From assembly GCA_016786595.1 (NCBI GenBank), contig JAEUWB010000035.1, positions 3,182-67,181 of the forward strand: DNA of 64,000 nucleotides, in the 5' to 3' direction. Source of the DNA: a bacterium. Its GTDB lineage: Bacteria; Bdellovibrionota_C; UBA2361; SZUA-149; JAEUWB01. The notes below the pieces were generated by a model, which had not been told where the DNA came from, searched no databases, and saw only the letters and a list, made by a program, of their open reading frames with translations. Positions within the stretch are counted from its first letter, which is position 1. Each line of letters begins with the position of its first letter. The translations under genes were made by a program, and so were the position numbers. Below are positions 1-64,000 of this stretch, piece after piece.

Positions 1-285
1 ACCCTCGGACTATTCGCACTGGGGATTACGGCCTTAGCTACCTTACTTGCGGCGATTGCAGTGCAAATTTCTGGCTTAGGATTAGTTTTCGACATTTTAC
101 TTTTGCCCTTGGCCATTCCGCAGACGCTCGGTGTGCTGGCAGTCTTACAATCGAGCGTTGAGCGAGCGCCTAATATTTTTCTAAGTTCAGCAATGCTATT
201 GACTTTTGGATTTGCGATTTTAGTTGTAGGTTTGGGGTTGATCTTGTTTGAATTTTTAGTGAATTATGATCGTGCAAGGTAGGGG
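1..285 (+). CDS. ccmB: Heme exporter protein B, C-terminal fragment (gene starts upstream of the window)
   Basis: Frame-1 translation is hydrophobic and membrane-like (LGLFALGITALATLLAAIAVQISGLGLVFDILLLPLAIPQTLGVLAVL...). It lies immediately upstream of ccmC and ccmD in the canonical ccmABCD order. Confidence 0.5.
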
Positions 286-296
286 CGTTCAAGCAG

Positions 297-1019
297 ATGA
301 GTAATATTTTATCGCCAGAGCAGTTGATCTCCAGTGTTTGGGCCCGTTGGGTGCTGCCCAGTTTGAGTGTTTTACTAATCTGCCTCGTGCAATATCTGAT
401 TTTTATTGTTGTACCAGATGAAAATGTGATGGGCTCTGCGCAGCGCATTTTTTATTTTCATGTTGGCGCAGCTTTTACCAGCTATTTGATGATTGCCATA
501 CTTTTTATTGCCAGCGTTTATTATCTCTGGAGTGCGGACGCTCGATCTGATCACTTTGCTCGTGCTGCGGCAGAGATTGCGCTACTTTTTGCTTCAATCG
601 TGCTGATTACCGGCATGATTTGGGGGAAGTCTTCCTGGAACACGTATTGGCGTTGGGAGCCGCGCATCGTTTCACAGCTAATTTTATGGCTGACACTTGC
701 AGGCTACGTGCTTGTTCGTAAATTATTGGCCACAGAAGAAGTGCAGGCAGCGCGCTTTGCCGCTGTCTTAGGCGTGCTGGCAACGGTGTTGGTGCCTGTT
801 GTGATTTTTTCGATCAGACTGATTGAGCCAAGTGCACAACTCCATCCGCAGGTAATCTCCAACCAAGGACTACGTGCCCCCAGCTTTGTTTGGACCTTAC
901 TGACTGCTACGTTGGCACTCGGTACTTTCGCTAGCTGGTTGTGGTTACTCTTAGTAGCTAAACTTTTTTTACAAGCTGAGATCACTAACCTTTCTCGGCA
1001 GCGCCATCTTGAAGAATAG
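297..1019 (+). CDS. ccmC: Heme exporter protein C (cytochrome c-type biogenesis)
   Basis: 240 aa polytopic membrane protein with the Trp-rich WGxxxWxxxWxWEPR segment (WGKSSWNTYWRWEPRIV) typical of CcmC, followed by a small ccmD-like ORF. Confidence 0.75.
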   Translation: MSNILSPEQLISSVWARWVLPSLSVLLICLVQYLIFIVVPDENVMGSAQRIFYFHVGAAFTSYLMIAILFIASVYYLWSADARSDHFARAAAEIALLFASIVLITGMIWGKSSWNTYWRWEPRIVSQLILWLTLAGYVLVRKLLATEEVQAARFAAVLGVLATVLVPVVIFSIRLIEPSAQLHPQVISNQGLRAPSFVWTLLTATLALGTFASWLWLLLVAKLFLQAEITNLSRQRHLEE

Positions 1020-1028
1020 GGGAATTAT

Positions 1029-1181
1029 ATGAATTCTAACACTCCACAGACCTATTGGTACCTTTTTCTAGGCTATACAGCTTTCTGGTTGCTAATCAGC
1101 GCGTTTCTTGTTGTATTTGGCAATAAATTGAGAAAAATGAATGATGAAATTGTGCGTTTGAAGGAGCGCAATTCTAAATGA
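1029..1181 (+). CDS. ccmD: Heme exporter protein D-like small membrane protein (50 aa, absent from the ORF track because it is under 60 aa)
   Basis: ATG at 1029, single TM segment (YWYLFLGYTAFWLLISAFLVVF) then a basic tail, stop overlapping the galU start. Size, position after ccmC and topology fit CcmD. Confidence 0.45.
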   Translation: MNSNTPQTYWYLFLGYTAFWLLISAFLVVFGNKLRKMNDEIVRLKERNSK

Positions 1182-2056
1182 GCAAGCAAGTTAGAAAAGC
1201 TGTAATCCCAGCAGCTGGATTAGGAACGAGATTTTTACCGGCAACAAAATCTGTGCCCAAAGAGCTACTACCGATCGTTGACACCCCAACGGTGCAGTAT
1301 ATCGTGAAGGAAGCTTCTGATTCAGGAATTGAAACAGTTATTTTTATTACAGGTCGTGGCAAGAACGCGATTATTGATCATTTTGACATCTATCCTGAAC
1401 TTGAAGCTAAGCTTCAAGGGGAAGGCAAGTCAGAGTTATTGAAAGCTTTGCACGACACTAGCTATTTAGCGAAATTTGTAAGTGTCAGGCAGGGGGAGCC
1501 ACGCGGGCTTGGTCACGCAGTGCTCTGCGCCAAGGACGTAGTCGGGGAGGAGCCTTTTGTTGTGCTTCTCGGCGATGATTTAGTTGATGCCGTGACACCC
1601 TGCACGCAGCAAATGATTGATATTTACAATAAATATCAAAAATCAGTTGTGGCTTTGATGCGTGTTGGTGATGAGGATGTGTCTAAGTTTGGAATTTGTG
1701 GCGGGCACCAGATTGCAGAGCGCGTCTATGAATTAGACACGATGGTTGAAAAGCCGAGCTTAACTGATGCGCCTTCTAATTTAGCGATTGTCGGACGTTA
1801 CGTGCTTGGGCCAAACATTTTTAAATATCTCGAAGAGACCGATCCGGGTAAGAATGGAGAAATTCAATTAACTGATGCGATGGAGCGAATGATGAAGACA
1901 GAAGGCTTTATTGGTTACGAATTTAGTGGCCAACGCTTTGATGCGGGGGATAAATTCGGCTTCATCCAAGCTGGCATCCATTACGGCCTGAAGCGTCGTG
2001 ATATTGCTCCACGCCTTAAGGCCTACATGCGCGAGTTACTGAACAGTAATTCTTAG
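1178..2056 (+). CDS. galU: UTP--glucose-1-phosphate uridylyltransferase
   Basis: N-terminal AVIPAAGLGTRFLPATKSVPKELLPIVDTPTVQYIV is the classic GalU nucleotide-binding signature. 292 aa. Confidence 0.9.
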   Translation: MSKQVRKAVIPAAGLGTRFLPATKSVPKELLPIVDTPTVQYIVKEASDSGIETVIFITGRGKNAIIDHFDIYPELEAKLQGEGKSELLKALHDTSYLAKFVSVRQGEPRGLGHAVLCAKDVVGEEPFVVLLGDDLVDAVTPCTQQMIDIYNKYQKSVVALMRVGDEDVSKFGICGGHQIAERVYELDTMVEKPSLTDAPSNLAIVGRYVLGPNIFKYLEETDPGKNGEIQLTDAMERMMKTEGFIGYEFSGQRFDAGDKFGFIQAGIHYGLKRRDIAPRLKAYMRELLNSNS

Positions 2057-2068
2057 CGCATTTTTGCT

Positions 2069-5000
2069 ATGAACTGCAGTGACATTGCGTGGAAAATTTT
2101 ACTCTCCAACCAAGCTCACGCAGTTCGTAGCGGAATTATCCGAGAAAATCCAAGAAAGCTTACGCTAATTCAAGCTGAGTGTTTGCTACAGTGGGTGATC
2201 CAGCAAGCAGATCTCAGCAATCGATTGGTGAGCGGCACACTTTACCGTTACATCTCAGCGCTCAGGCATTTCGCGCTCGATGACCAAGCCTTTGCCGAGG
2301 TGATTGATGCTCATGGCCTTAGTCTGCCACATAAAAAATATCGTGAGCAGGCCTTATTGCTACGTGACCAATTTGACGAAGTGCAGCGCAGGCTGAATTA
2401 CTTCGCCGAGGAGCGCATTCTTGAACTGGCCTTTGAATTATTAAGTCAGGAACAAAGTAGTGCGCGTTTAATTTATCCAAAAAACGTGGAATTAAAACTT
2501 GAGACCGGTAAGCGAAGGTCAGAACTTGAAACTAAGTTTATTAACTTACTCTCGAAGCAGAGTGAAGTCAGTCAAACTGAGCTAGTTCATGATTCCAAGC
2601 TGGAGAATACTTTAATCCACACACCGCTTGCGCAAAAACTCCTCAGTTGCCTAGATGCTTGGCCGACTGCCGCAAAGGATAAGCTGAGTAGCGCGCAATT
2701 CCTCTCTTGGTATTCTGCTCAGAGGGTTAAGCTTGCTGATTATCGCCAAGCTTTAGCCAAGTTTGACCCGAAAATTAGTTCACAGTTACTCAGTGAACGA
2801 GTCCTGACACAACGCGCCATTACGCGATCGATTGTTGAAGCAAATCTTGCTTATCGATTGTTAATTGACCCAGATGCACCTGGGGTTGAACTAAAACCGC
2901 AAGATTCAATTTTAGGCTTTCAGGAGTGGAGTAAGATTCTACGACGTGTTCTTACTCAGAGTAGCTATGCCACACTAAGAACCAACGAATTTTACCAGAA
3001 CGTAGTAAGCGTAAGCTTGTCGGAAAAAGCTCCGGGTGAAACCGAGGATTTAGCGGCGCGTGCATTGCGGGCGATTCAGAGCCGCAGTTCTAACCAACTT
3101 ACCGCCTATGACGCTAAGTTTGAGGAGGAGTATCAAACTGCAACTGCCCTCAGCACCTATAGTGTTTCCGATCTGGAAATCCTAAGCGATTGCCCGCAGC
3201 GCTACTTTTTTCGCACAGTGCTTAAGCTTGAAAATTTAGATCAAGCCCCTGAGGATCGCATTCCAGCTGAAAGTGGAACACTCGTGCATGAAAGTTTGAA
3301 GCAATTCTATGCACTAAAAATTCCTGTCACCCGGGAAAATTTTCAAACTGCCTGTAATCATCTTAAGCAAATAGCACTTGAGCAATTTGAAAAGTCAAAA
3401 GAACGACAGCCTAGAGCAGCTTTAAAAGTGCTACCGACAATTGATTGGGATTCTTCAGCATTTTATCTTGCGGAAAAAGAATATATTCTTCGCGGTCTTG
3501 ATCAGGCGTTAGACGCAAAAGTAAAATTACGTGGCCCATTGCGACGTGCACTAGAACTGCAACTTAACTACTTTAGTAGTTATCCAATCGCGGTTGAAGC
3601 GCAGTCATATGCTAATAAATCTGACCCGTTTTTCTATTTGGAGCGAGTTCAAGTTCGTGGAATTGTCGATCGCATTGACCAAGAGCAAAACAGATTTCAC
3701 GTTTGGGACTATAAGACGGGCAGTGTCCCAAGTAGGGCTGATGTAAAGAAAAATCGAAGCCTACAGCCTGCGATTTATTCTGCAATTGTTGAAAAGCGTT
3801 TTGGTCAGGTTGCTCGTGTTGGCTTTATTCCGCTTGGCGGTAGAAACAATGAGCTCGAGGAGCCAACTGAAGTCACAGATTTGATTGATCAAGCAAAAAC
3901 TCAGGACTTAATTCATAGGCTCGATCAAAGAGTACGCCAGGGTGATTTTAGTCAAGTGCTAGAGACTACAGCTTGTTCCTATTGTGAATTCTCGCGCATT
4001 TGCTTTCGCGATCAGCGCTTACTTGAGAAAAAACTTTTAGCGCAGCAAGCACAAGCAAAAAACACCACGCAGTCGACTCAGCTCGTAGTGAAAATCAAGC
4101 AGGAGCCAAGCACGGAGGTAAGCTCAAGTAGCTTTAGCCTCAGTCCGCTGCAGTTACTTGCTGCCGACCCACTCAAGAGCGTAGCCGTTAGAGCTGGGGC
4201 TGGATCGGGAAAAACTCAAGTCTTAGTCACACGCTATCTAAGACAGATCTTAATTGGTGCATCAGTAAAAAGTATTCTCGTGATTACTTTTACCGAGAAA
4301 GCGGCAGAGGAATTAAAACGCCGAATTTATCACGCGCTTGAACGCATGCAAAGCAGTCGCGCCTTTCTCGGAAACGAAATTTCAGAGGAAGCACTTAAGT
4401 CGGTTGAACTTGCCCGAGTTGATTTCTCGCAGGCGCGAATTAGCACAATTCATGGTTTTGCACGTGCATTAATTTTAAGAAGTGGACTTGAGCGCTATCA
4501 GCATACTCGAATTATTGCACCGCTTGAGCGTGAAGAATTGCTCTCAGAGATTTTTAGATCTGTGCTAGTCAATTCTAAAAGTGATCAACTTTTAAAGCTA
4601 TACCGTCATGACATAGCTCGCCAGCGTCTCGCAGATTTAATCAAGCAAGCTATCTCTGAGCGCTTCCATGGTAAAGTTAAAGCTCAATATCAGCGTGAAG
4701 CATTGGAGCAGGATATTCGTTTACTACTGCAAGAACTTGCCGAAGTGAATTTTGAGAAGCTCATCTCACAATTAAAATTTTGGAATGAAGTTCAAAGACG
4801 CTGGTTTAGCGATGCTCAAGCAAGTCTTGAGACGCCGCAGCAGGAAATTTATGCGGGAATTCTAGAACGCACTGAAAAGCTTGAGCAGCAGCTAACCAGT
4901 CCAGCTGAGCTCAGTCAGCATCGCGAAAATATCGCTGAGCTATCGAATTATCTCAATCTTTATCGCCGCCGCGCACTCAAGAAACCGAAGAACTATTTAA

Positions 5001-6736
5001 AAATACTTGCCGACCTACTTGAGCAAATCTTACCTGAAATCTCATCTCTCGAGGCAGAATTAGCTTTTATTGAGTTGACTGAGGATTTTGAAAAAGTCGC
5101 AAGTGCGGTTGCCTACAACTACCAGCAGTCAAAGTTGCAGCGCGGAGCGGTGGATTTTTTCGATCTACTACTTGGTGCCGAGGAAATACTCAGCAACTAC
5201 CGAGGTGGAGGCGGCAACCAATCGAGTCATGCAGGGTTTAAGTATCTCGATCAGATTCGTCACCTCATGCTCGATGAATTTCAAGACACCGATGCACGAC
5301 AGTGGCAAATCGTTAAACATCTACTCACCGACGAAGGCCGAACACTTTTTGTTGTTGGCGATGAAAAGCAGTCGATTTATAGATTTCGTGGAGCTGAAGT
5401 CAATCTATTTCGCGAAGCTGTGCAGGCGGTTGAAGCACGTAACGGGCGGGTAATTTCACTAACCGAGAATTATCGTTCCGAGCCGCAAATTCTTGATTTT
5501 GTAAATCATGTTTTTGCTACCGAGATGGCAGATCTTAACTTTGAGCCGCTAACTGCAAAATTGCCGAGCAGTGGTAACTCAAGCGTGGAAGTATTTTTTG
5601 TCTCAGGAAAGGCAGATTCCGATAAAGACGCAGCTGAAGCCCAGCTCATTGCCCGTGAAATAAAAAGCCGGGAAATACAAAACGGGGGAACAAAAAACTG
5701 GATTGCACCGCAGCAAGAGATTGCAATTCTTGCGCGCACGCGCCTGCAACTAGAAAAGCTTGCTTTGGCATTAGGTGCCGCGGGCATTCCCTATACGGTC
5801 AAAAACAATCAAGCTTTCTTTGAATTGCAGGAAGTAAATGAGGTGGAGTTATTTTTAAAATTCATTGCAGCGCGGATTGATGGTAAACTTGATGCGATTT
5901 CTCTGGTAGGATTGTTGCGTTCTTCTTTGCTGGGTTATAGCGACCAGCAAATTTATAAATTGTCACTCCAGCACGATTCGTGGGAAAAGTGCGCACTGAG
6001 CTTGCCGCAAATTGCAACTTGGTGCCAGTTGGCACAAATCATTCCGGCAATTGACCTACTGGAAAGCATTTTCTTAAGTCCACACTTTGGTGGTGGGCTA
6101 CAAGCGCTAGGCTACGCTGAACGTATCGCGAATGTGCAGTTACTGATTGCGACCATGCGTGAGTTAGATCCGCTGCTACAGTCGTATGAGAAGCTTGCGC
6201 GCTGGATTGCATATGAGAGATCTAGTGGCGGACATGCGCTAGCAAATGACTCACTAGCGAAAAATAAATCAGTTGAGAATAGGGATCGCAATCAAGCACC
6301 TCTACCCGTTGTGCTTTCTACTATTCATGCGGCCAAGGGACTAGAATTTGATACAGTGATTTTACCATTTCTTTCCAGCAAATTGCGTGAACGCTCGGAT
6401 GCAATTCTTGGAAATTTAGGAAGTAATGAAATTCTTTGCTTGCCCCCGCGCAAGAATCAAAGCGTAGTCTATCAAACATTGAAAAAGTCAGAAAAAATTA
6501 GCGATCATCAGGAAGAGCTTCGCATTTATTATGTGGCTTGTACGCGAGCCAAAAAAAGACTACTATTGTCAGTGCGGGATGATGTGCTAAAGCAGCTGGA
6601 GAACGAAAGCAGTAAATATACGTTTGGAGCTACCTTGTTAAGTAAAGGACAGCTTGATGATGAAGAATCCCCTCATTGCTTCATCTACAATCAATCGCAA
6701 ATACCAGTAAAGGTATTAGATCTGAGTACGTTATGA
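2069..6736 (+). CDS. Fused AddB-like PD-(D/E)XK nuclease (N-terminal, Fe-S type) and UvrD/AddA-type superfamily 1 helicase (C-terminal), single 1555 aa polypeptide
   Basis: N-terminal half has RecB/Cas4-type nuclease motifs: SVSDLEILSDCPQRYFFRTV, GIVDRIDQ...VWDYKTG, and a Cys triad CSYCEFSRIC (CxxCxxxxxC). C-terminal half has UvrD motifs: Walker A AGAGSGKTQVL, motif III VGDEKQSIYRFRGA, TIHAAKGLEFDTVIL, YYVACTRAKKRLLL. There is no stop between the two domains. Confidence 0.8.
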   Translation: MNCSDIAWKILLSNQAHAVRSGIIRENPRKLTLIQAECLLQWVIQQADLSNRLVSGTLYRYISALRHFALDDQAFAEVIDAHGLSLPHKKYREQALLLRDQFDEVQRRLNYFAEERILELAFELLSQEQSSARLIYPKNVELKLETGKRRSELETKFINLLSKQSEVSQTELVHDSKLENTLIHTPLAQKLLSCLDAWPTAAKDKLSSAQFLSWYSAQRVKLADYRQALAKFDPKISSQLLSERVLTQRAITRSIVEANLAYRLLIDPDAPGVELKPQDSILGFQEWSKILRRVLTQSSYATLRTNEFYQNVVSVSLSEKAPGETEDLAARALRAIQSRSSNQLTAYDAKFEEEYQTATALSTYSVSDLEILSDCPQRYFFRTVLKLENLDQAPEDRIPAESGTLVHESLKQFYALKIPVTRENFQTACNHLKQIALEQFEKSKERQPRAALKVLPTIDWDSSAFYLAEKEYILRGLDQALDAKVKLRGPLRRALELQLNYFSSYPIAVEAQSYANKSDPFFYLERVQVRGIVDRIDQEQNRFHVWDYKTGSVPSRADVKKNRSLQPAIYSAIVEKRFGQVARVGFIPLGGRNNELEEPTEVTDLIDQAKTQDLIHRLDQRVRQGDFSQVLETTACSYCEFSRICFRDQRLLEKKLLAQQAQAKNTTQSTQLVVKIKQEPSTEVSSSSFSLSPLQLLAADPLKSVAVRAGAGSGKTQVLVTRYLRQILIGASVKSILVITFTEKAAEELKRRIYHALERMQSSRAFLGNEISEEALKSVELARVDFSQARISTIHGFARALILRSGLERYQHTRIIAPLEREELLSEIFRSVLVNSKSDQLLKLYRHDIARQRLADLIKQAISERFHGKVKAQYQREALEQDIRLLLQELAEVNFEKLISQLKFWNEVQRRWFSDAQASLETPQQEIYAGILERTEKLEQQLTSPAELSQHRENIAELSNYLNLYRRRALKKPKNYLKILADLLEQILPEISSLEAELAFIELTEDFEKVASAVAYNYQQSKLQRGAVDFFDLLLGAEEILSNYRGGGGNQSSHAGFKYLDQIRHLMLDEFQDTDARQWQIVKHLLTDEGRTLFVVGDEKQSIYRFRGAEVNLFREAVQAVEARNGRVISLTENYRSEPQILDFVNHVFATEMADLNFEPLTAKLPSSGNSSVEVFFVSGKADSDKDAAEAQLIAREIKSREIQNGGTKNWIAPQQEIAILARTRLQLEKLALALGAAGIPYTVKNNQAFFELQEVNEVELFLKFIAARIDGKLDAISLVGLLRSSLLGYSDQQIYKLSLQHDSWEKCALSLPQIATWCQLAQIIPAIDLLESIFLSPHFGGGLQALGYAERIANVQLLIATMRELDPLLQSYEKLARWIAYERSSGGHALANDSLAKNKSVENRDRNQAPLPVVLSTIHAAKGLEFDTVILPFLSSKLRERSDAILGNLGSNEILCLPPRKNQSVVYQTLKKSEKISDHQEELRIYYVACTRAKKRLLLSVRDDVLKQLENESSKYTFGATLLSKGQLDDEESPHCFIYNQSQIPVKVLDLSTL

Positions 6737-6754
6737 TACGAATTTTGGGGATTC

Positions 6755-9700
6755 ATGCGCCTAGAAACCTTTAGAAAAATTGTCAGTGAGAAAATTCTCG
6801 TGCTCGATGGGGGCATGGGAACAATGATTCAGGCTGCAAAGCTTAGTCCTGAAGATTACGCTGGGAAAATGCAGCTTGCCAAAGATCAAAAAGGCAATAA
6901 CGACTTGCTATCACTGACTCAGCCAGATCTGATTCGGCAAATCCACTCAACTTACCTCTCAGCAGGTGCCGATCTGATTGAGACCAATACTTTTAATGCC
7001 AATCAATTTTCCCAAGCAGACTTTGCCTGTGAGCACTTAGTTTATGAGATGAATCTGACAAGCGTTAACCTAGTGCGCGAAGCGATTAAGCTTAGCTCGC
7101 CGAGTCAAAGTGCTTATATTGCTGGGTCGATTGGGCCTTCAAATCGCTCTGTTACTTTGTCACCTGATGTTGAGCGTCCAGGTTATCGCGCTACGACATT
7201 TGCTGATGTTGTTCAGGCCTATACGCCACAAATCAATGCGCTGATTGACGGGCAAGTTGATTTCCTGCTCGTCGAGACAGTTTTTGATACGCTGCTTTGT
7301 AAGGCTATTCTGTTTGCAATCGATCAAGCGTTTGCACAAAAAAATACTCGCTTGCCGGTTATAGTTTCAGGCACGATTGTTGATTTAAGTGGCCGCACGC
7401 TCTCCGGGCAAACCGCCAAGGCTTTCTATCATTCGATCGCGCATGCCCCAGAACTTGCTGCGGTTGGCTTAAACTGCGCACTTGGCGCAAAGCAAATGCG
7501 ACCTTTTCTTGAAGAACTAGCTCGCGATATTCCTTATCCAGTCATTGCCTATCCGAATGCTGGACTACCCAATGAGTTTGGTGGCTACGACCAAACGCCG
7601 GGGCAGTTTTGTGGTGAATTAAAAGAGTTTTTGTCGCGCGGGCTGGTAAATTTAGTTGGTGGCTGTTGCGGAACAACGCCAGATCACATTCGCGAACTTA
7701 AAGACTTAGTCGAAGGTGTTAAGCCGCGAGTCATTCCGGAGCTTAAAGATCATTATCTTCATCTCTCTGGCTTAGAGCCATATACAAAAACTCCCGAGTC
7801 GAATTTTTTTAATATTGGCGAACGTACAAACGTAACTGGGTCGAAGAAATTTCTTGAACTAGTTAAAAATAATGATCTCGATACAGCTTTAACAATTGCG
7901 CGCGAGCAAGTGCTCTCTGGTGCCCAAGCTTTAGATCTCAATGTCGATGAGGGTTTGATTGATTCTCGGCAAATCATGCGTGATTTTGTGAATTTACTTG
8001 TATCCGAACCTGACATTTCGCGTGTTCCTTTCGTCTTTGATTCTTCAAAGTGGGAGGTGATTCAAGCTGGACTTGAATGCTGTCAAGGTAAGTCGATTGT
8101 TAACTCAATTAGCCTGAAGGAAGGGGAAGCGGAGTTTATTAAGCATGCCCGGCTTGCTCGTGCCTATGGGGCGGCTGTGATTGTCATGGCTTTTGATGAA
8201 AAGGGCCAAGCAGATACGCTCGATCGTCGCATTGAAATATGCCAGCGTGCCTATGATATTTTGACCAAGCAGGTTGGATTCCCGGCGGAAAATATTATCT
8301 TTGACCCCAACATTTTGGCTCTGGCGACGGGAATTGAAGAGCACAATAATTATGGCGTTGCCTTTCTTGATGCGGTGCGTTGGATTAAGACGAATTTGCC
8401 ACATGCTGGCGTAAGTGGCGGTTTAAGTAACGTCTCTTTTTCCTTCCGCGGAAATAATACGGTGCGTAGGGCGTTTAATACTATTTTCTTATACCACTCC
8501 ATTCGTGCCGGGCTTGACATGGCGATCGTCAATGCTGCTGAATTAGATGTTTATGAAAGTATTGACCCGACGTTACGTGATCACATTGAAGATGTTATTT
8601 TCAACCGTAGTCCTGATGCCACTGAGCGCTTGGTGCAATTTGCTGATAAATTAAAAGGAACTTCTACTGGAAAATCGGCAAGCGAGGATCTAACTTGGCG
8701 AAATCTCCCCGTAGCGGAGCGGCTGACGCATGCACTAGTCAAAGGCATTGCTGATTTTGTAGAAGATGACACCGCTGAAGCTTATCGTGAACTTAAAGAA
8801 CCAATGCTTGTAATTGAAGGCCCCTTAATGTCTGGGATGAACGTAGTGGGAGAACTTTTTGGCAGTGGCAAGATGTTTTTGCCGCAAGTTGTAAAAAGTG
8901 CGCGTGTAATGAAAAAAGCCGTTAGCGTGCTGCTGCCATATTTAGAAAACAAAAAGGCTGCAGTTAGCAAGAAGCATGGCAAGATCTTGCTTGCAACCGT
9001 TAAGGGCGATGTGCATGACATTGGGAAAAACATTGTCGGAGTTGTCTTGGGCTGTAACAACTACGAGATCCTCGATCTTGGTGTGATGGTTTCTTGTGAG
9101 AAGATTTTAGAAACAGCTCGACAGGAAGAGGTCGATATTATCGGCTTAAGTGGCTTAATTACTCCATCGCTTGATGAGATGGTGCATGTGGCTAAAGAAA
9201 TGGAGCGCTCAGGCTTTAAAATCCCGCTCTTAATCGGTGGGGCGACAACTTCACGCAAACACACTGCGGTGAAAATTGCTCCACATTACCAGCACGGCGT
9301 GGTGCATGTAAATGATGCCTCGCGAGCAGCACCGGTTGTCGGCAAGTTGATTAATAAAACGCTCAAGCCCGAATTCCTTGCGGAAATTAACTCTCAATAT
9401 CAGAAAATTGCCGATGAGTTTGCGCAAAAAAAACAAGACCGACATTATTTACCGATTCAAGAAGCCCGCAAGCATAAGCCACAGCTGAGCTATGACCCAG
9501 TTGTGCCAAAATTTTTAGGCGTCAAAGTTTATGACGATTTTCCGCTTGCTAGGTTAAGAAATTTCATTGATTGGGGACCTTTCTTTAATGCCTGGGAACT
9601 CCCGGGGCGGTTCCCAGAGATTCTAGATTCAGAGCAATATGGCAAGGAAGCTAGAAGCCTTTATCATGACGCAAGTCAGTTGCTAGATACCTTGATTGAC

Positions 9701-10414
9701 AAAAAACTGATCCGTGCCAAAGGCGTTGTTGGAATTTTTCCGGCAAATTCTACAGCTACAGATGATCTTAAAGTTTTTTCTTCGGAAGGTAAGTTGGAAG
9801 AGCTGATCACATTTAATATGTTGCGCCAGCAGGGGGAAAAGCGCGAAGGAATTTTTAACACTTCACTTGCCGATTATGTTGCTCCATTAGAGTCGGGGGT
9901 GCGTGATTACTTGGGCGCGTTTGCTGTGACGTCTGGAATTGGCTTAGCTGCGCTGGTTCAAGCTGCAGAAAAAGAGAACGATGACTACCGCTCGATTATG
10001 CTTAAGGCCTTAGCTGACCGTTTAGCTGAAGCTTTTGCTGAGTGTTTGCATCAGATCGTTCGTCGCGAGCTTTGGGCCTATGCGCCGGATGAGAATTTAA
10101 AGCCTGAGGCAATACTTCGCGAAAAATATCTAGGTATTCGTCCAGCGCCAGGCTATCCAGCCTGTCCCGACCACACGGAGAAGGAAAAGTTATTCAAGCT
10201 TCTAGCCGTAACTAAACACACTGGGATACAGCTTACGGAATCATATGCAATGACTCCGGCTGCAGCAGTTTGTGGACTTTATTTCGCCCATCCGGAAAGT
10301 CACTATTTTGGAATTGGTAGAATTCTTAAAGACCAAGTTGAAGAGTATGCAAAGCGTAAGGGCATGACAGTTGCTGCGGTGGAGCAGTGGTTAGCTCCGA
10401 ATTTGTTAGATTAA
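6755..10414 (+). CDS. metH: Cobalamin-dependent methionine synthase
   Basis: 1219 aa with homocysteine-binding, pterin-binding and B12-binding modules ([11 protein letters not shown] = DxHxxG cobalamin motif) and a C-terminal AdoMet reactivation domain. Confidence 0.92.
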
Positions 10415-10467
10415 TCAGACTGACCTTTAGGTAGCGCATCGAGAGGCAGTATGTTAAAATAGTTTTT

Positions 10468-10722
10468 ATGAGTGGTTTAAAGCAGCAACTTAAAGATTGC
10501 CCGATCGAGCTAGCGGATCAGCAAGGCAATATTGCCAGGTTTGGCAAGTTGGTCGATATGAACCGTTCTTTTGATATTAAATATTGGCAACAAAAAACCA
10601 CCTCAGAACGTATGCGCGCAGCTTGGGGGCTAGTAGTTTACGCTCTCCAACGTAAGGAGCAGATAAAAGATGAGCCCCGACTTCAAAGAGCTGTTACAAG
10701 CTTTCAACGACAATCACGTTGA
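10468..10722 (+). CDS. Hypothetical 84 aa protein
   Basis: ORF only; no motif recognised. Adjacent to the Fic locus. Confidence 0.3.
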   Translation: MSGLKQQLKDCPIELADQQGNIARFGKLVDMNRSFDIKYWQQKTTSERMRAAWGLVVYALQRKEQIKDEPRLQRAVTSFQRQSR

Positions 10723-10754
10723 GTATCTGCTAATCGGAGAAAAGTTGCAGTCCA

Positions 10755-11135
10755 CTAATTTGACTTCAGCCACTCTCGAAACATTGCCTGAAGACTTGTG
10801 TTTTTTTGCGTGGCGATAGCTCGGGCACGCTCAATATCTTTACGCTCTGCGCTTAGTGTAATTCTTCGAATTTCTATGTTGCGTTTTGGTGCACCGGCAT
10901 TTTTGCGATAACCCCCTTGTGAATGCGCCGAAGCCCAGGATTTAATTTCTCCTAATAATAATAACGTAGAATTTAAATTCATTCCTTTGACTAGCGTCCC
11001 GGTGGAAATCCATAAAAATACTTGCTCGATGTTAAGGCCTGGATATTTACTGAAATCTAGTGCTTCCAGGAATGCTTTGAACTGTTTGTGATCTTTTAGG
11101 TGCTTGAGTGCTTCTTGGTTGCTGAGGTTAATCAT
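10755..11135 (-). CDS. Hypothetical protein co-transcribed with fic (4 bp overlap); C-terminus resembles a ribbon-helix-helix DNA-binding tail
   Basis: Start overlaps the fic stop (ATGA). C-terminal ITLSAERKDIERARAIATQKNTSLQAMFREWLKS has an RHH-like pattern. Function not established. Confidence 0.4.
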   Translation of the reverse strand: MINLSNQEALKHLKDHKQFKAFLEALDFSKYPGLNIEQVFLWISTGTLVKGMNLNSTLLLLGEIKSWASAHSQGGYRKNAGAPKRNIEIRRITLSAERKDIERARAIATQKNTSLQAMFREWLKSN

Positions 11136-11899
11136 AGCGAGGTTAAGTGTTTATCCAAAAATTTTTCTAAATGCGAATACGAAATTTTAGCTTTATCTTT
11201 TACATATTGCCCAGTCATTTGCATCATAATCTTCAGGTGTTCAGGGCCATCATTGAGTTCAAAACGAAAGAAATATCCTAGTTCACTTGCAACCTTAGCA
11301 CTAACGAGAAACCGGCCGATACGTCCATTCCCATCAGTATAGGGATGCAGCATTTGAAAATGAAAATAGAGTTTTGCCAACGCACCGATTGCTAACTTTC
11401 GATTACTCGCTAAGTGCTTATTAATATGAAAATCAAGAAAAGCTTGATATTGTTCTTTAACCTCAATCGGATTTGCGTACTGTACTTCTACCAGCTTAGA
11501 ACCTTCTGTCCGCATTGTATAAGCACTGAGGTTAGTTGCGCCGCGATTTTTGCCTGGGGTTTTATCTCTTGGCTTTCCAATCCCACTCATTAAGATTTTG
11601 TGAGCTTGGTCTATATGTTTTGTAGTAATCAATTCATGTTGCAAGAAAATGCGATGAATATAACTTGCGCTTTGAATACCGTTTGTTAATTCAAGGTGTT
11701 CATCAACAGCATGTCCATGGATTACTTTACCGTTTAAGACTTGCTGGGCTTGATATTCTGTGAACGTAGAACCTTCGACTAGTGTTGAGCCAATTAAATG
11801 TCCTTCGATTAAACGCTTAATGAGTTTGTCATAGAGATGTTCTAGCTTTGGATTTAACTCCCTTAATTGCGAGATGCTTTTAGATGATATACTTTTCAT
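11132..11899 (-). CDS. fic: Fic/Doc family protein (AMPylation or related nucleotidyl/phosphocholine transferase)
   Basis: Canonical Fic motif HPYTDGNGRIGR (HPFx[DE]GNGRxxR) at aa 186-197. 255 aa. Confidence 0.8.
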   Translation of the reverse strand: MKSISSKSISQLRELNPKLEHLYDKLIKRLIEGHLIGSTLVEGSTFTEYQAQQVLNGKVIHGHAVDEHLELTNGIQSASYIHRIFLQHELITTKHIDQAHKILMSGIGKPRDKTPGKNRGATNLSAYTMRTEGSKLVEVQYANPIEVKEQYQAFLDFHINKHLASNRKLAIGALAKLYFHFQMLHPYTDGNGRIGRFLVSAKVASELGYFFRFELNDGPEHLKIMMQMTGQYVKDKAKISYSHLEKFLDKHLTSL

Positions 11900-12225
11900 G
11901 ATTTGATTATAGTACGTCTAATAATCAAAGGCAACAGGTGTCTACTGTCAGTAAATCGGAAATTCTGTAACTATTATAAGCTGTTAAATAGTCATTTAAT
12001 TTTGAGAGCTCGTACGGTCAGTAAAACAGCATAACAAATAAGCCTAACTCGTATCTTTGCTTGGAGTTTTTGCAAAAAAATTCGTGAAGGAGTGGGGGCC
12101 TTGCAGTCACTTTAAGTGGCTGAAGAAGAGTGTTCTCTGAAAATTATTTTTTTGCGGTAGAGGAAATTTAATCGCTGTTCAATTGGGTTTGGGGCGTGAG
12201 TACGAGTGGAATTAGCATTGCATTC

Positions 12226-12330
12226 ACGCTTAGGCTTGAACATGCACTTAAACTTATCCTTAGCTTTTGTTCGATTGTCTGAAGTAGATCGAGAAGGGGA
12301 AGCATAAGTTCGGGTGCAAGCCTAAGGCTA
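12226..12330. repeat. Repeat family B, inverted pair (partial reverse copy CTTAGGCTTGAAC..., forward copy GAGAAGGGGAAGCATAAGTTCGGGTGCAAGCCTAAGGC)
   Basis: Matches other copies at 22613-22685, 23323-23408, 49594-49637 and 50073-50103. Confidence 0.55.
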
Positions 12331-12478
12331 AACAGTTTCAACACGCCGATTCCAATCGAACAGCGACAGAGTTATTTAAGGTTTTATTTATTTTTATCAT
12401 GGTGCTTTGTGTCTTCACTCGAGCGCTTGGAAGTGAATCGTCACTTTCCAGAGTTCGTTCGGAGGACACAACAAAACC

Positions 12479-13354
12479 ATGTGGATCATTCTACTTATCG
12501 TCATCGCCGTTGCCGCGCTTTGCGCGTGGTGGGCGATCATCAACGCCAAGGAGTTAGCGAAAGCTAACTCCGAACTCAAGACTCTCAGGGCCAACTCAGC
12601 GGCCCAGACCGACCCGCTCGCAACGCAGATAACTGCGATGCAAGAGCAAGCGACAATCGATGCAGCAGAGAGAGATACTCTGAGGCAGAAATTGGCCAAC
12701 GCGGAAGCCTTGCTCAAGCAAAAGACCGAACTTGCTTCGACTGCACAGGAAACCAGCAAGCAAACTGGCTTTCAACTCAAGAATGCTCAGGATGCGCTGA
12801 AGCTCGCCCAGCAGCAGATCGATGCGCTCCAAAAAGAAGTCGCAACGCTGCAGGCGAAGTGCGACCCGACCTTGCTTGATCAGCTCAAAGCTGCGCAGGC
12901 AGAGCTCGAGACTACTCTCAAGCAAGTCGAAGCTCTGAACAAGGACAAAGAGCGTCTGCAGAAGGCGATCGAGGAAGGACAGGCAAAGGTTGCAGATCTG
13001 GAGAAGAGCAACGCGGGTCTCCGCAAGTATCTCCTCTGGTTCCAGCGCCTCTGGGCGTCTCTTGGGGACTATCCCAAGGCGTTTGGTGGCACTGACAAGG
13101 AGCTTGGCGCTTGGGATACGGTCGAAGAGGCTGATGTCCAAGCGCTCTGCAATAGAGTCGTTGCCTTCCATAAAGTTGCGATTCTGCTTGCTGGTGTGAT
13201 TGACAACATCGCTCGCCAAGTTGGTGACAACTTCCCGACTGCTGTTCAGATCGTCTCCGGCAAGGATGACGCTCGCAATCGCTTGAAGGACTTGATCGCC
13301 AAGCTTCAACTTCGGCAGGAAGATAAACCAGCCGAAGCGGAGCAAGGTAAGTAG
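12479..13354 (+). CDS. Membrane-anchored coiled-coil protein (N-terminal TM helix, about 250 aa heptad-repeat region); high-G+C gene
   Basis: TM segment MWIILLIVIAVAALCAWWAII followed by long coiled-coil-like sequence (LKQKTELAST..., ELETTLKQVEALNKDKERLQKAIEEGQAKVADLEK). Preceded by GGAGGA N ACAACAAAACCATG. Antisense ORFs 12596-13411 and 12918-13409 are interpreted as high-G+C artefacts. Confidence 0.55.
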   Translation: MWIILLIVIAVAALCAWWAIINAKELAKANSELKTLRANSAAQTDPLATQITAMQEQATIDAAERDTLRQKLANAEALLKQKTELASTAQETSKQTGFQLKNAQDALKLAQQQIDALQKEVATLQAKCDPTLLDQLKAAQAELETTLKQVEALNKDKERLQKAIEEGQAKVADLEKSNAGLRKYLLWFQRLWASLGDYPKAFGGTDKELGAWDTVEEADVQALCNRVVAFHKVAILLAGVIDNIARQVGDNFPTAVQIVSGKDDARNRLKDLIAKLQLRQEDKPAEAEQGK

Positions 13355-13356
13355 AA

Positions 13357-13431
13357 AGGAGTGTGTCCTCTTGGGGCGGAAAAGAGAAATCTGATCCGCC
13401 CCTGAACACACTCCTCCTACGACTTTTTTGG
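13357..13431 (+). terminator. Rho-independent terminator-like long GC-rich hairpin followed by a T-run
   Basis: AGGAGTGTGTCCTCTTGGGGCGG ... CCGCCCCTGAACACACTCCTCC, then TACGACTTTTTTGGG. Confidence 0.5.
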
Positions 13432-13630
13432 GCGACCTTTTTTGGCTACCTTTAGGTTACGAAACTCTGTCGCGTTCATTTTTATGATGTGATGTGCCGC
13501 AAGGTATAAATGTTTTTGCCTTGCACCCGCTGTGCGGGAGATTGCCGCGGCTACTAACGTAGCCTCGCAATGACAGTGAATGTCATTTTTATGATGTGAT
13601 GCAAAGCCAGTAGTCAATGGCATTACTGGC

Positions 13631-13757
13631 GTCATCTCGACCGAAGTAGTTCGTCTAAAATTTGTTTTAGACGAATTACGAGTGGAGAGATCTCCTAGAA
13701 TGATCCATTCTAGGATTTGGAGATTTCTCGACTCCACTTCGTGTCGCTCGAAATGAC
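13631..13757. repeat. Repeat family A: forward copy with a hairpin insertion (13631-13695) and a compact reverse copy (13715-13757), separated by the palindrome TAGAATGATCCATTCTAGG
   Basis: GTCATCTCGACCG...GAGTGGAGAGATCTCC on the forward strand, and on the reverse strand GTCATTTCGAGCGACACGAAGTGGAGTCGAGAAATCTCCAAAT. The whole 13417-13870 spacer is repeat-rich, including two copies of CATTTTTATGATGTGATG at 13474 and 13577. Confidence 0.6.
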
Positions 13758-13969
13758 GGTGCTTGTAGTTTTAAGCTGCTTTAGCAATCTCCAGCGCAAG
13801 CGGGGTTAGTGCTTTTAGTGTGTTCTTTGAAAATTTAATATGGGTGAGATTGGGAATATTTTAAGGTTATTATTTGTTTTATTTTTCATCGCTAATACGT
13901 TGTTTGGATTCCTCCCTGGTTTGCATTTTACCTGAAGTGCAAAGCCTGGAGGAATCCGACAACAAAACT

Positions 13970-15109
13970 ATGAAACTTTTCGATTGGCTTAACGGCCGCT
14001 TCGCCAGCGGCACCTCGTCAACCACGACCCCGCCGCCAGCGGCAGGGTCCACGACTTCGACTTCGACTCCGGCGGCAGCGCCAGCTCCGAGCCTTGTGAA
14101 ACAAGGATTCGGAGTCTTCGTGCGGACAGGGTTTTTCCTGGCCGCCTTCATCGTCGTCGGCGCGATCGCATTCTTTGCGATTCGTGCCGCCGTCCATAAG
14201 TCGCCCGAACAGGTGACTAAAGAGCGCGAGGCGAACGAACTTCGCATCGCGCAAGAAGAGAAGGTAAAAGCGGCCAAGGCTGCCTGGGACAAACCCAAGG
14301 CAGCATACGAAGACGCCGCTGCGGAACTTCCGGCGAAAGCTGAGGAAGTCCGCAAGGCCTTTGCCGCTCTCGACACCGTCGAGTTTGGCTCCGATGATCT
14401 CCACCCTGTGTGGAAGACCATGAAGGGCCGCGTTGACGGATTCTCTGATGAGAACGTCGACAAACTCCTCGATGCTGCTGAGCAAGCTGCCATCGCCGCC
14501 GAGACCAAGAAATCTCAAGGCCTCGATATTGCATGGCCAAGCGCTGAAACGGCAGTCGTTGAAGATGCTCTCGCGAAAGCGAAGGCACTCATCGGCGACA
14601 TTGCGGCTCTCGAAGCCAAGGGCACGTCCTTCACTGGAACCCCTGGCGCCGAGACTGCGTTAGCACGCTTCACGCGGGAAACCTCCGAACACGCTGCGGA
14701 TGTGGCGAAAGAAGAGGCGGATGCGAAAGTTGAGGACGCAAAGTTCGAGGCGGTCTGCTACGCGCAGTTCGACAAAATGGTCCTTAACGTGGATGCTAAA
14801 GGCAACCCGACGCCTCGAAAGATGCGCTGGCAAGCTCGCAGCATGTATCAGCTCGGCGAAAGTCTTCGCGAGTTCGAGACCGCCGTGTCTCTTGTCGCCA
14901 AGAAGGACAAGGCACGAGTGGGCTTTCTCTACGGTAATCCCGAAGAGATCAAAAAAGCCCACAAGTTTCTCAAAACTTGGATCGTCAACAACTTCGCTGA
15001 GTTTCTCACGGATCAAGAAGCACGCGACCTCGGTCAAGCGCTTCGCTATCCTGAGATCAAAGAGGTCCCCGACGTTGACGACATCAAGTCGCGCTGGAGT
15101 ATCGAGTGA
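13970..15109 (+). CDS. Membrane-anchored Ala/Glu/Lys-rich coiled-coil protein with a Thr/Pro/Ala-rich N-terminal linker; high-G+C gene. The ORF track starts it at 13874, but ATG 13970 carries the conserved leader.
   Basis: GGAGGAATCCGACAACAAAACTATG is a leader nearly identical to that of the 12479 gene. Low-complexity STTTPPPAAGSTTSTSTPAAAPAPS, TM helix FFLAAFIVVGAIAFFAI, then about 300 aa of charged helical sequence. Many long antisense ORFs (13879-14508, 14018-14518, 14217-14588, 14660-15037) indicate high G+C. Confidence 0.55.
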   Translation: MKLFDWLNGRFASGTSSTTTPPPAAGSTTSTSTPAAAPAPSLVKQGFGVFVRTGFFLAAFIVVGAIAFFAIRAAVHKSPEQVTKEREANELRIAQEEKVKAAKAAWDKPKAAYEDAAAELPAKAEEVRKAFAALDTVEFGSDDLHPVWKTMKGRVDGFSDENVDKLLDAAEQAAIAAETKKSQGLDIAWPSAETAVVEDALAKAKALIGDIAALEAKGTSFTGTPGAETALARFTRETSEHAADVAKEEADAKVEDAKFEAVCYAQFDKMVLNVDAKGNPTPRKMRWQARSMYQLGESLREFETAVSLVAKKDKARVGFLYGNPEEIKKAHKFLKTWIVNNFAEFLTDQEARDLGQALRYPEIKEVPDVDDIKSRWSIE

Positions 15110-15138
15110 GGCGGTGATGAAACTGTTGTCGGAAAAGT

Positions 15139-15185
15139 TCGAGAGTGGCCCAAAAGGCCCTCTCGACTTTTCCCTACTGTTTTTG
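15139..15185 (+). terminator. Terminator-like hairpin after the second high-G+C gene
   Basis: TCGAGAGTGGCC CAAAA GGCCCTCTCGA followed by CTTTTCCCTACTGTTTTT. Confidence 0.4.
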
Positions 15186-15282
15186 AGATTCCCAATCTCC
15201 CCGCCCTTTTATAATGATCGGGTTTAGATTGAATGATACAAATCGAATCAAGCAGTCATAACAATTACAAGAGTTTAAATTA

Positions 15283-15717
15283 ATGGACGAGAATTTAGAA
15301 AATTTAAAGCCAGCAAGGCTTGGCATCAAGGGTAAAATATTCTTTATTTCCTGTGGCTTAGGCTTTTTAGCCTTAGGCGTCTACGGTTCGGATTATATTG
15401 GAACAAATGGCCATGCATTTACCGCATCTGAAGAATCAGCAAGTTCTGTAAATGCAAACTATATTTGGGGCACTACTCCTTCTGGGGCTAGGCGGCCGAA
15501 TCCTGACATGGGATTTTTACAGAAAATCTTCTGCCGTGGGCGGAAAACATCAAGTTTCTGCACAGTCGAAGGATATCGCAGTGGCGATAACTACTTACAC
15601 CCATATTATCAATGGTGGTCAGACTGGGCCGCTCGCCCAGATGTAGATCTCGATGCACGCGGTAAACATGCCGCAGAGATGGAAGATATGGTCGGTAAGG
15701 CTCCAAATTCATTATAG
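15283..15717 (+). CDS. Hypothetical protein with an N-terminal hydrophobic segment
   Basis: ORF with TM or signal-like FFISCGLGFLALGVYG. No recognisable motif. Confidence 0.4.
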   Translation: MDENLENLKPARLGIKGKIFFISCGLGFLALGVYGSDYIGTNGHAFTASEESASSVNANYIWGTTPSGARRPNPDMGFLQKIFCRGRKTSSFCTVEGYRSGDNYLHPYYQWWSDWAARPDVDLDARGKHAAEMEDMVGKAPNSL

Positions 15718-15818
15718 TTTTTCTGGTTTAAACAATAATCGCATTTGAAAGGCACATCTTTTATTACAATCGCCATAACAGTTCTAGAAGTTAAAAATAC
15801 CTTAAGAGTTTAAGATTT

Positions 15819-16280
15819 ATGGATGTATTGAGCAAAGCAAATCTAAAAAAAATAAAGCTAAATTATTCGAAAGCTTGTAGCAGTTTTTATTCGCACTATC
15901 TGACTTTTACCTATCAACATCAGACCTTGATGTTGTTTGCACTTGGTTTTGTTACGCTAGCATGCGGACTTACAAGTGTTGCCATTGCTCAAGATGTAGG
16001 AATCGGTGACCCAAACTCAACAGGCGATACCAGAATCGGGGTATTTGCATGTCGGTTAATCCAACTTATTGAAGGTAATCTCGGCGCACTAATTATGATT
16101 GTCGCTGGTCTTGGCACAGTTATTTCTGCTGCGCTTGGCAGTTATGGACAAGCATTAAGTTTGCTGGTCGTGGCTTGTGCTTCATTTACACTGCGCTCAT
16201 TTGTAAGAATGTTTTTCGGCTATAATGGCGCTACAGTTCTAAATTGCGGAAATGGCGGAGGTTCTTCTTCGGCCGGTTAA
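15819..16280 (+). CDS. Small double-hydrophobic-segment membrane protein, candidate VirB2/TrbC-like T4SS pilin (hypothesis)
   Basis: Possible internal start at MLFALGFVTLACGLTSVAIA (signal-like). The mature part has two hydrophobic stretches (CRLIQLIEGNLGALIMIVAGLGTVISAALG and QALSLLVVACASF) and a Gly-rich C-terminus (GNGGGSSSAG), which resembles VirB2-type pilins. Followed by a strong terminator. Confidence 0.4.
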   Translation: MDVLSKANLKKIKLNYSKACSSFYSHYLTFTYQHQTLMLFALGFVTLACGLTSVAIAQDVGIGDPNSTGDTRIGVFACRLIQLIEGNLGALIMIVAGLGTVISAALGSYGQALSLLVVACASFTLRSFVRMFFGYNGATVLNCGNGGGSSSAG

Positions 16281-16305
16281 GTTAAAAATTTCATTTATCG
16301 CCCTA

Positions 16306-16346
16306 GAGCAGGTTTATGTGTTGCACGCTGACCTGCTCTTTTTTTG
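16306..16346 (+). terminator. Rho-independent terminator
   Basis: GAGCAGGT TTATGTGTTGCACGCTG ACCTGCTC followed by TTTTTTT. Confidence 0.65.
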
Positions 16347-16461
16347 TACACGACTTGAGCTCTACTCTGCCTTTTTGTTCTTTTCCAGCTAGAGCAGCTT
16401 TCCCAAAACATTCAGTGTCGCCTGTTTGGAGATCCTTCGGCTGTGCCGAGCAAAAATAAAT

Positions 16462-16563
16462 TTGGCTCGTGCTCGCTCAGGATGACAATCTTTTTAGCGT
16501 TATAGATAATAAATACCGTCATCTCGAGCGAGCACGAAGTGCGAGTCGAGAGATCTCCAAAAA
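16462..16563. repeat. Repeat family A inverted pair (reverse copy about 16462-16488, forward copy 16518-16560)
   Basis: GGCTCGTGCTCGCTCAGGATGAC (rc GTCATCCTGAGCGAGCACGAG), then GTCATCTCGAGCGAGCACGAAGTGCGAGTCGAGAGATCTCCAAAAA. The two copies can form a long hairpin. Confidence 0.65.
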
Positions 16564-16583
16564 TAAAACTACGAAAAGAGTGG

Positions 16584-17552
16584 CTACGACTGCCGCATGG
16601 AAGTGCGCAGCATCTCGGCCATAGCCAGCACCGTGCTGATATATGGCTCGGAGCGATTGTAGTGCCAAATTGCCTGACGCTTTGCGCTAGAAGTCATCTG
16701 TGCGCTGCTCCAGCCATGATGCGCAAGGAATTTTGCAACAGAATTAATTGCATCAGCAGGAGTGAAGATATCGACCCGGCCATTCCTGTCTCCATCTACA
16801 CCATAAGCGAGCACGTTTCCCGGAAGAAACTGAGGAATACCGAGCGCCCCGGCACCCGAGCCCCGTAAATCAAGCGGGCTTAAATTTGAGCGCGACGCTA
16901 GAATAATTGCCGCAACCACGTGCGGCATAAAAGTGTCTTCGAGATACTTTGCCCGCTGATATACAGCTTCTCGAGTTACATTTGGGTTTTCGGCTTTACG
17001 TCTGCGATATGTCGCCTCGAGGCTTTCTGCATCGGTTGCATTTGCCAGGCGTAGTAATCCATGGAAGGTAGGACGTTTGCCAGTATTTTTCCCGCAATAA
17101 GTTTCGACTTGTAGAATCGATAAAATCACACTTGCCGGAACATTAAACTCAGTTTCAGCACGAAGAAAATCTGTGCGGTGCTTACGATAGAAATTTAAAG
17201 CATTGGCGCGATTACGTTTGGTGTTAAGTTTGCGGTAAGGGTAGTGCGATTCACGTGGGTTAAGTGAGAAAATCAAAGGTTCATGGCGCGGTAGGCGCGG
17301 GTCAGATAAAATTGCTTCAAGGTGCTTTGGATCTATGCCCTTAGTGCTCAGGATTTTAAAGGCATGATCCCAGCCTCGTAAGCCCTGTTTTGGTTGATAT
17401 GAAGTGACCGTGCTCGATTGTTGCTGAGTAAAAAAGGGCTCTTTGCTTAATTCTTGTGAGAGTTTGCTTGCTAACATTGTGTCGATGGCAAACGCCGGAG
17501 ACGTGGCCCCCAGAATAATCAAGCTTAAATGTGCAAAGACACTTTTTTTCAT
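16584..17552 (-). CDS. mltB: Lytic murein transglycosylase (MltB family)
   Basis: Signal peptide MKKSVFAHLSLIILGATSPAFA, catalytic-region LSILQVETYCGKNTG, and C-terminal GAGALGIPQFLPGNVLAYGVDGDRNGRVDIF...AHHGW, typical of MltB-type transglycosylases. Confidence 0.85.
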   Translation of the reverse strand: MKKSVFAHLSLIILGATSPAFAIDTMLASKLSQELSKEPFFTQQQSSTVTSYQPKQGLRGWDHAFKILSTKGIDPKHLEAILSDPRLPRHEPLIFSLNPRESHYPYRKLNTKRNRANALNFYRKHRTDFLRAETEFNVPASVILSILQVETYCGKNTGKRPTFHGLLRLANATDAESLEATYRRRKAENPNVTREAVYQRAKYLEDTFMPHVVAAIILASRSNLSPLDLRGSGAGALGIPQFLPGNVLAYGVDGDRNGRVDIFTPADAINSVAKFLAHHGWSSAQMTSSAKRQAIWHYNRSEPYISTVLAMAEMLRTSMRQS

Positions 17553-17683
17553 CAGCCTTAGTCAATACTTATCATTCTACTATATGAGCAAGGAATGTTC
17601 TTTGTCGACAAAAATCTTGTAGAATAAGCGTTCAGGAAAGTAAAAGTTGGATAAAGCACTCCGCTTGGGTGTGCCCGGACTTT

Positions 17684-18661
17684 TTATAGCCAATCGGTGT
17701 TTTGGTACTGAATCGAATAGGGGTTTGCGAAATAGCCATTTTCGATCTTTTCTTTCAGTCCAACTAGGCTTGCTTCCAAGGAATACTTCGGGGTCCAGTC
17801 TAAAATTTTCTCAATCTTTGTCGAGGAAAGATGGTAATTTAAAAGGTCAGCATCCTCTTCTCCAATTTCAACTGCAGTGCCTGGAACCAGGCTATTAACA
17901 ACCTGAACAACGTCACTGACGGCTAGATTCTGGTCATTGTCTCCCAGATTAAAGGTCTCTCCGCTAATTAAATTTACATGAGCCCGGAGACAAGCCAAGA
18001 TTGCTTGAGCTACATCATCAACATGAATCATCGCCCGGCATTGCTCGGCGCTACCAATAAAAATTGACTTTTTGCATACAGCGTCGCGCATTAATTGATT
18101 TGCTACCGCATCAAAGCGCATCCGCGGAGAAAATCCATGACACTGTGCGATGCGTAGCACAGTAGAGTGAATCCCGGTGCGCTTGGCCCGAATCACGCGC
18201 TCTTCCATGCGCAGCTTTAAGCGCGCGTAAAGACTCACAGGTTCAGGGGTGGTAGTTTCAAAAACAACGCCACTGACATTGCCATAGACGCTGTCTGTCG
18301 AGGCGAAAATAAAGCGCTCCACTCCGTGCTCAATTGCAGCATCAAGCGCTACCGTTGAGGCAAGAAAATTAACATCGCGAATACCTGAATGCTTAACTTC
18401 TTGAAAACGGTGTCCGACCACAGCGGCAAGTAGGACAACAGCCTCGGCATCTCTGACTGCATGCGAAACTTCACGGACGTCACAGAGATCGCCATCCAGA
18501 ATTTCTAAATCGGGGGAATCAAGCCCTTTTAATCCATCATCGCCATAGCGAAAATTATCTAGCACTCTGACAGCGAAGCCATGATTGATTAAGTGCCGCA
18601 CAAGACTGGAGCCGATATATCCCGCGCCACCAAAAACGACAATTCTGGGTTTTGTAGTCAT
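17684..18661 (-). CDS. NAD-dependent epimerase/dehydratase (SDR family, GalE-like)
   Basis: N-terminal Rossmann motif IVVFGGAGYIGSSLVRHL. 325 aa. Confidence 0.8.
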   Translation of the reverse strand: MTTKPRIVVFGGAGYIGSSLVRHLINHGFAVRVLDNFRYGDDGLKGLDSPDLEILDGDLCDVREVSHAVRDAEAVVLLAAVVGHRFQEVKHSGIRDVNFLASTVALDAAIEHGVERFIFASTDSVYGNVSGVVFETTTPEPVSLYARLKLRMEERVIRAKRTGIHSTVLRIAQCHGFSPRMRFDAVANQLMRDAVCKKSIFIGSAEQCRAMIHVDDVAQAILACLRAHVNLISGETFNLGDNDQNLAVSDVVQVVNSLVPGTAVEIGEEDADLLNYHLSSTKIEKILDWTPKYSLEASLVGLKEKIENGYFANPYSIQYQNTDWL

Positions 18662-18681
18662 ATTCCAACTGAGCTTAAATA

Positions 18682-20172
18682 CTAACTTTGGCGTTTTAGT
18701 TTTGGTCCAGTCGCACTATCTTCAATTACAAACCCCTGGGCAAGAATTTTGTCGCGCAGCTCATCGGCAAGCTTGAAATCCTTGGCTTTTCTTGCAGCTT
18801 GGCGACCTTCAAGTAGCGTCAGTACTGCTGCTGGAATCTCTACTGTTCCTTCTTCCCAAGTTTCAATGCCAAGTCCAAGAACTTGGTCAAACTTGTAAAG
18901 TAGGCACAGCTTGTCGGCACTAGCCAAGCTGCTGTCGGATAAAAGCTGATGTAGTACGGCAATAGCTCGCGGCATGTTGAGGTCGTCGAAGAGTGCTGCG
19001 TTGAAAAGTTGGCTATATTGGTTTGACTGAGCCTGACGGACTTGTGATTGTGGGTTATTAGGGTCGGAGTGGACGAGATTGCCACGGTCGCTATCGCTCC
19101 CTTGCAATGACGAGCCCGAGACAGCTTTGATACTTAAGATCGTTGATTTAATTTTTTTCAAGGTGTTGATGCTTGCTTCGAGACTCTCCCAACTAAACGA
19201 TAACTCTTGGCTATATTTACTTGTGAAACAAAATAATCTGTAGGCGATAGGGTCGATTTTACGCTCAAGCAGTTTATCTAGTGTGAGAAACCCTCCTTTG
19301 GATTTTGACATTTTGTCATTGTTGTCCAGCAGAAACCCGCCGTGCAGCCAAAAGCGCGAAAAGGGTTTTCCAGTCGCACCTTCGCTTTGTGCAATCTCAT
19401 TGGTGTGATGCACAGGGATGTGATCAATCCCGCCGCAGTGAATATCGAAACTCTCCCCCAGGTATTTCATCGACATAGCGCTACATTCAATATGCCACCC
19501 TGGATAGCCTCGGCCCCAAGGTGAATCCCACTGGAGTTCCTGATTTTCAAACTTTGATTTGGTAAACCATAGCGCAAAGTCTAGGGTGTTACGCTTTTTG
19601 CTATCGACTTCAATGCGCGCTCCGGCTTGAAGTTGGTCGAGCGGCAAGCGAGCAAGCTTGCCGTAATCATCAACTTTAGTGATATCGAGATAGACGTTTC
19701 CTCCACTTTCGTAGGCAATGCCCTTAGCCTCAAGGCGCTTGATCAATTCAATCATTTCTTGGATGTGATCGGCGGCTTTACAGACGATCTCAGGACGTTG
19801 AATGTTTAATAGCGCACAGTGGTTAAAGAATATCTCTGTATAGTAGGCAGCTATTTCTGCTGAGCTCTTTCGCTCGCGCTTGGCGGCAAGAGCCATTTTG
19901 TCTTCGCCTTCATCGGCATCAGAAACAAGGTGACCAACGTCAGTAATATTCATCACGTGGCGCACGGAGTAGCCAGCAAATCTTAGGGTGCGGACTAGAA
20001 TGTCTTCGAAAATGTAGGTTCTTAAGTTGCCAATATGCTGATAATTATAGACCGTTGGCCCACAGCAATAGATTTTAACTTCGCCCTTGGATAAGGGTTC
20101 GAAGACATCTGTGGTTCTTGTGAGCGTATTGTATAGTTTAAGCTTTTCACCCATAAATTCTGCTTTGGCCAT
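18682..20172 (-). CDS. cysS: Cysteine--tRNA ligase
   Basis: HIGH motif (CCGPTVYNYQHIGNLRTY) and KMSKS motif (DKMSKSKGG). 496 aa. Confidence 0.92.
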   Translation of the reverse strand: MAKAEFMGEKLKLYNTLTRTTDVFEPLSKGEVKIYCCGPTVYNYQHIGNLRTYIFEDILVRTLRFAGYSVRHVMNITDVGHLVSDADEGEDKMALAAKRERKSSAEIAAYYTEIFFNHCALLNIQRPEIVCKAADHIQEMIELIKRLEAKGIAYESGGNVYLDITKVDDYGKLARLPLDQLQAGARIEVDSKKRNTLDFALWFTKSKFENQELQWDSPWGRGYPGWHIECSAMSMKYLGESFDIHCGGIDHIPVHHTNEIAQSEGATGKPFSRFWLHGGFLLDNNDKMSKSKGGFLTLDKLLERKIDPIAYRLFCFTSKYSQELSFSWESLEASINTLKKIKSTILSIKAVSGSSLQGSDSDRGNLVHSDPNNPQSQVRQAQSNQYSQLFNAALFDDLNMPRAIAVLHQLLSDSSLASADKLCLLYKFDQVLGLGIETWEEGTVEIPAAVLTLLEGRQAARKAKDFKLADELRDKILAQGFVIEDSATGPKLKRQS

Positions 20173-20331
20173 AACTTGTTGAAATAATTAGATTTGGTTC
20201 GACCCTAATTCATCACAGAACTAAGCATACATCAAAATAATAATAATTCTTTAGAAACTAAGCTGGAAATCCGTTCATCTAATTACAGCGAGCATAGAAA
20301 ATAGACAAATCAGATAGGAAGATAAGCTCCA

Positions 20332-21435
20332 GTGCGCCTGATGCCCTCAGAAAATTCAAGATCCGAATACACTCAGCTTGGCGACGCTTTGGTATTTAAA
20401 TTGCGCCCACTCTCGGGCGAGTTTCCTCGCATTGTAAATGTCTTGCCTGGAACGATTGCAGTCTTAAGAACAGGTGTAATCGAGGACCTACGTGAAATTA
20501 GAGAAAAATTCGATATTTGTACTCAAACTAAAAGTTTACGCGTCGATTTACGTGTCGGCGCACGAGAGCTCTACGAATCAGAACTCAGTTCTAATCGACT
20601 AGTCAATGCGCATTGGAACGATCAACCCTTAATTTTGATACTCGACCGTGTCAATCTACCACGACACCTAGCGGAAAAACTTCTCGGTTTAGCTGGCGTA
20701 GAAAATCCCGCAATGTTGTGGGCGCATGCGCCACATGCTGCGCGCGGCCTAGTGCGCCTGCTCAACGCAGTGATGACGCGCTCCCCGGTAATATACTTAG
20801 AAAACCCCTTCAGTGATTTCTCTTTGGCGTTAATGGAATGTTCAGCGAAGTTGATTATTGAAGAGCTGAGCATGCGCGATGCTAGATTGGTAGTCGTTGG
20901 CTTGGAGCGTCTTCCCGAAGCGTGGCGTAAATCTGACCGCGTAAGAGAAATCAGTTTGAATATGCTTGCTACTGAAGATCATTTGATCGCAAGTAGTATT
21001 CGTAAGGCGGCAAAATTAATTGACCAATTACGGATCGTGCATCAGGGCAATACGCTAAGCAATGAACACTTGATTGTTACTCGTCCACAGCGGATTTCAA
21101 TCAGTGCTTATCGCGAGGTTAGCGAGCAAATGCTCAGAGAAAATATCGTTAGCCCAGTTTTGAATGGCCAACTTGAGGCGCGGTCAGATACTAGAGTTTC
21201 CAGGCAGCGTCGCAAGGGCACGTTAACTCGAATGAATTTTTCTGAGCGACTGATGCTTCGTGCTGGGCGCATCTTGCTTGGTGCTTATCAGCAGGCGTCA
21301 AACTCCAAGCTGATGCATAGCGCTTCTGCGTTAATGCTTAAGCGCGGCAGTTTGCAACAGCAGCGACATTACTCGATGCTGAAAGTCCTAGTGTTCGGCT
21401 TGCTTTTGGCAGGGATACTGCTTTTTCCTAAGTAA
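20332..21435 (+). CDS. Hypothetical protein with a C-terminal TM helix
   Basis: ORF only; C-terminal VLVFGLLLAGILLF hydrophobic anchor. No motif recognised. Confidence 0.45.
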   Translation: MRLMPSENSRSEYTQLGDALVFKLRPLSGEFPRIVNVLPGTIAVLRTGVIEDLREIREKFDICTQTKSLRVDLRVGARELYESELSSNRLVNAHWNDQPLILILDRVNLPRHLAEKLLGLAGVENPAMLWAHAPHAARGLVRLLNAVMTRSPVIYLENPFSDFSLALMECSAKLIIEELSMRDARLVVVGLERLPEAWRKSDRVREISLNMLATEDHLIASSIRKAAKLIDQLRIVHQGNTLSNEHLIVTRPQRISISAYREVSEQMLRENIVSPVLNGQLEARSDTRVSRQRRKGTLTRMNFSERLMLRAGRILLGAYQQASNSKLMHSASALMLKRGSLQQQRHYSMLKVLVFGLLLAGILLFPK

Positions 21436-22129
21436 TCGCTTCTTTGCGATCTAAGAATTTCTGATGCTCAACTTTAATAATTGCTAAAGCCTCTGCGGGG
21501 GTTTCTACGACATGAATCCAACGCATGTCAGTTGGGCCGACAAGCCCACGGTCGATTTGCTGCTTGCGCATCCAGTCGAGTAGCCCTTGCCAGAATTTTG
21601 CATGGATTAAAATAATTGGCCGACTTGTGAGGTGTCCGATTTGCAGTAACTGCCAAAAGAAATAAAGCTCCAGCAGTGTGCCAATGCCTCCAGGCATGAC
21701 AACTACTGCATTGGAAAGGCGCATGAAGTCGTCGAGGCGTGTAGAAAATGTGCGGTGATGTTGTTTAATATCGAGATGCATGTTGGTATGTTTGGCTTCA
21801 ATCCCGCCTTGGATCGAAAGCCCGAACGACTTCGATTTGCTGCGCGTTTCATTGCGCCCTTCAGTTAAGCCTTTATTTGCAGCCTCCATTAGTCCTGGTC
21901 CACCGCCCGTGAGCACGTCAATGCCTTGATGGCCAAGTAGGTGCGCAAGCTCTTCTGTGATTTTGTAAAGCTCATCATCTTGCTTAATGCGGGCGCTGCC
22001 AAAGATGCAAACGCGGTAAAAGTCATTGGTGTATTCTAAAAGTTCTTGTTCGATAAAACGGATGCGATCGCGGAGGATATTTAAGCGATCGGTAAGACGC
22101 CTACGGCGCTGGCCTTTGTCTTCTTGCAT
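21428..22129 (-). CDS. LOG family protein (cytokinin riboside 5-prime-monophosphate phosphoribohydrolase-like / TIGR00730)
   Basis: VCIFGSARIKQDD...GIDVLTGGGPGLMEAANKG...PGGIGTLLELY matches the LOG-family GGGxGxM and PGGxGTxxE motifs. Confidence 0.8.
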   Translation of the reverse strand: MQEDKGQRRRRLTDRLNILRDRIRFIEQELLEYTNDFYRVCIFGSARIKQDDELYKITEELAHLLGHQGIDVLTGGGPGLMEAANKGLTEGRNETRSKSKSFGLSIQGGIEAKHTNMHLDIKQHHRTFSTRLDDFMRLSNAVVVMPGGIGTLLELYFFWQLLQIGHLTSRPIILIHAKFWQGLLDWMRKQQIDRGLVGPTDMRWIHVVETPAEALAIIKVEHQKFLDRKEAIT

Positions 22130-22134
22130 AATAT

Positions 22135-22560
22135 TTATTCGTCGTCGTTTGTGCCGGTTTTTTCAGTTTCGATGACGTCATGGTTACTATCGACGTCTTG
22201 TTGAATCCCATGCGTTAATAATTCGATGCGTTGACGCAGCAGTCTCGTCCAGTTTTCCCAGCCAGGCGCATCGCTGCGCTCGTCAATCATTTGCTCTAAT
22301 ACTTCAGGTTCGTCTCCTGGGTGCTCTTCGGAAATTTGATGAATTGAGGCAATTGCGAAATCTAGAGCAACGAGGATTTCTTCGTAATTTTCTTCTGATT
22401 TTAGACCGAGCGAGGCATTCTTCGATCGCACTTGAGCTCGGGCAATGGCCATGCGCAGCTCAGTTGCTGCTTGTTCAAGTTCACTAAGCTCTAATGCCCT
22501 GACCGGCTCAGAAATGAGGCGCGGGTTATGATGCGGATGGAAGTAGCGGTAAAGATCCAT
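22135..22560 (-). CDS. Hypothetical acidic protein
   Basis: ORF only, 141 aa, Glu/Asp-rich C-terminus. Confidence 0.4.
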   Translation of the reverse strand: MDLYRYFHPHHNPRLISEPVRALELSELEQAATELRMAIARAQVRSKNASLGLKSEENYEEILVALDFAIASIHQISEEHPGDEPEVLEQMIDERSDAPGWENWTRLLRQRIELLTHGIQQDVDSNHDVIETEKTGTNDDE

Positions 22561-22612
22561 TGACGAGTATTGTAGTGGGATATTTGGCTGTGCGCCAGAT
22601 ATTATTTACGAC

Positions 22613-22685
22613 CTTGAAGCTAGGCTTGAACTTCAGCTTTAAATTTAGGTTAAGGGGAAGGGTAAGTTCAAGCCTAAGCCAAAGA
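22613..22685. repeat. Repeat family B inverted pair
   Basis: CTTGAAGCTAGGCTTGAACTTCAG ... TTAAGGGGAAGGGTAAGTTCAAGCCTAAGCCAAAG. Confidence 0.6.
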
Positions 22686-22706
22686 CTAACCATTCAGTAA
22701 AATTTA

Positions 22707-23258
22707 CTATTTCCATTTAATCGAGCAGCCCACAGCGGATGTTAGCGCTGGATTGGGAGCTTCACCTGACAAAACAGCATCTAAGGCATCGCGTAGTGAA
22801 TGGACGGTCACTTTCTCTGGCTCTTGATAATTATCATCGATACGGCCGTGATAAATTAATTTTCGTTCGGCATTAAACATATAAACTTCTGGTGTGCATT
22901 GGGCGTCGTAGGCTTTGGCAACATTTTGATCGACGTCTTGGAGGTAAGGATAAGGTAAGGCCAAGGCTTTTGCCTTCTCAACCATTTTCTCAAAACTATC
23001 TTCAGGGTAGGCATCGGCGTTATTTGCGCAGATGGCAATAAACTGCACACCGCGAGGTTGATAAAATCGCGCAAGTTCGACAAGCCGAGTTTCGTAAGCT
23101 TGAGCGTAGGGGCAATGATTGCAAGTGAAAATCGTTACTAAAACTTGCTTATTGGCAAAGTCAGCTAATGAGTAGACGCGCCCATCAGTTGCTTTGAGGC
23201 TAAAATATGGTGCGGGATTTCCGAGTTTTAATTTAAGACCTTCGGCGAGACGTTCCAT
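22707..23258 (-). CDS. Thioredoxin-fold redoxin (thiol-disulfide oxidoreductase / AhpC-TSA-like)
   Basis: CxxC active site FTCNHCPYAQAY in a thioredoxin-like context. 183 aa. Confidence 0.65.
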   Translation of the reverse strand: MERLAEGLKLKLGNPAPYFSLKATDGRVYSLADFANKQVLVTIFTCNHCPYAQAYETRLVELARFYQPRGVQFIAICANNADAYPEDSFEKMVEKAKALALPYPYLQDVDQNVAKAYDAQCTPEVYMFNAERKLIYHGRIDDNYQEPEKVTVHSLRDALDAVLSGEAPNPALTSAVGCSIKWK

Positions 23259-23322
23259 AACTACTTACTTCCTTTACCGCGACTGTCGCAGGCTGCGCGG
23301 CCGATATAGTCTATTCAGTGGA

Positions 23323-23408
23323 TAAGGGGAAGAGGGAAAATCCCGCGCAGGCAAATTTTAGGATGAGGCACTACGATTTATGGGAAAGTTCAAGCCTATG
23401 CCTAAGCA
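23323..23408. repeat. Repeat family B copy with an internal insertion of about 45 bp
   Basis: GATAAGGGGAAGAGGGAAAATCCC...GGGAAAGTTCAAGCCTATGCCTAAGC. Confidence 0.5.
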
Positions 23409-23454
23409 AAATGCAAAGCACAAGTCGCGCTAAACAACTGATACTTGTATATTA

Positions 23455-25497
23455 TTGATAACCTTTATAAAAATAGCTCGTATGAAATTATCCGATTCAG
23501 AATTAAAACTTATTTCCGATACGATTGCCATGGTCTCCGCTGATGGCGTTGAAAAAGCAAAATCTGGCCATCCAGGTATGCCGATGGGGGCGGCCGATGT
23601 TGCCGCAGTTCTTTGGTTTGAATATCTCCAGTTGAATCCGCGCGATACTCAATGGATCAATCGCGACCGTTTTGTGCTCTCGAATGGTCACGGATCGATG
23701 TTGCTTTATGCTCTACTTGCGTTGTCAGGCACTGGGCTGACGCTTGAGGATTTGAAATCATTTCGCCAGCTGCATAGTAAAACTGCAGGGCATCCAGAGT
23801 TTCACTTAACTCCTGGTGTTGAAGCGACCACAGGACCACTGGGCCAAGGAATTTCAAATGCTGTCGGAATGGCCATTGGTGAAAAACTACTTGCAGCGCA
23901 AATGAATACAGCAAGTGAAGAAATTATTTCACACCGTGTTTTTTGTATGGTCGGCGACGGTTGTTTAATGGAAGGCATCAGTAGCGAAGCTTCTTCAATC
24001 GCGGGACACCTTGGGCTGGGCAACTTGATAGTGCTCTTTGACGACAATCATATTAGTATTGCCGGAGACACGAAGCTGGCGTTTACGGAAGATGTGCTTA
24101 AGCGTTACGAAGCTTATGGCTGGCAAACTGCACGAGTTGATGGGCATAATTATGCAGAAATTCGCCAGGCTTTAGCAGCTGCAGTGCAAGATCAAAACCG
24201 ACCGAGCATCATTGCTTGTCGAACAATTATTGGCAAAGATGCCCCACACAAAGCTAATACCGGAGAAGTCCACGGATCGCCGCTCGGTAAGGACGAACTT
24301 GAAGCTACAAAGAAAATCAAGGCTTGGCCGCTTGAACCAAGTTTTTATGTGCCTGATCAGGTCAAAGAATTTTTCTGTAAGCGTGCTGGTGAATGGCAAG
24401 AAAATTATGATGCTTGGCAGAAAAAATTTTCTAGCTGGAAAAGTCAAAACGCGGAAAAAGCTGAGCGCCTCACCCAGCGCTTAAATCGCACAATCCCAAA
24501 AAACTTAGATCAAAAATTTCTTAGCGTTGTGCCTAGTGATGGCAAGGCAATTTCTACTCGTAAATTATCCTCGGACATTTTGCAGGTTGCTGCCAAGGAA
24601 CTGGAATTTCTGGTTGGCGGGTCTGCGGATCTCGAACCTTCGTGTTTGACTTTGATTAAAGATTCAACCGATGTGCAGAGCGGTCAATTTACGGGAAGGA
24701 ACTTGCGCTTCGGAGTTCGTGAACATGCGATGGGCGCAATCGGTAACGGGCTTGCTTATTATGGCGGCTTTATCCCTTATGGATCGACCTTTTTGTGCTT
24801 TTTTGACTATCAAAAGCCGAGTGTGCGTCTGGCTGCTTTATCTGAATTACAAAATCTATTCATTTACACGCACGACAGTATCTTTCTGGGTGAAGACGGA
24901 CCAACGCACCAACCAATTGAGCACGTCAACGCGCTGCGGATGATTCCGAACATGCGTGTTTTTCGACCAGCTGATGGACTTGAGGTTGCAGTGGCTTATG
25001 CGCAAGCATTAGAACATCAAAATGGTCCCGCTGCGCTAATCCTCACCCGGCAGAATTTAGAACCAATTAAACGTAGTGCAAATGTTACTGCGCAAAACGT
25101 GCGTTGTGGCGGATATGTTGTTCTTGAAGCCGGCGCTGCAAACTTGCCGCTTTGTGTGCTTGTTGCCACCGGCTCTGAGGTTAGTTTAGCTTGTAAGACA
25201 GTTGAATTATTGCCCAAGACCTATCGATATCGCGTGGTCTCAATGCCCTGTGTTGAAATATTCAAATCACAAGACCGGAAGTATCGTGACGAAGTTATCC
25301 CGAAGACAGCTAAAATCGCGACCCTTGAAGCTGGGTCGACATTTGGCTGGTTACAGCATGTCGAAGGTAACTCGCAGAGCACTTTAACGGTCGGCATCGA
25401 TAGCTTTGGCGCCTCGGCTCCGGCTGAAGCTTTAGCCGAATACTTCGGCTTTACGCCGCAGAAAGTGGCAGAAAGGATCGAGAAAGAATTGCTCTAA
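23455..25497 (+). CDS. tkt: Transketolase (alternative in-frame start at 23482, MKLSDSELK)
   Basis: TPP-binding N-terminus GHPGMPMGAADVAAVLW, GDGCLMEGIS, and C-terminal transketolase domains. 680 aa. Confidence 0.92.
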   Translation: MITFIKIARMKLSDSELKLISDTIAMVSADGVEKAKSGHPGMPMGAADVAAVLWFEYLQLNPRDTQWINRDRFVLSNGHGSMLLYALLALSGTGLTLEDLKSFRQLHSKTAGHPEFHLTPGVEATTGPLGQGISNAVGMAIGEKLLAAQMNTASEEIISHRVFCMVGDGCLMEGISSEASSIAGHLGLGNLIVLFDDNHISIAGDTKLAFTEDVLKRYEAYGWQTARVDGHNYAEIRQALAAAVQDQNRPSIIACRTIIGKDAPHKANTGEVHGSPLGKDELEATKKIKAWPLEPSFYVPDQVKEFFCKRAGEWQENYDAWQKKFSSWKSQNAEKAERLTQRLNRTIPKNLDQKFLSVVPSDGKAISTRKLSSDILQVAAKELEFLVGGSADLEPSCLTLIKDSTDVQSGQFTGRNLRFGVREHAMGAIGNGLAYYGGFIPYGSTFLCFFDYQKPSVRLAALSELQNLFIYTHDSIFLGEDGPTHQPIEHVNALRMIPNMRVFRPADGLEVAVAYAQALEHQNGPAALILTRQNLEPIKRSANVTAQNVRCGGYVVLEAGAANLPLCVLVATGSEVSLACKTVELLPKTYRYRVVSMPCVEIFKSQDRKYRDEVIPKTAKIATLEAGSTFGWLQHVEGNSQSTLTVGIDSFGASAPAEALAEYFGFTPQKVAERIEKELL

Positions 25498-25571
25498 GCG
25501 CGCGCTGGTCGGGTCGTTGCGATTGAACAAAATTCTTACTAGATCTGCTTCAATCTGCTATCCTTTTCTCC

Positions 25572-26297
25572 GTGACGCAGGCTGAAAAAATTCTCTTCTA
25601 CAAGAAAAAATTACCCAAGTTTATTTGGAGACTACTGCGTCGCCAATTATGGAATAACTTCTGGATCGCCGAAGAAGAGCAGCAACGCCAACTCCATCAA
25701 GGAGTTTTGCCCGGGCCAATTCGCGACACTGAAAGGGCAAAGCTGATAGAAGCAATTCTCGAGCAGTATCCATTTAGGTCCTTACTAGAAATTGGTGCTT
25801 CTTATGGGACAAATTTTCACACTTTGGGAAAACTCCTTCCTGAAGTTGAATTTCTCGGCATCGATCAAGACAAAATGCGGATTGATGCGGGAAATATTCA
25901 GCTTCAAGCAGCTGGTCTTAAGCATTGCAAATTAGATCGATGTTCGGCCCAGAGCTTGGCGCGACGCTTTCCGGAGAATTCCTACGATTTGGTGATTTCG
26001 TCTGCGTGCATGCTTTATATTCCACCAGATGACATTAGCTTAGTGCTTTCCAACATGTTGGCAATTGCGAGGCAATCAGTGATTTTACTTGAGCAGCATC
26101 TGCCTGGGCTTAGTCAAGACCAGCGCTGCGAGGAGCAGGGACGTTGGCCTTATTTTTTAAGAGATTATCTAGCTTACTTTAAAACCCTGACTACGGCAGG
26201 CAAAACTACTGTGTTTAAAGTTCCAAATCCTATCTGGCCAAACGAGAAGTGGAAAGAGTATGGATCAGTGATTGTTGTCTCCAAGAAGAAGGCTTAA
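25572..26297 (+). CDS. Class I SAM-dependent methyltransferase
   Basis: Motif I-like LLEIGASYGTNFHTL and downstream acidic-residue motif (FLGIDQD). Confidence 0.65.
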   Translation: MTQAEKILFYKKKLPKFIWRLLRRQLWNNFWIAEEEQQRQLHQGVLPGPIRDTERAKLIEAILEQYPFRSLLEIGASYGTNFHTLGKLLPEVEFLGIDQDKMRIDAGNIQLQAAGLKHCKLDRCSAQSLARRFPENSYDLVISSACMLYIPPDDISLVLSNMLAIARQSVILLEQHLPGLSQDQRCEEQGRWPYFLRDYLAYFKTLTTAGKTTVFKVPNPIWPNEKWKEYGSVIVVSKKKA

Positions 26298-26309
26298 TTA
26301 CTTTATCGC

Positions 26310-27944
26310 ATGATCAGCGCTGCTGTCGAACTCCGTGCCGAAGATTTTGTTAATCGTTTCGATTTTCTTGCCAGCTATTCGCCGCTCTATAAACTCGATG
26401 GCAATTGGCCAAGTGTTGGTATTGTAGATTTAATTACGCATTCATTACGCGGCAAATCGCAGCTTGATGCCGAAGACCAACAAACCCTGGCTGGGGCTGC
26501 TTGCTATCTGGCAAGAGTTTTGGATCCGCTTTGGGAGGCTGCGGGGCTGAAAGTTAGTGCAGTGCTTGTCGATGATATTTTGGAAGTTTGGTTTGAGCAC
26601 CCTGAGCAAACTGGAGCGCGTGGCGTGCTGCCGCTAGAAAAAGCTATCGGCGCATTTCTCTATCAACCGATTTTACCGCTGCCGATCACTAAGGATTATT
26701 TTCGCATCATTCCCCCGCAGAATAATTTCTTAAGCTTACTTGCGCTTGGGTTTGCTAACTTAGCGAGCCCATTTTTTAGCCAAGACTTCCCCAGAGTGCC
26801 TGCTCCTGATGCGTGGCGAGAGCTCCTTGCCAAACAAACTGCAGTGTCCTGGAAGTTACTCTATCCTAAGCGCACCTATGGGTTAGATTATAAATTATAC
26901 GACAGGGGGTTATTTTGGCCTCCACTTGCGTGTGGAGAGACTCCCCCAGGAATAAATCACCTCAAGCTTGCTTATCAGTATTTTAGCGACCAAAAATATT
27001 CTAGTGAGCAGTTGCTCGATGCAGCGCAATTTATGGCCGTGCACCCTGATGATCAAATCTCTCTTGTGGGTCTAATGCTTTGCGCGGGGTTAAGCAAACG
27101 CGATTTACCCACCGAGGTCGTGCTGCAAGCGCGAACTAAGGGTGTCGTGATGGCGGAGCTGCGTAGTGCCGTTTCTCAATTTCGACGCGAACTGGCTGAA
27201 AGCCAAGCCCAAGTTAAGGGCGGCGCGCAGCGCAGTGTTGCTGGCGATGATTGGTTTGCCGACACGTTATTTACGCCGCAAGATAAATTTAGGTTTGAGC
27301 TTGAGCGTAAGCTTGGAATGCTGCCTTGGTTTGTGATTGATGCGCAAGATTTGCTGTTGCGGATCAAGGATTTGCAACTACTTGTGACGGCTTTAGCGTA
27401 TCTTGATCTTGATACGGCGCTTCAGGAGGCGGATCGAATTTTAGAAGCAACCCCTGGAGATTTACTGATTGCAGTTCAAAAAAATGTGCTGCTCATGATT
27501 CAAGGCAAATTCGATGATGCCCAAGCAAACTTTGAAACGCTTGCTACTGAAGTTGGAGCGGAAGAGGACGCCTTAGTGCAGGAACAGCGTGGGTTGTGTG
27601 CTTTAGCGCGAGGCGATCAGGCGCTGGCCTTGTCATGTTTGACGCGAGCAAGTGTGCTTGCCGCGACGAAGAGTAGAGAAAGTCTTTCACGAATTGGCAA
27701 TAATTATGCCTGGGCATTGATGCTTGCTAACGATTACGAGGCCGCTTTAAAAATTCTTGACGATATAATTTCTATCGATCAATACCCGGTGACAGCCCTA
27801 TTAAATAAGTTATTTATCTTGCGGGTGCTAGGCAAAGATGAAGCGGCTAAGCCGCTAGAACTAGCCTTGGCTAAATTTGCGCCCTTGGACCGTCGGGTTG
27901 TTGAGCAGTTGATTGTGGGGCAGCGGGCGGCTCAGGAGTCTTAG
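26310..27944 (+). CDS. Hypothetical 544 aa protein with a TPR-like C-terminus; paralog of the 28577-30232 ORF
   Basis: N-terminal blocks align by eye with 28577-30232 (DFVNRFDFLASYSPLYKLDGNWPSVGIVDLITHSLRGKSQ vs WQTRFQKFPLLHLDHSWFSLGTVDHLALGLRGQKDY). The C-terminal helical repeats resemble TPR. Confidence 0.6.
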   Translation: MISAAVELRAEDFVNRFDFLASYSPLYKLDGNWPSVGIVDLITHSLRGKSQLDAEDQQTLAGAACYLARVLDPLWEAAGLKVSAVLVDDILEVWFEHPEQTGARGVLPLEKAIGAFLYQPILPLPITKDYFRIIPPQNNFLSLLALGFANLASPFFSQDFPRVPAPDAWRELLAKQTAVSWKLLYPKRTYGLDYKLYDRGLFWPPLACGETPPGINHLKLAYQYFSDQKYSSEQLLDAAQFMAVHPDDQISLVGLMLCAGLSKRDLPTEVVLQARTKGVVMAELRSAVSQFRRELAESQAQVKGGAQRSVAGDDWFADTLFTPQDKFRFELERKLGMLPWFVIDAQDLLLRIKDLQLLVTALAYLDLDTALQEADRILEATPGDLLIAVQKNVLLMIQGKFDDAQANFETLATEVGAEEDALVQEQRGLCALARGDQALALSCLTRASVLAATKSRESLSRIGNNYAWALMLANDYEAALKILDDIISIDQYPVTALLNKLFILRVLGKDEAAKPLELALAKFAPLDRRVVEQLIVGQRAAQES

Positions 27945-27959
27945 TAACAGAACTTTATT

Positions 27960-28026
27960 TTGGAGATCTCTCCACTATGCACATCGCCACTTTAAAGTGA
28001 CGATGTGCTTCGGTCGAGATGACGCG
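27960..28026. repeat. Repeat family A, reverse-orientation copy with an internal palindrome
   Basis: TTGGAGATCTCTCCAC...GCACATCGCCACTTTAAAGTGACGATGTGC...GGTCGAGATGACGCG. Confidence 0.65.
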
Positions 28027-28105
28027 ATTTTGAATGTCGATAGTAAAACTTAGCAACATATTTGGTAAGTGCTGCTGTCTTCATTTCTAATACCGACAAC
28101 CAGCG

Positions 28106-28172
28106 TCGTCATTTCGAGTGTAGCCTGAACGAACGGAGAGAGTGAAAGGCGAAGTCGAGAAATCTCCAAAAA
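28106..28172. repeat. Repeat family A, forward copy
   Basis: CGTCATTTCGAGTGTAGCC...GAAGTCGAGAAATCTCCAAAAAG. Forms an inverted pair with 27960-28026. Confidence 0.65.
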
Positions 28173-28207
28173 GATGTTCTAGGGGCGCTTGTTTCGTATG
28201 AACTTAA

Positions 28208-28516
28208 TTAGGCTGGCTTATTCACTCCTTGATTTAGCTCTTCGAATAGATCTCGCATCGCATAGTTACATTTGCTTATGAGTTCTAGCTTTTTCTTTCG
28301 CCCCCAGCGCTTGAGCTGTTTCTCTCTTTCGAAGGCATGATAAATGTCGAAGAATTCCTCAAAATATACTAGTTTACTAGTGCAGTATTTGTGCGCAAAT
28401 CCCGATTTTAGGCCCATTCTGTGCTGTAAAACTCTGTTAATTAGATCTGCTGTAACTCCAATATACAGCACCGTGTTCCAAGCGTTAGATAAAATATATA
28501 CGTAACTGATTTTCAT
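28208..28516 (-). CDS. GIY-YIG nuclease family protein (UPF0213-like small endonuclease)
   Basis: N-terminal YVYILSNAWNTVLYIGVTADLINRVLQHR shows the GIY...YIG spacing and downstream R/E residues. 102 aa. Confidence 0.75.
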   Translation of the reverse strand: MKISYVYILSNAWNTVLYIGVTADLINRVLQHRMGLKSGFAHKYCTSKLVYFEEFFDIYHAFEREKQLKRWGRKKKLELISKCNYAMRDLFEELNQGVNKPA

Positions 28517-28576
28517 GTGATCGTCCTCCTCGAGTATATTATCGTCCCGATCAGAAGAATTATTGCTGGAGGATGA

Positions 28577-30232
28577 CTAAAGTTTCCCTAAAACTTCCTT
28601 TGTCCACTCGGGCGAATCAGGGTCAGTGAAGTAGAGGATATTTCTAAAAACCTCAGGATGGGTGGGTAAGAAATTCATCGTGGTTTTCACGTCTTGGGTA
28701 ACTAAATCAAATTTTTGCAATTGGGAATTAATCACGGCGCGATTAATTAATGAAAAAATATGCAGTGGCCGTGCTTCCAGAATATCAGAAAAGGCCTTGA
28801 GTGCTTGCTCGTTTTCGTTTTTTACCATTAAAAGTGTTGCTAAATTTGTGCGGATTAAAAGGTCTTGGCGCCTAAAGCCGCGCACTAATGATTGTGCAGT
28901 GCGAAAATAGTCAAAAGCTTGATCTGGCTTATTCATGCGTAGCGCACACAATCCCAGTAAATAATGAATCTGGGCCTCATCTTTACATTCAGGCCCATCC
29001 TTCAGGGCATCCTGTAGATTCGTGTATGCCTCCTGCATGCCGCCACGTAACATGACTAAATAGGCAGCTTGGGCACGTACGGCCGGTGCTTCGCTGGCAA
29101 GTAATTTTAAGTCCTCGCTAATTTGGCAGGCTGATTTTAGATCTAGTGCGGCAATTGCCGAAAGTAGTGGTCGCAAGCGATTACGCATTAAGTCGGCGTG
29201 TTCAAGTTTGAGCCAGGGGTGAAATCCCAACTCGGTTTCAAGTAGAATGGCATCAGCTTCGGGCTCAGCTAATTTTTCGATTTCAGTCCAGCGCTCCGTT
29301 CCCCAAATAATTTGATAGGCTTGGGCGTAGGCTTCACGCAGTTGGCAAATCCTTAGGCCTTTTGCTTCTGAAATAGCTAAGACTTCTTCAGGTAGAGCTG
29401 ATCCGGATGTTGCGGCAAGTAAAATAAATCCAAAATCAGACAACTGCTCTTCAGCAACTCGCGCTAAATTTGTGCTAAAGGCGCTAATATGATCTGTGCC
29501 AATACCAACTTCAGCTGCGTATTCGAGAAAGCGGTTAATTGCTCTAGTGTAGGGATAATCTTCTTCAATATATGGAGGCGGAAAAAGTACACCTTCCATG
29601 TAGACTTCTGGGGATTGGCCCACGAGCTCGGCAGGAAAGAGCTTGCCGTAAGTATCGGCGCAGGATTGAGCAATTTTTTTCACAGCTTGCTCTAGGGTTG
29701 GTTGGTAATCGAGAAAGCTTAATTTTTTTTCATTACCTTCACTCTGGGCACATAGTCCTAGAGCTAAACTTGCCGCGAAGAGGTTGATTAGTTGGGAATT
29801 AAAGGCGACGGGACGCAGGGTGTCTCCGATGTAGGGGAAAAGAATTTCGGGACGGCTGAGGCGTTGTGCGATTTTCTCCTGGATATGGACGAAGTATGGT
29901 GTCGGGGATTTGTCGGCAAGATTTTCCAGTGAATTTTGTGCCTCGAGGTAGATGCCGATGCGCTCACTAAATTTAATTAGTCCTTGGTCGGACTTGATGC
30001 CGACTGATTCTAGAATTGGGGCAATGATTGTGCCGAGGTAAGCTGAGATTCCGGTTAGTAATTCGAGGTCTGCGCTAGAATAGTCTTTCTGTCCGCGAAG
30101 TCCCAGGGCGAGGTGATCGACCGTGCCGAGGCTGAACCAGGAGTGATCGAGGTGGAGGAGGGGGAATTTCTGGAAGCGGGTTTGCCAGTAGGCAGCAAAG
30201 TCTTGTGCGATTTTTGAGGTTTGCTCTGTCAC
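28577..30232 (-). CDS. Hypothetical 551 aa protein with TPR-like C-terminus; paralog of 26310-27944
   Basis: See 26310-27944. Convergent orientation with its paralog. Confidence 0.6.
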   Translation of the reverse strand: MTEQTSKIAQDFAAYWQTRFQKFPLLHLDHSWFSLGTVDHLALGLRGQKDYSSADLELLTGISAYLGTIIAPILESVGIKSDQGLIKFSERIGIYLEAQNSLENLADKSPTPYFVHIQEKIAQRLSRPEILFPYIGDTLRPVAFNSQLINLFAASLALGLCAQSEGNEKKLSFLDYQPTLEQAVKKIAQSCADTYGKLFPAELVGQSPEVYMEGVLFPPPYIEEDYPYTRAINRFLEYAAEVGIGTDHISAFSTNLARVAEEQLSDFGFILLAATSGSALPEEVLAISEAKGLRICQLREAYAQAYQIIWGTERWTEIEKLAEPEADAILLETELGFHPWLKLEHADLMRNRLRPLLSAIAALDLKSACQISEDLKLLASEAPAVRAQAAYLVMLRGGMQEAYTNLQDALKDGPECKDEAQIHYLLGLCALRMNKPDQAFDYFRTAQSLVRGFRRQDLLIRTNLATLLMVKNENEQALKAFSDILEARPLHIFSLINRAVINSQLQKFDLVTQDVKTTMNFLPTHPEVFRNILYFTDPDSPEWTKEVLGKL

Positions 30233-30332
30233 GGCAGTAAAAGGCTTATTTGTAAGTTCCTATAATAACTAGCTTTTTCTTATCATACGCTTTCTTTTGG
30301 CCTTGGGCCAGGCCTCTTTTTCTGCGCATCCA

Positions 30333-30423
30333 CAAGTAGGGGGGCTACTTTCTGGAGCAGAGGGGGGCAAGGTACGGGGTTACTTTTTGAGCTTTTAGGC
30401 AAGTAGGGGGGCTACTTTTTGTC
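30333..30423 (+). promoter_or_regulatory. Two direct repeats of CAAGTAGGGGGGCTACTTT(C/T)TG, 67 bp apart, with a related G6 element between them, upstream of the 30560 operon
   Basis: 30333-30355 and 30400-30423 are near-identical. 30361-30391 (AGGGGGGCAAGGTACGGGGTTACTTTTTGAG) is related. Confidence 0.4.
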
Positions 30424-30559
30424 GGAGTTATAGGTCACACCTCCCGCCGATGAATCCATAACAATTCTAGGAAGATAGCCCTCGATCTGGGGCATGCAAT
30501 TGAGAAGTCCTGATAAGTGACTGTAACCGGGGCGAGTCTATCTTCAGAGAGTTTGTAAA

Positions 30560-31663
30560 ATGCAGAAATTCATATTGATATTCTCATGCGTATTGGTGAG
30601 CGGATTTTTACCGGCACATATTGTTGCCGCCGAAGTTTGCACGAGCTTTTTCTGTGACAAGAATTCCGACCCAAACAAACTCGGATCGAAATTAATTGCT
30701 AGCACGCCAGAAGAAAATACTTCTGAAAATAAAGCAGTAGCTAATTCGAGTCCAAAGATCGAAACAACCGAGCAATCCTCTGCAACTCAGATCCAATTTG
30801 TAAATAGCGACCCGAAGTCGCACATCGTTTCCCCCGACAAGGACCCAGCGATTCGTATCAATCCTGAAGCACCTGGACCATTCAAGGCTATGGCTGAGCG
30901 CTTCCAAGCCGGCGATATGCAAACTGCATTTGCATACGCACGCCAATATGCGCGCTATCAGAATCGCCTGATGGCAGACGTTTCCGCATTAACTGCCTTA
31001 ATTGGAAAGGCGATGATTGCCGAAGGAATCATCACTGAAGAGCAATGGTTTGGAGCAGATCAATATTTAAAATACAATTTGGCGAAAGCACGCAAAGACT
31101 CAAACTCCCCGTTGAAAATTACCGAGAAAGATACGCTACCACTGATTAAGTCTGTTTCAGGCGGTGAGATTGAAATCTTTTATTTCTTTACGGTGCAAAG
31201 TGAGCACGCGCGCAGAATGAGTCCGGAAGTAGAGCGTTTGTATCGCATACTTAAAAATGATTCGCGCGTAAAAATGCTGGCTTTGAGTATGATCGATGAA
31301 AAACAAGAAATCATCGATCAATATAAACAATACACTGGGTTGACAATGCCCATCGCTCGCGGTGAAGAAATGTCAAAAGCGATGGGTATCGCCTTTGCTC
31401 CAGCAGTGGTCGTTTTATCCAAAAACGATAAGCGCGGGTACTCACGTTCTGGAGAACAAGGTTTTGAAAGTCTCTACACCTTTGTCAAGACGATTCAAGG
31501 CGAGAAAGTTGATTTAACTGCACTTGAGCAGTCAGGAATTTTATCAACGCCGATTGGAGCTGCAGCGAAATCACGTGAAGACTCAATCCGTGCCCAGTAC
31601 AAATCAGTCAAAGGAAAAGCTCAGCCAGCCAATTCTTCAGCGTCAGGGTTAAGTAGGTTTTAG
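30560..31663 (+). CDS. Secreted thioredoxin-fold protein without CxxC, candidate TraF/TrbB-like (F-type T4SS periplasmic) protein (hypothesis)
   Basis: Signal peptide MQKFILIFSCVLVSGFLPAHIVAA, then a Ser/Thr/Glu-rich linker. C-terminal 150 aa (EIFYFFTVQSEHARRMSPEVERLYRIL...KMLALSMIDE...TGLTMPIARGEEMSKAMGIAFAPAVVVLSKND) resembles the TraF thioredoxin-like fold lacking catalytic cysteines. Confidence 0.4.
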   Translation: MQKFILIFSCVLVSGFLPAHIVAAEVCTSFFCDKNSDPNKLGSKLIASTPEENTSENKAVANSSPKIETTEQSSATQIQFVNSDPKSHIVSPDKDPAIRINPEAPGPFKAMAERFQAGDMQTAFAYARQYARYQNRLMADVSALTALIGKAMIAEGIITEEQWFGADQYLKYNLAKARKDSNSPLKITEKDTLPLIKSVSGGEIEIFYFFTVQSEHARRMSPEVERLYRILKNDSRVKMLALSMIDEKQEIIDQYKQYTGLTMPIARGEEMSKAMGIAFAPAVVVLSKNDKRGYSRSGEQGFESLYTFVKTIQGEKVDLTALEQSGILSTPIGAAAKSREDSIRAQYKSVKGKAQPANSSASGLSRF

Positions 31664-31668
31664 GTGCA

Positions 31669-33537
31669 GTGATGAAACAAGTCAAAAGTTTTAATGGGAA
31701 AAATTTAATGGTGATGAATATGTTAGTAAAAATGTTTTCTCCAAATAAAATTTATACAATTTTAGTTTTGAGTGTGCTGCTTGCAAGTAGCGCGAGTGCG
31801 CAAGATAGTTCTACGGATACGGGCGGCCTTGCTGGCGTTACTGGAGCAACCGGAACGACAGGGCAAGAAAAACAAGATGACCGTGAAACGTTCTGTAAAA
31901 CACTTAGCGCAGAGCGCCGCCGCATTGATCCCTGGTGTTCACCCGAGGCGAAGGCGATGCGTGCTCGTAAAATGGATGAATTCTCCAGTGAAAGTGCCAG
32001 CTTCTTCTATCAAGATACGCAAACTGGTGACAGTAACTATAAAGAGAAAGATTACTATAAGAAGAATAACCTTGCTAAAGATGCTGGAGGTTGGAGCTTC
32101 CAATTAAATGGAATGGTTGGCGACCCGCTAGTCATTCAAAAGCTTCCACTTGAAAAAGAAGCTGGGATTAAGCAAAATGTTATTCCCGCCAATGAGCTTT
32201 ATCGCCAGTTTACTATCCAGGACTTATCTAACGACAATCAAGTTGTTTTGACTTCGATGGCGCAATTTCAGCCACTTTCTGCAATGCGCGCAAGTGCAGT
32301 GGAAAATCAAGAAATTGTTGACCAGCACATGCAATTATTTAGCACTTTGAAAGGTGTTTCTGATCTGACACTTGCATATCTCGATAAAACAGTTGCTTCG
32401 GGTTTAAATGCGGTACAGAACCAAGCTGACGCGCAAGTAACGCAAATGTTATTAAAGCAAATTTCCTGGGCAGCTAATAAGCAAGCTTCTCCTGAATTGT
32501 CACATGCATTCGCCAATACTGAAATGGCGCTGCAGAATTGCATGCAACAGTGTAACGGCGAGTTTGTTCCTGGCGTTTGTGACTACGCAGGCTGCCTAGC
32601 TAAGGTCGAGCAACTGGCAGGCAAGAAGATTGTGGATCCATTTACGCGCAAGGAAATGCCTGACGAAAGTGAATGGTCTTTGGTGCGCAAAGTTTTTGGA
32701 ATTCCACAAGGTATTAAGCTTGCTACGCCTCCACCTGCCGATATCGCGCCACGATTAAAATATGCATGTCGTTTTGCCACACATTTTGGCGATTTGACGA
32801 CTAGAGCAACCGCTGGTGCTACTGGAGGCAACGCACTTAATTACAGCTTTAGGGCTGCAAAGAATGCTCCAGCTGGCGATGAAACAAGAACCACTTGGTA
32901 TATCGACCGCTTCGCACGCAGAATTGAACGAGCAATGGTATGCGCAGTAGAGTGCTACGATAAAAACAAAAATCTTCAAAATTCAGAAGAGGGCATTATC
33001 TGTCAGGCAACAGAAGTATCACGGCCAATATGTATGTATAGTGGGGCAAATGAGGGCTCGAATGTGCAAAACATCGCCTGCGAAAAAATGAATTTCCGCG
33101 TTGCTTTAGAACGCGCTTCGCTAGGCGCGAATGTTACCTTTGCAGATATCATGCATGTTTCATCGATGCCGGAATCAACACGTTGCCGTTTTATCGAAAA
33201 CTTTTCAGGCAACTCTGCAATTGTAGCTTACTCCAAGTACCTACGCACAATGGCTGCGCAAGCAGAAGATATTTTTGTCACGCAGCGCATGGTTCCAGAG
33301 AATGAAAAAGAACTTGTTCGCGGATTAACAACTCGTGCATTCAACAAGATTAACTATGCATTTAATAACATGGCGGCAGAAAGCACGATTAAAACGATGC
33401 TTTTAGAGGCTTGGACGGAATACGACAAGCGTCGCCTTGCTGAGCAAGAAGCTGCAGCAGCCGCAAACCAGTCTGGTCGACTTAATACCGGAACACAGCA
33501 AGGACTTAAAGGTTACGGACGACCAGGTTCTCAATAA
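31669..33537 (+). CDS. Secreted Cys-rich 622 aa protein; TraN-like is a possibility, unverified
   Basis: Signal-like LVLSVLLASSASAQD and about 17 cysteines clustered in the C-terminal two-thirds (CMQQCNGEFVPGVCDYAGC, MVCAVECYDKN, GIICQATEVSRPICMYSG, NIACEKMNF). Size and Cys pattern resemble F-type TraN outer-membrane proteins. Confidence 0.5.
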   Translation: MMKQVKSFNGKNLMVMNMLVKMFSPNKIYTILVLSVLLASSASAQDSSTDTGGLAGVTGATGTTGQEKQDDRETFCKTLSAERRRIDPWCSPEAKAMRARKMDEFSSESASFFYQDTQTGDSNYKEKDYYKKNNLAKDAGGWSFQLNGMVGDPLVIQKLPLEKEAGIKQNVIPANELYRQFTIQDLSNDNQVVLTSMAQFQPLSAMRASAVENQEIVDQHMQLFSTLKGVSDLTLAYLDKTVASGLNAVQNQADAQVTQMLLKQISWAANKQASPELSHAFANTEMALQNCMQQCNGEFVPGVCDYAGCLAKVEQLAGKKIVDPFTRKEMPDESEWSLVRKVFGIPQGIKLATPPPADIAPRLKYACRFATHFGDLTTRATAGATGGNALNYSFRAAKNAPAGDETRTTWYIDRFARRIERAMVCAVECYDKNKNLQNSEEGIICQATEVSRPICMYSGANEGSNVQNIACEKMNFRVALERASLGANVTFADIMHVSSMPESTRCRFIENFSGNSAIVAYSKYLRTMAAQAEDIFVTQRMVPENEKELVRGLTTRAFNKINYAFNNMAAESTIKTMLLEAWTEYDKRRLAEQEAAAAANQSGRLNTGTQQGLKGYGRPGSQ

Positions 33538-33577
33538 CTGGGAGTTATTTGGCACTGAACCAGGTTTTTTCGGGTAG

Positions 33578-36343
33578 ATGGCACAGGATGTAATACAATC
33601 AGCTGGGACATTAATCGCCGCCGCTTTAGAGACGGCAGGATATGTCTCGCAGTCGGAGGTCTTGCATGACTTCCAAGCGCTATTCGATGATTGGGCAGCG
33701 TTACTCTATATGGTTGCTGCTCTTGGCGCGATTGTTTCAGTTGCTATCTACGGAAGCTATCGAGCTGCGCGTTACTTCGTTTTCGGTCCCGCCCTTTTCC
33801 AATTATTTGTTTATTCCGTAACTCCCGCTGAAAATGTGCAATGGGCAATGGGGTCAACCCCAGTTGCTCAAGAAGCAGTGCAGGGGGCATTATCTGGAGA
33901 TCTTGCGACTTATAACGTTACGAGTGACACCAAGGTTTCTTGGGTATTTGATCAATACACAAGGTTTGTCAGTAGTGTAGTCAATAAAATTACCTCGACA
34001 ATTGTTGGAGCAAGCGAGCAGACAAATGCCGAAGGCAAGAATGAGCTTTTATTTCTTACACGCGGTGTAGTTTTGGATCAAATGTTCGCGAGCGACTTAG
34101 TCGATGGTAACTTAGTTGCAGTAGTTCGTAGCTCATTGAATCGAGAGTGCGGAGAGCTTTCAGCCGCATATCTTGGAGTTGCTGATCCGAAGCTGCAATA
34201 TGATTACTTCGAGCATCTTACAAAGAAAGCGAGTGAAATTAGAACTGAAATTGCAGCTGATGCTCCTCCGGAATCAAAGGAAGTTGCGATTGCTCAAGCG
34301 GTTGAGCTTGAAAAGGCCGTGGAGCAAGGAAAGGCAACGCGGGAGCAATACGAGGAGATTATCTGTCGCGCTGAAGAGTATAATGTAAGTCTTAAGGGTG
34401 ACCCGACTTTAAGGGAGTATTTAGTTAAAGATTTAGGCACGACAGATCTTGCGGGGTTTAAGGATCGATATGGACTGCAGCTGAATCCTTTAACTTACAA
34501 AGAAGTTGAAGCCCCTGATTTTACAATGACCTGTGGAGAATTATGGTCGTATATAGCAGCTGGAGTAAAGAAAAACGCAAAATATAGGATCGAAGAAGTG
34601 CTTGCCGAGTACACTGGCCGACCTGGCCAACCGAAGCAAAGAGTTCTGTGCAATGAAATTCGACAAGTCTTTGGAATGTCTCCGCTGCCTTCTGAGCAAA
34701 CGCCACGGGGTCAGCGAACACGTTTACGCTGTGGAAAAGAAGTTCTTGTGCAGGGTGACGTGACCGATCCCGGCGGAAATTCTGTTATCGAAGAATGTAA
34801 TTTAGAAAACGTTTTAGGTGCGATGTTGATTAAGCGCGCAATCGGACAACGTGCACCGTCGCGGTGGCTTCAAGATTTCGGATCAAGAGTGCAATTAGAT
34901 GCTAAGCTTTCAGCAGCGCAAGTTAAGTCTGAACTTGAATCTGCACAGCAAGCAGGAACTCAAATGCCAGAAGTGCTTGAGGTCGAATTCAAAAAAATTG
35001 CTTCTGTAGATGCTTTTAATAACGCTTTCGGTGAGCAGCAGACATATACCTCCTATGGATTAAGACAAGCGATTTTCTCTGCAGCTTTAACCTTTCCATA
35101 TTTTCAGGGAGTAATTTTATATCTACTCTGTATTGTTTTCCCTTTTATGGCAGTGGTTCTTGTTATGCCCGGCAAGGCAGAGTCGATTTTCACTTGGTTC
35201 TTGCTCTGGTTCTGGGTCAAATCTTGGGATATTGGTTTTGCGGTTGCGATGGTTCTGGAGAAAGTGCTTTGGAACTTAATGCCACACTATGATGTTCTCG
35301 AAAAAACATCTCTCACTGCAATTCCTCCGGAAGACATTTTAACACACGCATTATCGGGGGATCCGATATATCATATCAATACCTATTATGCGTTGATGGC
35401 GATGTCGATCATGTCGACACCAGTCTTAATGGGCTTTGGCATTTTAAAAGGTCGTGCCGCGATTCTTTCAAGTTTTACTCATGCAGTAAGTCAAACTGCT
35501 GATGAGTCAAAAGAGTTAGGAGAAGGTCGCTATGCTGTAAAGGTCATGAACATGAACCATGCGGCAATGACAGCATTTAAAAACGCCGCGGGCTTAAGTG
35601 CGCGCAGCCGGGACCTTGCTTATTCGGATCTTGCCCCATGGGGGGAAAGCGGTAGAGGAAAAACTAATGAAAGTAGCGATGGCGGTGCTGTCACAGATCA
35701 TGCACGCCAGAGTGGAATGATTCGTGGCGTTAGCTCTGGTGCTGGAGAGGTGATGAGTAGTATTCCAGGCCTTGCAGGCAAGGCTGGTAATTTTTCAAAA
35801 GGTTCTAAGGCTTCAAAGTTAGATAAGAAAAATGCCAAGCTAGATTCAATTGACTCAGGGCTGGGAATTGCCCAAACGGGCATTGATAAATATCTCAGTA
35901 ACTATAAAAGACTCTATGGCGCTGGCATGAGTCGTGAGTTTCAAGAACAGCATTGGAAAGTGCGACTTTCACATTCAGTTTTTACAATGATTGCGCAATA
36001 TAACTCGATTGATGGCGGCGGTGGCTTTGAGCTTGAGCTTTATGAGGTCAAAGCGCTTTGGTCTAGTCTCTCAAGCGCGTACAAAGAAGATACAGAAACT
36101 TTTGTTGGAGCTGCAGAAGATTTGGGTGGCGGTGCTGTAAAGGGTTTGAGTGGCGGTTTCGATAAGTTAATTGGGGGCAATCAAAAAGCCGGAAATTTTG
36201 GCCCTGTTACGGGTGGGGCGATCAAGGGTTTTGTGCGTAGTGATCTTGCAACGTCACTATATCTCTGGTCGCAAAACGACGAGGGCAATGAATTATCACC
36301 AGTGCCAATGCAAATTGATGTCTGGGAAAAGGAGCGTAAATAG
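33578..36343 (+). CDS. Tandem paralog 1 of 5: large polytopic membrane protein, VirB6/TrbL/TraG-N-like layout (hypothesis)
   Basis: N-terminal AGTLIAAALETAGYVSQSEV helix plus TM (LLYMVAALGAIVSVAIYGSY), about 400 aa Cys-containing soluble region, TM cluster with shared signature PYFQGVILYLLCIVFPFMAVVLVMPGK...WFLLWFWVKSWDIGFAVAMVLEKVLW, and a Gly-rich C-terminal domain. Confidence 0.7.
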   Translation: MAQDVIQSAGTLIAAALETAGYVSQSEVLHDFQALFDDWAALLYMVAALGAIVSVAIYGSYRAARYFVFGPALFQLFVYSVTPAENVQWAMGSTPVAQEAVQGALSGDLATYNVTSDTKVSWVFDQYTRFVSSVVNKITSTIVGASEQTNAEGKNELLFLTRGVVLDQMFASDLVDGNLVAVVRSSLNRECGELSAAYLGVADPKLQYDYFEHLTKKASEIRTEIAADAPPESKEVAIAQAVELEKAVEQGKATREQYEEIICRAEEYNVSLKGDPTLREYLVKDLGTTDLAGFKDRYGLQLNPLTYKEVEAPDFTMTCGELWSYIAAGVKKNAKYRIEEVLAEYTGRPGQPKQRVLCNEIRQVFGMSPLPSEQTPRGQRTRLRCGKEVLVQGDVTDPGGNSVIEECNLENVLGAMLIKRAIGQRAPSRWLQDFGSRVQLDAKLSAAQVKSELESAQQAGTQMPEVLEVEFKKIASVDAFNNAFGEQQTYTSYGLRQAIFSAALTFPYFQGVILYLLCIVFPFMAVVLVMPGKAESIFTWFLLWFWVKSWDIGFAVAMVLEKVLWNLMPHYDVLEKTSLTAIPPEDILTHALSGDPIYHINTYYALMAMSIMSTPVLMGFGILKGRAAILSSFTHAVSQTADESKELGEGRYAVKVMNMNHAAMTAFKNAAGLSARSRDLAYSDLAPWGESGRGKTNESSDGGAVTDHARQSGMIRGVSSGAGEVMSSIPGLAGKAGNFSKGSKASKLDKKNAKLDSIDSGLGIAQTGIDKYLSNYKRLYGAGMSREFQEQHWKVRLSHSVFTMIAQYNSIDGGGGFELELYEVKALWSSLSSAYKEDTETFVGAAEDLGGGAVKGLSGGFDKLIGGNQKAGNFGPVTGGAIKGFVRSDLATSLYLWSQNDEGNELSPVPMQIDVWEKERK

Positions 36344-36346
36344 CTT

Positions 36347-38836
36347 ATGGCTGACTACGTATCCGCCGGAACAGAAATGGCAGCAATGCTACAGACTGCA
36401 GGTTACTTCGCGCAATCTGAAATTCTTGCCCACTTAGGCTGGATGTTTGATCAAATTGGCGTAGTGATTCTACTAGGCTGCGCAATTTTTGCCATAGTCT
36501 CTTTTGTTGTTTACGGGCGTGCCGATGCGACAAAATGGTTCTTATTGGGACCACCGCTATTTATTTGGATCCTCAGTTCTCGTATCGAAGCGCATGGAAC
36601 TAAATGGCAGTTTGGTACCTTCGACCGCGGTACTCCTAATGCAGCAGAAGTCTTTCCTTCGATGGAAGGTAAACAGATTAAAGTCTCCTGGGCCTTCCAT
36701 CAGTGGGATTTATTTGTCTCTGAGCTTTCACGCCAACTGATCGACATGTTGACCAAGAGTAGCGAAAAGCCAGATTTGCTTTTTAATGTACGTCAGCAAG
36801 TTATGGATAAAGTGATGTCATCGCGTGTTGCCGATCCGGGATTACTTGAATTAATCCATCTAAGCATGCGCGGACAGTGCGCTGAGAATACGAATTTAAT
36901 TCAACGCATGGTCGATATCGAAACGCAAGATTTGTACAGGAAATATAAAAACCCAACCGACCGTGGCGGATTAAGTCCAGAGGAAGTAAGAGCGGCTGAG
37001 GCTTTAGAGCGCGATTGGAATGCGACCAAGTATCAGCTCGATCTTAAAAGCGGTTCGCGTGAAAATAAACTTAGCGAATCGGCGCGAAACTATGTCCGTG
37101 GGAACTTAACAATTATTGAGAAGACAGGAACTGCAAGTGCCAGTGCTCCAACGGATGTCTCCTATGATGAGTGCATTGGTATAACTGGAACAGAATTAGC
37201 GAAAATGAATTTGGATCTTGCCTGTTCAAACGGAGCTGCTTGCACTGAGGAGCCGAGTGAGTTTTACGATAATGTTTCCTGCGCTCATATCTGGAATTGG
37301 GTTTATCTCGGTGCTAAGCAAGAAGCTTGTGGTGCGATTACCGAAGCGATTGACGGGAGTTTGACCACTAACGCTCAGCAGCCAGAATTGCGTGTAGAAG
37401 TAGCTAAAGAACTTTTGAGTAAGTTGACTAACGGTTCTGGAGGCGAGGCCCCCTCAGCCTATTTGCCACAGATTGTTGCCGGTTATTTTATTCGGAATGA
37501 GCTGACTCGTGACCCAAGTCGCAACTGGGCAAGCACCTTGCACCAACACCTCAGTATTGACGGCATTGAATACGATTATAAAATCAAAACCGAGTACGAA
37601 AATAATGTGCCGGGGGACTTCAGTAAAAATGAGGATATCTATAAAGGTTCGCGACTTTTACGTGAAGCACTAGATTCTTATACGCATCGCTTTACACTTT
37701 ACAGCACGGCTATGGCGATGCCCTACTTTCAAGGTGTATTGCTTTATATACTCGCACTACTATTTCCGTTCTTCTGTATTTTTATTCTTGTTCCAGGTTT
37801 TGCCGGGGCATTCTTTATTTGGCCTGCGCTTTGGATGTGGGTGAAATTCTGGGATGTCGGGTTTGCAATGGTTAAGGTCCTCGATGAATTTCTCTGGGAA
37901 ATTATGCCACACGCAAATTACGATTGGCGCTCTGCGATGGAAGGCACCGGAGAGATTACGCGAGCACCGGTTGATGCCTTGCGTGTAGCTTTTGGTTATG
38001 ATCCGGGTTACAGCCTCTCAAATTACTACCACATTCTTTCTGTTGCGCTTGTGAGTATCCCTGTAGTTTTTGGACAGGCGATTCTTGGCGGCAAAGCCGC
38101 ACTAGTGTCTCCATTTTTAAATGGCGCTAAGGCGCTTGGGCAGAAGCGTGGCGCAGATGCAGACATGATGTACGGTTCATATCAGGCAGGTGTTATCGAT
38201 AAACTGCGTGAAAAATACGCGGTAAAAACAGTTAAAAACCGCCTTCGTAAAGGCCAAGTCGCTCGAACAGGGCGTAGGGAACTCCTTGGAATTAAAGAAC
38301 AAATTGATGCCACCGAAGCAAGTCAGTCGCAAAACCTGATTAATGGTGGGGTAGGGATGGTGCTAGGCGGAGTAGCTACAGTCGCTGGAGTTATCTGCTG
38401 TTTTACTGGAGTGGGTGCTGTGGTTGGAGCACCGTTAATCGGTGCAGGAGTAGGTGCGATGGCTAGTTCAGGAATGTCTACAGCAGGGGCAATGATTGAT
38501 AAGCGTCGTTTAGCAAATCAAGGGCGAGCTGGTTACACGAAATTAAATGCAAGAATGTTATACCAAGATTTACAGAAAGACCGCAGTTATCAGGCCTTTG
38601 ATATGTATCGTGCAGCAGTTACTGACCGTATTGAGTTTTGGAACTTGCCGGATGTTGACAGTCAATCAATAGCTAAGTTGGCAACTTTTGCGACAGAGAT
38701 GCAAGCAAAAACTGGCAGCATCGATACACATCAGATCGGGAAAATGCTGGGAGATACTGCTGAGCTAGCTGAAATTGGATCATGGTTTTCTGGCAAGGGT
38801 GGTGGACCTAAACCAGGTGGAGTTGGGACACCGTAA
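36347..38836 (+). CDS. Tandem paralog 2 of 5 (829 aa)
   Basis: AGTEMAAMLQTAGYFAQSEIL, TM, soluble region, PYFQGVLLYILALLFPFFCIFILVPGF...WPALWMWVKFWDVGFAMVKVLDEFLW, and a Gly/Ala-rich hydrophobic C-terminal segment (GGVGMVLGGVATVAGVICCFTGVGAVVGAPLIGAGVGAMA). Confidence 0.7.
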   Translation: MADYVSAGTEMAAMLQTAGYFAQSEILAHLGWMFDQIGVVILLGCAIFAIVSFVVYGRADATKWFLLGPPLFIWILSSRIEAHGTKWQFGTFDRGTPNAAEVFPSMEGKQIKVSWAFHQWDLFVSELSRQLIDMLTKSSEKPDLLFNVRQQVMDKVMSSRVADPGLLELIHLSMRGQCAENTNLIQRMVDIETQDLYRKYKNPTDRGGLSPEEVRAAEALERDWNATKYQLDLKSGSRENKLSESARNYVRGNLTIIEKTGTASASAPTDVSYDECIGITGTELAKMNLDLACSNGAACTEEPSEFYDNVSCAHIWNWVYLGAKQEACGAITEAIDGSLTTNAQQPELRVEVAKELLSKLTNGSGGEAPSAYLPQIVAGYFIRNELTRDPSRNWASTLHQHLSIDGIEYDYKIKTEYENNVPGDFSKNEDIYKGSRLLREALDSYTHRFTLYSTAMAMPYFQGVLLYILALLFPFFCIFILVPGFAGAFFIWPALWMWVKFWDVGFAMVKVLDEFLWEIMPHANYDWRSAMEGTGEITRAPVDALRVAFGYDPGYSLSNYYHILSVALVSIPVVFGQAILGGKAALVSPFLNGAKALGQKRGADADMMYGSYQAGVIDKLREKYAVKTVKNRLRKGQVARTGRRELLGIKEQIDATEASQSQNLINGGVGMVLGGVATVAGVICCFTGVGAVVGAPLIGAGVGAMASSGMSTAGAMIDKRRLANQGRAGYTKLNARMLYQDLQKDRSYQAFDMYRAAVTDRIEFWNLPDVDSQSIAKLATFATEMQAKTGSIDTHQIGKMLGDTAELAEIGSWFSGKGGGPKPGGVGTP

Positions 38837-38841
38837 CTTTT

Positions 38842-38983
38842 AGACTGAGTGCCAAAATAGCTGTTAATTAGGCTGTAGTTGAGGCACTCAGTCTAATCGT
38901 CCAGTAAACTGATTTTACTGGACAAAATAAATAAATACCCGTTGACGAAAGTTTCGTTAATCGAAAAAACTTTTGGCAACGGG
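38842..38983 (+). promoter_or_regulatory. Structured intergenic region splitting the paralog array: a 12 bp-stem hairpin (AGACTGAGTGCC/GGCACTCAGTCT), a second hairpin (CCAGTAAA...TTTACTGG), and a third (CCCGTTG...CAACGGG) containing a TTGACG -35-like element
   Basis: Read directly from the sequence. This is the only untranslated gap longer than 4 bp among the five paralogs, so it is a probable terminator plus internal promoter. Confidence 0.45.
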
Positions 38984-39009
38984 TTTAGGTAAAGATTTTT
39001 AAAAATAAT

Positions 39010-41145
39010 ATGCCACCAGAAACGGATGGAGTTGCAATTGGTGCTGTAGGGCACTTAATCGCTGCAGTGATGCAGACAGCTGGCATGTATGGCCAGTCTG
39101 AGATTCTTGCGACTATGCAGTTCTGGTTTCAACAAATGGGAGCGCTGATTTTTATTGCTTTCGCAGCAATGGCTCTCGGCCAACTTGTCATTTTTGGATC
39201 CTATCGCGGCGCGCTTTGGTTTGTGATCGCGCCTGTTCTCTTTCAATATGTAATTTTCTCTAAGCAAAATGTTGAGCTTACCAATTGGAAGTTTGGTAAC
39301 CGTTACGGTGAGAATGCCGGGCTAAATAGTGGAGAAGAGGAGTCAAAGGCTGCGATTGAGGAAAAGCTCAAGGAACTTAAGGTAGAGCTTCCAGAAAATG
39401 GAACAGCCTACTTATCGAATATATTTGTTGAATTTGACAAAGCAGTTTCTGCTATCGTGCAAAACACAGTAGCATTTCTAGTCGACCAAGATCGCCAAAG
39501 CGACCTTAAGTTTGTTGCCCGCATGAAATTATTCGAATCGCTCTTTCAAGAGCGACCCAATAGCGCAGGCTTGCATGAACTGATTATGACGGGTCTTGTC
39601 GGTGAGTGCGGGCAAGCGACAAATAATATGCAATCGCTCTCAAGTATTAAAATTCTAGAAGAGAAAGCCCGTGCTAAGGGTTCGAGTTTAGATCCGAAAA
39701 TTTTAGAACAGAAAAGCAAACTCGAAGAAGAACAAGCTCGCATATTTAGTGACCGCAAAGTGCAGTTTTCACGACCAGTTTGTCAATACTTGCAAGACTT
39801 ACAAGGTTGCTTCATTGGCAGCAATTTTCAGGAATTAAATTGCACACGTCCGGACTTGTACGGCTGCTATGAGCCACTATCCTACCTGCGCCCGAGTGAA
39901 CGCGGGAGTCAAGACTCGGCATCATGTAGCGACGTTTGGAAATATGTTTTCTTAGGTACATACCAGGAAGCAAAATATAAATTTGAAAAACTTGCTAAGG
40001 AAAACACCAAGCTTGGGTTGAAATGGGAAGACTTAGCAAAAGAAGTCTTGGAGAAAATTCCAGCCACTGGGGAGATTGATAATCCTGAAGTTTCTTCAGC
40101 AGCGTTTCAAGTGATTGCCGGACATTTACTACAGAACCATGTGCTGAGAACTCCTCACGGCGCATTAACTAGTGGCCTTTATGGTCGTCTGACTGAACAC
40201 TCGCAGATGACTAGTGAGATATTTGAATGGGGACAAGATGCTGAATCAATCGGGGATCAAGCATACTTATTAACGCTCAGTGGAATGCTACCTTATATTC
40301 AAGGTGTGGCCTTGTTTCTACTGTCGATTACTTTCCCATTCTTTGCGTTGTTCTTATTAATGCCAGGAAGAGTGAATACATTTTTCATGTGGCCTGCAAT
40401 GTGGATTTGGGTCAAGTCTTGGGATATTGGCTATGCACTTGTGCACATGATCGAGCAGCTGCTTTGGGAATTCATGCCGCATGTTGTACGTAGTGAACTT
40501 AGTGCTTACACAGCAGACTGGACGAATCCGAATTCAATTTGGACCACAATCTTTAGCAATGACCCAGTTTATTCGCCGAATTTATATTACTCCGTTTTAG
40601 GCGTATCGACTTTAGCAATTCCGGTGATCACGGCCCACCTGACCATGGCCAGTACTGACTTACTTGATGTATTTAACTCACGCCTGTCTTCATATGGCTC
40701 TCGTGTTCAAGCGCGTCAAAAGAACGTCGAGCGTAACCGCTTAGGAGGAACTCGAGATAATGAGTGGAAAATGGCTACTGGTGAAGCATGGGATAATGCA
40801 CGTGTCGCCTTAATGAAAAGTGAAGCTGGTAAAGCTAAGAAAAAACAAGGCGATGGTCTTTATGCCCGCTACGTCGATGCTAAAGCAAATCTTGCGCGTT
40901 TTGAGCGCAGTCACGATGATGACATTATTTGGCAAAAATCTTCAGCCAATATGCTGCGGGGTGCTCGTAAGATGAACTACAGCGCTAAATACACACAACA
41001 AGCAATCGATTCAGAAGCAGAATTGTATATCCAGGAAAAGGGATACGAGAGTGGCTTCTATGGATCAGAGAATTACGATACTACAGCGACGAATGCAGAT
41101 GCTTCAGTTTCGTCGGGTGGTGATAATGATGGTTCTGGAGAATAG
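39010..41145 (+). CDS. Tandem paralog 3 of 5 (711 aa)
   Basis: VGHLIAAVMQTAGMYGQSEIL, TM (IFIAFAAMALGQLVIFGSY), LPYIQGVALFLLSITFPFFALFLLMPGR...WPAMWIWVKSWDIGYALVHMIEQLLW. Confidence 0.7.
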   Translation: MPPETDGVAIGAVGHLIAAVMQTAGMYGQSEILATMQFWFQQMGALIFIAFAAMALGQLVIFGSYRGALWFVIAPVLFQYVIFSKQNVELTNWKFGNRYGENAGLNSGEEESKAAIEEKLKELKVELPENGTAYLSNIFVEFDKAVSAIVQNTVAFLVDQDRQSDLKFVARMKLFESLFQERPNSAGLHELIMTGLVGECGQATNNMQSLSSIKILEEKARAKGSSLDPKILEQKSKLEEEQARIFSDRKVQFSRPVCQYLQDLQGCFIGSNFQELNCTRPDLYGCYEPLSYLRPSERGSQDSASCSDVWKYVFLGTYQEAKYKFEKLAKENTKLGLKWEDLAKEVLEKIPATGEIDNPEVSSAAFQVIAGHLLQNHVLRTPHGALTSGLYGRLTEHSQMTSEIFEWGQDAESIGDQAYLLTLSGMLPYIQGVALFLLSITFPFFALFLLMPGRVNTFFMWPAMWIWVKSWDIGYALVHMIEQLLWEFMPHVVRSELSAYTADWTNPNSIWTTIFSNDPVYSPNLYYSVLGVSTLAIPVITAHLTMASTDLLDVFNSRLSSYGSRVQARQKNVERNRLGGTRDNEWKMATGEAWDNARVALMKSEAGKAKKKQGDGLYARYVDAKANLARFERSHDDDIIWQKSSANMLRGARKMNYSAKYTQQAIDSEAELYIQEKGYESGFYGSENYDTTATNADASVSSGGDNDGSGE

Positions 41146-41147
41146 GC

Positions 41148-43577
41148 ATGCCGGATCCAGTCAATAGCATCGAATCAGGATCTTTAGGAACAGCAGGTTC
41201 TCTGATTGCTGCCGCCTTGGAAACTGGCGGGCATTATCTCCAATCCGGAATAATTGATACTTTCTCGCAGGGACTTTCCAATGAAATTGGCGCCGTGCTC
41301 TATATCGCTGCAGCAATTGGCGCAATTATGACTGTTGCCCTTGGCGGCAGATATCTGCACGCAATGTGGTTTATCGCTGGGCCAATTCTTTTTCAAGCAG
41401 TTGTTTTTTCGCGCACCCCTTCAATTGGCCCATCCTTTTCGATGGGGCAGCGGCCAATTACCATGGACGAGAAAAAAGCTGCGTTGAATGAAGCGATTGA
41501 TAGCCCCTCGTTGGAACTGCTCAAGCAAGCGAAAGTTTCAGTGTTTTTTAGCACCTGGGTGCAAATTGTAGATAGTGTCAACCAGGGCTTGATTAAGGTT
41601 ATTTTTCAAATCAAGGATCAAGATCAATTACAATTCTTATTACAAAGCCAAATTTATGCAGCGATGCTCAATTCCCGCATTGAAGATCCTGCACTTCAAA
41701 CATTAACAAAGCTTGTCTTGCTCAAAGAATGTGCTCCCTATGTATCGGCCGCAAGAAGTGCTTATGACGATAACTTAACTACTAAAAATCAACTCGAAGC
41801 TCAGGGTTTAATGCGGGATTATGGGGCCTTCCCTGTGTCTTTAGATACGCACCCGTATTTAAGGCAGTTTATGGATTCACCTTTTGCAAAAAGCATGTTC
41901 GAGAATCCTAACGCTGAGTGTAAGGACCCACACATCGCAGGTAAAACAAATATAGCCTGCGCTGATATTTGGAATTTGGCATTTTGCTCACTGAAGCAAG
42001 AAGCGCGCAGAATGGTGCTAGATACGATGAGCTCAGTGCCGCAAGAAGTGACAGATGCATCTGTAATGCAAGCGATTTTAAAAAAGCTAAACCCTGACAC
42101 TGCGGCGCACACTCCTGCTGAGCAATTTAACATTGTCTATAATGCAGTTGCTGCACGGATGATGAATAAAGCATTGAAGGAATTGAATCCAGGCTCGCAG
42201 TATTTGCTTGCCGACCGGGATTTTAAGCTGGCCAATGATCAAGTTTTTTCGGTCAATAAAATTGTTTCCAAAATTAACGTTCCAGAACGCTATAAAGGTG
42301 TCGGTGATTTTCTTGAGGCGATGTTAGCTCTGCCCTATGTGCAAGGCATGCTTCTATTTTATTTGTCACTTGCCTTTCCATTTTTTGCTTTAGCTTTGAT
42401 CATTCCTGGTAGATATGAACTTTTCTTGGCTTGGATGGCTTTGTGGGCATGGGTTAAATCTTGGGATGTTGGCATGGCAGCAGTCATGCTCTTAGAGAAA
42501 ATTCTCTGGTCAACCTTGCCCGGCACTCACGCAATTGATGATCGTTTTGCCGAAGATCCGGGGCTAGTCTTTAAGCAGGTGCTAGGGTCAGATCCACTTT
42601 ACTCGATGAATACGCATTATCTAATTATTGCTGGAGCGATGGCCGCAGTGCCAGTGTTGACGGGATTTATCGTTAAACGCGGAGCCGGTGAAATTATTGA
42701 TGCTGTTGGCAATAGTATGGGTAAGTTTGCTGGCCGCATCGGTAACGCAATGCGCGACTACGAATCTTCGATTCACGCCCAGAACGAAGTTGCCTTGATG
42801 GCTAAGAAAAAAGAAGATGCCGTGATGGCAGCCCGTGGCGGAGCATTTGCCCGCGCCTCAGACGCTTACGAGAAAAGAATGGTCCTTAGTAGCGCAAGCC
42901 AAGCCTCGAAAGGTGGTATTGTTAATAATGTCTTGATTAATCCTAAGTCAGTGCTGCAGGGACAATCTACTAAGAGCGCCAATATTGCCGGTTCAATTAT
43001 GGACTTTGAAATGGCGAATAACGTCTATAAGGCAAGTATCTCTAAAGATGTCTTAAAGCATGCTTGGAGTGCGGTCTCTTACGGTTGGTATAACCACGAT
43101 TTCCAAGACGAGCCGGTCTGGGATTACAAACGTAAATTCGAATTGGCGAAACTAGGTCAATTTGAGCGTAAGGGATATTCTGAACCTTTTAAGTGGTTTA
43201 CCGATGTGGCTTATCAAGGGAAAGAAGTGCGAGGCGTAGGAGATATTTATGCACAAATTCCGCGAGAACTCACTGTGATGGCTGGGTTGTTCAGTAGTGG
43301 GAGTCCCGCGAGTTTCGTATTGCAGCCATTGTATACCCACCAAATTACTTCGACGATTGCGCACGAACAGCGCCCAGACCTACGCCGCGATGGTATGGAC
43401 TTGGCTAACGTTGTCCAACGCAGCACTTACTCAGGGACTCGTATTGATGGAGGGGATATCATGCTCGGTCGATCTGAAAATCGCATGACTAAGTATCAAG
43501 ATCGCGCTGAAAACGATCAGTATATCGCCTATCAGAGAAAATACTTAGGCACTGGTGGGGGAATTGAGGGAAGGTAA
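41148..43577 (+). CDS. Tandem paralog 4 of 5 (809 aa)
   Basis: GTAGSLIAAALETGGHYLQSGII, TM (VLYIAAAIGAIMTVALGG), LPYVQGMLLFYLSLAFPFFALALIIPGR...WMALWAWVKSWDVGMAAVMLLEKILW. Confidence 0.7.
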   Translation: MPDPVNSIESGSLGTAGSLIAAALETGGHYLQSGIIDTFSQGLSNEIGAVLYIAAAIGAIMTVALGGRYLHAMWFIAGPILFQAVVFSRTPSIGPSFSMGQRPITMDEKKAALNEAIDSPSLELLKQAKVSVFFSTWVQIVDSVNQGLIKVIFQIKDQDQLQFLLQSQIYAAMLNSRIEDPALQTLTKLVLLKECAPYVSAARSAYDDNLTTKNQLEAQGLMRDYGAFPVSLDTHPYLRQFMDSPFAKSMFENPNAECKDPHIAGKTNIACADIWNLAFCSLKQEARRMVLDTMSSVPQEVTDASVMQAILKKLNPDTAAHTPAEQFNIVYNAVAARMMNKALKELNPGSQYLLADRDFKLANDQVFSVNKIVSKINVPERYKGVGDFLEAMLALPYVQGMLLFYLSLAFPFFALALIIPGRYELFLAWMALWAWVKSWDVGMAAVMLLEKILWSTLPGTHAIDDRFAEDPGLVFKQVLGSDPLYSMNTHYLIIAGAMAAVPVLTGFIVKRGAGEIIDAVGNSMGKFAGRIGNAMRDYESSIHAQNEVALMAKKKEDAVMAARGGAFARASDAYEKRMVLSSASQASKGGIVNNVLINPKSVLQGQSTKSANIAGSIMDFEMANNVYKASISKDVLKHAWSAVSYGWYNHDFQDEPVWDYKRKFELAKLGQFERKGYSEPFKWFTDVAYQGKEVRGVGDIYAQIPRELTVMAGLFSSGSPASFVLQPLYTHQITSTIAHEQRPDLRRDGMDLANVVQRSTYSGTRIDGGDIMLGRSENRMTKYQDRAENDQYIAYQRKYLGTGGGIEGR

Positions 43578-43579
43578 GT

Positions 43580-46378
43580 ATGGCAGACCCTGTCTCAGTT
43601 GGCTCATCAGCATTAATGGTTGCTTCAGCTCTGGAGACTGCTGGTTATTATTACCAGTCCTATGTGCTTGATTCATTCAGCTCTACAATCATGGGGCCAC
43701 TTGGTGCGATTGCCTTTATTGTTGCAGGGATACTAGCAATTACTCAGTATGTTGTTGCCGGTGAATATAAGGCTTTTCTTTGGTTTGTAGTTGGTCCGGG
43801 GTTATTAGCAGCTGTTATTTTGACGCGCGAACCTACGACAGGCTCAAATTGGATTTTTGGCGATGAAGCTCGCGATCAAGCCGAAAAAAATGAAGTGATC
43901 CAATCAATCACAACAATCGATAATACAAATACCCCAAAAGTTTCTTCTTTCTTTGCTTGGTACAATAATTTAACGAGCGAACTTGTGCGCTCAATTGTTA
44001 CAAAACTAGTAGAGCAGCGTCAAAAAGCGGATATGACCTTTGTCGCGCGCACGCAGTTGCTACAAACTGCCGTGACTCAATCGATTTCAGATCCGCGCTT
44101 GAGTTCCATGATTCACGCAGGTCTTTGGGGACATTGTGGTGAGCTTGCTAAGGCCGCAAGGCAAACTCATCTTGCCAGCCTTGGTGATCGTGGCGCTGAT
44201 CCAAAGGGTGAGTATCAACGCTTTTATAGTCAAAATAAAGATCAAGAAATTGTTCCCTATAGTCAATACACAATTGATTATTTGGTTTCGCGTGCTGATC
44301 CTGCGAATCGTGCAAATGTGGCAAAAGAAGCGCAACGATCGTACTCCTGCCAAGAAATTTGGGATTTAGTTTACGAAGATCTCCTAGATCAATCAGCTCA
44401 AATCCAGACTCGCTTAACTGAGCGAGCCAAGTCCTTAGGTATCCCTGAGGAGAAATTTGAGGCAGATCTAACAAAAGCTCTAGGCGGCATGACTGCTGAC
44501 GATCCAAATCGTGGGCATGAACTGCATCAAGTATTAGCTAAGCATTTATTGAAAATTGAGTCGCACAAGGGATCAAGCGCACGCTATCCTCAAATGCTTG
44601 CGCGACAAGGTGGCGAAGCGGGCTCTGTTGCTAAGGTAGAACGCATGAAATGGTCGGGCCGCGAGCAAGAGCATAAAAGTAGGCTGGTCACAACTGCGAT
44701 GACGCTACCATACTATCAAGGGCTAATGCTTTACTTCTTGGCCTATACTTTTCCATTCTTTGCGATCCTTTTAGTGATCCCTGGTAAGTATACGGGCGCG
44801 TTAATGTGGTGCGTGCTCTGGTTGTGGGTGAAGAGCTGGGATATTGGCTATGCTGTTGTAATGATGCTTGATGATATTCTGTTTGGAATGTTTGCAGCTA
44901 ATCAAGATCCTACGGCATCGCAATTTTCCAATGATTTGGGCACCGTGATGGCCAGTCTTTCGGCATACGACCCGACGATGAATTTATCGACTTATTATTA
45001 TATTGTGGGCGTTTGCTTTTCTACTATTCCGGTGATCATGGGCTATATGGTGATGGGTGCGGCGAAAGGCGGAGCCCAGCTGATTGAAAACGGCGCAAAA
45101 ACATATGCGACTTCAATCGGAACTGGTGCTGGGTTATCGCAAAACCAAGGCCAGAACTTACAACTTCGCGCAGGAGAATTTAGAGCAGCAACGAATAATA
45201 TTTTTAACCGCTTAAGAAATGACAATGCGAAAACTCGTAATGACATGTCAGATATGGAATATCAGTCGCGCAAGGGTGGACTGCCAATAATGCCCAATAA
45301 CCGCGTTGATTCTATTAGTGGGCGCAGCATTCAGCAGTTGAAAGATGATTTTGTGTATTGGAGTGCTTGGGAGGGAGCGTTTGAAGGGTATAAAGGAAGC
45401 GGCCTTGTGCGTAAATTCGCAGGAGATTTAGGCATTGCTGGAAATATCGAGACTCCTGGGAAGGACGCGCAAAATGTGGATGTTGACAACGCATTAACTC
45501 CAATTACTTTTGCAACCCGCCGCTTAGCAGGAACAGCCTTACCAAAAGTAGCATTTGAGAAAGAATCTGCTTACAAGCATATGCAAGCTCGAGTTGGGCA
45601 AGTTATTGCCGAAGAAATGTTTGACTATTCACTTTCTTTTGCAGGCATGGCTCATGCGCAAGACAGACGCGTTTATCGAGGCTTTGAATTGCCATCGGCA
45701 TATGACGATCCGGGCGAAAGTATTTACGCCGCTAGAATGGTTAAAGACCAACGGTTAATTGAGAGCGCTAAGGCAATTAGTAACACGGGATTCAATCTTA
45801 CTCGCGGTGGCGTGCAGTTTATCGAGAACTACGGTAAAGGCAAAAAAATGCGAGGTAGCGTAGATAAGGCGGGTAAAAAAGGTGGGGGCTTCGGAGGTAA
45901 AACTAATGGCACCCCTCTCATCGGTGGACAGCTTGAGCCAATTTTTATTACATTAGGCGTAGCTGATCAGCTAGAAATGGGAGATTTCGGCTACACTCCA
46001 AACCAACACATGGACATCGCACTGGATCAACAAACTTTCCATGACAATGCAATTGGCAGTGGTCCAGGAGGACGTGCTCCGGAAATGCCTGGTTATGCAG
46101 GAGTTGTTGAGAAAGTGGTCGGATCAAACCTACAAGATTGGAACCAGCGTTCTTATGGGACAATGGATTTAAGTGAAGCTTCAATCGCGGAGCGTAAGCA
46201 CGTAACTGCACGCTTAGAGCAGGCAATCGACGATGCTCGGCTTGGTAACCGCGAGGCTGATATAGCTAGAAACTTGTTAGCAGATCGCTACACTTCGATG
46301 GCGGATTTGAAACAATCCTTAGATCGCCTACTTGAGGAAAATCAAAAACTCGCTAAGACGGAAAAATCCGGCAATTAA
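43580..46378 (+). CDS. Tandem paralog 5 of 5 (932 aa)
   Basis: SALMVASALETAGYYYQSYVL, TM (AIAFIVAGILAITQYVVAGEY), LPYYQGLMLYFLAYTFPFFAILLVIPGK...WCVLWLWVKSWDIGYAVVMMLDDILF, long C-terminal soluble domain. Confidence 0.7.
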   Translation: MADPVSVGSSALMVASALETAGYYYQSYVLDSFSSTIMGPLGAIAFIVAGILAITQYVVAGEYKAFLWFVVGPGLLAAVILTREPTTGSNWIFGDEARDQAEKNEVIQSITTIDNTNTPKVSSFFAWYNNLTSELVRSIVTKLVEQRQKADMTFVARTQLLQTAVTQSISDPRLSSMIHAGLWGHCGELAKAARQTHLASLGDRGADPKGEYQRFYSQNKDQEIVPYSQYTIDYLVSRADPANRANVAKEAQRSYSCQEIWDLVYEDLLDQSAQIQTRLTERAKSLGIPEEKFEADLTKALGGMTADDPNRGHELHQVLAKHLLKIESHKGSSARYPQMLARQGGEAGSVAKVERMKWSGREQEHKSRLVTTAMTLPYYQGLMLYFLAYTFPFFAILLVIPGKYTGALMWCVLWLWVKSWDIGYAVVMMLDDILFGMFAANQDPTASQFSNDLGTVMASLSAYDPTMNLSTYYYIVGVCFSTIPVIMGYMVMGAAKGGAQLIENGAKTYATSIGTGAGLSQNQGQNLQLRAGEFRAATNNIFNRLRNDNAKTRNDMSDMEYQSRKGGLPIMPNNRVDSISGRSIQQLKDDFVYWSAWEGAFEGYKGSGLVRKFAGDLGIAGNIETPGKDAQNVDVDNALTPITFATRRLAGTALPKVAFEKESAYKHMQARVGQVIAEEMFDYSLSFAGMAHAQDRRVYRGFELPSAYDDPGESIYAARMVKDQRLIESAKAISNTGFNLTRGGVQFIENYGKGKKMRGSVDKAGKKGGGFGGKTNGTPLIGGQLEPIFITLGVADQLEMGDFGYTPNQHMDIALDQQTFHDNAIGSGPGGRAPEMPGYAGVVEKVVGSNLQDWNQRSYGTMDLSEASIAERKHVTARLEQAIDDARLGNREADIARNLLADRYTSMADLKQSLDRLLEENQKLAKTEKSGN

Positions 46379-47445
46379 ATACTGCCGCGTTTGCGGGAGA
46401 GCCAGCCATCTTCAAGTAATTCTCGTGGCGAAAAGTTACTGGCCTCTGAGCAGTGTAAGACCGGAACACAAACACATTCTCTCAGATTATATTGCTGATT
46501 TTGGTGATAAAGTATTGCCGCAACTCCAGCATCGCGGATCGCTTGGTTGAATCTAACTTGAATTTTCCCTTGAGGTGGCAGGAAGCTATTGTTCGCATAT
46601 AATTTATGCTCACGAAGTGTATTTAAAGTGTGTTCAATCTCTTTGGGTAAATCATCGGTGCCAAGCTCAACTAAAGGGCGAAAAGTATGAGTGCTCAGGC
46701 CAATCGTAACATGATTGTTGGAGAGTTCGGTTAAATGCTGCCAAGACATAAACGTGACATCACTCTTTAGCTCGGCGTAGTTGCGGGCAAGCTCTCCGTA
46801 GAGCCCTAAGATTATAAAGCGATTTTCTGGAGAACTTTGAGCAAGTGCTTCGGTGAGTTCATCTAAGGCGAGATAAAAATCGTTGTCGGATTCTTTTTCT
46901 AAAAGACGAAACAGCAAATCGCGCGTCGGATCTACTTTGTCTTTGGTTAGGCCTTGCTCACTTAAGTCTCTGAGTATTTTTTTACGAGATCTGAAGCAGG
47001 TGAGTAGGGCCAGAGCAAGCTTGTCTTGCCAGAGCATTTCCGCGGTCCCAAGGTATGCCGTAGCCGGAAAGATTGTGACCGGAAGTTTGAGTTCTTGAAT
47101 AATTGGCAGTGCAATGAAGTAATGTTCCAGATATGCGCCTTCTAAGATTAGACTTACCGTGAGGGGATTGATCTTGTGATTGTGACTTCGTGCTTCGATT
47201 AGATCTTCTAAAGGCATTACGGTCATATGCCTAGCAACCCAGCGCAATAAGTTTTCAAAATGTTCCGGTGTGATATAGCGGTTGCTAGCAATCGGATAGG
47301 GAAGCTTCTCTGGATCAATAATTCTTTCAAATGCAAGTAGGCGATGATTTAATCCCCTGAGGCTTGCAATTTTTTTTAAAATCCCTGAATGAAAGCTAAT
47401 TGTTTTAGCTGCTAGAAGAAAGAGATCGGCCCAAGGAGAACTCAT
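46375..47445 (-). CDS. Hypothetical protein, possibly a divergent polysaccharide deacetylase (NodB-fold)-like protein
   Basis: Weak resemblance (VSLILEGAYLEHYFIALPIIQELKLPVTIFPATAYLG vs the NodB TFDDG...PATFF pattern), but the Asp-Asp motif is not conserved. Low confidence. Confidence 0.35.
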   Translation of the reverse strand: MSSPWADLFLLAAKTISFHSGILKKIASLRGLNHRLLAFERIIDPEKLPYPIASNRYITPEHFENLLRWVARHMTVMPLEDLIEARSHNHKINPLTVSLILEGAYLEHYFIALPIIQELKLPVTIFPATAYLGTAEMLWQDKLALALLTCFRSRKKILRDLSEQGLTKDKVDPTRDLLFRLLEKESDNDFYLALDELTEALAQSSPENRFIILGLYGELARNYAELKSDVTFMSWQHLTELSNNHVTIGLSTHTFRPLVELGTDDLPKEIEHTLNTLREHKLYANNSFLPPQGKIQVRFNQAIRDAGVAAILYHQNQQYNLRECVCVPVLHCSEASNFSPRELLEDGWLSRKRGSI

Positions 47446-47447
47446 AT

Positions 47448-47891
47448 TTAACTCATTTTGCTAGGGAAATTATGCAGGGCTTTCTTGAGTTGTTCTGGTA
47501 AAGGGCAAATCTCAAATTCATGAGTTGGGCTTGTTTTTACAAAAACGTGCTTGGTGCGCCCATGGTGTAATAAATCTGTAATTGCAGATTTGCGTGAAGA
47601 GAAAATATTATAATTTGCTTGAAAGCTCGCTTTGCCGATTTCAGAAAAATATAATTCAACTACTAATTCGTTACCGTAGCGAATTGGTTTTTTATACTGT
47701 AGCTCTGCGTCAATGACCGCCAAGTGATAATTTTCTTTTACTAAGTCCGAGTAGGGCAGGGCGATTGAGCGCAAAAAATCTTCGCGCGCACGTTCGTAGA
47801 TTACAAAATAATTTGCGTGGTAAAGCACTCCGCCTAAATCAAAAAGACCAAGCTGAAGATTGTCGATCGTTGTGATGAAGGGCTGGTTCAA
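47448..47891 (-). CDS. Hotdog-fold acyl-CoA thioesterase (YbgC/4HBT-like)
   Basis: LGLFDLGGVLYHANYFVIYERAREDFL pattern typical of 4HBT thioesterases. 147 aa. Confidence 0.6.
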   Translation of the reverse strand: MNQPFITTIDNLQLGLFDLGGVLYHANYFVIYERAREDFLRSIALPYSDLVKENYHLAVIDAELQYKKPIRYGNELVVELYFSEIGKASFQANYNIFSSRKSAITDLLHHGRTKHVFVKTSPTHEFEICPLPEQLKKALHNFPSKMS

Positions 47892-47930
47892 TTGATCTAA
47901 TCTCAGCCACTAGGCGATTAATATTTGTGC

Positions 47931-48137
47931 TTAAATATCTTTTTGCGCAGTTTGAATTAAACGCAATGATAAATTGTGATCTGTTTGCGGAATTTCTCCG
48001 CTACTGTATTTCTCTACTAACTGCTCACGCGTTAATTCTAAATCACTAGAGCGCGTATTATCTCTAGTTGTTAAGACAGCAGAAAGTGCAATTACAAGCA
48101 GTGCTGATCCTAAAACTATTGAGAGATGATTTTTCAT
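47931..48137 (-). CDS. Small secreted hypothetical protein (68 aa)
   Basis: Signal-like MKNHLSIVLGSALLVIALSAVL. ORF only. Confidence 0.3.
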   Translation of the reverse strand: MKNHLSIVLGSALLVIALSAVLTTRDNTRSSDLELTREQLVEKYSSGEIPQTDHNLSLRLIQTAQKDI

Positions 48138-48251
48138 AAGTGCCTGATTGGATTCACTAAAAAAGCGCCACTAATACGCTGGACTTTAATCGAGTTTAAC
48201 TGAGTAGACAAGATTAGAATTCTAATCTTAACGTAATTTTTCGGAAAAAAT

Positions 48252-48923
48252 TTAGTCTGATCGCTCGGGATGAATGAAAATCCAAAAAATAAAAAAGCCT
48301 GTCAAAAATCCTCCGATGTGGCCCCACCATGCAACATTCTCCTGGCCGGCAGCAGCACCAAGCTGGCTGCCAGCAAGAATCTGCGCAATAAACCAAACAG
48401 CGATATAGAAAAATGCTCGAATTTGAATGAAGTAGGGAATGATAATGATAGGGATCACAGTAATGATTTTTGCCCCGGGATACATAAACGCATACGCAGC
48501 TATCACCCCTGACACAGCCCCAGAAGCTCCAATCACAGGCATGGAGGAATTCTTAAATACCACTGCATGCACAATCCCTGAACCTAAGCCGCAGAGAATA
48601 TAGAAGAAAATAAAGCGCCCAACCCCCATGCGGTCTTCGACATTGTCGCCGAATAGGTGCAAGGTCCACAGATTAAGCGCTAGATGTAGCAAGCTCCCAT
48701 GTAAGAAAAGACTCGTCAGTAAAGGGAGGAAGCGACTCTGCCAGCTTATTGCTTCAGCAGTCAGGAGTTCCCTCGGAACTAGCGCGTATAATTTAATCGC
48801 GTCTTCAATCGATCGCTTGTCTAATGTTGTTTCCCAGAAAAATACTAGTATATTTATAATAATTAATGTCCAAGTCGCCGCAGGGAAATTAGATGGACGC
48901 TTATTGTCTCGTAATGGGAACAT
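48252..48923 (-). CDS. Rhomboid family intramembrane serine protease
   Basis: Catalytic GASGAVSGV (GxSG) in a TM helix and a downstream HIGGFLTGF histidine helix. Six TM segments. Confidence 0.8.
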   Translation of the reverse strand: MFPLRDNKRPSNFPAATWTLIIINILVFFWETTLDKRSIEDAIKLYALVPRELLTAEAISWQSRFLPLLTSLFLHGSLLHLALNLWTLHLFGDNVEDRMGVGRFIFFYILCGLGSGIVHAVVFKNSSMPVIGASGAVSGVIAAYAFMYPGAKIITVIPIIIIPYFIQIRAFFYIAVWFIAQILAGSQLGAAAGQENVAWWGHIGGFLTGFFIFWIFIHPERSD

Positions 48924-48947
48924 GCCTATGCCTTATACGAAGAAAAT

Positions 48948-49580
48948 ATGTTTAAGCACATAAAAAATATACTGATTTTGATGATTGCGACGGTTTTGCT
49001 GGCCAGTATTTTTATTGGACCCGAGCTCGTTACCGAATATCTGCCGCGCTTAATCTTCAAACGAAATTTTGCAGAAATTATCCCAGGAGAATTTTATCGA
49101 TCAGGGCAAATGTCACATCAACGGTTGGCCCGCACAATTACAAGCAATAAAATCAGAACAGTCCTGGATTTGCGTTATGGAGAAGACGACCCAGAAGCAG
49201 ATGGCAAGCGTGAAAAAGATATTGTTGCGGAACTCGGCGGCAAATATCTCCATTTCCCACTGCGCGCATCCCGCCGTCCAGAGCAGAAAACGATTCAAGA
49301 ACTCATTCAAATTTTAGACACGCTAGAAAGCCCGGTGCTTGTGCATTGTAGTGACGGAGCGCATCGCACCAGTGTCGTCAGTGCGATTTGGATGTTAACC
49401 CAGGCGCATGAAGATTTGAGTCTAGCACTCGAGCAAATGAGTCCGCGTTACGGTTTTGTCAAAGCGGAACGCCAGTTTGCTGAATTCTTAAATGGCTACC
49501 CGACCATCGATGATTTGATTTGGGATTATCAGCAAGAAACAAACGGTCAAATGCCCTTTCGTGAATGGGTCGCGAAGTAG
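48948..49580 (+). CDS. Membrane-anchored protein-tyrosine/dual-specificity phosphatase-like protein
   Basis: CX5R active site VLVHCSDGAHRTSVV. N-terminal TM helix. Confidence 0.7.
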   Translation: MFKHIKNILILMIATVLLASIFIGPELVTEYLPRLIFKRNFAEIIPGEFYRSGQMSHQRLARTITSNKIRTVLDLRYGEDDPEADGKREKDIVAELGGKYLHFPLRASRRPEQKTIQELIQILDTLESPVLVHCSDGAHRTSVVSAIWMLTQAHEDLSLALEQMSPRYGFVKAERQFAEFLNGYPTIDDLIWDYQQETNGQMPFREWVAK

Positions 49581-49593
49581 GGGGGTGATGCTG

Positions 49594-49637
49594 CTTCGGC
49601 TTAGGCTTGCACTGCTCCTTATCCTTACTCTTAACCT
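49594..49637. repeat. Repeat family B, reverse-orientation copy upstream of the four-helix-bundle gene
   Basis: CTTCGGCTTAGGCTTGCACTGCTCCTTATCCTTACTCTTAACC (rc about GGTTAAGAGTAAGGATAAGGAGCAGTGCAAGCCTAAGCC). Confidence 0.5.
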
Positions 49638-49700
49638 GCTGTTTTCATAAATTTTCGCTTCATTTCCGCAACAAGCACACAGAAACGGAGGAATATAGAT

Positions 49701-50078
49701 ATGGAGGCAATTGCATCTATGTTCAGTCATCAAAAATTATATGTATATCAAAAGGCTATAACTTATTTTTCAAAAATTGCAGACATTCTTGTCCAAATTC
49801 CACCGGGGAACAAAGACATCGTAAGCCAGTTGAGGAGGGCAGCGATCTCAATAGCGCTTAATATTGCCGAAGGTGCAGGTAAGACAAGTTCTATGGATAA
49901 AAGACGTTTTTATTCGATAGCACGTGGCTCTGCTTTAGAATGTGCTGCGATATTTGATTTATTGGTTATCTTGAAGCTTTCAAGTGAGGAAGAATTGAGC
50001 GAATGTCGCGCACTTCTGAGCGAAATTGCGTCAATGTTTTCAGCTATGACACAGGTGAACAAAAAGGTCGAAGGCTAA
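49701..50078 (+). CDS. Four-helix-bundle protein (TIGR02436 / S23p type, the family typically encoded inside 23S rRNA intervening sequences)
   Basis: YQKAITYFSKIADIL...LRRAAISIALNIAEGAGKTSSMDKRRFYSIARGSALECAAIFDLL is the characteristic pattern of this family. The stop codon lies inside the downstream family-B repeat. Confidence 0.75.
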   Translation: MEAIASMFSHQKLYVYQKAITYFSKIADILVQIPPGNKDIVSQLRRAAISIALNIAEGAGKTSSMDKRRFYSIARGSALECAAIFDLLVILKLSSEEELSECRALLSEIASMFSAMTQVNKKVEG

Positions 50079-50103
50079 GGGGAAGTTCAAGCCTAAGCCT
50101 AAG
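50073..50103. repeat. Repeat family B, forward copy immediately downstream of, and overlapping the stop of, the four-helix-bundle gene
   Basis: GGCTAAGGGGAAGTTCAAGCCTAAGCCTAAG. Confidence 0.55.
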
Positions 50104-50123
50104 AGACAACCTTCGCACTGAGT

Positions 50124-52001
50124 CTACAACTCAACCTGCAAGCCAATTTCCAAAACTTGATTTGGTGGAATCTTGAAATACTGCGTTGCGGGCTGCGAAT
50201 TACGCTGCAAGAAAGCAAATAATTTCTCGCGCCAAATTGCCATGCCCGGACGCGGGGTCGCAAGTAAAATTTCGCGCCCAAGAAAGAATGTCACTTCCTC
50301 AGTGCGCACTTCTAAATCGTGAGCGAGGCAGGCACTTAAGATATTCTCAATTGAGGGTTTTTGCATGAAGCCATAACGTGCCAGAATCCGATAAAAGCCG
50401 TGATCGAGTTGTTGAATCGAAACTCGTTCGTGAAATGGGATTACTGGAGTTTGTTCGAAAAGCACTGTAATAAAAAGAACGCGCTCGTGTAGCACTTTGT
50501 TATGACGCAGATTGTGCACTAATGCTGGCGGGATACCTGAAGTCGAGCCAGTCATGAAAATTGCCGTCCCGGAAACTCGCGAAATCTGACGTGTTGGAAG
50601 TTCGCTGAAAAATTTATCAAGCGGCACGGTCTGTTCACGCAGGCGTTCAGCAAGAATACCTCGACCGCGTTGCCAGGTTGTCATCATTGCAAAAATTACT
50701 ATGCCTGTAACCAGCGGGAACCAGCCGCCATCTGCTATTTTTAAACAGTTGGCCCCGAGAAATAAGAGTTCAATTATGAGTATTGGTAAAATTACAACTA
50801 TCGACTTGACCCATGACCATTTCCAGACTCCACGCGTCACGTAGAACATCATTGATGTTGTTAGCACCATCGTCAATGATACTGCTACGCCATACGCGCC
50901 AGCAAGTGCGCTTGACGTGCGAAAGGTTAATACTAGCCAGAGCGTGGTAACTAGTAGGGCAGTATTTATCGAAGGTACGTAAATCTGGCCGATTTGCTCT
51001 GCTGAAGTATGGGTGACGCGCACACGCGGAAAATATCCGAGTTGAATCGCTTGGCGAGTTAGTGAAAAAACTCCCGAGACGATTGCTTGAGAGGCAATCA
51101 CAGTAGCTGCTGTTGCTAGCGCAACTAATGGAATTAGTCCCCAGGTTGGTGCAAGCATGTAAAACGGATTCTTAATTGATAAGGGATCGTGCAAGAGTAG
51201 TGCTCCCTGGCCAAGATAGTTTAAGAGCAGTCCAGGCAGGGCAAAGAAAAACCAGCCATACTTAATAGGAATCCGTCCAAAATGTCCCATGTCGGCGTAG
51301 AGCGCTTCGCCACCAGTGACCACTAGAAATACTGAACTGAGCAGAAAAAAAGCGTGAGCTGGATCATCAAGTGCTAGTTCAATGGCATAGCTTGGATTGA
51401 AAGATAAAAATACTGAAGGCTCTTTGAGAATCCCGTAAATACCTAAAAGTCCCAATACCGCGTACCAGAGGATAATGATTGGCCCAAAAACAGTCCCAAT
51501 CCGTGCCGTGCCGAAACGTTGACTCATGAAAAAGAAAAGTAAAATTAGAATGGTAATGCCGATCACATATTTTTCGAATACTGGTGTAACAATTGCTAGG
51601 CCTTCAACTGCGCTGAGCACTGAGATTGCCGGAGTAATTACTCCATCACCAAAAAGTAAGGCAGTTCCAAAAAGTCCCATGACAATAATGCCCACAGTCA
51701 GAGTCGAATGGTCGCGCGGCTTGGCCAGGGCCATTAACGCCAAGATTCCGCCTTCACCTTGGTTATCGGCACGCATCACAAAAGTTACATATTTAATGCT
51801 GATCAAAATAATTAAAGACCAGATAATTAAGGAGAGTACCCCGAGTACATGGCTAGGTGTTAAACTTAATCCATGTGCTTCGGAGAAGCATTCCCGCATC
51901 GCATATAATGGACTGGTTCCGATATCTCCGAAAACAACTCCCAGCGCTCCGAGGGTTAGTTCCCATGTTGTAGTTTTAGATTTTTGATTATTATCTGACA
52001 T
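50124..52001 (-). CDS. kup: KUP/HAK/KT potassium uptake transporter
   Basis: 625 aa, 12 TM segments, N-terminal LTLGALGVVFGDIGTSPLY signature of Kup. Confidence 0.9.
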   Translation of the reverse strand: MSDNNQKSKTTTWELTLGALGVVFGDIGTSPLYAMRECFSEAHGLSLTPSHVLGVLSLIIWSLIILISIKYVTFVMRADNQGEGGILALMALAKPRDHSTLTVGIIVMGLFGTALLFGDGVITPAISVLSAVEGLAIVTPVFEKYVIGITILILLFFFMSQRFGTARIGTVFGPIIILWYAVLGLLGIYGILKEPSVFLSFNPSYAIELALDDPAHAFFLLSSVFLVVTGGEALYADMGHFGRIPIKYGWFFFALPGLLLNYLGQGALLLHDPLSIKNPFYMLAPTWGLIPLVALATAATVIASQAIVSGVFSLTRQAIQLGYFPRVRVTHTSAEQIGQIYVPSINTALLVTTLWLVLTFRTSSALAGAYGVAVSLTMVLTTSMMFYVTRGVWKWSWVKSIVVILPILIIELLFLGANCLKIADGGWFPLVTGIVIFAMMTTWQRGRGILAERLREQTVPLDKFFSELPTRQISRVSGTAIFMTGSTSGIPPALVHNLRHNKVLHERVLFITVLFEQTPVIPFHERVSIQQLDHGFYRILARYGFMQKPSIENILSACLAHDLEVRTEEVTFFLGREILLATPRPGMAIWREKLFAFLQRNSQPATQYFKIPPNQVLEIGLQVEL

Positions 52002-52066
52002 CTATTCTGAATACTTGATCCGCGTTAAGTTAATCGTTAAATATTAAAACATAGATAATTTTAAGC

Positions 52067-53053
52067 ATGAAGTCAGTAACATTTTCATTTCGCACGGAAA
52101 CAGCGCTTTTTTCTTTGGCCTTTGGCGGGCTGCCACTGCGTGAGCAGGCGTTTAAGGGGGCAATGCGCTACTGGTATAGGGCCTTCTGTGCTTCTGCTTA
52201 TAATCTTAAATCTCTTGCGCATAAAGAGTCGCAAATTTTTGGCTCTAGTGGGAGACAAGGCCAGGCCACGAGGGGAGTGCGTCTCCAACTAATCCGACCA
52301 AACGTCCTGCCCCAAGAAATCTCGCCACAGCCACACAAGGAACGGGTTAAACCTTTGCGCGCCTTGCCAGCGCGGCATGAATTTCAACTTGTGTTATCAC
52401 AACCACACTCGATGCGTGACGAGGATTTTCTAAAAGCCTGTGCTGCACTTTGGCTTGCTGCTACAATCGGTGGATTTGGTCGGCGTTCGCGACGTGGAGC
52501 GGGAGGAGTGCGGGTTATTTCAATCTCAGGTTCGTATCAACTGAACTTGCCAGTAATCCATCAGCAGTGGTCGAGTGACGAACTTAAGAATGCATTAAGT
52601 GCCGGTTTAATTGAAGCCAGAAAAATATTATTCGAAGGCGGAAAAAATATTGAAACTCCCAATCAGTTGCGCGGCGATATCCCACAACTGGTTAGCGGTA
52701 AAGATGGTTCGCATATTATTATTTCTGACCTCGGCCCTAGTAGCGAAGCCGAAGCGCGCGCTAAGCTCATGCTTAAGTTACGGCAATTTAAAAACCAAAT
52801 TTTTGGTTTGCCGTTGAAGATCAATCAGGGAGAGAATGGAGCGCAGGCAGAACGAAAAGAGCGCTTCAGTCGAGAAGGTTCCAAGCGTTATGCATCACCA
52901 GTATGGATCAGGCTAATTGAGTTAAAGAGCGGGTGGACAATGATTGTCACACTCTTATTGCCGCTGCCCCGAGTTAAAACGGCCAATCGAGATAAGCTAG
53001 ATGAATTTTTAGCTGCGCTCAAGCAGAACCGTAAAGAGGTTGCAATTCCATGA
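52067..53053 (+). CDS. cmr1: Type III CRISPR RAMP protein, Cmr1-like
   Basis: N-terminal TETALFSLAFGGLPLREQAFKGAMRYWYRAF matches the Cmr1 LFxGG...RxxSxKGALRFWFRA signature. QIFGSS block. Gly-rich loop GGFGRRSRRGAGGVRV. First gene of a four-gene operon with overlapping stops and starts. Confidence 0.6.
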   Translation: MKSVTFSFRTETALFSLAFGGLPLREQAFKGAMRYWYRAFCASAYNLKSLAHKESQIFGSSGRQGQATRGVRLQLIRPNVLPQEISPQPHKERVKPLRALPARHEFQLVLSQPHSMRDEDFLKACAALWLAATIGGFGRRSRRGAGGVRVISISGSYQLNLPVIHQQWSSDELKNALSAGLIEARKILFEGGKNIETPNQLRGDIPQLVSGKDGSHIIISDLGPSSEAEARAKLMLKLRQFKNQIFGLPLKINQGENGAQAERKERFSREGSKRYASPVWIRLIELKSGWTMIVTLLLPLPRVKTANRDKLDEFLAALKQNRKEVAIP

Positions 53054-53844
53054 GCGAGAAAACAGTTTTTATTCATGCCTTAACGGGCATTGGCTCGACC
53101 GGTGAGAAAACTGCAAGCCTGACTTATCTACCACGCGCGGCCATGGAAGCGGCCATAGACACGGATTTAAAAATTCCAGTCATCAGAACCTCAACCTTAA
53201 TGCGGGCGTTGCGGCATGCTAAAATTACAATCAATCCTGAGAATATTTCTTATGACCCGAGCTTATTGCTTTTACCGGTGCGCACCCCCGCGGGACTTTT
53301 TGCCTGGATCACTTGTCCGGCAGCGCTCGGGAAAATGAAATTACTCGGGTCGAATAGCAATCAAACGATCCAAGGCTTTACTTTTAATCCTGAAGTTCAA
53401 GCTTACGTTACACGGTCGTGTCAAATTTTACTCGATCGGGAATTAATAATTGAAGAATATTTCTTACGTTCAAAATACAGTAATGAACTTGATGTGATCG
53501 CGCTTGAACTTGCAAAAAATATTTTTTCTGACCCAGGATATGAATGGTGGCAAAAGAAACTCCAAATGGATCTCGTTGTCGTCAGTAACCAAACCTTTGC
53601 TGCAATGCTGCAAACGGCCCTGGAAATACGCGCACGTGTTGCCGGCAATTCCGCTCAAATCGCAAGGAAGACTCCCTACCTCTACGAAGAGCTATTTCCA
53701 GCAGAAGCGGTGCTAATTACCGCTTTAGCTGCAGAAAACTTGCCAACAGAGACAAAATTAATTGAACTCGGGAATAATCTTAGCACCGGACGAGGGCTAT
53801 CTCGACTAATTATGAGAGCAAGTAGTTATGACCTTGGAGCATAA
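53050..53844 (+). CDS. cmr4: Type III CRISPR backbone RAMP, Cmr4
   Basis: Start overlaps the cmr1 stop (ATGA). Cmr4 signature blocks: LLLPVRTPAGLFAWITCPAALGKMK (thumb region: L.PVRS..G.FAyvTSP.vL.R), ARKTPYLYEELFPAEAVLITAL (gaLfyeE.lPaesvfy), and terminal Gly-rich loop ELGNNLSTGRGLSRL. The N-terminal IPVIRTSTLMRALRHA corresponds to the IPGSSLKGVLR block but is divergent. Confidence 0.65.
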   Translation: MSEKTVFIHALTGIGSTGEKTASLTYLPRAAMEAAIDTDLKIPVIRTSTLMRALRHAKITINPENISYDPSLLLLPVRTPAGLFAWITCPAALGKMKLLGSNSNQTIQGFTFNPEVQAYVTRSCQILLDRELIIEEYFLRSKYSNELDVIALELAKNIFSDPGYEWWQKKLQMDLVVVSNQTFAAMLQTALEIRARVAGNSAQIARKTPYLYEELFPAEAVLITALAAENLPTETKLIELGNNLSTGRGLSRLIMRASSYDLGA

Positions 53845-54259
53845 AACAGCTGATCGCGGAACTGCGGTAGTTGCTGCGGCAGACAATTTATTTTCTGCTG
53901 CACTAAAGCGCCGAAAATCTGGCGCAACTAAAGCGCTGATTTATCGTATGCCGGTTGTGATTGCACGCCATGGTATCGGACAAGCTATTGCTGAATTAGA
54001 GCAGAGTCCAGTAGGTAAAATGGTTCGACATTATTTAGGACTTTGGATCTGTGAACAAGCAGGAAGCGATGCTCAAAAGCTTAAAAATTTTCGCACTGCA
54101 GCTTGGGAAAGCGATTCGCAGTTGGTAATGTCAATCACTAGCGCAGCGCTCAAATTTTTTGCCCTGCAAGCTCAGCAATTCACGCAAGTGCAGACTGATT
54201 TGCAGGAGAATCTGGAAAGTCCCGAACAGACAGCCACAATTGATCAACTAAACGAGTAA
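53828..54259 (+). CDS. cmr5: Small alpha-helical subunit, Cmr5-like (143 aa)
   Basis: Overlaps the cmr4 end. All-helical, right size, and MPVVIARHGIGQAIAEL resembles the Cmr5 aPVmIlsnGLlQTLAFL block. Weakest of the four assignments. Confidence 0.45.
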   Translation: MTLEHKTADRGTAVVAAADNLFSAALKRRKSGATKALIYRMPVVIARHGIGQAIAELEQSPVGKMVRHYLGLWICEQAGSDAQKLKNFRTAAWESDSQLVMSITSAALKFFALQAQQFTQVQTDLQENLESPEQTATIDQLNE

Positions 54260-54280
54260 CACTGAACGAGTAAGACTGAG

Positions 54281-55498
54281 ATGAGCGAAAAAACAGGCAA
54301 GATCATTAGCTATAATGCTGCCAACAAAATGGGAGAAATCGCTTTTGCCGGTTTTGATGTCCCTGCGCGGTTCTATCTTTCTGTTGTTACGAACCCGACA
54401 CCTGAACCAGTTAAGGGTGACCAAGTGAGTTTCGCAGCAGCAGATCCGGTAAAAAATAAAAAAGGAAAATACTCGCCTGTAACTGCAAGTACGGTAACTA
54501 TTACTGAGCGTTCTCCCGTACGGGAAGAGGAGAAAAAATTTGATGCAACTGCTCAAAGTTTTCGCACGACACTGCAGCGTGGAGCTCGTAATGACCGCTC
54601 CAGAAACAACCGCACAAAATCAGCTTCAAAAATTTCGCAGCAAGCTCAAGAATTACGTGTGATCCCTAAGCGACAACTTTCGCTACGCATTGCCCATGAT
54701 GCAACTCCACTGCCGCGTGATATGCGTCGACGTATGGTCAATTGGGGCACTGCTAATCCAGCTTTTTTGCTAGCAAAGGGCATTTCCTGGAAGCATGCTG
54801 AAAATAATGAATTTGAGCGTAATCGCGATCATTTTCGGCATTTTATGCACAAAACATTTCTGCCGGTTTATCAAAATGCAGTGAAGAATCTTATCCCTTT
54901 AGAGGCACTCAAAACTCGGCAGATCCAAATTTATAAATCCCTACGAACTCAGGGCTATTTACTCGATCATCGTGTTTTAAAATTATCTACACCACTAGTG
55001 CTTGGGCAGAATGCTTCTAGTTTATTACGGCAAATCAGTGTCGTTACTGACCATCTTTATGGTTATCCTGTGGTGCATGGGTCAATGATCAAGGGAACTT
55101 TTAAAGAATATCTACAAAACTTACTGGCTGGAGATCCTGGACTTGCAGTAGCTAGAGATTTTGAACAAATTTTTGGGACAACAGAGGCACCAGGCCGGGT
55201 GATCTTCTTTGATTCTTTTCCTACGCGGGCTTTGCCTGATCTTGGATTTGAAACTCTGCAGGATTCATTCCCTGCTTGGTATCATGGCCGGGGTTCTGCA
55301 GCTGATACTCAGTTACCTGAACGAGACTATCTATCTGTGATTAAACCTGGAGCTGAATATACATTTAGTTTTGCGTTGAGGCCTGGCTCAGAAGAGTCGC
55401 TACTTGGCACGGTAGGGAACTTATTGCAGCAAATGCTTGTTGAGTTTGGGCTGGGATCAAGAACCGCCCTAGGATATGGGCGATTCAGGGTTAACTAA
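54281..55498 (+). CDS. cmr6: Cmr6-type RAMP with an N-terminal cold-shock domain (CSD) fusion
   Basis: aa 1-70 KTGKIISYNAANKMGEIAFAGFDVPARFYLSVV...KGDQVSFAA follows the CspA pattern (GxVKWFNxxKGFGFI...VFVHxSxI...GxxVxF). The C-terminal half has Cmr6 blocks PVVHGSMIKGTFKEYL (pyIPGSSlKGvlR), EQIFGTTEAPGRVIFFDSFP (lFGs...G.v.F.DA.P), DSFPAWYHG (tPHy.pYY) and the terminal Gly-rich loop EFGLGSRTALGYGRFRV. Confidence 0.6.
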   Translation: MSEKTGKIISYNAANKMGEIAFAGFDVPARFYLSVVTNPTPEPVKGDQVSFAAADPVKNKKGKYSPVTASTVTITERSPVREEEKKFDATAQSFRTTLQRGARNDRSRNNRTKSASKISQQAQELRVIPKRQLSLRIAHDATPLPRDMRRRMVNWGTANPAFLLAKGISWKHAENNEFERNRDHFRHFMHKTFLPVYQNAVKNLIPLEALKTRQIQIYKSLRTQGYLLDHRVLKLSTPLVLGQNASSLLRQISVVTDHLYGYPVVHGSMIKGTFKEYLQNLLAGDPGLAVARDFEQIFGTTEAPGRVIFFDSFPTRALPDLGFETLQDSFPAWYHGRGSAADTQLPERDYLSVIKPGAEYTFSFALRPGSEESLLGTVGNLLQQMLVEFGLGSRTALGYGRFRVN

Positions 55499-55584
55499 GG
55501 AAGCTCTAATAAGTCCGATCTTGGCTCAACCTCGAACTTAATCATAGCTTCCTTAGAGCATTCATGATTCTATCCGTTCCAGTG

Positions 55585-56088
55585 TTAGCAAGTCGAACTG
55601 TTATAGCACTTTGTCGGATTTGGAATGCGGTAGCACTTTCCAGTTTTTCCTACAGCAAACACGGTAACTGAGCCTGTATTTGCTTTTGCTTTTGACGCCA
55701 TTGATTTTGTGCTTTGGCAATTTGCGCCCGGTGTGCCGCAACCATAGTAGCGGAATTTATACAATGCACCTGCAGGAGTATAAGGTCCCCAACTGGCGAT
55801 TCGATTGCCTTTATTATCAACTATTTTCCCAGAAAATGTTACTGCGCAACCACGCTTAGCAATTAGTGATCCGCTTTTGTGGCGAGGATTATTCCGTGGA
55901 ATATGCGCTGATTGCTTTTTGCCTTTGTAAATCAAACAACCCGGTAAGGAAGCAACCGATTTACAGACATCCGAAAAAGCGCTGGTTGAGCGAGTTAGAT
56001 CTTCTAATTCGTCAGCAATTGAATCTAACTCATCTGCCAAAGCCGGTAAGGGCATGATCAATGTTAAAAGTAATAAATATTTTTTCAT
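55585..56088 (-). CDS. Secreted Cys-rich small protein, paralog 1 (167 aa)
   Basis: Signal peptide MKKYLLLLTLIMPLPALA, acidic propeptide-like DELDSIADELEDLTRS, and 8 Cys including the C-terminal TGKCYRIPNPTKCYNSSTC. Confidence 0.55.
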   Translation of the reverse strand: MKKYLLLLTLIMPLPALADELDSIADELEDLTRSTSAFSDVCKSVASLPGCLIYKGKKQSAHIPRNNPRHKSGSLIAKRGCAVTFSGKIVDNKGNRIASWGPYTPAGALYKFRYYGCGTPGANCQSTKSMASKAKANTGSVTVFAVGKTGKCYRIPNPTKCYNSSTC

Positions 56089-56119
56089 GAGCTTTCTAAT
56101 CCTTTTAATTAATTAAAAA

Positions 56120-56671
56120 TTAGCAACCTGAGCTGTTGTAGCATTTGCGTGCATCAGGGATTTCTACGCAGCGTTTATTTTTGCCAACGGCGTAAATTGT
56201 TCCTGAGCCTGTGTTTTGGACTGCGGTGTTATAGATTGATCGAGCACGGCGGCAACATCCGCTACAGCTTTGTACTCCTTGTGTGCAGTAAAATCTGTAG
56301 GCATAAGTTTTGCCAGAGTTATTATAGCGCACAAGGCTATTCACGACATTGCCCTTACTGTCGACGAAATTCATTTTATTGCCGTAACGTTTTGTGCAAC
56401 CACGAAAGCCAATCCAAGTGTTGCCCTTAGCTCTTGGATTGCTGTTGCCGATATGTCCTGAGATCTTAGTTTTGTATACAGCGCATTTGCCTTCGCTCTT
56501 GATGTTCACGATTGTTGAGCAGACATCTTGAAGTGCCTTAGTCGAATGATTGATTTCGGTGTTGTTAGTCGAAACTTCATTGATCGCATCCACTAAATCT
56601 TCTAAATCATCTGCAAATGAAAATGATGGGATTAGTAGAGTGATAAGGGAGAGAATAATTTTATTTCTCAT
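56120..56671 (-). CDS. Secreted Cys-rich small protein, paralog 2 (183 aa)
   Basis: Signal peptide MRNKIILSLITLLIPSFSFA, acidic DDLEDLVDAINEV, and C-terminal KNKRCVEIPDARKCYNSSGC parallel to paralog 1. Confidence 0.55.
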   Translation of the reverse strand: MRNKIILSLITLLIPSFSFADDLEDLVDAINEVSTNNTEINHSTKALQDVCSTIVNIKSEGKCAVYKTKISGHIGNSNPRAKGNTWIGFRGCTKRYGNKMNFVDSKGNVVNSLVRYNNSGKTYAYRFYCTQGVQSCSGCCRRARSIYNTAVQNTGSGTIYAVGKNKRCVEIPDARKCYNSSGC

Positions 56672-56884
56672 GACAGCTGAATCTCCTTAGTTTAGGCAAG
56701 TCGTAATTAGTTTTCACTTATGAGCTATCCTTATGCTAGTTAGATAAAAGAGGGCAAGCATAAATTCAACAGAATTAAAGCAGTTCTCAAGGACCACCCA
56801 GGACCATTTTGTCTGGTGCTTGAAAATACAGTGCTTTCGCGCTATATCGGCAGTTCATTGGAATCTTCATCTTGATTAAAATAA

Positions 56885-57721
56885 ATGCACGATAACGTAA
56901 AAAATACACTTCCTGATATCATGGCCTCAGCTAATCCATTTATGGATGCGCAGGTCAGCATTCCAGTTGTGGGCATTAAAAATTTAAAATTACCACTTAC
57001 ATTTTCGTTCTCGAATGCGCTGAATTCAAAATTAGAAACTCAGATTGATGTGAGTGTTAGTTTAGCTCAAGAGGCGCGGGGGATTAATATGTCGCGCTTT
57101 GTTGAATTATTTTCTGAATCTACAGTGCTTGAATATTCCTGGAAAGCTTTAGACGAGTTAGCGCAGCGACTTTGTCAATTGATGGGTAGTAAGTCTTGTG
57201 AGATTGCTTTTGGTTTTAATTATCAAATCGATCAAGTTAGCTTACGCACGCAAGTGCGCGCGCCGCGTTTTTATCCTGTGAAAATTCAAATCAAAAAAGA
57301 GCATAATTTGCCTAGCCGCGTCAGTTTGAATTTTTCATTTTTGTATTCGTCTGTTTGCCCCTGCTCACAGCTTTTATCTGAACATGCAGAAACGTTTCGT
57401 GGAGTTTCTGCCGTGCCGCATTCGCAGCGTAGTTTGGCTGTAGTCGATCTAACTTTTGCTGCACAACAACTCTTAACAATTGAAGCAGTGCAGTCACTGC
57501 TGGTTAGTGCACTGAAGACTGAAGTGCAAACATTGGTAAAACGTGGCGACGAGCAGGCTTTTGCTGAGCTTAATGCTGAGCATCCAAAGTTTGTTGAAGA
57601 CGCAGTGCGGTTGCTATACGCAGAGCTTCGTAAAGAACCGCGTATTGAGCATGCCCAGATAAAAGTTACGCATTTTGAGTCACTGCATGAGCATGATGCG
57701 GTGGCCGAGTTGTCGTATTGA
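56885..57721 (+). CDS. folE2: GTP cyclohydrolase FolE2/MptA family (type IB) protein, probable
   Basis: 278 aa with a GINMSRF block resembling the conserved GxHMSRF of FolE2, and the CPCS pair (YSSVCPCSQL). Moderate confidence. Confidence 0.5.
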   Translation: MHDNVKNTLPDIMASANPFMDAQVSIPVVGIKNLKLPLTFSFSNALNSKLETQIDVSVSLAQEARGINMSRFVELFSESTVLEYSWKALDELAQRLCQLMGSKSCEIAFGFNYQIDQVSLRTQVRAPRFYPVKIQIKKEHNLPSRVSLNFSFLYSSVCPCSQLLSEHAETFRGVSAVPHSQRSLAVVDLTFAAQQLLTIEAVQSLLVSALKTEVQTLVKRGDEQAFAELNAEHPKFVEDAVRLLYAELRKEPRIEHAQIKVTHFESLHEHDAVAELSY

Positions 57722-57724
57722 TCT

Positions 57725-57870
57725 AGATTTGCGAGAGATGACAAGAAGTGAAATCGAACGCTCGGGTCTAAGATAAGATCACAGTGGTAGATGACAATCT
57801 ATTTGCGTTTTGTGTCATTGCTTCGGTCGCTACCCTCCCTCGCTATGACTGGTGAAAACTTAGTGAACAG
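57725..57870. repeat. Degenerate repeat family A cluster (several GTCAT...GAG termini in both orientations)
   Basis: GCGAGAGATGACAAG, GTAGATGACAATC, GTGTCATTGCTTCGGTCGC...CTCGCTATGACTGG. Confidence 0.45.
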
Positions 57871-57934
57871 ATTGCGGAGCCTGCCCTGAGCAGTGTTAAA
57901 CGGGATCAACATGACAGGGCTGTAGTATACCTCT

Positions 57935-59269
57935 CTAGTACAACTCGCGGTCGATTTCCCAAGCCTCTAAGTACTTGGTCACATATTGTAAGAACATCCC
58001 ACCAAGTGAACCGTCAATTACGCGATGGTCGTAACTTAACGTTAAGTAAACCATGTCACGAATTGCAATTGCGTCATTCACTACCATCGGGCGCTTCTTC
58101 ACGGCACCAATACTTAAAATCGCAAGTTGCGGCTGGTTAATGATCGGGTTCCCAATAATGTTACCAAAAACACCCGGATTAGTGACGGTAAATGTGCCGC
58201 CTTGAGTGTCGTCAGGGTTTAACTTTTTATTTCGTGCCCGCTGGGCTAAGTCATTCAGTGAAGAGGCAATGCCTGTGAGTGATAAAGTCTCTGAGTTCTT
58301 AATCACCGGAACAATCAAGCCTGTGTTTCCAAGCGCAACCGCGCAACCCAAATTAACATTTTTCTTTAAAACAATTTCATCGCCTTCGACTGAAGCATTC
58401 ACATGTGGATAAGCAATCAGAGCTTTAATTGCGGCTTCCAAAAACGGCGGAGTCATTGTTAATTTAAAGCCCTCGCGAGCTTGAAATTGTGACTGCACGC
58501 GTTCACGCCATTTCACAATGTTTGTAACATCGACTTCAGCAGTGGAATAAACGTGCGCACTCGTGGCCTTGGAGCGGACCATATGCTCGGCAATGCGTTT
58601 ACGCATATTGTCCATTTTCTCACGGCGGGTTCCGTCAGGACCATATTCGAGTTGTGGAGCCGCAGGTAGATCGAGGCTTTTCTTTGACGGCGCACCACCT
58701 TTCATGTCCCGGAATTGGGCATAAGTCATCACGTCAGTTTTTGTAACGCGACCTTGCACTCCAGATCCTGGAATCGATGCTAATTCTGTTGGCGTCATGC
58801 CATAAGCTGCACCGACATTGCGTGCAACCGGAGATAGGAATTTATTGCCGTAGTCACGAGGAATTTCATGCGCAGTTACTGCGACTTGTGGCGCTGGGTT
58901 AGCAGTCGGGCTTGGTTGTGTGACCACAGGCGCAGGGGCCAGCTTTGTAGCTTCTTTCTTGGCTTCGGCTTTAGTTTCAACTGGAGCTGACTTAGCTGCG
59001 CCGTTTGTTGTAGCTTTAACCGCAGCACCACCTTCAGAATCAATCACTGCGATTACAGATTTAACAGCAACTGTTTGGCCTTCTATCGCCTTAAGCTCGA
59101 CTAAAACTCCACTGGCGGGAGCAGGAATTTCTGAATCAACTTTGTCAGTTGAAATCTCTAAGATCGTCTCATCTTTTTTGACATTATCGCCGATTTTTTT
59201 GTGCCACTTTAAAATTGTAGCTTCGGCGATTGATTCGCCCATCTGGGGCATTACCATTTCTGTCTTCAT
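57935..59269 (-). CDS. Dihydrolipoamide acyltransferase (E2) of a pyruvate/2-oxo-acid dehydrogenase complex. The ORF track extends to 59314, but ATG 59269 has an AGGAGA ribosome-binding site.
   Basis: Lipoyl domain ILEISTDKVDSEIPAPASGVL (lipoyl-Lys), Ala/Pro linker, catalytic C-terminal LTLSYDHRVIDGSLGGMFL (DHRxxDG). Confidence 0.9.
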   Translation of the reverse strand: MKTEMVMPQMGESIAEATILKWHKKIGDNVKKDETILEISTDKVDSEIPAPASGVLVELKAIEGQTVAVKSVIAVIDSEGGAAVKATTNGAAKSAPVETKAEAKKEATKLAPAPVVTQPSPTANPAPQVAVTAHEIPRDYGNKFLSPVARNVGAAYGMTPTELASIPGSGVQGRVTKTDVMTYAQFRDMKGGAPSKKSLDLPAAPQLEYGPDGTRREKMDNMRKRIAEHMVRSKATSAHVYSTAEVDVTNIVKWRERVQSQFQAREGFKLTMTPPFLEAAIKALIAYPHVNASVEGDEIVLKKNVNLGCAVALGNTGLIVPVIKNSETLSLTGIASSLNDLAQRARNKKLNPDDTQGGTFTVTNPGVFGNIIGNPIINQPQLAILSIGAVKKRPMVVNDAIAIRDMVYLTLSYDHRVIDGSLGGMFLQYVTKYLEAWEIDRELY

Positions 59270-59528
59270 ATTATCTCCTATACGGCGAGCACTTTTGGCC
59301 AAATACTTGGTCACGGGATATTAGCTAAAATCCTCGTTTATTTCAAATAAAGTCCGGTTTTGGCAAATTACCGGTAATCATCTTTGCCTCAAAATTTTTC
59401 GCCTTGATTTTCAAGCCCAAAGCAGCTGCAAAGCCCTTGTGCTTTATATCTTCAGCAAACGGATACTTAGTGTAACAGCTCCGAAGAGTTTATTTTAATC
59501 CAAACTACTCAAGTTATTAAGCGTAGTG

Positions 59529-61628
59529 TTAATAAGCAAGTAGTTGCCTTAACCCTTCGGTGATCCACTCAGTTTGTGGCAAAATCTGCGCCTCTAGAAC
59601 TGGTGAATGTGGAATGGGCGATGCTTTGCCGCCAATTCGTTTAACCGGAGCGTCAAGATACTCAAAAGCATGCTCTGCTACAAATGCCGCAATTTCTGCG
59701 CCAAAACCCATAAAAAGCACATCTTCATGAGCAACGAGTAAGCGACTAGTTTTCTTCACGCTTTCTAAAATAGTTTGCGTATCAAGCGGAACAATTGTTC
59801 GTAGGTCGATTACTTCAACCTCGGCGCCTGCTTTAGCAAGTTCTTCTGCAGCAAGGAGACTTTTTTGCACTAAGGCGCCCCAGGTCACAATTGTTGCATG
59901 CTTACCAGGTCGTACTACCTTAGCGCGCCCGAGCGGAATTAAGTCATCAGCTCCGCCTTCTTTGCCCTTGGCATAAACTTGGCGATATAGACCTTTGTGC
60001 TCCAAGAATAACACTGGGTCCTTGCCGCGAATTGCCGATTTTAAAAGCCCCTTGGCGTCTGTCGCATTTGAGGGCAGCACTACATAGAGCCCGGGAAAGT
60101 GTGCAAAAGTCGCTTCGATATTTTGCGAGTGATAGACCGCACCATGAATGTATCCGCCAATTGGAACACGTAGCACTGCTGGACAAGTCCATGTGCCGTT
60201 AGATCTGTAGTTCATGATTGCAAGCTCGTTACGAATTTGCATCATTGCAGTCCAGATATAATCTCCAAATTGAATTTCTGCGACAGGCCGCATGCCCACA
60301 GCAGCCATGCCCACAGCAGCTCCAGCAATTGAAGCTTCAGCAAGAGGCGCGTTAAACACGCGCTTAATGCCGTATTTAGCAGTCAGTCCAGCTGTTACCG
60401 TGAACACTCCACCTTTGCCATGCGCGACATCTTGCCCGAAGATCACCATCTCAGGATTCCGTGCGAGCTCTTCGTCAAGTGCATGGTTAATTGCGTCAAC
60501 GATAAATGTTTCTTCGCCAGTTGCTGGTTTTTCAACAATGCCCGCACCGGGATCGAGATCTACATAGACATGATCTAGTGCAGTATGCGGAGCTGGCTCT
60601 GGCTGCGCTTCAGCCCAGTTTGCACCAGCGTCGACTTCTTGAATGACTTCTTCGCGAATTTTCTTTAGTTCTGTCGTGCTAAAACCTGCCGTAGCAGTAA
60701 GATAGGATTCCATGCGTAGTAGCGGGTCACGCTTTTGATCTCCGAGGATGTCCTTTTCGTCGCGGTATTTAGCCTGGTTATCAGAGATCGAATGGCTTTG
60801 TAGGCGCACAACTTTGGCGACTACAACTGTTGGGCCGCCTCCTGAGCGTGCGCGTTCAACTGCTGTGGCAAAGACTTGATGCGAAGCTTCAAAATCTAAG
60901 CCATCAACTTCTACGACCTCCAATCCGTCGTAGCCCGAGGAAATCCCGGCAACACTTTTGCCGGCAGTTTGCTCAGAGATATGGACTGAAATCGCGTATT
61001 CGTTATCTTCGACAAGGAACACGACGGGAAGTTTTTCGCGTGCGGCCCAGTTTAAAGCCTCGTGATAATCGCCTTGGGAAGTTGTGCCTTCGCCAGTAGA
61101 GACATAAACGACTTGGTCGGTGCCACGGTATTTCGCCGCCATGGCAGTTCCGACGGCTTGAAGGAACTGTGTTCCAGTAGGTGAGCTTTGATTGATGATG
61201 TTGAGTTGATTGTGTCCATAGTGCATCGGCATTTGACGACCGCCAGAATTTGGATCGTCTGCGCGATTCATGGCGTTAAGCATTAATTCCTTTGTGGTCA
61301 TGCCTACGCCAACGCAAAAAGCCATGTTGCGGTAGTACGGATAAAAATAATCGTAGCTAGGCTTAAAATTGTATGCAGCTGCGATTTGGACAATTTCATG
61401 TCCAGCGCAGCCAATTTGGAAGTGGCACTTATTTTGCTTGTATAAGACAATCGTCTTTTCATCGGCTAACCTCGCGCGGAGCGCGTCGCGATAGGCGCGA
61501 GCGAGCAGCTCTTTAGTTAGCGTTGAGCTAGTCTTAGGTTTTTTGCTGGAGGCGACAAGAACGCTGGAGCTGGTCTTTCCGCTGCTGCTTTTTTTGTTCT
61601 TAGATGTGGATTGCTCTTCCAAGCGCAT
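59529..61628 (-). CDS. 2-oxo-acid dehydrogenase E1 component, fused alpha and beta subunits (TPP-dependent)
   Basis: 699 aa single ORF. The N-terminal half has the TPP-binding alpha subunit pattern (GEGTTSQGDYHEALNWAA) and the C-terminal half is a transketolase-like beta subunit (VFGQDVAHGKGGVFTVTAGL). Confidence 0.85.
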   Translation of the reverse strand: MRLEEQSTSKNKKSSSGKTSSSVLVASSKKPKTSSTLTKELLARAYRDALRARLADEKTIVLYKQNKCHFQIGCAGHEIVQIAAAYNFKPSYDYFYPYYRNMAFCVGVGMTTKELMLNAMNRADDPNSGGRQMPMHYGHNQLNIINQSSPTGTQFLQAVGTAMAAKYRGTDQVVYVSTGEGTTSQGDYHEALNWAAREKLPVVFLVEDNEYAISVHISEQTAGKSVAGISSGYDGLEVVEVDGLDFEASHQVFATAVERARSGGGPTVVVAKVVRLQSHSISDNQAKYRDEKDILGDQKRDPLLRMESYLTATAGFSTTELKKIREEVIQEVDAGANWAEAQPEPAPHTALDHVYVDLDPGAGIVEKPATGEETFIVDAINHALDEELARNPEMVIFGQDVAHGKGGVFTVTAGLTAKYGIKRVFNAPLAEASIAGAAVGMAAVGMRPVAEIQFGDYIWTAMMQIRNELAIMNYRSNGTWTCPAVLRVPIGGYIHGAVYHSQNIEATFAHFPGLYVVLPSNATDAKGLLKSAIRGKDPVLFLEHKGLYRQVYAKGKEGGADDLIPLGRAKVVRPGKHATIVTWGALVQKSLLAAEELAKAGAEVEVIDLRTIVPLDTQTILESVKKTSRLLVAHEDVLFMGFGAEIAAFVAEHAFEYLDAPVKRIGGKASPIPHSPVLEAQILPQTEWITEGLRQLLAY

Positions 61629-63000
61629 CTGCCATTGCCTCCATCATTGCTTCGGATAGTGTTGGGTGAGCGTGGATAGTATTAGCTACGCTCGTTGCTG
61701 TGCCTTCTAATGAGCGAATCACTGAAGCTTCAGCAATTAATTCTGTAGCCTCAGGATGTAAAATGTGGACTCCTAGTACTTCATCAATGTCGGCATCGAC
61801 AACGACTTTCACGAATCCATCTGTTTCATTAGAAGCTACTGCTTTGCCGCTGGCGCTAAAGGGGAAGCGCCCGATGCGGACATTTTTCCCTGCGTCGCGT
61901 GCGGCTTTTTCGGTCATGCCAATTGAGGCGACTTGTGGTTTGCAATAGGTGCAACCCGGGATACTCGTATAGTCGAGTGGATGAGTGTGGTGGTTGGCGA
62001 TGACTTCTGCGGCGATAATGCCTTCATGACTTGCGACGTGGGCAAGTAGTGGTGGGCCAATCACGTCTCCAATCGCGTATACGCCGGGCACGCCAGTACG
62101 ATAATATTGGTCAACTTTAATAAAAGATTTTTCAGGTCGAATGCCGATTTTTTCAAGGCCAAGATCTTCTACATTGCCTTGAACGCCGACAGCCACGAGG
62201 CAATAGTCGCCCGACCATTGTTCGACTTTATCGCCGCTTTTAAGAAGTGCGTTAACGCTATTACCTTTGCGCGTTAGGCTTTCGACGACAGTTTTAGTTT
62301 TAATTTCGATTTTCTGATTTTTAAAGATTTTTTCTAAGCCTTTTGCGCAGTCTTGGTCCTCGATCGGTAGGATTTGATCTTGAAATTCAACGACTGTTAC
62401 TTCTGCGCCGAAGGTGCTGTAGAAGTAGGCAAATTCGATGCCGATTGCACCGGCACCAACGACAAGTAATTTCTTTGGACATTCGTTGAGGGCCAAGGCG
62501 TGGCGATAAGTAATCACGCGTTCGCCGTCGACGGGAAGGCTGGGCAGTGTTTTTGCGCGGGCTCCTGTAGCGATAATTACATTCTTGTAACTATAGGATG
62601 TTGCTTTGCCGGCTGAGTCTTTAACGACAACAAAGTTGCCAGCTTCAAGGGATGCGGTTCCGGGGATGAGATCGACTTTGTTTTTTTTGAGCAGGAATTT
62701 TACTCCGCCAGTCATTTTATCGACAACGTTACGAGAGCGTTTGATGATTGCCGGGAAGTCAGCTGTAATGCCGGAGGCGTTTAGTCCGTAGCTGCTAGCG
62801 TGTTGCATGGTTTGAAATACTTCTGCGCTTTTGAGCAGCGCCTTTGTAGGAATACAACCCCAGTTTAGGCAGATGCCGCCGGGGGATTCTTTTTCGATGC
62901 AGGCTGTTTTTAGGCCAAGTTGTGCGGCGCGGATTGCGGCGACGTAGCCGCCTGGGCCTGATCCGATGACGATGCAATCATATGAATTTGTTGCTGACAT
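61600..63000 (-). CDS. lpd: Dihydrolipoyl dehydrogenase (E3)
   Basis: FAD motif IVIGSGPGGYVAAIRAAQLG, redox disulfide GGICLNWGCIPTK, NAD motif, and C-terminal HAHPTLSE. Confidence 0.92.
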   Translation of the reverse strand: MSATNSYDCIVIGSGPGGYVAAIRAAQLGLKTACIEKESPGGICLNWGCIPTKALLKSAEVFQTMQHASSYGLNASGITADFPAIIKRSRNVVDKMTGGVKFLLKKNKVDLIPGTASLEAGNFVVVKDSAGKATSYSYKNVIIATGARAKTLPSLPVDGERVITYRHALALNECPKKLLVVGAGAIGIEFAYFYSTFGAEVTVVEFQDQILPIEDQDCAKGLEKIFKNQKIEIKTKTVVESLTRKGNSVNALLKSGDKVEQWSGDYCLVAVGVQGNVEDLGLEKIGIRPEKSFIKVDQYYRTGVPGVYAIGDVIGPPLLAHVASHEGIIAAEVIANHHTHPLDYTSIPGCTYCKPQVASIGMTEKAARDAGKNVRIGRFPFSASGKAVASNETDGFVKVVVDADIDEVLGVHILHPEATELIAEASVIRSLEGTATSVANTIHAHPTLSEAMMEAMADALGRAIHI

Positions 63001-63180
63001 ACTTTTGTCCGTTGATATAGTTTCTTTGTTTATCTAAGTTAAAGAATTTAAAGCAGAGAAACTAGGATATTCTTCGCGAGATAACAAGGGGTGCAAAATA
63101 AGCACTTAACATCGGGTATCTTGTTGAAAACTTTACTCATTCGGCAATCCGTTTTAGATTGCTGAGAAGTGGCAAATGTG

Positions 63181-63254
63181 CGCCCTTAGCTCAGCTGGAT
63201 AGAGCAACTGGCTTCGAACCAGTAGGTCGGGAGTTCGAATCTCTCAGGGCGCGA
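63181..63254 (+). tRNA. tRNA-Arg (anticodon UCG)
   Basis: Cloverleaf folded by hand: acceptor GCGCCCT/AGGGCGC, D-arm GCTC-AGCTGGATA-GAGC, anticodon arm ACTGG-CTTCGAA-CCAGT (UCG), T-arm GGGAG-TTCGAAT-CTCTC, discriminator G. No encoded CCA. Confidence 0.85.
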
Positions 63255-63535
63255 TGGCTAGAGAAGTGCAGAGGATTTGCAACTAGAGGATTCGAACCGG
63301 GCGGCCGTTAGGCTGCCGAATCAGTAGGGTGAATCTCTCAGGGCGCGATGGCTAGAGAAGTGCAGAGGATTTGCAACTAGAGGATTCGAACCGGGCAGCC
63401 GTTAGGCTGCCGAATCAGTAGGGTGAATCTCTCAGGGTGCGGTGGCTAGAGAAGTGCAGAGGATTTGCAACTAGAGGATTCGAACCGGGCGGCCGTTAGG
63501 CTGCCGAATCAGTAGGGTGAATCTCTCAGGGCGCG
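63255..63535 (+). repeat. Three tandem 93-94 bp direct repeats, each ending with the last 17 nt of the adjacent tRNA-Arg (GAATCTCTCAGGGCGCG)
   Basis: Units 63255-63347, 63348-63441, 63442-63535, differing only by a few substitutions and one 1-bp indel. Begins exactly at the tRNA 3-prime end. Confidence 0.85.
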
Positions 63536-63554
63536 CTTAAAATCGCTTACTGTT

Positions 63555-63614
63555 GTCATCTTGAGCGGAGCGAGTTTCGCTTTGCGAAGCTCGCGGAGTC
63601 GAAAGATCTCCAAA
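63555..63614. repeat. Repeat family A copy
   Basis: GTCATCTTGAGCGGAGCGAGTTTCGCTTTGCGAAGCTCGCGGAGTCGAAAGATCTCCAAAT. Confidence 0.6.
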
Positions 63615-63643
63615 TTAGTTTTGCCAGATACGTAGGAATGCAT

Positions 63644-64000
63644 ATGAAAATCATAGTTGCCCAGACCCTTGCTAACCGTGTGAAGTCTGGTGAGTTAATT
63701 GGCCTTGGTTCGGGGACGACTGTTGAGCTTGCGATTGAGTGCATTGGTAAGCGGATTGCAGAAGAGGGTCTTAAAGTTACCGGAGTGCCTACGTCAATTC
63801 GAGTTGCCCAGCAGGCGGCTAAATCTGGTTTTACGTTGCTACCTTTACAAGCGCAGGCCGACATTAACTGGTCTTTTGATGGGGCTGATGAGGTTGATCC
63901 ACATTTGAATTTAATCAAGGGTCGTGGCGGGGCGATGACTTGTGAAAAGATTTTAGCTCGAGTTAGTCGTCGTCTAGTGATTATTGTGAGTGAGGATAAA
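63644..64000 (+). CDS. rpiA: Ribose-5-phosphate isomerase A, 5-prime partial (continues beyond the window)
   Basis: IGLGSGTTV, GVPTS, DGADEVD and IKGRGGAMTCEKI motifs of RpiA. Confidence 0.8.
   Translation, partial: MKIIVAQTLANRVKSGELIGLGSGTTVELAIECIGKRIAEEGLKVTGVPTSIRVAQQAAKSGFTLLPLQAQADINWSFDGADEVDPHLNLIKGRGGAMTCEKILARVSRRLVIIVSEDK

Follow-up and report, generated by a model that had tools for sequence, protein, structure and literature searches.

Does the G+C-rich stretch at 12.4–15.2 kb of the 64-kb stretch of DNA analyzed here (the window) derive from another organism, and what might its products do? A first-pass annotation had described it as a compositionally distinct island of much higher G+C, encoding two membrane-anchored coiled-coil proteins and apparently acquired from a high-G+C donor. 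We analyzed the composition of the two genes, their flanking signals, their neighborhood in different assemblies, and their products.

Base composition and codon usage

The two genes lie on the same strand (Table 1) and have 55–58% G+C, with a GC3 of 0.63–0.64. In 300-bp windows, G+C was 0.50–0.62 at 12.35–13.4 kb and 13.85–15.2 kb and about 0.34–0.49 in the flanks, and every 1-kb bin of the remaining window was at or below 0.50. Relative to background windows of 900 bp (0.452 ± 0.023, maximum 0.511), gene 1 (0.547) and gene 2 (0.575) had z-scores of 4.2 and 5.4. "Much higher G+C" is thus too strong a wording; the genes are above background but only moderately G+C-rich. When measured in 60-bp windows, the rise sets in with the start codon of each gene (12480 and 13980) and is over near 13400 and 15130, and the spacer at 13440–13970 has an ordinary G+C of 0.32–0.53. 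The high-G+C island is not contiguous, and the elevated G+C is confined to the two coding sequences. What stands of the island is that both genes are outliers.

Codons are GC3-rich, as had been noticed: GC3 was 0.630 for gene 1 and 0.639 for gene 2, compared with 0.31–0.49 in the 43 other ORFs of the window. The values expected from the genes' own amino-acid composition and native codon usage are only 0.403 and 0.410, and for native genes the departure from such predictions is just ± 0.041, so the excess is not due to the many alanines. The dinucleotide signature distance was 0.178 for gene 1 and 0.194 for gene 2 (background 0.068 ± 0.022, maximum 0.167). C-ending and G-ending codons are both enriched, at 0.57 and 0.69 in gene 1 and 0.66 and 0.62 in gene 2. 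In native genes the two preferences are anticorrelated (r = -0.48), and in lpdA, which is probably highly expressed, the C-ending fraction reaches 0.62 while the G-ending fraction stays at 0.21. The Mahalanobis distance (D) in this codon space was 5.2 and 5.5 for the two genes, against a native maximum of 3.0 in a codon sample drawn from this 64-kb window, which holds no ribosomal-protein genes. Because both genes are high on both kinds of codon, unlike native genes including lpdA, these data argue against expression-linked codon bias. Windowed G+C and codon usage both differ from the background of the window.

The plus-strand coding frames of both genes are real: GC1 (0.63) exceeds GC2 (0.37–0.45), and GC3 is high. 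Overlapping frames are also abundant, with seven shadow ORFs of at least 120 aa at 12.4–15.3 kb and one across the rest of 1–32 kb. All six of the minus-strand ORFs that had been listed are present at their reported positions, and none of the alternative-frame ORFs had a Pfam match.

Table 1. Features of the locus, in window coordinates.
Feature	Position	Strand	Details
Small gene and Fic-domain gene, 4-bp overlap	10755–11899	-	G+C 0.415 and 0.375
Imperfect inverted repeat, 33 nt	12229–12326		marks the left flank
Gene-1 leader hairpin	12399–12480	+	-42.2 kcal/mol, z = -5.9; 0 of 200 shuffles fold as well
Gene 1	12479–13354	+	291 aa, MBL7662170.1; orphan by database search
Gene-1 terminator	13351–13443	+	-44.7 kcal/mol, z = -5.8
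Two exact 19-nt direct repeats (TCATTTTTATGATGTGATG), 107 nt apart	13476–13601	+	in spacer
Two family-A units, inverted orientation	13626–13762		native interspersed repeat in spacer
Promoter-like site (GTGAGA, 18 nt, TATTAT)	13844–13873	+	9 of 12 consensus positions; just 5' of the gene-2 leader
Gene-2 leader hairpin	13884–13975	+	-38.2 kcal/mol, z = -6.5
Gene 2	13970–15109	+	379 aa from the ATG with the shared motif; orphan by database search
SNP-dense tract	14772–15119	+	14 differences in 348 bp between two strains (4%)
Gene-2 terminator (GGAAAAGUUCGAGAGUGGCC/GGCCCUCUCGACUUUUCC)	15131–15185	+	z = -5.4
Right-hand junction	15212–15318		107 bp; second strain has an unalignable 198 bp (L001 4810–5007)
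Two family-A units	16420–16568		right context, after a 153-aa gene

Leaders and terminators

Each gene is its own unit of leader hairpin, ORF and terminator. The strong terminators described earlier were found for both genes, as a compound hairpin (13351–13420) followed by T6 runs at 13424–13429 and 13438–13443 for gene 1, and as a hairpin (15131–15173) followed by a T5 run at 15181–15185 for gene 2. Both had escaped a simple consensus scan and were detected by folding as strong hairpins with T-runs. The promoter-like site before gene 2 is weak evidence, because such sites are no commoner in this region than in shuffled sequences.

The two leaders fold in a similar manner over the initiation region. 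For gene 1, UUGUGUCUUC pairs with an arm that contains GGAGGA (12461–12466), an upstream AUGGU pairs with the ACCAU of the start region, and an inner hairpin is present. For gene 2, UUCCUCC and GGAGGAA (GGAGGA at 13948–13953) face each other in a stem of about 16 bp, UUUCAU pairs with the AUGAAA of the start codon, and the inner hairpin has 12 bp. A 14-nt start context, ACAACAAAACYATG, is common to both genes and occurs nowhere else in the 64-kb window, and an upstream GGAGG is absent from most other genes of the window. The distance from GGAGGA to the AUG is 12 and 16 nt in the two leaders, beyond the normal Shine-Dalgarno range, so that "SD sequestration" may be the wrong label. Neither leader matched an Rfam family, and covariation lends no support, because there are only two leaders and they are identical between two strains. 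In database gene calls, gene 2 has a TTG start farther upstream and a product of 401 aa.

We propose that the leader structure would hold off translation of both genes, and that the pair may share an origin or a regulator. At about -40 kcal/mol the leaders are too stable for a thermometer. Translation would then require that they be opened or cleaved; RNase III, for which the stem of nearly 30 bp could be a substrate, a helicase or an sRNA are examples of what might do so.

Repeats, neighborhood and strain variation

The 615-bp spacer between the two genes is ordinary in G+C and carries a native repeat. The pair had been described as embedded among family-A repeats, and those in the spacer and in the right context (Table 1) are real. 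The 19-nt duplication at 13476 and 13583, however, is local and separate from family A, and what lies at 12.42 kb is the leader hairpin of gene 1, which resembles family A only weakly. Further copies at 28.0–28.2 kb and 63.55 kb show that family-A repeats are not specific to the locus. On the left flank, the right arm of the 12229–12326 inverted repeat belongs to a native intergenic family, D3 (AAGTTCAAGCCTAAGCC type), with copies at 12294, 22652, 23374 and 50071.

The interval that holds the locus is patchy in composition and is bounded by metH and by a housekeeping block (mltB-like, epimerase, cysS). To the left, a Fic module matches PADLOC PDC-S04 (2e-18) and SoFic (1e-15); the small gene and the Fic gene together resemble a toxin-antitoxin or defence module. 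The nearest available Bdellovibrionota relatives, whose closest CysS is only 62–65% identical, keep the CysS-epimerase synteny and nothing beyond the epimerase. The scanned ORFs of the window included no integrase or transposase, the locus has no tRNA or direct-repeat boundary, and PHROG scans of the neighboring genes showed no phage structural or lysis genes. The window also encodes TraG_N-like genes and a weak VirB2-like gene.

Three sources share the same junctions: the NCBI MAG, ENA scaffold_7287 and a Logan contig. Because the locus is present in these three independent assemblies, which come from different samples, it is not a chimera. Both genes are present in 3 of the 3 species assemblies that cover the locus. 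Comparison of two strains showed 1 SNP in 4,367 bp on the left side and 0.39% divergence on the right. In the SNP-dense tract, read in the gene-2 frame, 7 of the 12 changed codons are synonymous and 5 nonsynonymous, and the replacement at the right-hand junction alters roughly the first 12 codons of the gene that follows (15283–15717). The right edge of the locus thus looks like a recombination-like mosaic between the two strains.

Origin of the two genes

On balance we consider it probable that these are two independently transcribed accessory genes, laterally acquired from a source of about 55–58% G+C into a recombination-prone variable interval of an uncultured host that is probably related to Bdellovibrionota. 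Foreign origin is favored because the two genes stand apart in GC3, in codon choice and in dinucleotide signature, because both proteins are orphans, because the interval is patchy and lies between housekeeping genes beside a low-G+C Fic module, and because the relatives' synteny stops after CysS-epimerase. A plausible donor composition exists within the same broad clade, where the locus of MAG GCA_046328905.1 has 57% G+C. The earlier proposal of foreign DNA from a high-G+C donor is therefore the best reading but unproven: transfer is read from composition alone, since no donor or homologue was found, and there is no mobility gene. Because the spacer looks native and G+C is raised only in the coding sequences, there would have been either two insertions or a later remodeling of the spacer. 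Each gene may be a cassette in the style of a phage "moron", self-contained, of odd composition and inserted between resident genes.

An unlikely explanation, though one with several points in its favor, is that these are native, fast-evolving lineage-specific genes whose high GC3 comes from strong translational selection, as on very highly expressed genes, or from GC-biased gene conversion at a recombination hot spot. The strongest shifts are to NNC codons (ATC, AAC, TTC, GTC, CTC, GGC, CGC), the usual direction of translational selection, and a preference for C over T is also seen in certain native genes (cysS 0.53, lpdA 0.62). Confinement of the G+C elevation to coding sequences, clear signs of inter-strain recombination at the locus, the lack of mobility genes, and the presence of both genes in every species assembly covering the site would all fit. 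But the C-preferring native genes avoid G-ending codons, and the two genes lie far outside the native range of D; moreover, the genes for pyruvate dehydrogenase E1 and E2 and for transketolase have an ordinary GC3 of 0.42–0.44. Biased gene conversion should also lift the G+C of the spacer and flanks, which is ordinary or low, and the dinucleotide signature deviates as well. Taken together, these data favor lateral acquisition, and the finding is real but of a fairly ordinary kind, namely G+C-rich orphan accessory genes in a variable stretch of the chromosome.

Predicted properties of the products

Both proteins matched only themselves among 5.8 billion clusters, and an exhaustive HMMER search through 1.84 billion representatives gave the same outcome for protein 2. 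Searches with tblastn against phages and plasmids gave nothing, there was no IMG/VR match and no meaningful PDB sequence match, and no effector, adhesin or toxin family was among the profile matches. By these searches both products are shown to be orphans. Protein 1 weakly matched the RNase Y-like model PRK12705 (4e-4) and Rz/LysB spanins (7e-4 to 2e-3). EzrA was among the non-significant Foldseek matches for protein 2.

An N-terminal membrane anchor had been assigned to each protein, and a hydrophobic helix was found in both, at residues 1–21 of protein 1 and at about 47–73 of protein 2. In protein 1, a coiled-coil-like region of about 160 residues (about 25–185) follows directly and is backed by heptad patches and many weak matches to coiled-coil families; the C-terminal part (186–291) is helical and includes a second, moderately hydrophobic helix at 227–245. 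Protein 2 had no matches to coiled-coil families and almost no heptad signal, so that a coiled coil, which had been claimed for both, is unsupported there. The Thr/Pro/Ala-rich linker of protein 2 exists as a Thr/Ser/Pro/Ala-rich stretch at residues 13–41, but it precedes the membrane helix and does not follow it; the remainder after the helix is acidic (pI 5.1) and helical. AF2 models of both proteins are all-helical and of low confidence (pLDDT 55 for protein 1 and 50 for protein 2). Topology and coiled-coil assignments were made with simple home-made rules. Protein 1 has no charge before its helix and three Lys/Arg within 15 residues after it; by the positive-inside rule it would be N-out/C-in, as are EzrA and the RNase Y N-terminus, with its coiled coil in the cytoplasm. 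For protein 2 the topology is ambiguous. We suggest that the products could be bitopic inner-membrane proteins that oligomerize via their long helices, and that both are most likely accessory membrane-associated scaffold or envelope proteins.

It is rather improbable that the helical parts are instead exported and that the proteins act, in line with the first-pass annotation, as surface-exposed, secreted or effector-like factors against prey or host. An N-proximal hydrophobic helix followed by long helices in both proteins, and the Thr/Ser/Pro/Ala-rich stretch of protein 2, a type common in extracytoplasmic linkers, would suit such a role, as would the TraG_N-like and VirB2-like genes. Gene 2 is also most variable between strains at its C-terminal end, and the lineage probably has among its relatives the predatory Bdellovibrionota, bearers of variable-tipped fibres (PMC10769870). 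The allelic changes of gene 2, however, are mostly synonymous and thus not diversifying, and the charge pattern of protein 1 predicts, by rule, a cytoplasmic C-terminal part. A sequence reading found no cleavable signal-peptide or lipobox pattern in either protein, nothing in family matches, fold or context pointed to a surface, secreted or effector-like role, and the beta-rich N-domain that defines the fibres is absent from these all-helical models.

Very improbably, the pair would be a divergent member of the XaxAB/YaxAB (ClyA-like) class of alpha-helical pore-forming toxins, which have two components. Two adjacent genes with predicted all-helical products of 291 and 379 aa would fit, and both proteins weakly match NCBIfam NF033928, alpha-xenorhabdolysin subunit A (E = 8e-4 and 1.4e-3), which is the sole match of protein 2 in that library. 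But the scores are 18–19 bits against a curated cut-off of 125, and they are composition matches, since protein 1 scores better against SMC, Rad50 and other coiled-coil models. No solved XaxA, YaxA or ClyA-family chain was found, with E ≤ 10 as the limit for protein 2 and E ≤ 1 for protein 1, and nothing emerged from Foldseek. Members of this family are soluble and are not known to have an N-terminal anchor, which also counts against it.

An artefact (chimeric assembly, contaminating DNA, or non-coding G+C-rich DNA with accidental ORFs) is hardly credible even for a metagenome-assembled genome and for G+C-rich DNA, in which long ORFs arise in many frames, given identical junctions on both sides in independent assemblies, the plus-frame coding pattern with its mostly synonymous allelic change, well-defined start context and terminators, and a membrane helix followed by an amphipathic pattern that suits a real protein.

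Comparison with known systems

Among the predatory Bdellovibrionota, Bdellovibrio has variable-tipped fibres (MAT, mosaic adhesive trimer) with a beta-rich N-domain (PMC10769870). The proteins described here probably come from the same phylum and may likewise be elongated and oligomer-forming, with a strain-variable C-terminal end (PMC10769870 for the fibres). Unlike the fibres, they are all-helical by prediction, much shorter, and without similarity to any sequence. The N-terminal helix and coiled-coil-like sequence of protein 1 recall, in architecture only, EzrA, the N-terminus of RNase Y and Rz-type i-spanins; but all scores fall far short of the family cut-offs, a KH/HD domain is missing, and no o-spanin, holin, endolysin or cell-division context lies nearby. 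This likeness is an analogy, not membership.

Leaders that sequester the initiation region include the ROSE and fourU RNA thermometers and RNase III-activated leaders such as that of E. coli adhE. In both genes here, similarly, a pyrimidine-rich arm would pair with GGAGGA and a CAU farther upstream with the AUG. The leaders are far more stable than thermometers (about -40 kcal/mol over about 85 nt), and they differ from sequestering leaders in the distance of GGAGGA from the AUG, in matching no Rfam family and in being two instances only.

Bacterial ORFans are usually A+T-rich and short. The genes here, in contrast, are G+C-rich and 291–379 aa long, and, unlike in ORFan islets, there is no integrase, tRNA or direct repeat and G+C is raised in the two coding sequences only; they resemble atypical ORFan islets in odd composition and codons, orphan status, a variable interval by a Fic module, and strain mosaicism. 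Phage morons, as defined by Hendrix and colleagues, are reportedly autonomous accessory-gene cassettes. Although the two genes have no prophage context and no phage or IMG/VR matches, and their promoters are only weakly predicted, they are like morons in that each has its own upstream region, ORF and intrinsic terminator, a composition unlike that of its neighbors, and unrelated genes around it.

Composition of two neighbouring genes

Gene 1 and gene 2, with the encoded proteins 1 and 2 (see the table of features), lie in a stretch that the first-pass annotation had described as a single high-G+C island of foreign origin. Sliding-window G+C and codon usage confirmed that the stretch is rich in G+C and GC3, and the deviation is statistically solid: G+C was 0.50-0.62 across 12.35-13.4 kb and 13.85-15.2 kb, and 0.37-0.50 per kb in the rest of the window. 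When compared with background windows of 900 bp, gene 1 has a G+C content of 54.7% (z = 4.2) and gene 2 of 57.5% (z = 5.4), and the dinucleotide signature of both genes falls outside all background windows. GC3 was 0.630 in gene 1 and 0.639 in gene 2, and ranged from 0.31 to 0.49 in 43 other ORFs of the window. Because the amino-acid composition of the two products together with native codon usage predicts GC3 values of only 0.403 and 0.410 (the scatter among native genes being 0.041), the excess is driven by the choice of synonymous codons and not merely by the 17% alanine.

The idea of one contiguous island, however, did not hold. Followed in 60-bp steps, G+C climbed at each start codon and dropped at each terminator, and the 615-bp spacer between the genes was ordinary (0.32-0.53). 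The rise is limited to the coding sequences, and what had been taken for one block is a pair of separate G+C-rich coding sequences.

Reading frames and assembly

The six antisense ORFs listed earlier for this stretch were all present, and outside it such shadow ORFs are all but missing. We rejected alternative-frame and antisense genes because no ORF in an alternative frame matched any family. Gene 1 and gene 2 are real genes in their plus frames. In both, GC1 (0.63) is well above GC2 (0.37-0.45), and each plus frame encodes a hydrophobic helix, with helical sequence of amphipathic character after it, and closes just 5' of a strong hairpin with T-runs. Both ATG starts are preceded by a common motif, ACAACAAAAC(C/T)ATG, exact copies of which occur nowhere else in the window; a third, similar site at 40128 has two mismatched positions. 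Of the 12 gene 2 codons that differ between two strains, 7 are synonymous in the plus frame. Database gene calls put the start of gene 2 upstream at a TTG, which gives a protein of 401 aa whose extra part is encoded by the leader hairpin; we favour the ATG at 13970 as the probable start because the start motif is common to both genes.

An assembly artefact is excluded. An ENA scaffold of a different sample (L001, scaffold_7287, from a second strain of the species) has this arrangement at 99.6% identity, a Logan contig spans 14369-18248 at 99.97% identity, and every assembly of the species in which the site is covered carries the two genes.

Host and chromosomal neighbourhood

The window comes from a metagenome-assembled genome at NCBI, where it lies on a contig of 86.8 kb (locus tags JNK13_054xx; the gene 1 product is MBL7662170.1). 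Chromosomal housekeeping genes flank gene 1 and gene 2, and the leftward extension holds housekeeping genes only; the immediate neighbours are metH, a Fic module, two small membrane proteins and the mltB-like gene. The best relatives of CysS outside this species are 62-65% identical, and the named ones among the closest belong to Bdellovibrionota, Oligoflexia, Dadabacteria or "Deltaproteobacteria". A Bdellovibrionota MAG has the same order, transketolase ... LOG ... cysS-epimerase, with synteny that stops at the epimerase. Given this CysS identity and the end of synteny at the epimerase, the host is probably a deep Bdellovibrionota-like lineage without a close sequenced relative. Relatives of MetH in a genome-collection scan were 52-57% identical and came from many phyla (among the matches listed), and those of the flanking transglycosylase in a metagenome scan reached only 39-46%.

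Several other features of the window deserve mention. The two genes of the Fic module overlap by 4 bp and have G+C contents of 0.415 and 0.375, below the genome level; the module had defence-candidate matches in PADLOC, to PDC-S04 (2e-18) and SoFic (1e-15), and it is probably a second, A+T-rich acquired module that directly adjoins the G+C-rich genes. The 153-aa multi-helix membrane protein, whose gene adjoins that of the transglycosylase, gave a weak TrbC/VirB2 pilin match (E = 0.022) and is found in identical form on five contigs, which come from several samples. An unusual array of five paralogous genes in tandem (711-932 aa) is marked by conserved Trp-rich blocks and weak TraG_N matches, and one of the five also has weak DUF4225 and SseC matches. 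A four-gene run including two RAMP-superfamily proteins may be a type III CRISPR-Cas-like module, with no CRISPR array noticed. Finally, there are 3.2 copies of a 94-nt unit with 97% identity, the first of them overlapping the 3' end of tRNA-Arg(TCG); integrative elements may have left these repeats as stacked attachment-site scars.

Features of the window discussed in the text (window positions)
Feature	Position	Strand	Remark
Helicase-nuclease gene	2069-6736		housekeeping
metH	6755-10414		housekeeping
Fic module	10755-11899	minus	small gene and Fic-domain gene
Second repeat family	12294, 22652, 23374, 50071		four copies, the first just left of gene 1
Leader of gene 1	12399-12480		hairpin
Gene 1	12479-13354	plus	291 aa (protein 1)
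Family A units	13626-13762		two, in the spacer
Family A units	16420-16568		two, after the 153-aa gene
Family A units	27956-28172, 63550-63616		the rest
15-nt inverted pair	13843-13857/15188-15202		one mismatch
Leader of gene 2	13884-13975		hairpin
Gene 2	13970-15109	plus	379 aa (protein 2)
144-aa membrane protein gene	15283-15717
153-aa membrane protein gene	15819-16280
mltB-like transglycosylase gene	16584-17552	minus
Epimerase gene and cysS	17684-20172	minus
LOG-family, peroxiredoxin and transketolase genes			further housekeeping genes around the locus
Five tandem paralogues	33578-46378
Four-gene RAMP run	52067-55498		RAMP proteins at 52067-53053 and 54281-55498
tRNA	63179-63254		sole tRNA in the window
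94-nt repeats	63179-63535

Leaders, terminators and repeats

The most unusual aspect of the locus is its pair of matched leaders, which are predicted to bury the start sites. Upstream of each gene, a T-rich block is followed by a leader of ~85 nt with a much better fold than shuffled sequences (z = -5.9 and -6.5). Both predicted folds have the same three-tier design, in which the AUG is paired with an upstream CAU and GGAGGA with a pyrimidine arm (GUCUUC or UUCCUCC), and a variable inner hairpin forms the cap. When the two leaders were aligned, their ends matched and their interiors differed. GGAGG is absent upstream of most other genes of the window. The distance from GGAGGA to AUG is 12 and 16 nt, too great for a classical Shine-Dalgarno sequence, and the safest statement is that the whole initiation region would be buried. 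Such a leader would gate the synthesis of both proteins. The structure was seen in two copies, is invariant between strains and has no covariation support; Rfam gave no match at gathering score in the region, and the hairpin of the second leader drew only chance-level matches to miRNA precursors.

At their 3' ends, both genes have the strong terminators of their own that had been ascribed to them: a strong hairpin is followed by T-runs, and the one of gene 2 has the A-tract/T-tract layout typical of intrinsic terminators. The evidence for promoters was weak for both units.

The pair had also been described as embedded among repeats of family A. This is a real family of hairpin repeats of ~55-75 nt (CGTCATCTCGAGCG ... 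GAGTCGAGAGATCTCCAAA), with seven units in the window that are all intergenic and often form inverted pairs; two units do lie between the genes, but copies also occur at 28 kb and 63.5 kb and the family has no boundary role. A second intergenic family, AAGGGGAAG..AAGTTCAAGCCTAAGCC, has four copies. Both families are native and interspersed and do not mark island boundaries, and since native repeats lie in the spacer, the DNA between the two G+C-rich genes is host-like. We also noticed a 15-nt inverted pair that exactly frames the gene 2 cassette and whose right arm ends 10 nt short of a breakpoint between strains. Terminal inverted repeats bracketing the cassette, this pair included, were rejected, as their counts were compatible with chance after the known repeat families had been removed.

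A mosaic between strains

We compared the locus with the L001 scaffold. The tract 10405-14771, which contains the end of metH, the Fic module, gene 1 and most of gene 2, showed 1 difference in 4,367 bp. From there, 14772-15119 carried 14 differences in 348 bp (4%), 15212-15318 could not be aligned with L001 4810-5007, a 198-bp replacement segment, and 15319-22407 carried 28 differences in 7,089 bp (0.39%). At the right-hand rate, the left block should hold ~17 differences against the 1 observed, which argues that it was exchanged or swept recently and points to 10405-14771 as a tract of recent recombination or of a sweep. At its right edge, gene 2 holds a more divergent allele. The locus appears to be a recombination mosaic, and a gene 2 allele of ~4% divergence circulates somewhere in the population. 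The replacement at 15212-15318 gives the 144-aa membrane protein alternative N-termini, MDENLENLKPARLG... and MEIGQKKITAAKLG....

Two orphan proteins

No relative of either protein was found in about 15 billion predicted proteins. Both gave self-matches only in a word-indexed HMMER search of 5.8 billion clusters, and protein 2 found only itself in an exhaustive phmmer search of 1.84 billion representatives. There was no tblastn match for either in phages and plasmids, nothing in the IMG/VR scans, and nothing meaningful in a PDB sequence search.

Both had been described as membrane-anchored coiled coils, but the coiled coil is convincing only for protein 1. Protein 1 has heptad patches inside residues 47-185 (by a crude script), and its matches in Pfam, PHROGs, NCBIfam and PADLOC were composition-driven coiled-coil ones far below cut-offs (crescentin rod, SMC, Rad50, JetC, tape-measure and Rz/LysB families). 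Protein 2 showed two short, marginal heptad patches by the same script and no match to a coiled-coil family; its only library matches were FixH (13.5 bits, on the membrane helix) and the XaxA toxin family (18 bits). AlphaFold single-sequence models were wholly helical, with low confidence for protein 1 (pLDDT 55) and protein 2 (pLDDT 50) alike, and Foldseek found no match to these low-confidence models in the PDB at E <= 0.001.

Simple topology rules predict protein 1 to be N-out/C-in with a cytoplasmic coiled coil, because an uncharged N-terminal helix (residues 1-21) is followed by Lys/Arg. The topology of protein 2 is ambiguous, since positive charges flank its helix (residues 47-73) on both sides. 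The Thr/Pro/Ala-rich linker that had been described for protein 2 is in fact a Thr/Ser/Pro/Ala-rich stretch N-terminal to the membrane helix and not a linker after it. The soluble parts of both proteins are acidic. The two resemble each other only in 23 C-terminal residues (in shuffle tests z = 3.5, p = 0.004 for the segment and z = 1.9 at full length), a suggestive similarity; that they are paralogues is possible but unproven.

Origin of the two genes

The best reading of the locus, reasonable but unproven, is that two moron-like cassettes were acquired laterally and entered a plasticity zone, to which the Fic module also belongs. As in genomic islands, composition, codon usage and oligonucleotide signature were all atypical. 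The main rival is that these are native genes with an unusual codon bias. In a codon test with two axes, the C-ending and the G-ending codons, the Mahalanobis distance D was 5.2-5.5 for the two genes and 3.0 at most for native ones, the background being this 64-kb window, a sample from which ribosomal-protein genes are absent. The two preferences are anticorrelated in native genes (r = -0.48; lpdA has 0.62 C and 0.21 G), and gene 1 and gene 2 are high on both, which weakens the rival. Biased gene conversion would be expected to raise the spacer too, but the spacer is ordinary.

Against acquisition stand the lack of a donor, a mobility gene, a boundary repeat or an island-free relative, the absence of ribosomal-protein genes from the background, and the fact that no assembly covering the site lacks the two genes. 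No integrase, transposase or relaxase was found in the flanking ORFs and most ORFs of the window (Pfam, NCBIfam and PHROG scans), no direct repeats bracket the pair, the sole tRNA lies away from it, and searches for a donor lineage or homologues elsewhere returned self-matches only. Loci of relatives in the same broad clade range from 37% to 57% G+C, which makes a donor with a fitting composition at least plausible. The earlier claim of foreign origin is partly supported, by the compositional and codon outliers and not by any donor, mobility gene or boundary repeat. An integron cassette was rejected, as the terminator hairpins, read from the sequence, have no attC core sites and no integrase lies in the scanned ORFs.

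If acquisition is true, the locus adds to the cases in which an uncultured bacterium has gained self-contained orphan genes in a plasticity zone of its chromosome. It is mildly unusual in that the orphans are G+C-rich, not A+T-rich, and that both have the same very stable, start-hiding type of leader. It opens no long-standing question, and in practice it is chiefly useful for its two true orphans, which lend themselves to function tests or to a case study of orphan-gene origin.

Possible functions and comparison with known systems

The products of the two genes would be bitopic, oligomerising inner-membrane proteins. The effector or surface reading, with which the locus was first annotated, is unlikely, and an effector role for proteins 1 and 2 is an unsupported idea. 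We regard as improbable a new family of membrane-anchored helical proteins that forms a two-part module (e.g. for membrane-active defence, or for interaction with prey or the envelope), with members that are maybe distant paralogues, activated via a new type of long leader RNA in which the start codon and GGAGGA stay buried until the RNA is cut or unwound. Both proteins match the XaxA family (NCBIfam NF033928), at 18.8 bits for protein 1 and 18.0 for protein 2, but the cut-off is 125 bits, the PDB sequence search gave no solved XaxA/YaxA relative even at permissive thresholds, and Foldseek gave nothing; a binary alpha-pore-forming toxin of the XaxAB/YaxAB kind is thus highly improbable.

The obvious phylum-specific analogue, the Bdellovibrio MAT fibres, a family defined by a beta-rich domain (PMC10769870), was excluded, since both models are wholly helical (at low confidence) and there are no sequence relatives. 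Protein 1 resembles an Rz-type i-spanin in architecture, with marginal matches (E = 7e-4 to 1e-2), but unlike in such systems a lipoprotein ORF, whether embedded or adjacent, and a lysis cassette are both absent. The locus is a new instance of a familiar feature, the orphan gene islet of atypical composition. It differs from a phage moron in that no prophage surrounds it and the neighbours lack phage structural or lysis families, and, weak promoter evidence aside, it resembles one as an autonomous, terminator-bounded unit with a composition unlike that of its neighbours.

Follow-up and report, generated by a model that had tools for sequence, protein, structure and literature searches.

What are the short hairpin-forming sequences that recur between the genes of this bacterium, and which enzyme, if any, acts on them? 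The question arises from a 64-kb stretch of its DNA (the window), where a sequence-only reading had recognised a dispersed repeat family, here called family A, and proposed miniature transposable elements (MITEs), REP-like elements or structured RNAs. Our answer is that family A is probably a divergent sub-type of the Ssn-related motifs (SRM), which resemble the NTS repeats of Neisseria, with an Ssn-family GIY-YIG nuclease encoded at 28208-28516 as its cognate. The NTS/SRM-Ssn system was described by Chenal et al. (Nat Commun 2025; PMC11893778).

The repeat family and its covarying helix

We scanned the window with a covariance model, R1, trained on 24 copies that came exclusively from other genomes. 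It found seven copies, all at E <= 2e-6, and the next match followed only at E = 0.07 (Table 1). The family A signature can be given in search form as GTCATYTYGA...ATCTCCAAA. In pattern searches of the window, the 3′ terminus GTCGAGARATCTCCAAA occurred nine times with up to three mismatches against 0.35 expected, and the two-terminus pattern GTCATYTYGASYG N{12,42} GARARATCTCCAAA matched five times against none in 100 shuffles. With these results from model and pattern, the family is confirmed as real and beyond chance. Every one of the seven sits in a gap between credible genes, as the sequence-only reading had said, and the ORFs that cover them are spurious, overlapping ones. At a density of seven in 64 kb, six copies are arranged as three inverted pairs, and both orientations relative to adjoining genes occur. 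The earlier list of copies required some revision. The supposed degenerate copy at 57725-57870 is not family A; the region contains the remnant of another SRM sub-type, whose stem and 3′ C are mutated and which is similar to copies at two other loci (L032 and L054). The supposed fragment at 12420-12455 has only CTCGAGCG in common with the family and no R1 match, and it was dropped. The pair placed at 16462-16563 is real, with its minus-strand copy beginning at 16425.

Table 1. Repeats and associated gene in the window, with the evidence for each feature and its setting.
Feature	Position	Strand	Evidence	Setting
SRM-type repeat, long inner hairpin	13629-13698	+	R1 29.2 bits, E = 2e-6	Left member of tail-to-tail pair; tail degenerate (CTCCTAG)
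Compact SRM-type repeat	13716-13759	-	R1 61.3 bits, E = 4e-16; exact two-terminus match	Right member of the same pair
SRM-type repeat, degenerate (stem CCT/AGG)	16425-16488	-	R1 37.2 bits, E = 8e-9	Left member of head-to-head pair
Compact SRM-type repeat	16516-16561	+	R1 48.1 bits; exact pattern match	Right member of the same pair
SRM-type repeat, 13-bp inner hairpin	27959-28025	-	R1 50.9 bits; DNA fold z = -6.5	15 nt past stop of gene 26310-27944
SRM-type repeat, cassette downstream flank	28106-28170	+	R1 49.8 bits	37 nt past GIY-YIG stop codon, inverted relative to gene
ssn-like gene, single-domain GIY-YIG nuclease, 102 aa	28208-28516	-	Pfam PF01541, E = 5e-13	
Probable degenerate SRM (GTCATCCTCC...GGAGGACGATC)	28519-28577	-	Read from sequence; GTCAT...GATC ends	Stops 2 nt short of ssn start codon
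Relic, different SRM sub-type, GTCATAGCGAGGGAGGGTAGCGACCGAAGCAATGAC	57815-57849	-	Resembles GTCATTGCGAGG...GCAATC type	
SRM-type repeat	63553-63614	+	R1 55.5 bits, E = 2e-14; DNA fold z = -2.4	Between tRNA-Arg tandem repeats and rpiA

Each copy consists of GTCAT, an outer stem, a free inner hairpin, the returning outer stem and ATCTCC(AAA). The 5′ signature is (Y)GTCAT, whose GTCAT occurs in all seven copies of the window and does not vary among the 24 from other genomes; the apical hairpin may be of any sequence, 0-40 nt long, and ATC TCC AAA comes after it. The cytosine straight after the palindrome (...AT-C) is likewise found in 7/7 window copies and is invariant in our alignment of the repeats (A2). 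The outer helix is irregular, running A-T, T-A, N-N′, T-A, N-N′, tandem G.A/A.G, S-S′, a bulged pyrimidine and Y-R, and it is supported by covariation. Paired cells make up 98.2% of the helix, compared with 25-68% in slid controls; compensatory double changes affect four of seven pairs (23 cells), a helix result equalled by none of 500 shuffles; and covariation is also seen at the free Y/R/S positions (Fisher p = 8e-5, 3e-3 and 2e-7). In naked single-stranded DNA the outer stem is weak and is absent from the minimum-energy fold of several copies. Significant DNA fold z-scores are confined to copies with long inner hairpins, and at 13629-13698 the score (z = -3.6) is due to that hairpin. Orthologous copies in two Olivibacter genomes, embedded in DNA of 89% identity, have identical termini (14/14 and 22/22) and diverged interiors, which speaks for constraint on the termini.

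A helix backed by covariation could in principle be RNA, and in three window copies the long inner hairpin has a single mismatch, each time a wobble-compatible G.T. We nevertheless consider it very unlikely that the copies act as small RNAs, transcript-stabilising hairpins or terminators. Their occurrence in both orientations relative to adjoining genes argues against such a role, as does the frequent apical motif GCGAAGC, a very stable mini-hairpin of DNA. In an Rfam scan of the window, the tRNA alone passed the gathering threshold, and relaxing the cutoff to E <= 10 added nothing credible (one chance-level match, E = 3.7). Between 12000 and 30000 there are 21 terminator-like sites, none of them at a copy, and the hairpins are not followed by a T-run. 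The characterised Ssn, moreover, does not bind RNA (PMC11893778), so the earlier suggestion of structured RNA elements finds no support on any of these counts.

Probable kinship with NTS/SRM repeats and association with ssn genes

Ssn proteins are GIY-YIG nucleases of ~100 aa that cut single-stranded DNA just upstream of a hairpin, and the family was defined by CDD cd10448 (PMC11893778). The three nucleotides ahead of the palindrome are required for cleavage, and the cytosine directly 3′ of it is the base most critical for binding (PMC11893778). The window copies resemble NTS/SRM in having (C/T)GTCAT right before the hairpin and ATC right after it, in an orientation that matters; in being intergenic, with several copies in the window; and probably, given a degenerate upstream repeat, in the order repeat(+), gene, repeat(-) around a single-domain GIY-YIG gene of ~100 aa. 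They differ from NTS in their irregular stem, with tandem G.A and a bulged pyrimidine in place of a perfect 8-bp stem, and in a conserved CTCCAAA tail where NTS have CYRG. They are also longer, at 42-70 nt rather than ~28 nt, because the loop has given way to a free apical hairpin, at most about 40 nt long. The published SRM string, HGTCWYN(0-2)YYVSBRHN(0-5)WNVSBRGN(0-2)RNCYNB, worked on canonical NTS controls, recovered 27 of the fetched loci and missed the repeats beside 34 of 80 ssn loci. In the window it matched nothing on either strand, even with its loop widened to 50 nt, and the copies are therefore classed as an SRM variant rather than plain members. Another likeness is to dRS3 of pathogenic Neisseria, short palindromic intergenic repeats in hundreds of copies, about half of which are actually NTS (PMC11893778); unlike dRS3 (ATTCCC-N8-GGGAAT, without orientation), the window copies have a different stem sequence and oriented flanks.

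The family is not confined to this organism. Across the genomes searched, the two-terminus pattern had 24 exact matches elsewhere, in Clostridia, Bacteroidota, Balneolaceae, Chloroflexota, Patescibacteria and Gammaproteobacteria, and in many phyla the element recurs with its stem altered in a compensatory way. We sampled 80 metagenome loci selected by GIY-YIG homology alone; these hold 173 elements, where shuffles give about 3. At 41 of 61 loci the gene has a copy in the correct orientation no more than 150 nt away on at least one side, and at 24 of 61 it has one on both, neither of which occurred in shuffles; the flanking rates in the Ssn study were 71% and 42% (PMC11893778). At locus L016 an ssn gene is flanked on both sides by the window's own sub-type. 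Sampling from the other direction, we found an ssn gene in just 1 of 24 hairpin-seeded 8-kb loci, which is expected, fits dispersed repeats and adds no support.

This association bears on whether the repeats are of the REP/BIME type, mobilised by a RAYT encoded elsewhere, with the GIY-YIG gene a bystander. Oriented intergenic hairpins in inverted pairs are indeed what REP/BIME look like; there too the hairpins are recognised in single-stranded DNA and a nuclease gene is flanked by copies, and the Ssn authors themselves liken their system to REP (PMC11893778). The enzymes differ, however, RAYT being an HUH/Y1 transposase and the presumed window cognate a GIY-YIG protein. A Pfam search of the 64-kb window found no transposase, whether IS200/IS605 TnpA/RAYT, Y1/HUH, DDE or any other, and no sizeable ORF has a Y1/HUH domain. 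The suggested mobilisation by IS200/IS605 TnpA thus has no enzyme within the window, and the label REP-like survives as a functional analogy (oriented intergenic hairpins, inverted pairs, a small nuclease gene). REP families are species-specific and their sequences belong to particular lineages, whereas this one is common to several phyla, and its link to GIY-YIG genes is strong and specific in position and orientation in an unbiased sample. We give mobilisation by a distant RAYT hardly any credence.

The GIY-YIG gene and its cassette

The sequence-only reading took the GIY-YIG gene for an accessory gene at a boundary marked by repeats; it appears instead to encode their presumed cognate. PF01541 spans residues 4-76 of the protein, which has no further domain, and Y7, Y18 and E65 are invariant in a 33-sequence alignment (A1). 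By spacing, rather than by direct alignment with Nm SsnA, these correspond to Y6, Y17 and E64 of that enzyme, the catalytic residues mutated in the Ssn study (PMC11893778). Homologues at 46-56% identity have canonical NTS flanks, and the proteins at three loci (L033, L083 and L087), 47-48% identical to the window's, are flanked by the exact Neisseria NTS consensus. The window protein had no NCBIfam match and, by single-sequence search, no PDB match. The nearest solved relatives of its family are 1zg2 and 1ywl (profile E = 1e-9 and 3e-7), UPF0213/YhbQ-type proteins with the same small single-domain GIY-YIG fold. These are distant, scoring 41 bits as against 82-99 bits for Ssn-like homologues, and we know of no association between them and flanking hairpin repeats. 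The window protein is presumably a member of the Ssn family, as the NTS flanks of its homologues indirectly suggest.

The cassette at 28106-28577 is composed of repeat(+), ssn and a probable repeat(-); the downstream repeat is clear and the upstream one degenerate. Downstream copies with the position and orientation of that at 28106-28170 occur at 39 of 70 homologous loci. In the upstream hairpin the 3′ arm, GGAGGA, also serves as ribosome-binding site, the first G of the hairpin is shared with the TPR gene 28577-30232 as the last letter of its stop codon, and a weak fold pairs both ends. It is probably a degenerate SRM forming the upstream flank, at moderate confidence because the sub-type-specific model R1 did not pick it up.

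Mobility and a proposed mechanism

Could the cassette itself be an active, autonomous IS-like element, driven by its ssDNA-acting GIY-YIG nuclease, with the repeats primarily selfish and gene-less inverted pairs such as 13629-13759 as its non-autonomous, MITE-like derivatives? The cassette is built like an insertion sequence, a comparison that the Ssn authors also draw (PMC11893778), and near-identical termini occur in distant phyla. L016 carries a full cassette (7-452) and, after it, a left-end/right-end pair without a gene (548-679), whose ends are near-identical to those of the cassette, a few flanking bases included. Half-copies are stacked asymmetrically, with 25 5′ halves upstream of full copies compared with 8 3′ halves downstream. 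Against this, neither target-site duplications nor a pairing of empty with filled sites was seen; three metagenome contigs from this organism match sub-fragments of the window exactly and hence show no polymorphism. The family had no matches in 2.9 million viral contigs, and the fact that two Olivibacter species have kept an orthologous copy points to stability more than to turnover. To our knowledge, GIY-YIG nucleases have no strand-transfer activity. We therefore regard an active IS-like element as unlikely. A classical MITE, as initially proposed, also fits poorly, there being no transposase in the window and no target-site duplication at 13629-13759 (flanks ...ctggc and ggtgc...).

Under the SRM-Ssn reading, we infer binding, cleavage and a cellular role for the window repeats by homology with the Ssn enzymes characterised in Neisseria and Wolbachia. 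Single strands would arise during uptake, conjugation, replication or repair, and the GTCAT...ATC strand would fold once the DNA is single-stranded. The nuclease would then bind the hairpin base and its flanks and cut on the 5′ side of GTCAT, a few nucleotides away; it would not act on RNA, on the complementary strand or on double-stranded DNA. Since only the GTCAT...ATC strand would be cleavable, an inverted pair would offer one site on each strand. If so, the likely consequence is that repeat-bearing single-stranded DNA would be fragmented, which would restrict recombination across segments bracketed by repeats and may, in addition, favour the spread of the repeats.

Family A repeats in the window

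Family A is a real feature of this DNA. The sequence GTCGAGARATCTCCAAA, with up to three mismatches allowed, occurs 9 times in the window against 0.35 expected, and the two-terminus pattern GTCATYTYGASYG N{12,42} GARARATCTCCAAA has five matches there against none in 100 shuffles. A covariance model, R1, trained on 24 copies from other genomes only, recovered exactly seven copies in the window (E ≤ 2e-6), the next match (E = 0.07) lying within a methyltransferase gene. The sequence-only reading had described the termini as those of a repeat, intergenic and often in inverted pairs, and all of this was borne out: each of the seven copies lies between credible genes, and six form three inverted pairs (one tail-to-tail, two head-to-head). 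Two further members that it had listed were dropped. The "fragment" at 12420-12455 has only CTCGAGCG in common with the family, and the "degenerate" region 57725-57870 instead contains a relic of another sub-type, at 57815-57849(-).

Copies of family A located in the window by covariance model R1
Feature	Position	Strand	Source
Family A copy	13629-13698	+	R1
Family A copy	13716-13759	-	R1
Family A copy	16425-16488	-	R1
Family A copy	16516-16561	+	R1
Family A copy	27959-28025	-	R1
Family A copy	28106-28170	+	R1
Family A copy	63553-63614	+	R1

The copies bracket two segments, one of 58% G+C (13874-16280) and the other, with a degenerate hairpin on its upstream side, the ssn-like gene. The former is flanked by repeat pairs at 13629-13759 and 16425-16561 and holds a 58% G+C ORF (13874-15109) and two small ORFs without Pfam match, in a genome of 45% G+C. 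At tRNA-Arg(TCG), 63179-63535, three 94-bp tandem units come after the tRNA, and the tRNA 3' end is repeated at the close of each; these units look like serial integration scars, and the repeat copy at 63553 comes next. A replication-strand bias was considered and rejected, the copies being four (+) and three (-) though GC skew is positive across the whole window.

Other features of the window include five tandem paralogous genes at 33578-46378 (711-932 aa, weak TraG_N matches), where a conserved 80-nt block recurs every 2.0-2.6 kb, and two RAMP-superfamily proteins (PF03787) with adjoining ORFs at 52067-55498; no CRISPR array was seen in the window. The nearest relatives of the window's transketolase, 58-62% identical, are from Bdellovibrionota/Oligoflexia MAGs.

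A covarying hairpin, probably a variant of the Ssn-related motifs

A copy consists of GTCAT, a variable triplet, GA, S, Y, and G, followed by an interior that differs between copies; after this come R, a bulged pyrimidine, S', GA, the triplet's complement, and ATCTCC(AAA). At one extreme the interior is absent and at the other it is a private near-perfect hairpin of 11-15 bp, with a 7-nt GCGAAGC mini-hairpin between the two. The 24-copy alignment from other genomes has an outer helix in which columns 6-10 face 49-53, and 13-14 face 46 and 44. Of its cells, 98.2% are paired, with changes on both sides in four of seven pairs (23 cells); this covariation was equaled by 0 of 500 shuffles, and slid controls were 25-68% paired. 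Positions left free in the search pattern covary as Watson-Crick pairs (Fisher p = 8e-5, 3e-3, and 2e-7). Fold analysis found the outer stem weak as naked ssDNA, and the support for this helix is therefore covariation, not energy; only copies with a long inner hairpin folded well beyond shuffles (z = -3.6, -6.5, and -2.4).

Action at the RNA level, one of the earlier suggestions for this structure, was not supported. A gathering-threshold Rfam scan of the whole window returned tRNA only, and a permissive scan of 27900-28250 gave one chance-level match. A terminator or promoter role was also rejected: both site types occur at chance-level counts, and none of the terminator-like sites falls on a copy.

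Family A is best explained by the Ssn/SRM system, first described in 2025 by Chenal et al. (PMC11893778), as a variant to which the published motif is blind. In that system ssnA, a 94-aa single-domain GIY-YIG gene (family cd10448), has homologues flanked by Ssn-related motifs (SRMs), with at least one in 71% and both sides occupied in 42%; the Neisseria Transformation Sequence (NTS), CGTCATTCCCGCGMAVGCGGGAATCYRG, belongs to this wider class (PMC11893778). Four purified Ssn proteins bound the hairpin only as ssDNA and cut a few nucleotides upstream, and did not act on duplex DNA, RNA, or the opposite strand; cutting needs the bases just 5' of the palindrome and binding the C just 3' (PMC11893778). 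In N. meningitidis, NTS-bearing DNA transforms less because of the enzyme (PMC11893778). Family A has in common with SRM/NTS a hairpin preceded by GTCAT and followed by ATC; its copies are likewise oriented and intergenic and probably form the same cassette, and its bracketed segments resemble the repeat-gene-repeat arrangement of Neisseria. The published SRM search string works on NTS controls but did not match any window copy, even when its loop was widened. The causes are a GA mismatch pair that follows the fifth stem pair, the bulged pyrimidine, and the long free interior.

Searching one genome per species with the two-terminus pattern gave 24 exact matches; by a rough estimate, chance would yield well under one. 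The hosts are Clostridia MAGs, Olivibacter, Cyclobacteriaceae, Balneolaceae, Cryptobacteroides, an Anaerolineales MAG, a Moraniibacteriota MAG, Marinicella, and a Pseudomonadales MAG. These loci carry extra copies with the stem triplets TTC/GAA, CTC/GAG, CCC/GGG, TGC/GCA, and TCT/AGA, inverted pairs spaced 30-130 nt, and stacked 5' half-copies. The cross-phylum spread and these varied arrangements are not the behavior of a species-specific MITE or REP; the family is not confined to this organism.

Association with ssn genes

The window's ssn-like gene, 28208-28516(-), encodes a 102-aa protein with a GIY-YIG domain only (PF01541, E = 5e-13); NCBIfam and single-sequence PDB searches with it returned no match. 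Its Y7, Y18, and E65 are invariant, with the same spacing as Y6, Y17, and E64, the residues mutated in Nm SsnA. The copy at 28106-28170 lies 37 nt past the stop codon, inverted relative to the gene. Upstream, a degenerate hairpin, GTCATCCTCC...GGAGGACGATC (28519-28577, (-)), ends 2 nt ahead of the start codon. It shares bases with functional signals at both ends: the hairpin's first G completes the TAG stop of a TPR gene (28577-30232), and GGAGGA, the 3' arm, serves as the ssn ribosome-binding site.

Among loci fetched from other genomes and metagenomes, L033, L083, and L087 hold homologues 47-48% identical to the window protein, with exact NTS consensus sequences on their flanks, and L016 (a Christensenellaceae MAG) holds a 54%-identical gene between (+) and (-) copies of the window's own sub-type. 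No link was seen between repeat sub-type and protein similarity, this same-sub-type gene at 54% comparing with 46-56% for NTS-flanked homologues.

For an unbiased test, 80 metagenome loci were picked by GIY-YIG homology alone and scanned with two rules, which together found 173 elements against about three in shuffles. In loci whose flanks were long enough, a (+) copy lay within 150 nt upstream of ssn in 34 of 71 and a (-) copy within 150 nt downstream in 39 of 70, mostly 0-25 nt past the stop. At least one side was occupied in 41 of 61 loci and both in 24 (shuffles, 0-1). Published-string repeats stood near the gene in 25 of the 80 loci, only GTCAY-xyz-GA repeats in 34, and neither in 21. Together with the failure of the string in the window, these counts mark family A as a divergent, common, and under-counted variant rather than a plain SRM member; because GTCAY-xyz-GA repeats flank more ssn genes than published-string repeats do, current counts of repeats and carrier genomes are probably too low. 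The specific association with GIY-YIG genes also speaks against a RAYT-driven REP family with a cognate IS200/IS605-type transposase, as does the lack of any HUH transposase within the 64-kb window, and that reading was not supported.

A second dispersed repeat family, with the core TAAGG..AAG...AAGTTCAAGCCTAAGCCTAAG, occurs at 49594-49626, 50071-50103, 12205-12345, 22600-22700, 23365-23425, and 27280-27330. One of its inverted pairs, 85% complementary, encloses the gene for a 23S rRNA intervening-sequence protein (49701-50078, PF05635); two further inverted pairs, elsewhere, are gene-less. The layout of flanked gene and gene-less pairs is that of SRMs, with a different protein.

Proposed recognition of the hairpin base and possible mobility

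By homology with the characterized enzymes, we infer that the strand reading GTCAT...ATC would fold once single-stranded, and that the nuclease would read the hairpin base and its flanks and nick 5' of GTCAT; inverted pairs would then offer one cleavage site on each strand. Recognition of the base only fits the variation of the apex among copies and the cutting still supported by a hairpin split in two oligonucleotides (PMC11893778). It also fits two orthologous Olivibacter copies (L006 6481-6537 and L009 988-1044), whose termini are identical (14/14 and 22/22), whereas about half of the inner-hairpin positions differ; identity over the surrounding 900 nt is 89%.

The cassette may also be an active IS-like element, mobile rather than domesticated. 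Hints of this come from L016 1-700, where a gene-less pair (548-600 and 635-679) comes after a cassette (copy 7-59, ssn 116-403, copy 408-452) and has ends near-identical to the cassette's; the pair looks like a deletion derivative beside an autonomous unit. A further hint is the asymmetry of half-copies: 25 5' halves lie within 60 nt upstream of full copies against eight 3' halves downstream. Stacks of one to four units (GTCAT, the 5' arm, and a 3-16 nt spacer), of which PMC11893778 makes no mention, stand directly upstream of a full copy at L024 3427-3566(-), L053 899-973(-), L074 1776-1840(+), L082 ~300-330 and 1210-1240(+), L021 5413-5466, L059 997-1042, and L008 7875-7933, and may have been left by nicking immediately 5' of GTCAT. 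Against mobility, no target-site duplications were found, the same-organism contigs L025-L027 (sub-fragments, 99.8-100% identical) showed no polymorphism, and viral contigs searched with the two-terminus pattern gave no match. We consider it unlikely that the cassettes form a still-active mobile class moving via ssDNA with only a ~100-aa GIY-YIG nuclease, with gene-less pairs as MITE-like derivatives and half-copy stacks as nick-and-copy footprints. If they did, base-only recognition would leave the apex free for arbitrary sequence, which would account for private inner hairpins beside near-identical termini across phyla.

For the Ssn/SRM variant itself, the conserved base and free apex suggest the portion of the hairpin that the nuclease recognizes, a point that bears on the suggested use of Ssn proteins as programmable single-strand cutters. 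In annotation, family A repeats explain many spurious short ORFs, and they mark segments whose recombinational exchange may be restricted.

Follow-up and report, generated by a model that had tools for sequence, protein, structure and literature searches.

What a secreted thioredoxin-like (Trx-like) protein, a second secreted protein, and an array of five large membrane proteins are doing side by side in a chromosome of the Bdellovibrionota, and where such a set came from, is the question raised by this locus. [quoted passage not shown] The original prediction had taken the two secreted proteins for periplasmic components of an F-type T4SS, the first TraF-like without CxxC and the second TraN-like, and had suggested that, together with five downstream paralogs in the TraG size range, they could be an F-like apparatus repurposed for another function.

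Both ORFs lie where the original prediction had placed them in the window (the whole 64-kb stretch of DNA that was analyzed), and all of the peptide strings quoted from them are found in the translation. The first gene (30560 to 31663, plus strand) begins with ATG and encodes a protein of 367 amino acids. The second (31669 to 33537, plus strand), whose product is here called X, encodes 622 amino acids from a GTG that lies 5 bp beyond the first gene. The true start of X is likely to be at 31732, where the public gene call for an identical protein begins (Met22; 601 amino acids), and from Met22 the protein has a canonical signal peptide ending ASA/QD. Ahead of the operon, in the divergent promoter region, the 18-mer AAGTAGGGGGGCTACTTT, which forms a 6-bp inverted repeat on either side of G5, occurs in two exact copies 67 bp apart (30334 to 30418, plus strand). 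The expected number for the window is 0.02, against the two observed, and none of the related loci contains the 18-mer.

The conserved upstream neighbor of the operon (26310 to 27944, plus strand) encodes a cytoplasmic TPR-containing protein of 544 amino acids, with a weak TPR_2 match and no signal peptide. It is 31% and 28% identical, over its full length, to the protein encoded just before the Trx-like protein in the related loci L001 and L002, respectively, and genes for proteins of 531 to 541 amino acids occupy the same position in L005, L006, L014, and L018. An inverted second paralog (28577 to 30232, minus strand; 551 amino acids; TPR_1/TPR_2 matches) shares 24% identity with the 544-amino-acid copy and 28% with the L001 and L002 orthologs, and a GIY-YIG gene (28208 to 28516) lies between the two. 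Downstream of the operon, a polysaccharide deacetylase gene (46375 to 47445, minus strand; Polysacc_deac_1 match) has homologs that adjoin the cluster in L002, L003, and L010. It is a recurrent neighbor and a possible member of the operon.

The N terminus of the 367-amino-acid protein (residues 1 to 19 hydrophobic, followed by AAE) is compatible with the cleavable signal peptide that had been proposed for it. In the AF2 model, residues 1 to 87 are disordered and residues 200 to 315 form a thioredoxin fold (beta-alpha-beta-alpha-beta-alpha-beta-beta-alpha) with a pLDDT of ∼90. A conserved helical hairpin is located at residues 106 to 180, and a C-terminal tail ends in RF. SEHA occupies the CxxC position. 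Among 16 members of the family, 8 keep CxxC (as CSWC, CHYC, CKFC, or CQYC), 7 have lost it, and 1 has lost half of it; all 16 keep the cis-Pro.

The solved structures nearest to the C-terminal domain in Foldseek searches were of the ResA/StoA/DsbE type (E values of 2e-6 to 1e-4; target-normalized TM-score of ∼0.7 and rmsd of 2 to 3 Å over ∼115 residues). The best matches in Pfam, NCBIfam, and the PDB were also generic (Thioredoxin_8, ResA, StoA, and 2m72), with the Pfam Thioredoxin_8 and Thioredoxin_2 models ranked above the TraF model. These matches, and a cytochrome c assembly gene at 297 to 1019, would suit an ordinary ResA/TlpA/DsbE oxidoreductase, active for example in cytochrome c maturation and encoded beside unrelated membrane proteins. 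However, proteins of the ResA/StoA/TlpA/DsbE group depend on the catalytic CxxC, which the window protein and 7 of the 16 relatives have lost, and they have neither a 200-residue N-terminal extension nor linkage to TraG_N genes. The gene for the Trx-like protein, in contrast, keeps its place immediately before X and the TraG_N array in every locus, at identities of 23 to 46%, and in the window it lies 5 bp from X (counted from the GTG). The family profile also shows a preference for TraF/TrhF when compared with the generic thioredoxin controls that were tested. An ordinary oxidoreductase is thus very unlikely.

This preference was seen when the Trx-like family profile was compared with a reference TraF/TrhF profile of eight MPF_F members, which gave a probability of 90.8% (E value, 1.2e-6) over 98 columns that cover the whole thioredoxin domain. 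The family profile scored 54% against R27 TrhF as a single sequence, and the TraF profile scored 50% against a CxxC-bearing relative (P0002). Control thioredoxin-fold proteins (Redoxin, DsbC-like, and DsbA family) reached 0.2 to 17% in single-sequence comparisons. The window sequence alone scored 2.3% against the TraF profile, and direct similarity to F TraF (3.2%) and F TrbB (0.4%) was not significant. Pfam TraF (PF13728), the model to which the original prediction had pointed, did not match the window protein at an E value of ≤10 and matched two of nine relatives, with a best E value of 0.038. The profile comparisons support the view that the family is specifically closer to MPF_F TraF/TrhF than to the thioredoxin-fold controls tested, and the proposed TraF-like fold without CxxC is supported in the form of a thioredoxin fold that is probably redox-dead and of the TraF class.

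The second secreted protein did not conform to its description. X had been credited with about 17 cysteines concentrated in its C-terminal part. It has 13 (residues 76, 90, 291, 295, 304, 309, 367, 425, 429, 445, 455, 471, and 506), and because of these positions they are central, not C terminal. The protein contains a conserved block at residues 180 to 297, a cysteine cluster at 291 to 310, and a long C-terminal helical hairpin at 502 to 616. The AF2 model (pTM 0.62) is mostly alpha-helical, with one beta-hairpin only, and neither the sequence nor the fold found a match in the PDB. The X family consists of ∼68 clusters at 50% identity, all without annotation. Ten cysteine columns are conserved among 59 members, 40 of which keep all 10. 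Three of the 10 have been lost from X in the genome of the window, and across nine loci the loss of cysteines from X and the loss of CxxC from its thioredoxin-fold partner show a weak trend that is not significant. Judged from its sequence and model, X is the founder of a new, unannotated helical family with a 10-cysteine signature.

On the TraN-like reading, X would be a cysteine-rich outer-membrane adhesin that stabilizes mating pairs. In its favor, the protein is secreted and has cysteines, and TraF-class and TraG_N genes are close by, but the reading is contradicted by the results and has hardly any probability left. Pfam TraN (PF06986) did not match X at an E value of ≤10, and no TraN, TraH, or TraU model was among the recurrent Pfam matches of the 59 family members. 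Alignment of X with F TraN by hhalign gave 0.1%, and the 13 cysteines of X (10 of them conserved in the family) compare with 22 in F TraN. For TraN, which has 20 conserved cysteines, a beta-barrel in the outer membrane is predicted (PMC7555446), whereas the model of X is mostly helical and resembles no fold in the PDB.

TraH is a better positional analogue of X than TraN. X is TraH-like in being secreted, in its conserved cysteines, in its C-terminal helical hairpin, and in the location of its gene between Trx-like and TraG_N genes, all of which are resemblances only. Comparison of the 59-member X profile with an eight-member TraH profile by hhalign gave 1.5% (E value, 0.035), the X profile scored 0.2% against F TraH and R27 TrhH singly, and no match of X to Pfam TraH (PF06122) was found. 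Since X has no detectable homology to TraH, the parallel with traF-traH-traG is one of gene position and coarse features.

The assignment of the five downstream paralogs to the TraG class was borne out. Each matches Pfam TraG_N (PF07916), with E values from 1e-10 to 8e-4. All are encoded on the plus strand: paralog A (33578 to 36343; 921 amino acids; E value, 1e-8; 35.0 bits), paralog B (36347 to 38836; 829 amino acids; E value, 7.7e-4; 19.0 bits), paralog C (39010 to 41145; 711 amino acids; E value, 3.7e-6; 26.6 bits), paralog D (41148 to 43577; 809 amino acids; E value, 7.1e-9; 35.6 bits over profile positions 100 to 456 of 462), and paralog E (43580 to 46378; 932 amino acids; E value, 9.8e-10; 38.4 bits), the only one above the gathering score of 36.1 bits. 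The paralogs are ∼25% identical to one another, and their profile matched an MPF_F TraG profile at 56.8% (E value, 1.1e-4) over 229 columns, with the transmembrane core and a Cys-x3-Trp motif in the loop common to both. Hydropathy indicates one or two N-terminal transmembrane segments and a cluster of two to four more around a conserved FPF...W.WVKSWD core, in keeping with polytopic membrane proteins whose N-terminal domain lies in the inner membrane. The loop cysteine counts are all even (6, 6, 6, 4, and 2), the six of paralog A lying in its large loop. Paralog B has an extra hydrophobic C-terminal segment, a DUF4225 match at residues 653 to 753 (27.2 bits; cutoff, 25.9), and weak SseC and NheB matches. 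By these profile matches, the five proteins are real TraG_N homologs. Their best matches follow the order of the array: the first, second, and third array genes of L001 for paralogs A (31% identity over 693 amino acids), B, and C (29% identity over 735 amino acids), and the fourth array gene of L010 for paralog D. For these four paralogs, sequence matches show orthology by array position across genomes.

The order of Trx-like gene, X, and TraG_N array recurs in all nine other contigs that reach past X (L001, L002, L004, L010, L012, L013, L014, L017, and L018), so that the arrangement is not fortuitous. Three short contigs and L003, which is frameshifted, agree with this order. In all loci the Trx-like gene lies directly upstream of X and the array, and the surroundings are always housekeeping genes, such as tkt, LOG, bamA/ompH/lpxI, and 2-oxoacid dehydrogenase/PDH genes. 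The relatives of the cluster proteins are all metagenomic and annotated as hypothetical proteins. This conservation makes it highly improbable that the cluster is what remains of an F-type conjugative element that integrated and is now degenerating into relics without current function. The seven ORFs of the operon are long, intact, and tightly packed; gene order and positional orthology have been kept in lineages 23 to 46% identical; the tkt, LOG, and PDH flanks are in conserved synteny; the X family extends over its ∼68 clusters; and scans of the window found no integrase, relaxase, or tRNA boundary at the cluster. Decay would agree with the loss of CxxC and of 3 of the 10 conserved X cysteines in this genome, with TraG_N scores that are mostly under the gathering threshold, and with the usual occurrence of TraG_N and TraF-class domains in mobile elements.

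The window and 16 related loci (∼250 kb in total), when searched by tblastn with 18 F Tra proteins, gave no homolog of TraC/VirB4, TraB, TraK, TraV, TraE, TraL, TraA, TraU, TraW, TrbC, TraD, or TraI; pilin, TraN, and TraH were likewise absent from the window and the 16 loci. A Pfam scan of the 44 submitted ORFs of the window identified no T4SS family besides TraG_N. A VirD4/TraD-type coupling protein is encoded 7 kb upstream of the cluster in L010, and its presence in that locus only, beside a VapBC module, suggests an unrelated insertion.

These negative results argue against the possibility that the operon belongs to a T4SS that is complete but dispersed, the genes for its ATPases, outer-membrane core, and pilin lying in other parts of the genome. 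The Rickettsiales have such an arrangement, in which four or five tandem, ordered, enlarged paralogs of the VirB6/TraG_N class (rvhB6a-e), conserved across the lineage, follow virB3-virB4 as part of a P-type T4SS, apart from the virB8-11/D4 genes. A dispersed system deserves consideration, unlikely as it is: the five ordered paralogs described here resemble these arrays, one relative (L010) has the coupling protein, and the sequence covered comprises 64 kb from this genome, with flanks of no more than 10 kb in each relative. Unlike the rvhB6 arrays, the present array follows a thioredoxin-fold protein and X, matches the F-type TraG_N family, and has no adjacent VirB3 or VirB4.

The explanation that we favor, with a probability of about 0.5, is that the operon derives from the traF-(traH)-traG segment of an MPF_F T4SS and is now an autonomous, vertically inherited envelope module. 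Our verdict on the locus is that it is an undescribed, vertically inherited, chromosomal, T4SS-derived operon of a Bdellovibrionota lineage. With regard to the proposal of a repurposed F-like module, F-type ancestry is supported by the profiles and the gene order, and repurposing may reasonably be inferred for a cluster that is chromosomal, vertically inherited, and without other T4SS genes nearby.

R27, IncC pVC1447, and four other plasmids carry annotated traF, traH, and traG genes in that order, with a long TraF of ∼345 amino acids; in a Methylobacter plasmid, two genes lie between traF and traH. The MOBH-type MPF_F plasmids (R27 trhF-trhH-trhG, IncC pVC1447, and SXT/IncA/C-like) share with the operon a first gene for a long secreted thioredoxin-fold protein (344 to 366 amino acids there and 367 here), a second for a secreted, cysteine-containing protein (TraH, of 450 to 480 amino acids, in the plasmids), and then a large TraG_N membrane protein. 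In profile-profile comparison the thioredoxin domains match at 90.8% and the TraG_N regions at 56.8%; of the thioredoxin-fold proteins only this domain aligns, and the N-terminal halves do not. The plasmids differ in having TraH where the operon has an unrelated helical family without TraH signal, and one TraG_N protein where the operon has five ordered paralogs. The operon is also chromosomal and vertically inherited and has no TraC, TraN, TraU, TraW, relaxase, or coupling protein nearby. In IncC/SGI1, TraH and TraG are specific partners (PMC5389848).

The F system contains thioredoxin-fold proteins with and without CxxC: F TraF, without the motif, binds TraH and functions in assembly or as a chaperone, and F TrbB carries the motif and works as a disulfide isomerase (PMC7555446, PMC11315126). 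The Trx-like family is likewise one thioredoxin-fold lineage with and without CxxC (8 and 7 members), and it resembles TraF and TrbB in that the thioredoxin domain is C terminal and preceded by a dynamic N-terminal region. However, the two forms are separate genes of one system in F and orthologs in different genomes here. R27 TrhF keeps CQFC at the motif, whereas the window protein has SEHA, lacking CxxC as F TraF does. F TraF is encoded with TraH in a full transfer region, whereas the operon loci contain neither a TraH homolog nor other Tra genes. A precedent for an orphan subset of MPF_F genes is found in SGI1, in which traN(S), traH(S), and traG(S) form a partial F-type envelope set with a cognate TraH-TraG pair and without the remaining T4SS (PMC5389848). 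The SGI1 genes, however, are clear Pfam members (PF06986, PF06122, and PF07916) on a mobilizable island and replace subunits in the T4SS of a helper plasmid, whereas the operon is core-chromosomal, much more divergent, and multi-paralogous, with no known helper.

In the favored model of a T4SS-derived envelope module, the first product would be a periplasmic protein of the TraF/TrhF thioredoxin-fold class. In the approximately half of lineages that keep CxxC, it would probably be a dedicated disulfide oxidoreductase/isomerase similar to TrbB. In this genome CxxC has been lost, and the cis-Pro substrate loop and the N-terminal helical hairpin have been kept; the SEHA form is therefore most likely a redox-inactive chaperone or assembly subunit, as is F TraF. 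Its clients or partners may be X, which holds the position of plasmid TraH, and the cysteine-containing loops of the five TraG_N/VirB6-like proteins. Because the paralogs are ancient, ordered, and non-redundant, they probably form one hetero-oligomeric inner-membrane complex. A bolder and quite unlikely extension is that five specialized TraG_N subunits, periplasmic X, and a thioredoxin-fold assembly factor might constitute a self-contained, ATPase-less envelope machine, domesticated by a clade of Bdellovibrionota from the TraF-TraH-TraG "mating-pair" side of an F-type T4SS for contact with other bacteria and not for DNA transfer. The contact might serve to form a predator-prey junction, to exclude entry or recognize self, or to deliver the variable C-terminal domains.

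The operon would represent a subset of T4SS components that has become core and vertically inherited in the Bdellovibrionota. The analysis offers testable annotations for seven "hypothetical proteins" and a new family, X, with a 10-cysteine signature. If the module is autonomous, it would be a new case of exaptation of part of a secretion system and would provide a natural system in which to study the roles of TraG_N and TraF-class proteins without a pilus or ATPases. A single orthologous family in which CxxC has been lost repeatedly, in particular lineages, may serve as a clean natural experiment on the difference between TraF, a chaperone, and TrbB, an isomerase.

The gene for the thioredoxin (Trx)-like protein (30560-31663, + strand, 367 aa from an ATG start) is followed by the gene for a second secreted protein, designated X (31669-33537, + strand, 622 aa from GTG), and then by five ORFs of 921, 829, 711, 809, and 932 aa, with gaps of 2 to 173 bp, which encode paralogs A to E. 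The ORFs and positions stated in the original prediction were correct, but the cysteine count and placement were not: X was said to have about 17 cysteines concentrated toward the C terminus, and it has 13, spread across residues 76 to 506. Housekeeping genes surround the operon in the window (cytochrome c assembly, an AddA-like helicase, metH, cysS, transketolase, kup, a rhomboid protein, and PDH E1/E2/E3), and no T4SS family other than TraG_N was matched in Pfam by the 44 window ORFs submitted. Promoter and terminator scans remained at background level, and operon boundaries were not obtained.

Upstream of the operon, the intergenic region between divergent genes contains two exact copies of AAGTAGGGGGGCTACTTT, 67 bp apart (30334-30351 and 30401-30418), each a 6-bp inverted repeat flanking G5. 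By chance, 0.02 matches are expected in the window, and the sequence was not found in related loci; the copies may act as paired operators or form small hairpins. The TPR gene conserved upstream, which is single and + oriented in other loci, is present twice in the window (26310-30232); the copy at 28577-30232 is inverted, and the two flank a GIY-YIG nuclease gene (28208-28516).

All of the peptide strings quoted in the original prediction were found in the translation of the Trx-like protein, of which residues 1 to 19 are hydrophobic. Its matches to Pfam were below threshold (Thioredoxin_8, E value of 3.9e-5, and Thioredoxin_2), and NCBIfam gave a weak match to ResA. Nine relatives, all metagenomic and unnamed, were recovered from 5.8 billion proteins. 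When the family alignment was used for AlphaFold2 modeling, residues 1 to 87 came out disordered, residues 106 to 180 form a helical hairpin, and residues 200 to 315 adopt a classic thioredoxin fold with a pLDDT of about 90. Foldseek matched the model to thiol-disulfide oxidoreductases of the ResA, StoA, DipZ-C, DsbE/DsbF, and TlpA types (E values of 2e-6 to 1e-4; rmsd of about 2 to 3 Å), in agreement with a profile search of PDB sequences. The sequence SEHA in the window protein aligns exactly with CSWC or CHYC of several relatives. Thus, the model, the Foldseek matches, and the alignment confirm the predicted thioredoxin fold without CxxC. Among 16 family members, further loci included, CxxC was kept in eight, lost in seven, and half kept in one, and the cis-Pro loop (xPAVVV) was present in all 16. 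The extreme C terminus, after a variable basic tail, is [RK]F-COOH in 14 of the 16 (window 31646-31663; relatives P0002-P0008; related loci L010-L018), and soluble Trx-fold proteins do not usually end in a conserved aromatic residue.

Single F-plasmid proteins were of little use in placing this family. Its profile gave nothing significant against F TraF or F TrbB in hhalign, and family profiles compared in this way with F-plasmid TraF, TrbB, TraN, TraH, TraU, and TraG were uninformative or negative. The Pfam TraF model was matched by two of the nine relatives (best E value, 0.04), and Thioredoxin_8 and Thioredoxin_2 were matched by eight. On plasmid R27, a 348-aa "thioredoxin family protein" (TrhF, the counterpart of TraF) is encoded directly upstream of trhH and the gene for a TraG_N protein, and the Trx-like family profile matched this TrhF at 54% over 113 columns. 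Unrelated Trx-fold controls compared with this family profile gave 0.2% (window Redoxin), 0.4% (R27 DsbC-like), and 16.8% over 41 columns (R27 DsbA family). With an eight-member TraF/TrhF profile, built after six more plasmids of the F-type T4SS class (MPF_F) had been added, the match was 90.8% (E value, 1.2e-6) over 98 columns, the whole Trx domain. In reverse, the TraF profile matched the CxxC-bearing relative P0002 at 50%. The degenerate window copy scored 2.3%, in a 105-column alignment that was nonetheless in register, and the scores of the Redoxin and DsbA controls were 0.2% and 2.1% over 23 to 26 columns. We conclude from these profile comparisons, in which alignment is limited to the Trx domain, that the family appears to be specifically allied to the TraF/TrhF class. 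The description of the protein as TraF-like is supported at the level of class (90.8%, versus 0.2 to 16.8% for controls), and the family falls outside formal Pfam TraF membership.

X had no match in Pfam or NCBIfam, and word-indexed homolog searches with the single sequence and a three-sequence profile returned only X itself. A public gene call identical to X begins at Met22 (601 aa), and a canonical signal peptide then ends between ASA and QD. X is 23% identical to the protein encoded at the second position of related locus L001 (E value, 8e-26) and has a conserved block (residues 185 to 292) in common with that of L002; by these alignments, X is homologous to the proteins encoded at position 2 in related loci. 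An exhaustive phmmer search of 1.84 billion representatives returned 69 proteins at an E value of ≤1e-3, the self-hit included, which have in common a C-terminal block and one of about 115 aa (query residues 180 to 297). Family members that were looked up were unnamed or annotated as "hypothetical protein," and a metagenome scan with a 12-sequence alignment found only three loci.

The original prediction regarded X as TraN-like. X itself had no TraN match in Pfam at an E value of ≤10, and TraN, TraH, and TraU did not appear among the recurrent Pfam hits listed up to that value for 59 aligned family members. The family profile gave 0.1 to 0.2% against F TraN, F TraH, F TraU, and R27 TrhH in hhalign and 1.5% against an eight-member TraH profile. 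PDB sequences searched with the 59-member profile yielded nothing meaningful. The AlphaFold2 model of X, built from the 59 sequences (pTM, 0.62; mean pLDDT, 70), is mostly alpha-helical; residues 502 to 616 form a long helical hairpin at the C terminus, and there is a single beta-hairpin. Its best Foldseek match in the PDB had an E value of 1.0. Within the reach of these tools, the Pfam, hhalign, and AlphaFold2/Foldseek results refute the TraN reading. X represents a new protein family. Ten cysteine columns are conserved in this family, all of which are present in 40 of the 59 members; the window protein keeps 7 of the 10, having lost the equivalents of 307, 310, and 513.

L004 and L008 are the most divergent of the loci. 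Their position-2 proteins (L004 10902-12707, 601 aa; L008 2280-4133, 617 aa) contain 13 to 14 cysteines, and no similarity to X or to one another was detectable. These two proteins are left out of the X family; the middle gene is either much faster evolving than its neighbors or has been replaced.

All five paralogs matched TraG_N in Pfam (E values of 1e-10 to 8e-4), with paralog E above the gathering score. They are about 25% identical to one another, and all have the core FPF...W.WVKSWD and a pair of invariant cysteines in the loop, where cysteines occur in even numbers (6, 6, 6, 4, and 2). The paralog profile matched a six-member MPF_F TraG profile at 56.8% (E value, 1.1e-4) over 229 columns, an alignment that includes the transmembrane core and places the Cys-x3-Trp loop motifs in register. 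A PDB sequence search with the paralog profile gave nothing meaningful. In reciprocal BLAST, paralogs A, B, and C found their best matches at array positions 1, 2, and 3 of L001, and paralog D at array position 4 of L010. These positional matches across genomes indicate that the array is ancient and ordered rather than a recent expansion.

Paralog B (36347-38836) has an extra hydrophobic C-terminal region (residues 627 to 753) that matches DUF4225 (27.2 bits; threshold, 25.9) and, weakly, models of the SseC, SseD, and NheB translocons or pore formers. The DUF4225, SseC, and NheB matches are probably driven by hydrophobic composition. A polymorphic-toxin function for the paralog C termini had these weak matches as its sole support and was rejected.

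Adjacent genes annotated as long TraF (329 to 366 aa), TraH, and a TraG_N protein are found on R27, IncC plasmid pVC1447, and four plasmids from Klebsiella, Citrobacter, Providencia, and Shewanella; a Methylobacter plasmid keeps this order, its traF and traH being separated by two genes. In tblastn against plasmids, matches to F TraH were swamped by near-identical IncF plasmids, and R27 TrhH was the productive query. In IncC/SGI1 systems, TraH and TraG are cognate partners encoded in one operon, and the traN/traHG set borne by SGI1 is an orphan (PMC5389848). In the F plasmid, TraF is a TraH-binding protein that has no CxxC and is regarded as a chaperone, and TrbB, which has kept CxxC, is a disulfide isomerase (PMC7555446). 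Given this gene order and the component matches, the window operon mirrors traF-traH-traG, with the same order and two of the three components. What sets it apart is that a new family occupies the TraH position and that TraG_N is present as five paralogs.

The order (TPR protein), Trx-like protein, X, and one to five large TraG_N-like genes was found in L001, L002, L004, L010, L012, L013, L014, L017, and L018; L004, a metagenome-assembled genome labeled Bdellovibrionota, has one large gene after the X position. Frameshifted L003 and short contigs L005 to L008 are consistent with this arrangement. In L003 (7068-16058), a long-read-type contig, X and the paralog genes are split into many short ORFs (32 to 438 aa), more likely through frameshift assembly error than pseudogenization. 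The cluster often adjoins transketolase or 2-oxoacid dehydrogenase genes, and in L017 it adjoins bamA/ompH/lpxI. Searches with 18 F Tra proteins (tblastn) detected no other Tra homologs in the window and 16 related loci, among which a coupling protein was present only in L010. There, a VirD4/TraD-type coupling protein (T4SS-DNA_transf, TrwB_AAD_bind, and TraG-D_C), a 170-aa ORF, and VapBC (1242-4563) are located 7 kb upstream of the operon. The fifth L010 paralog (995 aa) has a weak Peptidase_M23 match (22475-22805).

Genes for two proteins of the RAMP superfamily (328 and 405 aa) flank an unannotated 264-aa gene (52067-55498), which hints at a type III CRISPR-Cas module or something related. 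A CRISPR-linked function of the operon was rejected, as these genes are 6 kb downstream with unrelated genes in between. A tandem-repeat scan of the window revealed no CRISPR array. Downstream of the gene for lipoamide dehydrogenase are 3.2 copies of a 94-bp unit (63237-63535; 97% identity; score, 577); this repeat has no spacers and is therefore not CRISPR-like. The housekeeping genes are also interspersed with genes for a 255-aa Fic/DOC-domain protein (11132-11899, minus strand) and a 210-aa dual-specificity or tyrosine phosphatase-like protein (48948-49580), which matches PTP-NADK and polymorphic-toxin DSP-PTPase models.

We infer that redox activity has been lost by the Trx-like protein of this genome and retained by about half of its orthologs. 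The loss of cysteines from X is only weakly associated with the loss of CxxC from its partner: across nine loci, X proteins had a mean of 7.8/8 conserved cysteine columns where the Trx partner kept CxxC and 6.25/8 where it had lost the motif, a difference that was not significant. Of the original interpretation, the TraF-class fold and the ancestry in TraG stand, and the TraN call does not. Literature on Bdellovibrio with TraG, VirB6, or mating-pair stabilization yielded no description of the operon. The Trx-like protein is probably a dedicated periplasmic folding or assembly factor, the likely clients of which would be disulfide-bonded X and the cysteine-bearing loops of the TraG_N paralogs, and the paralogs would form a hetero-oligomeric inner-membrane complex. 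The operon represents a chromosomal variant, not described before, of a T4SS sub-module.
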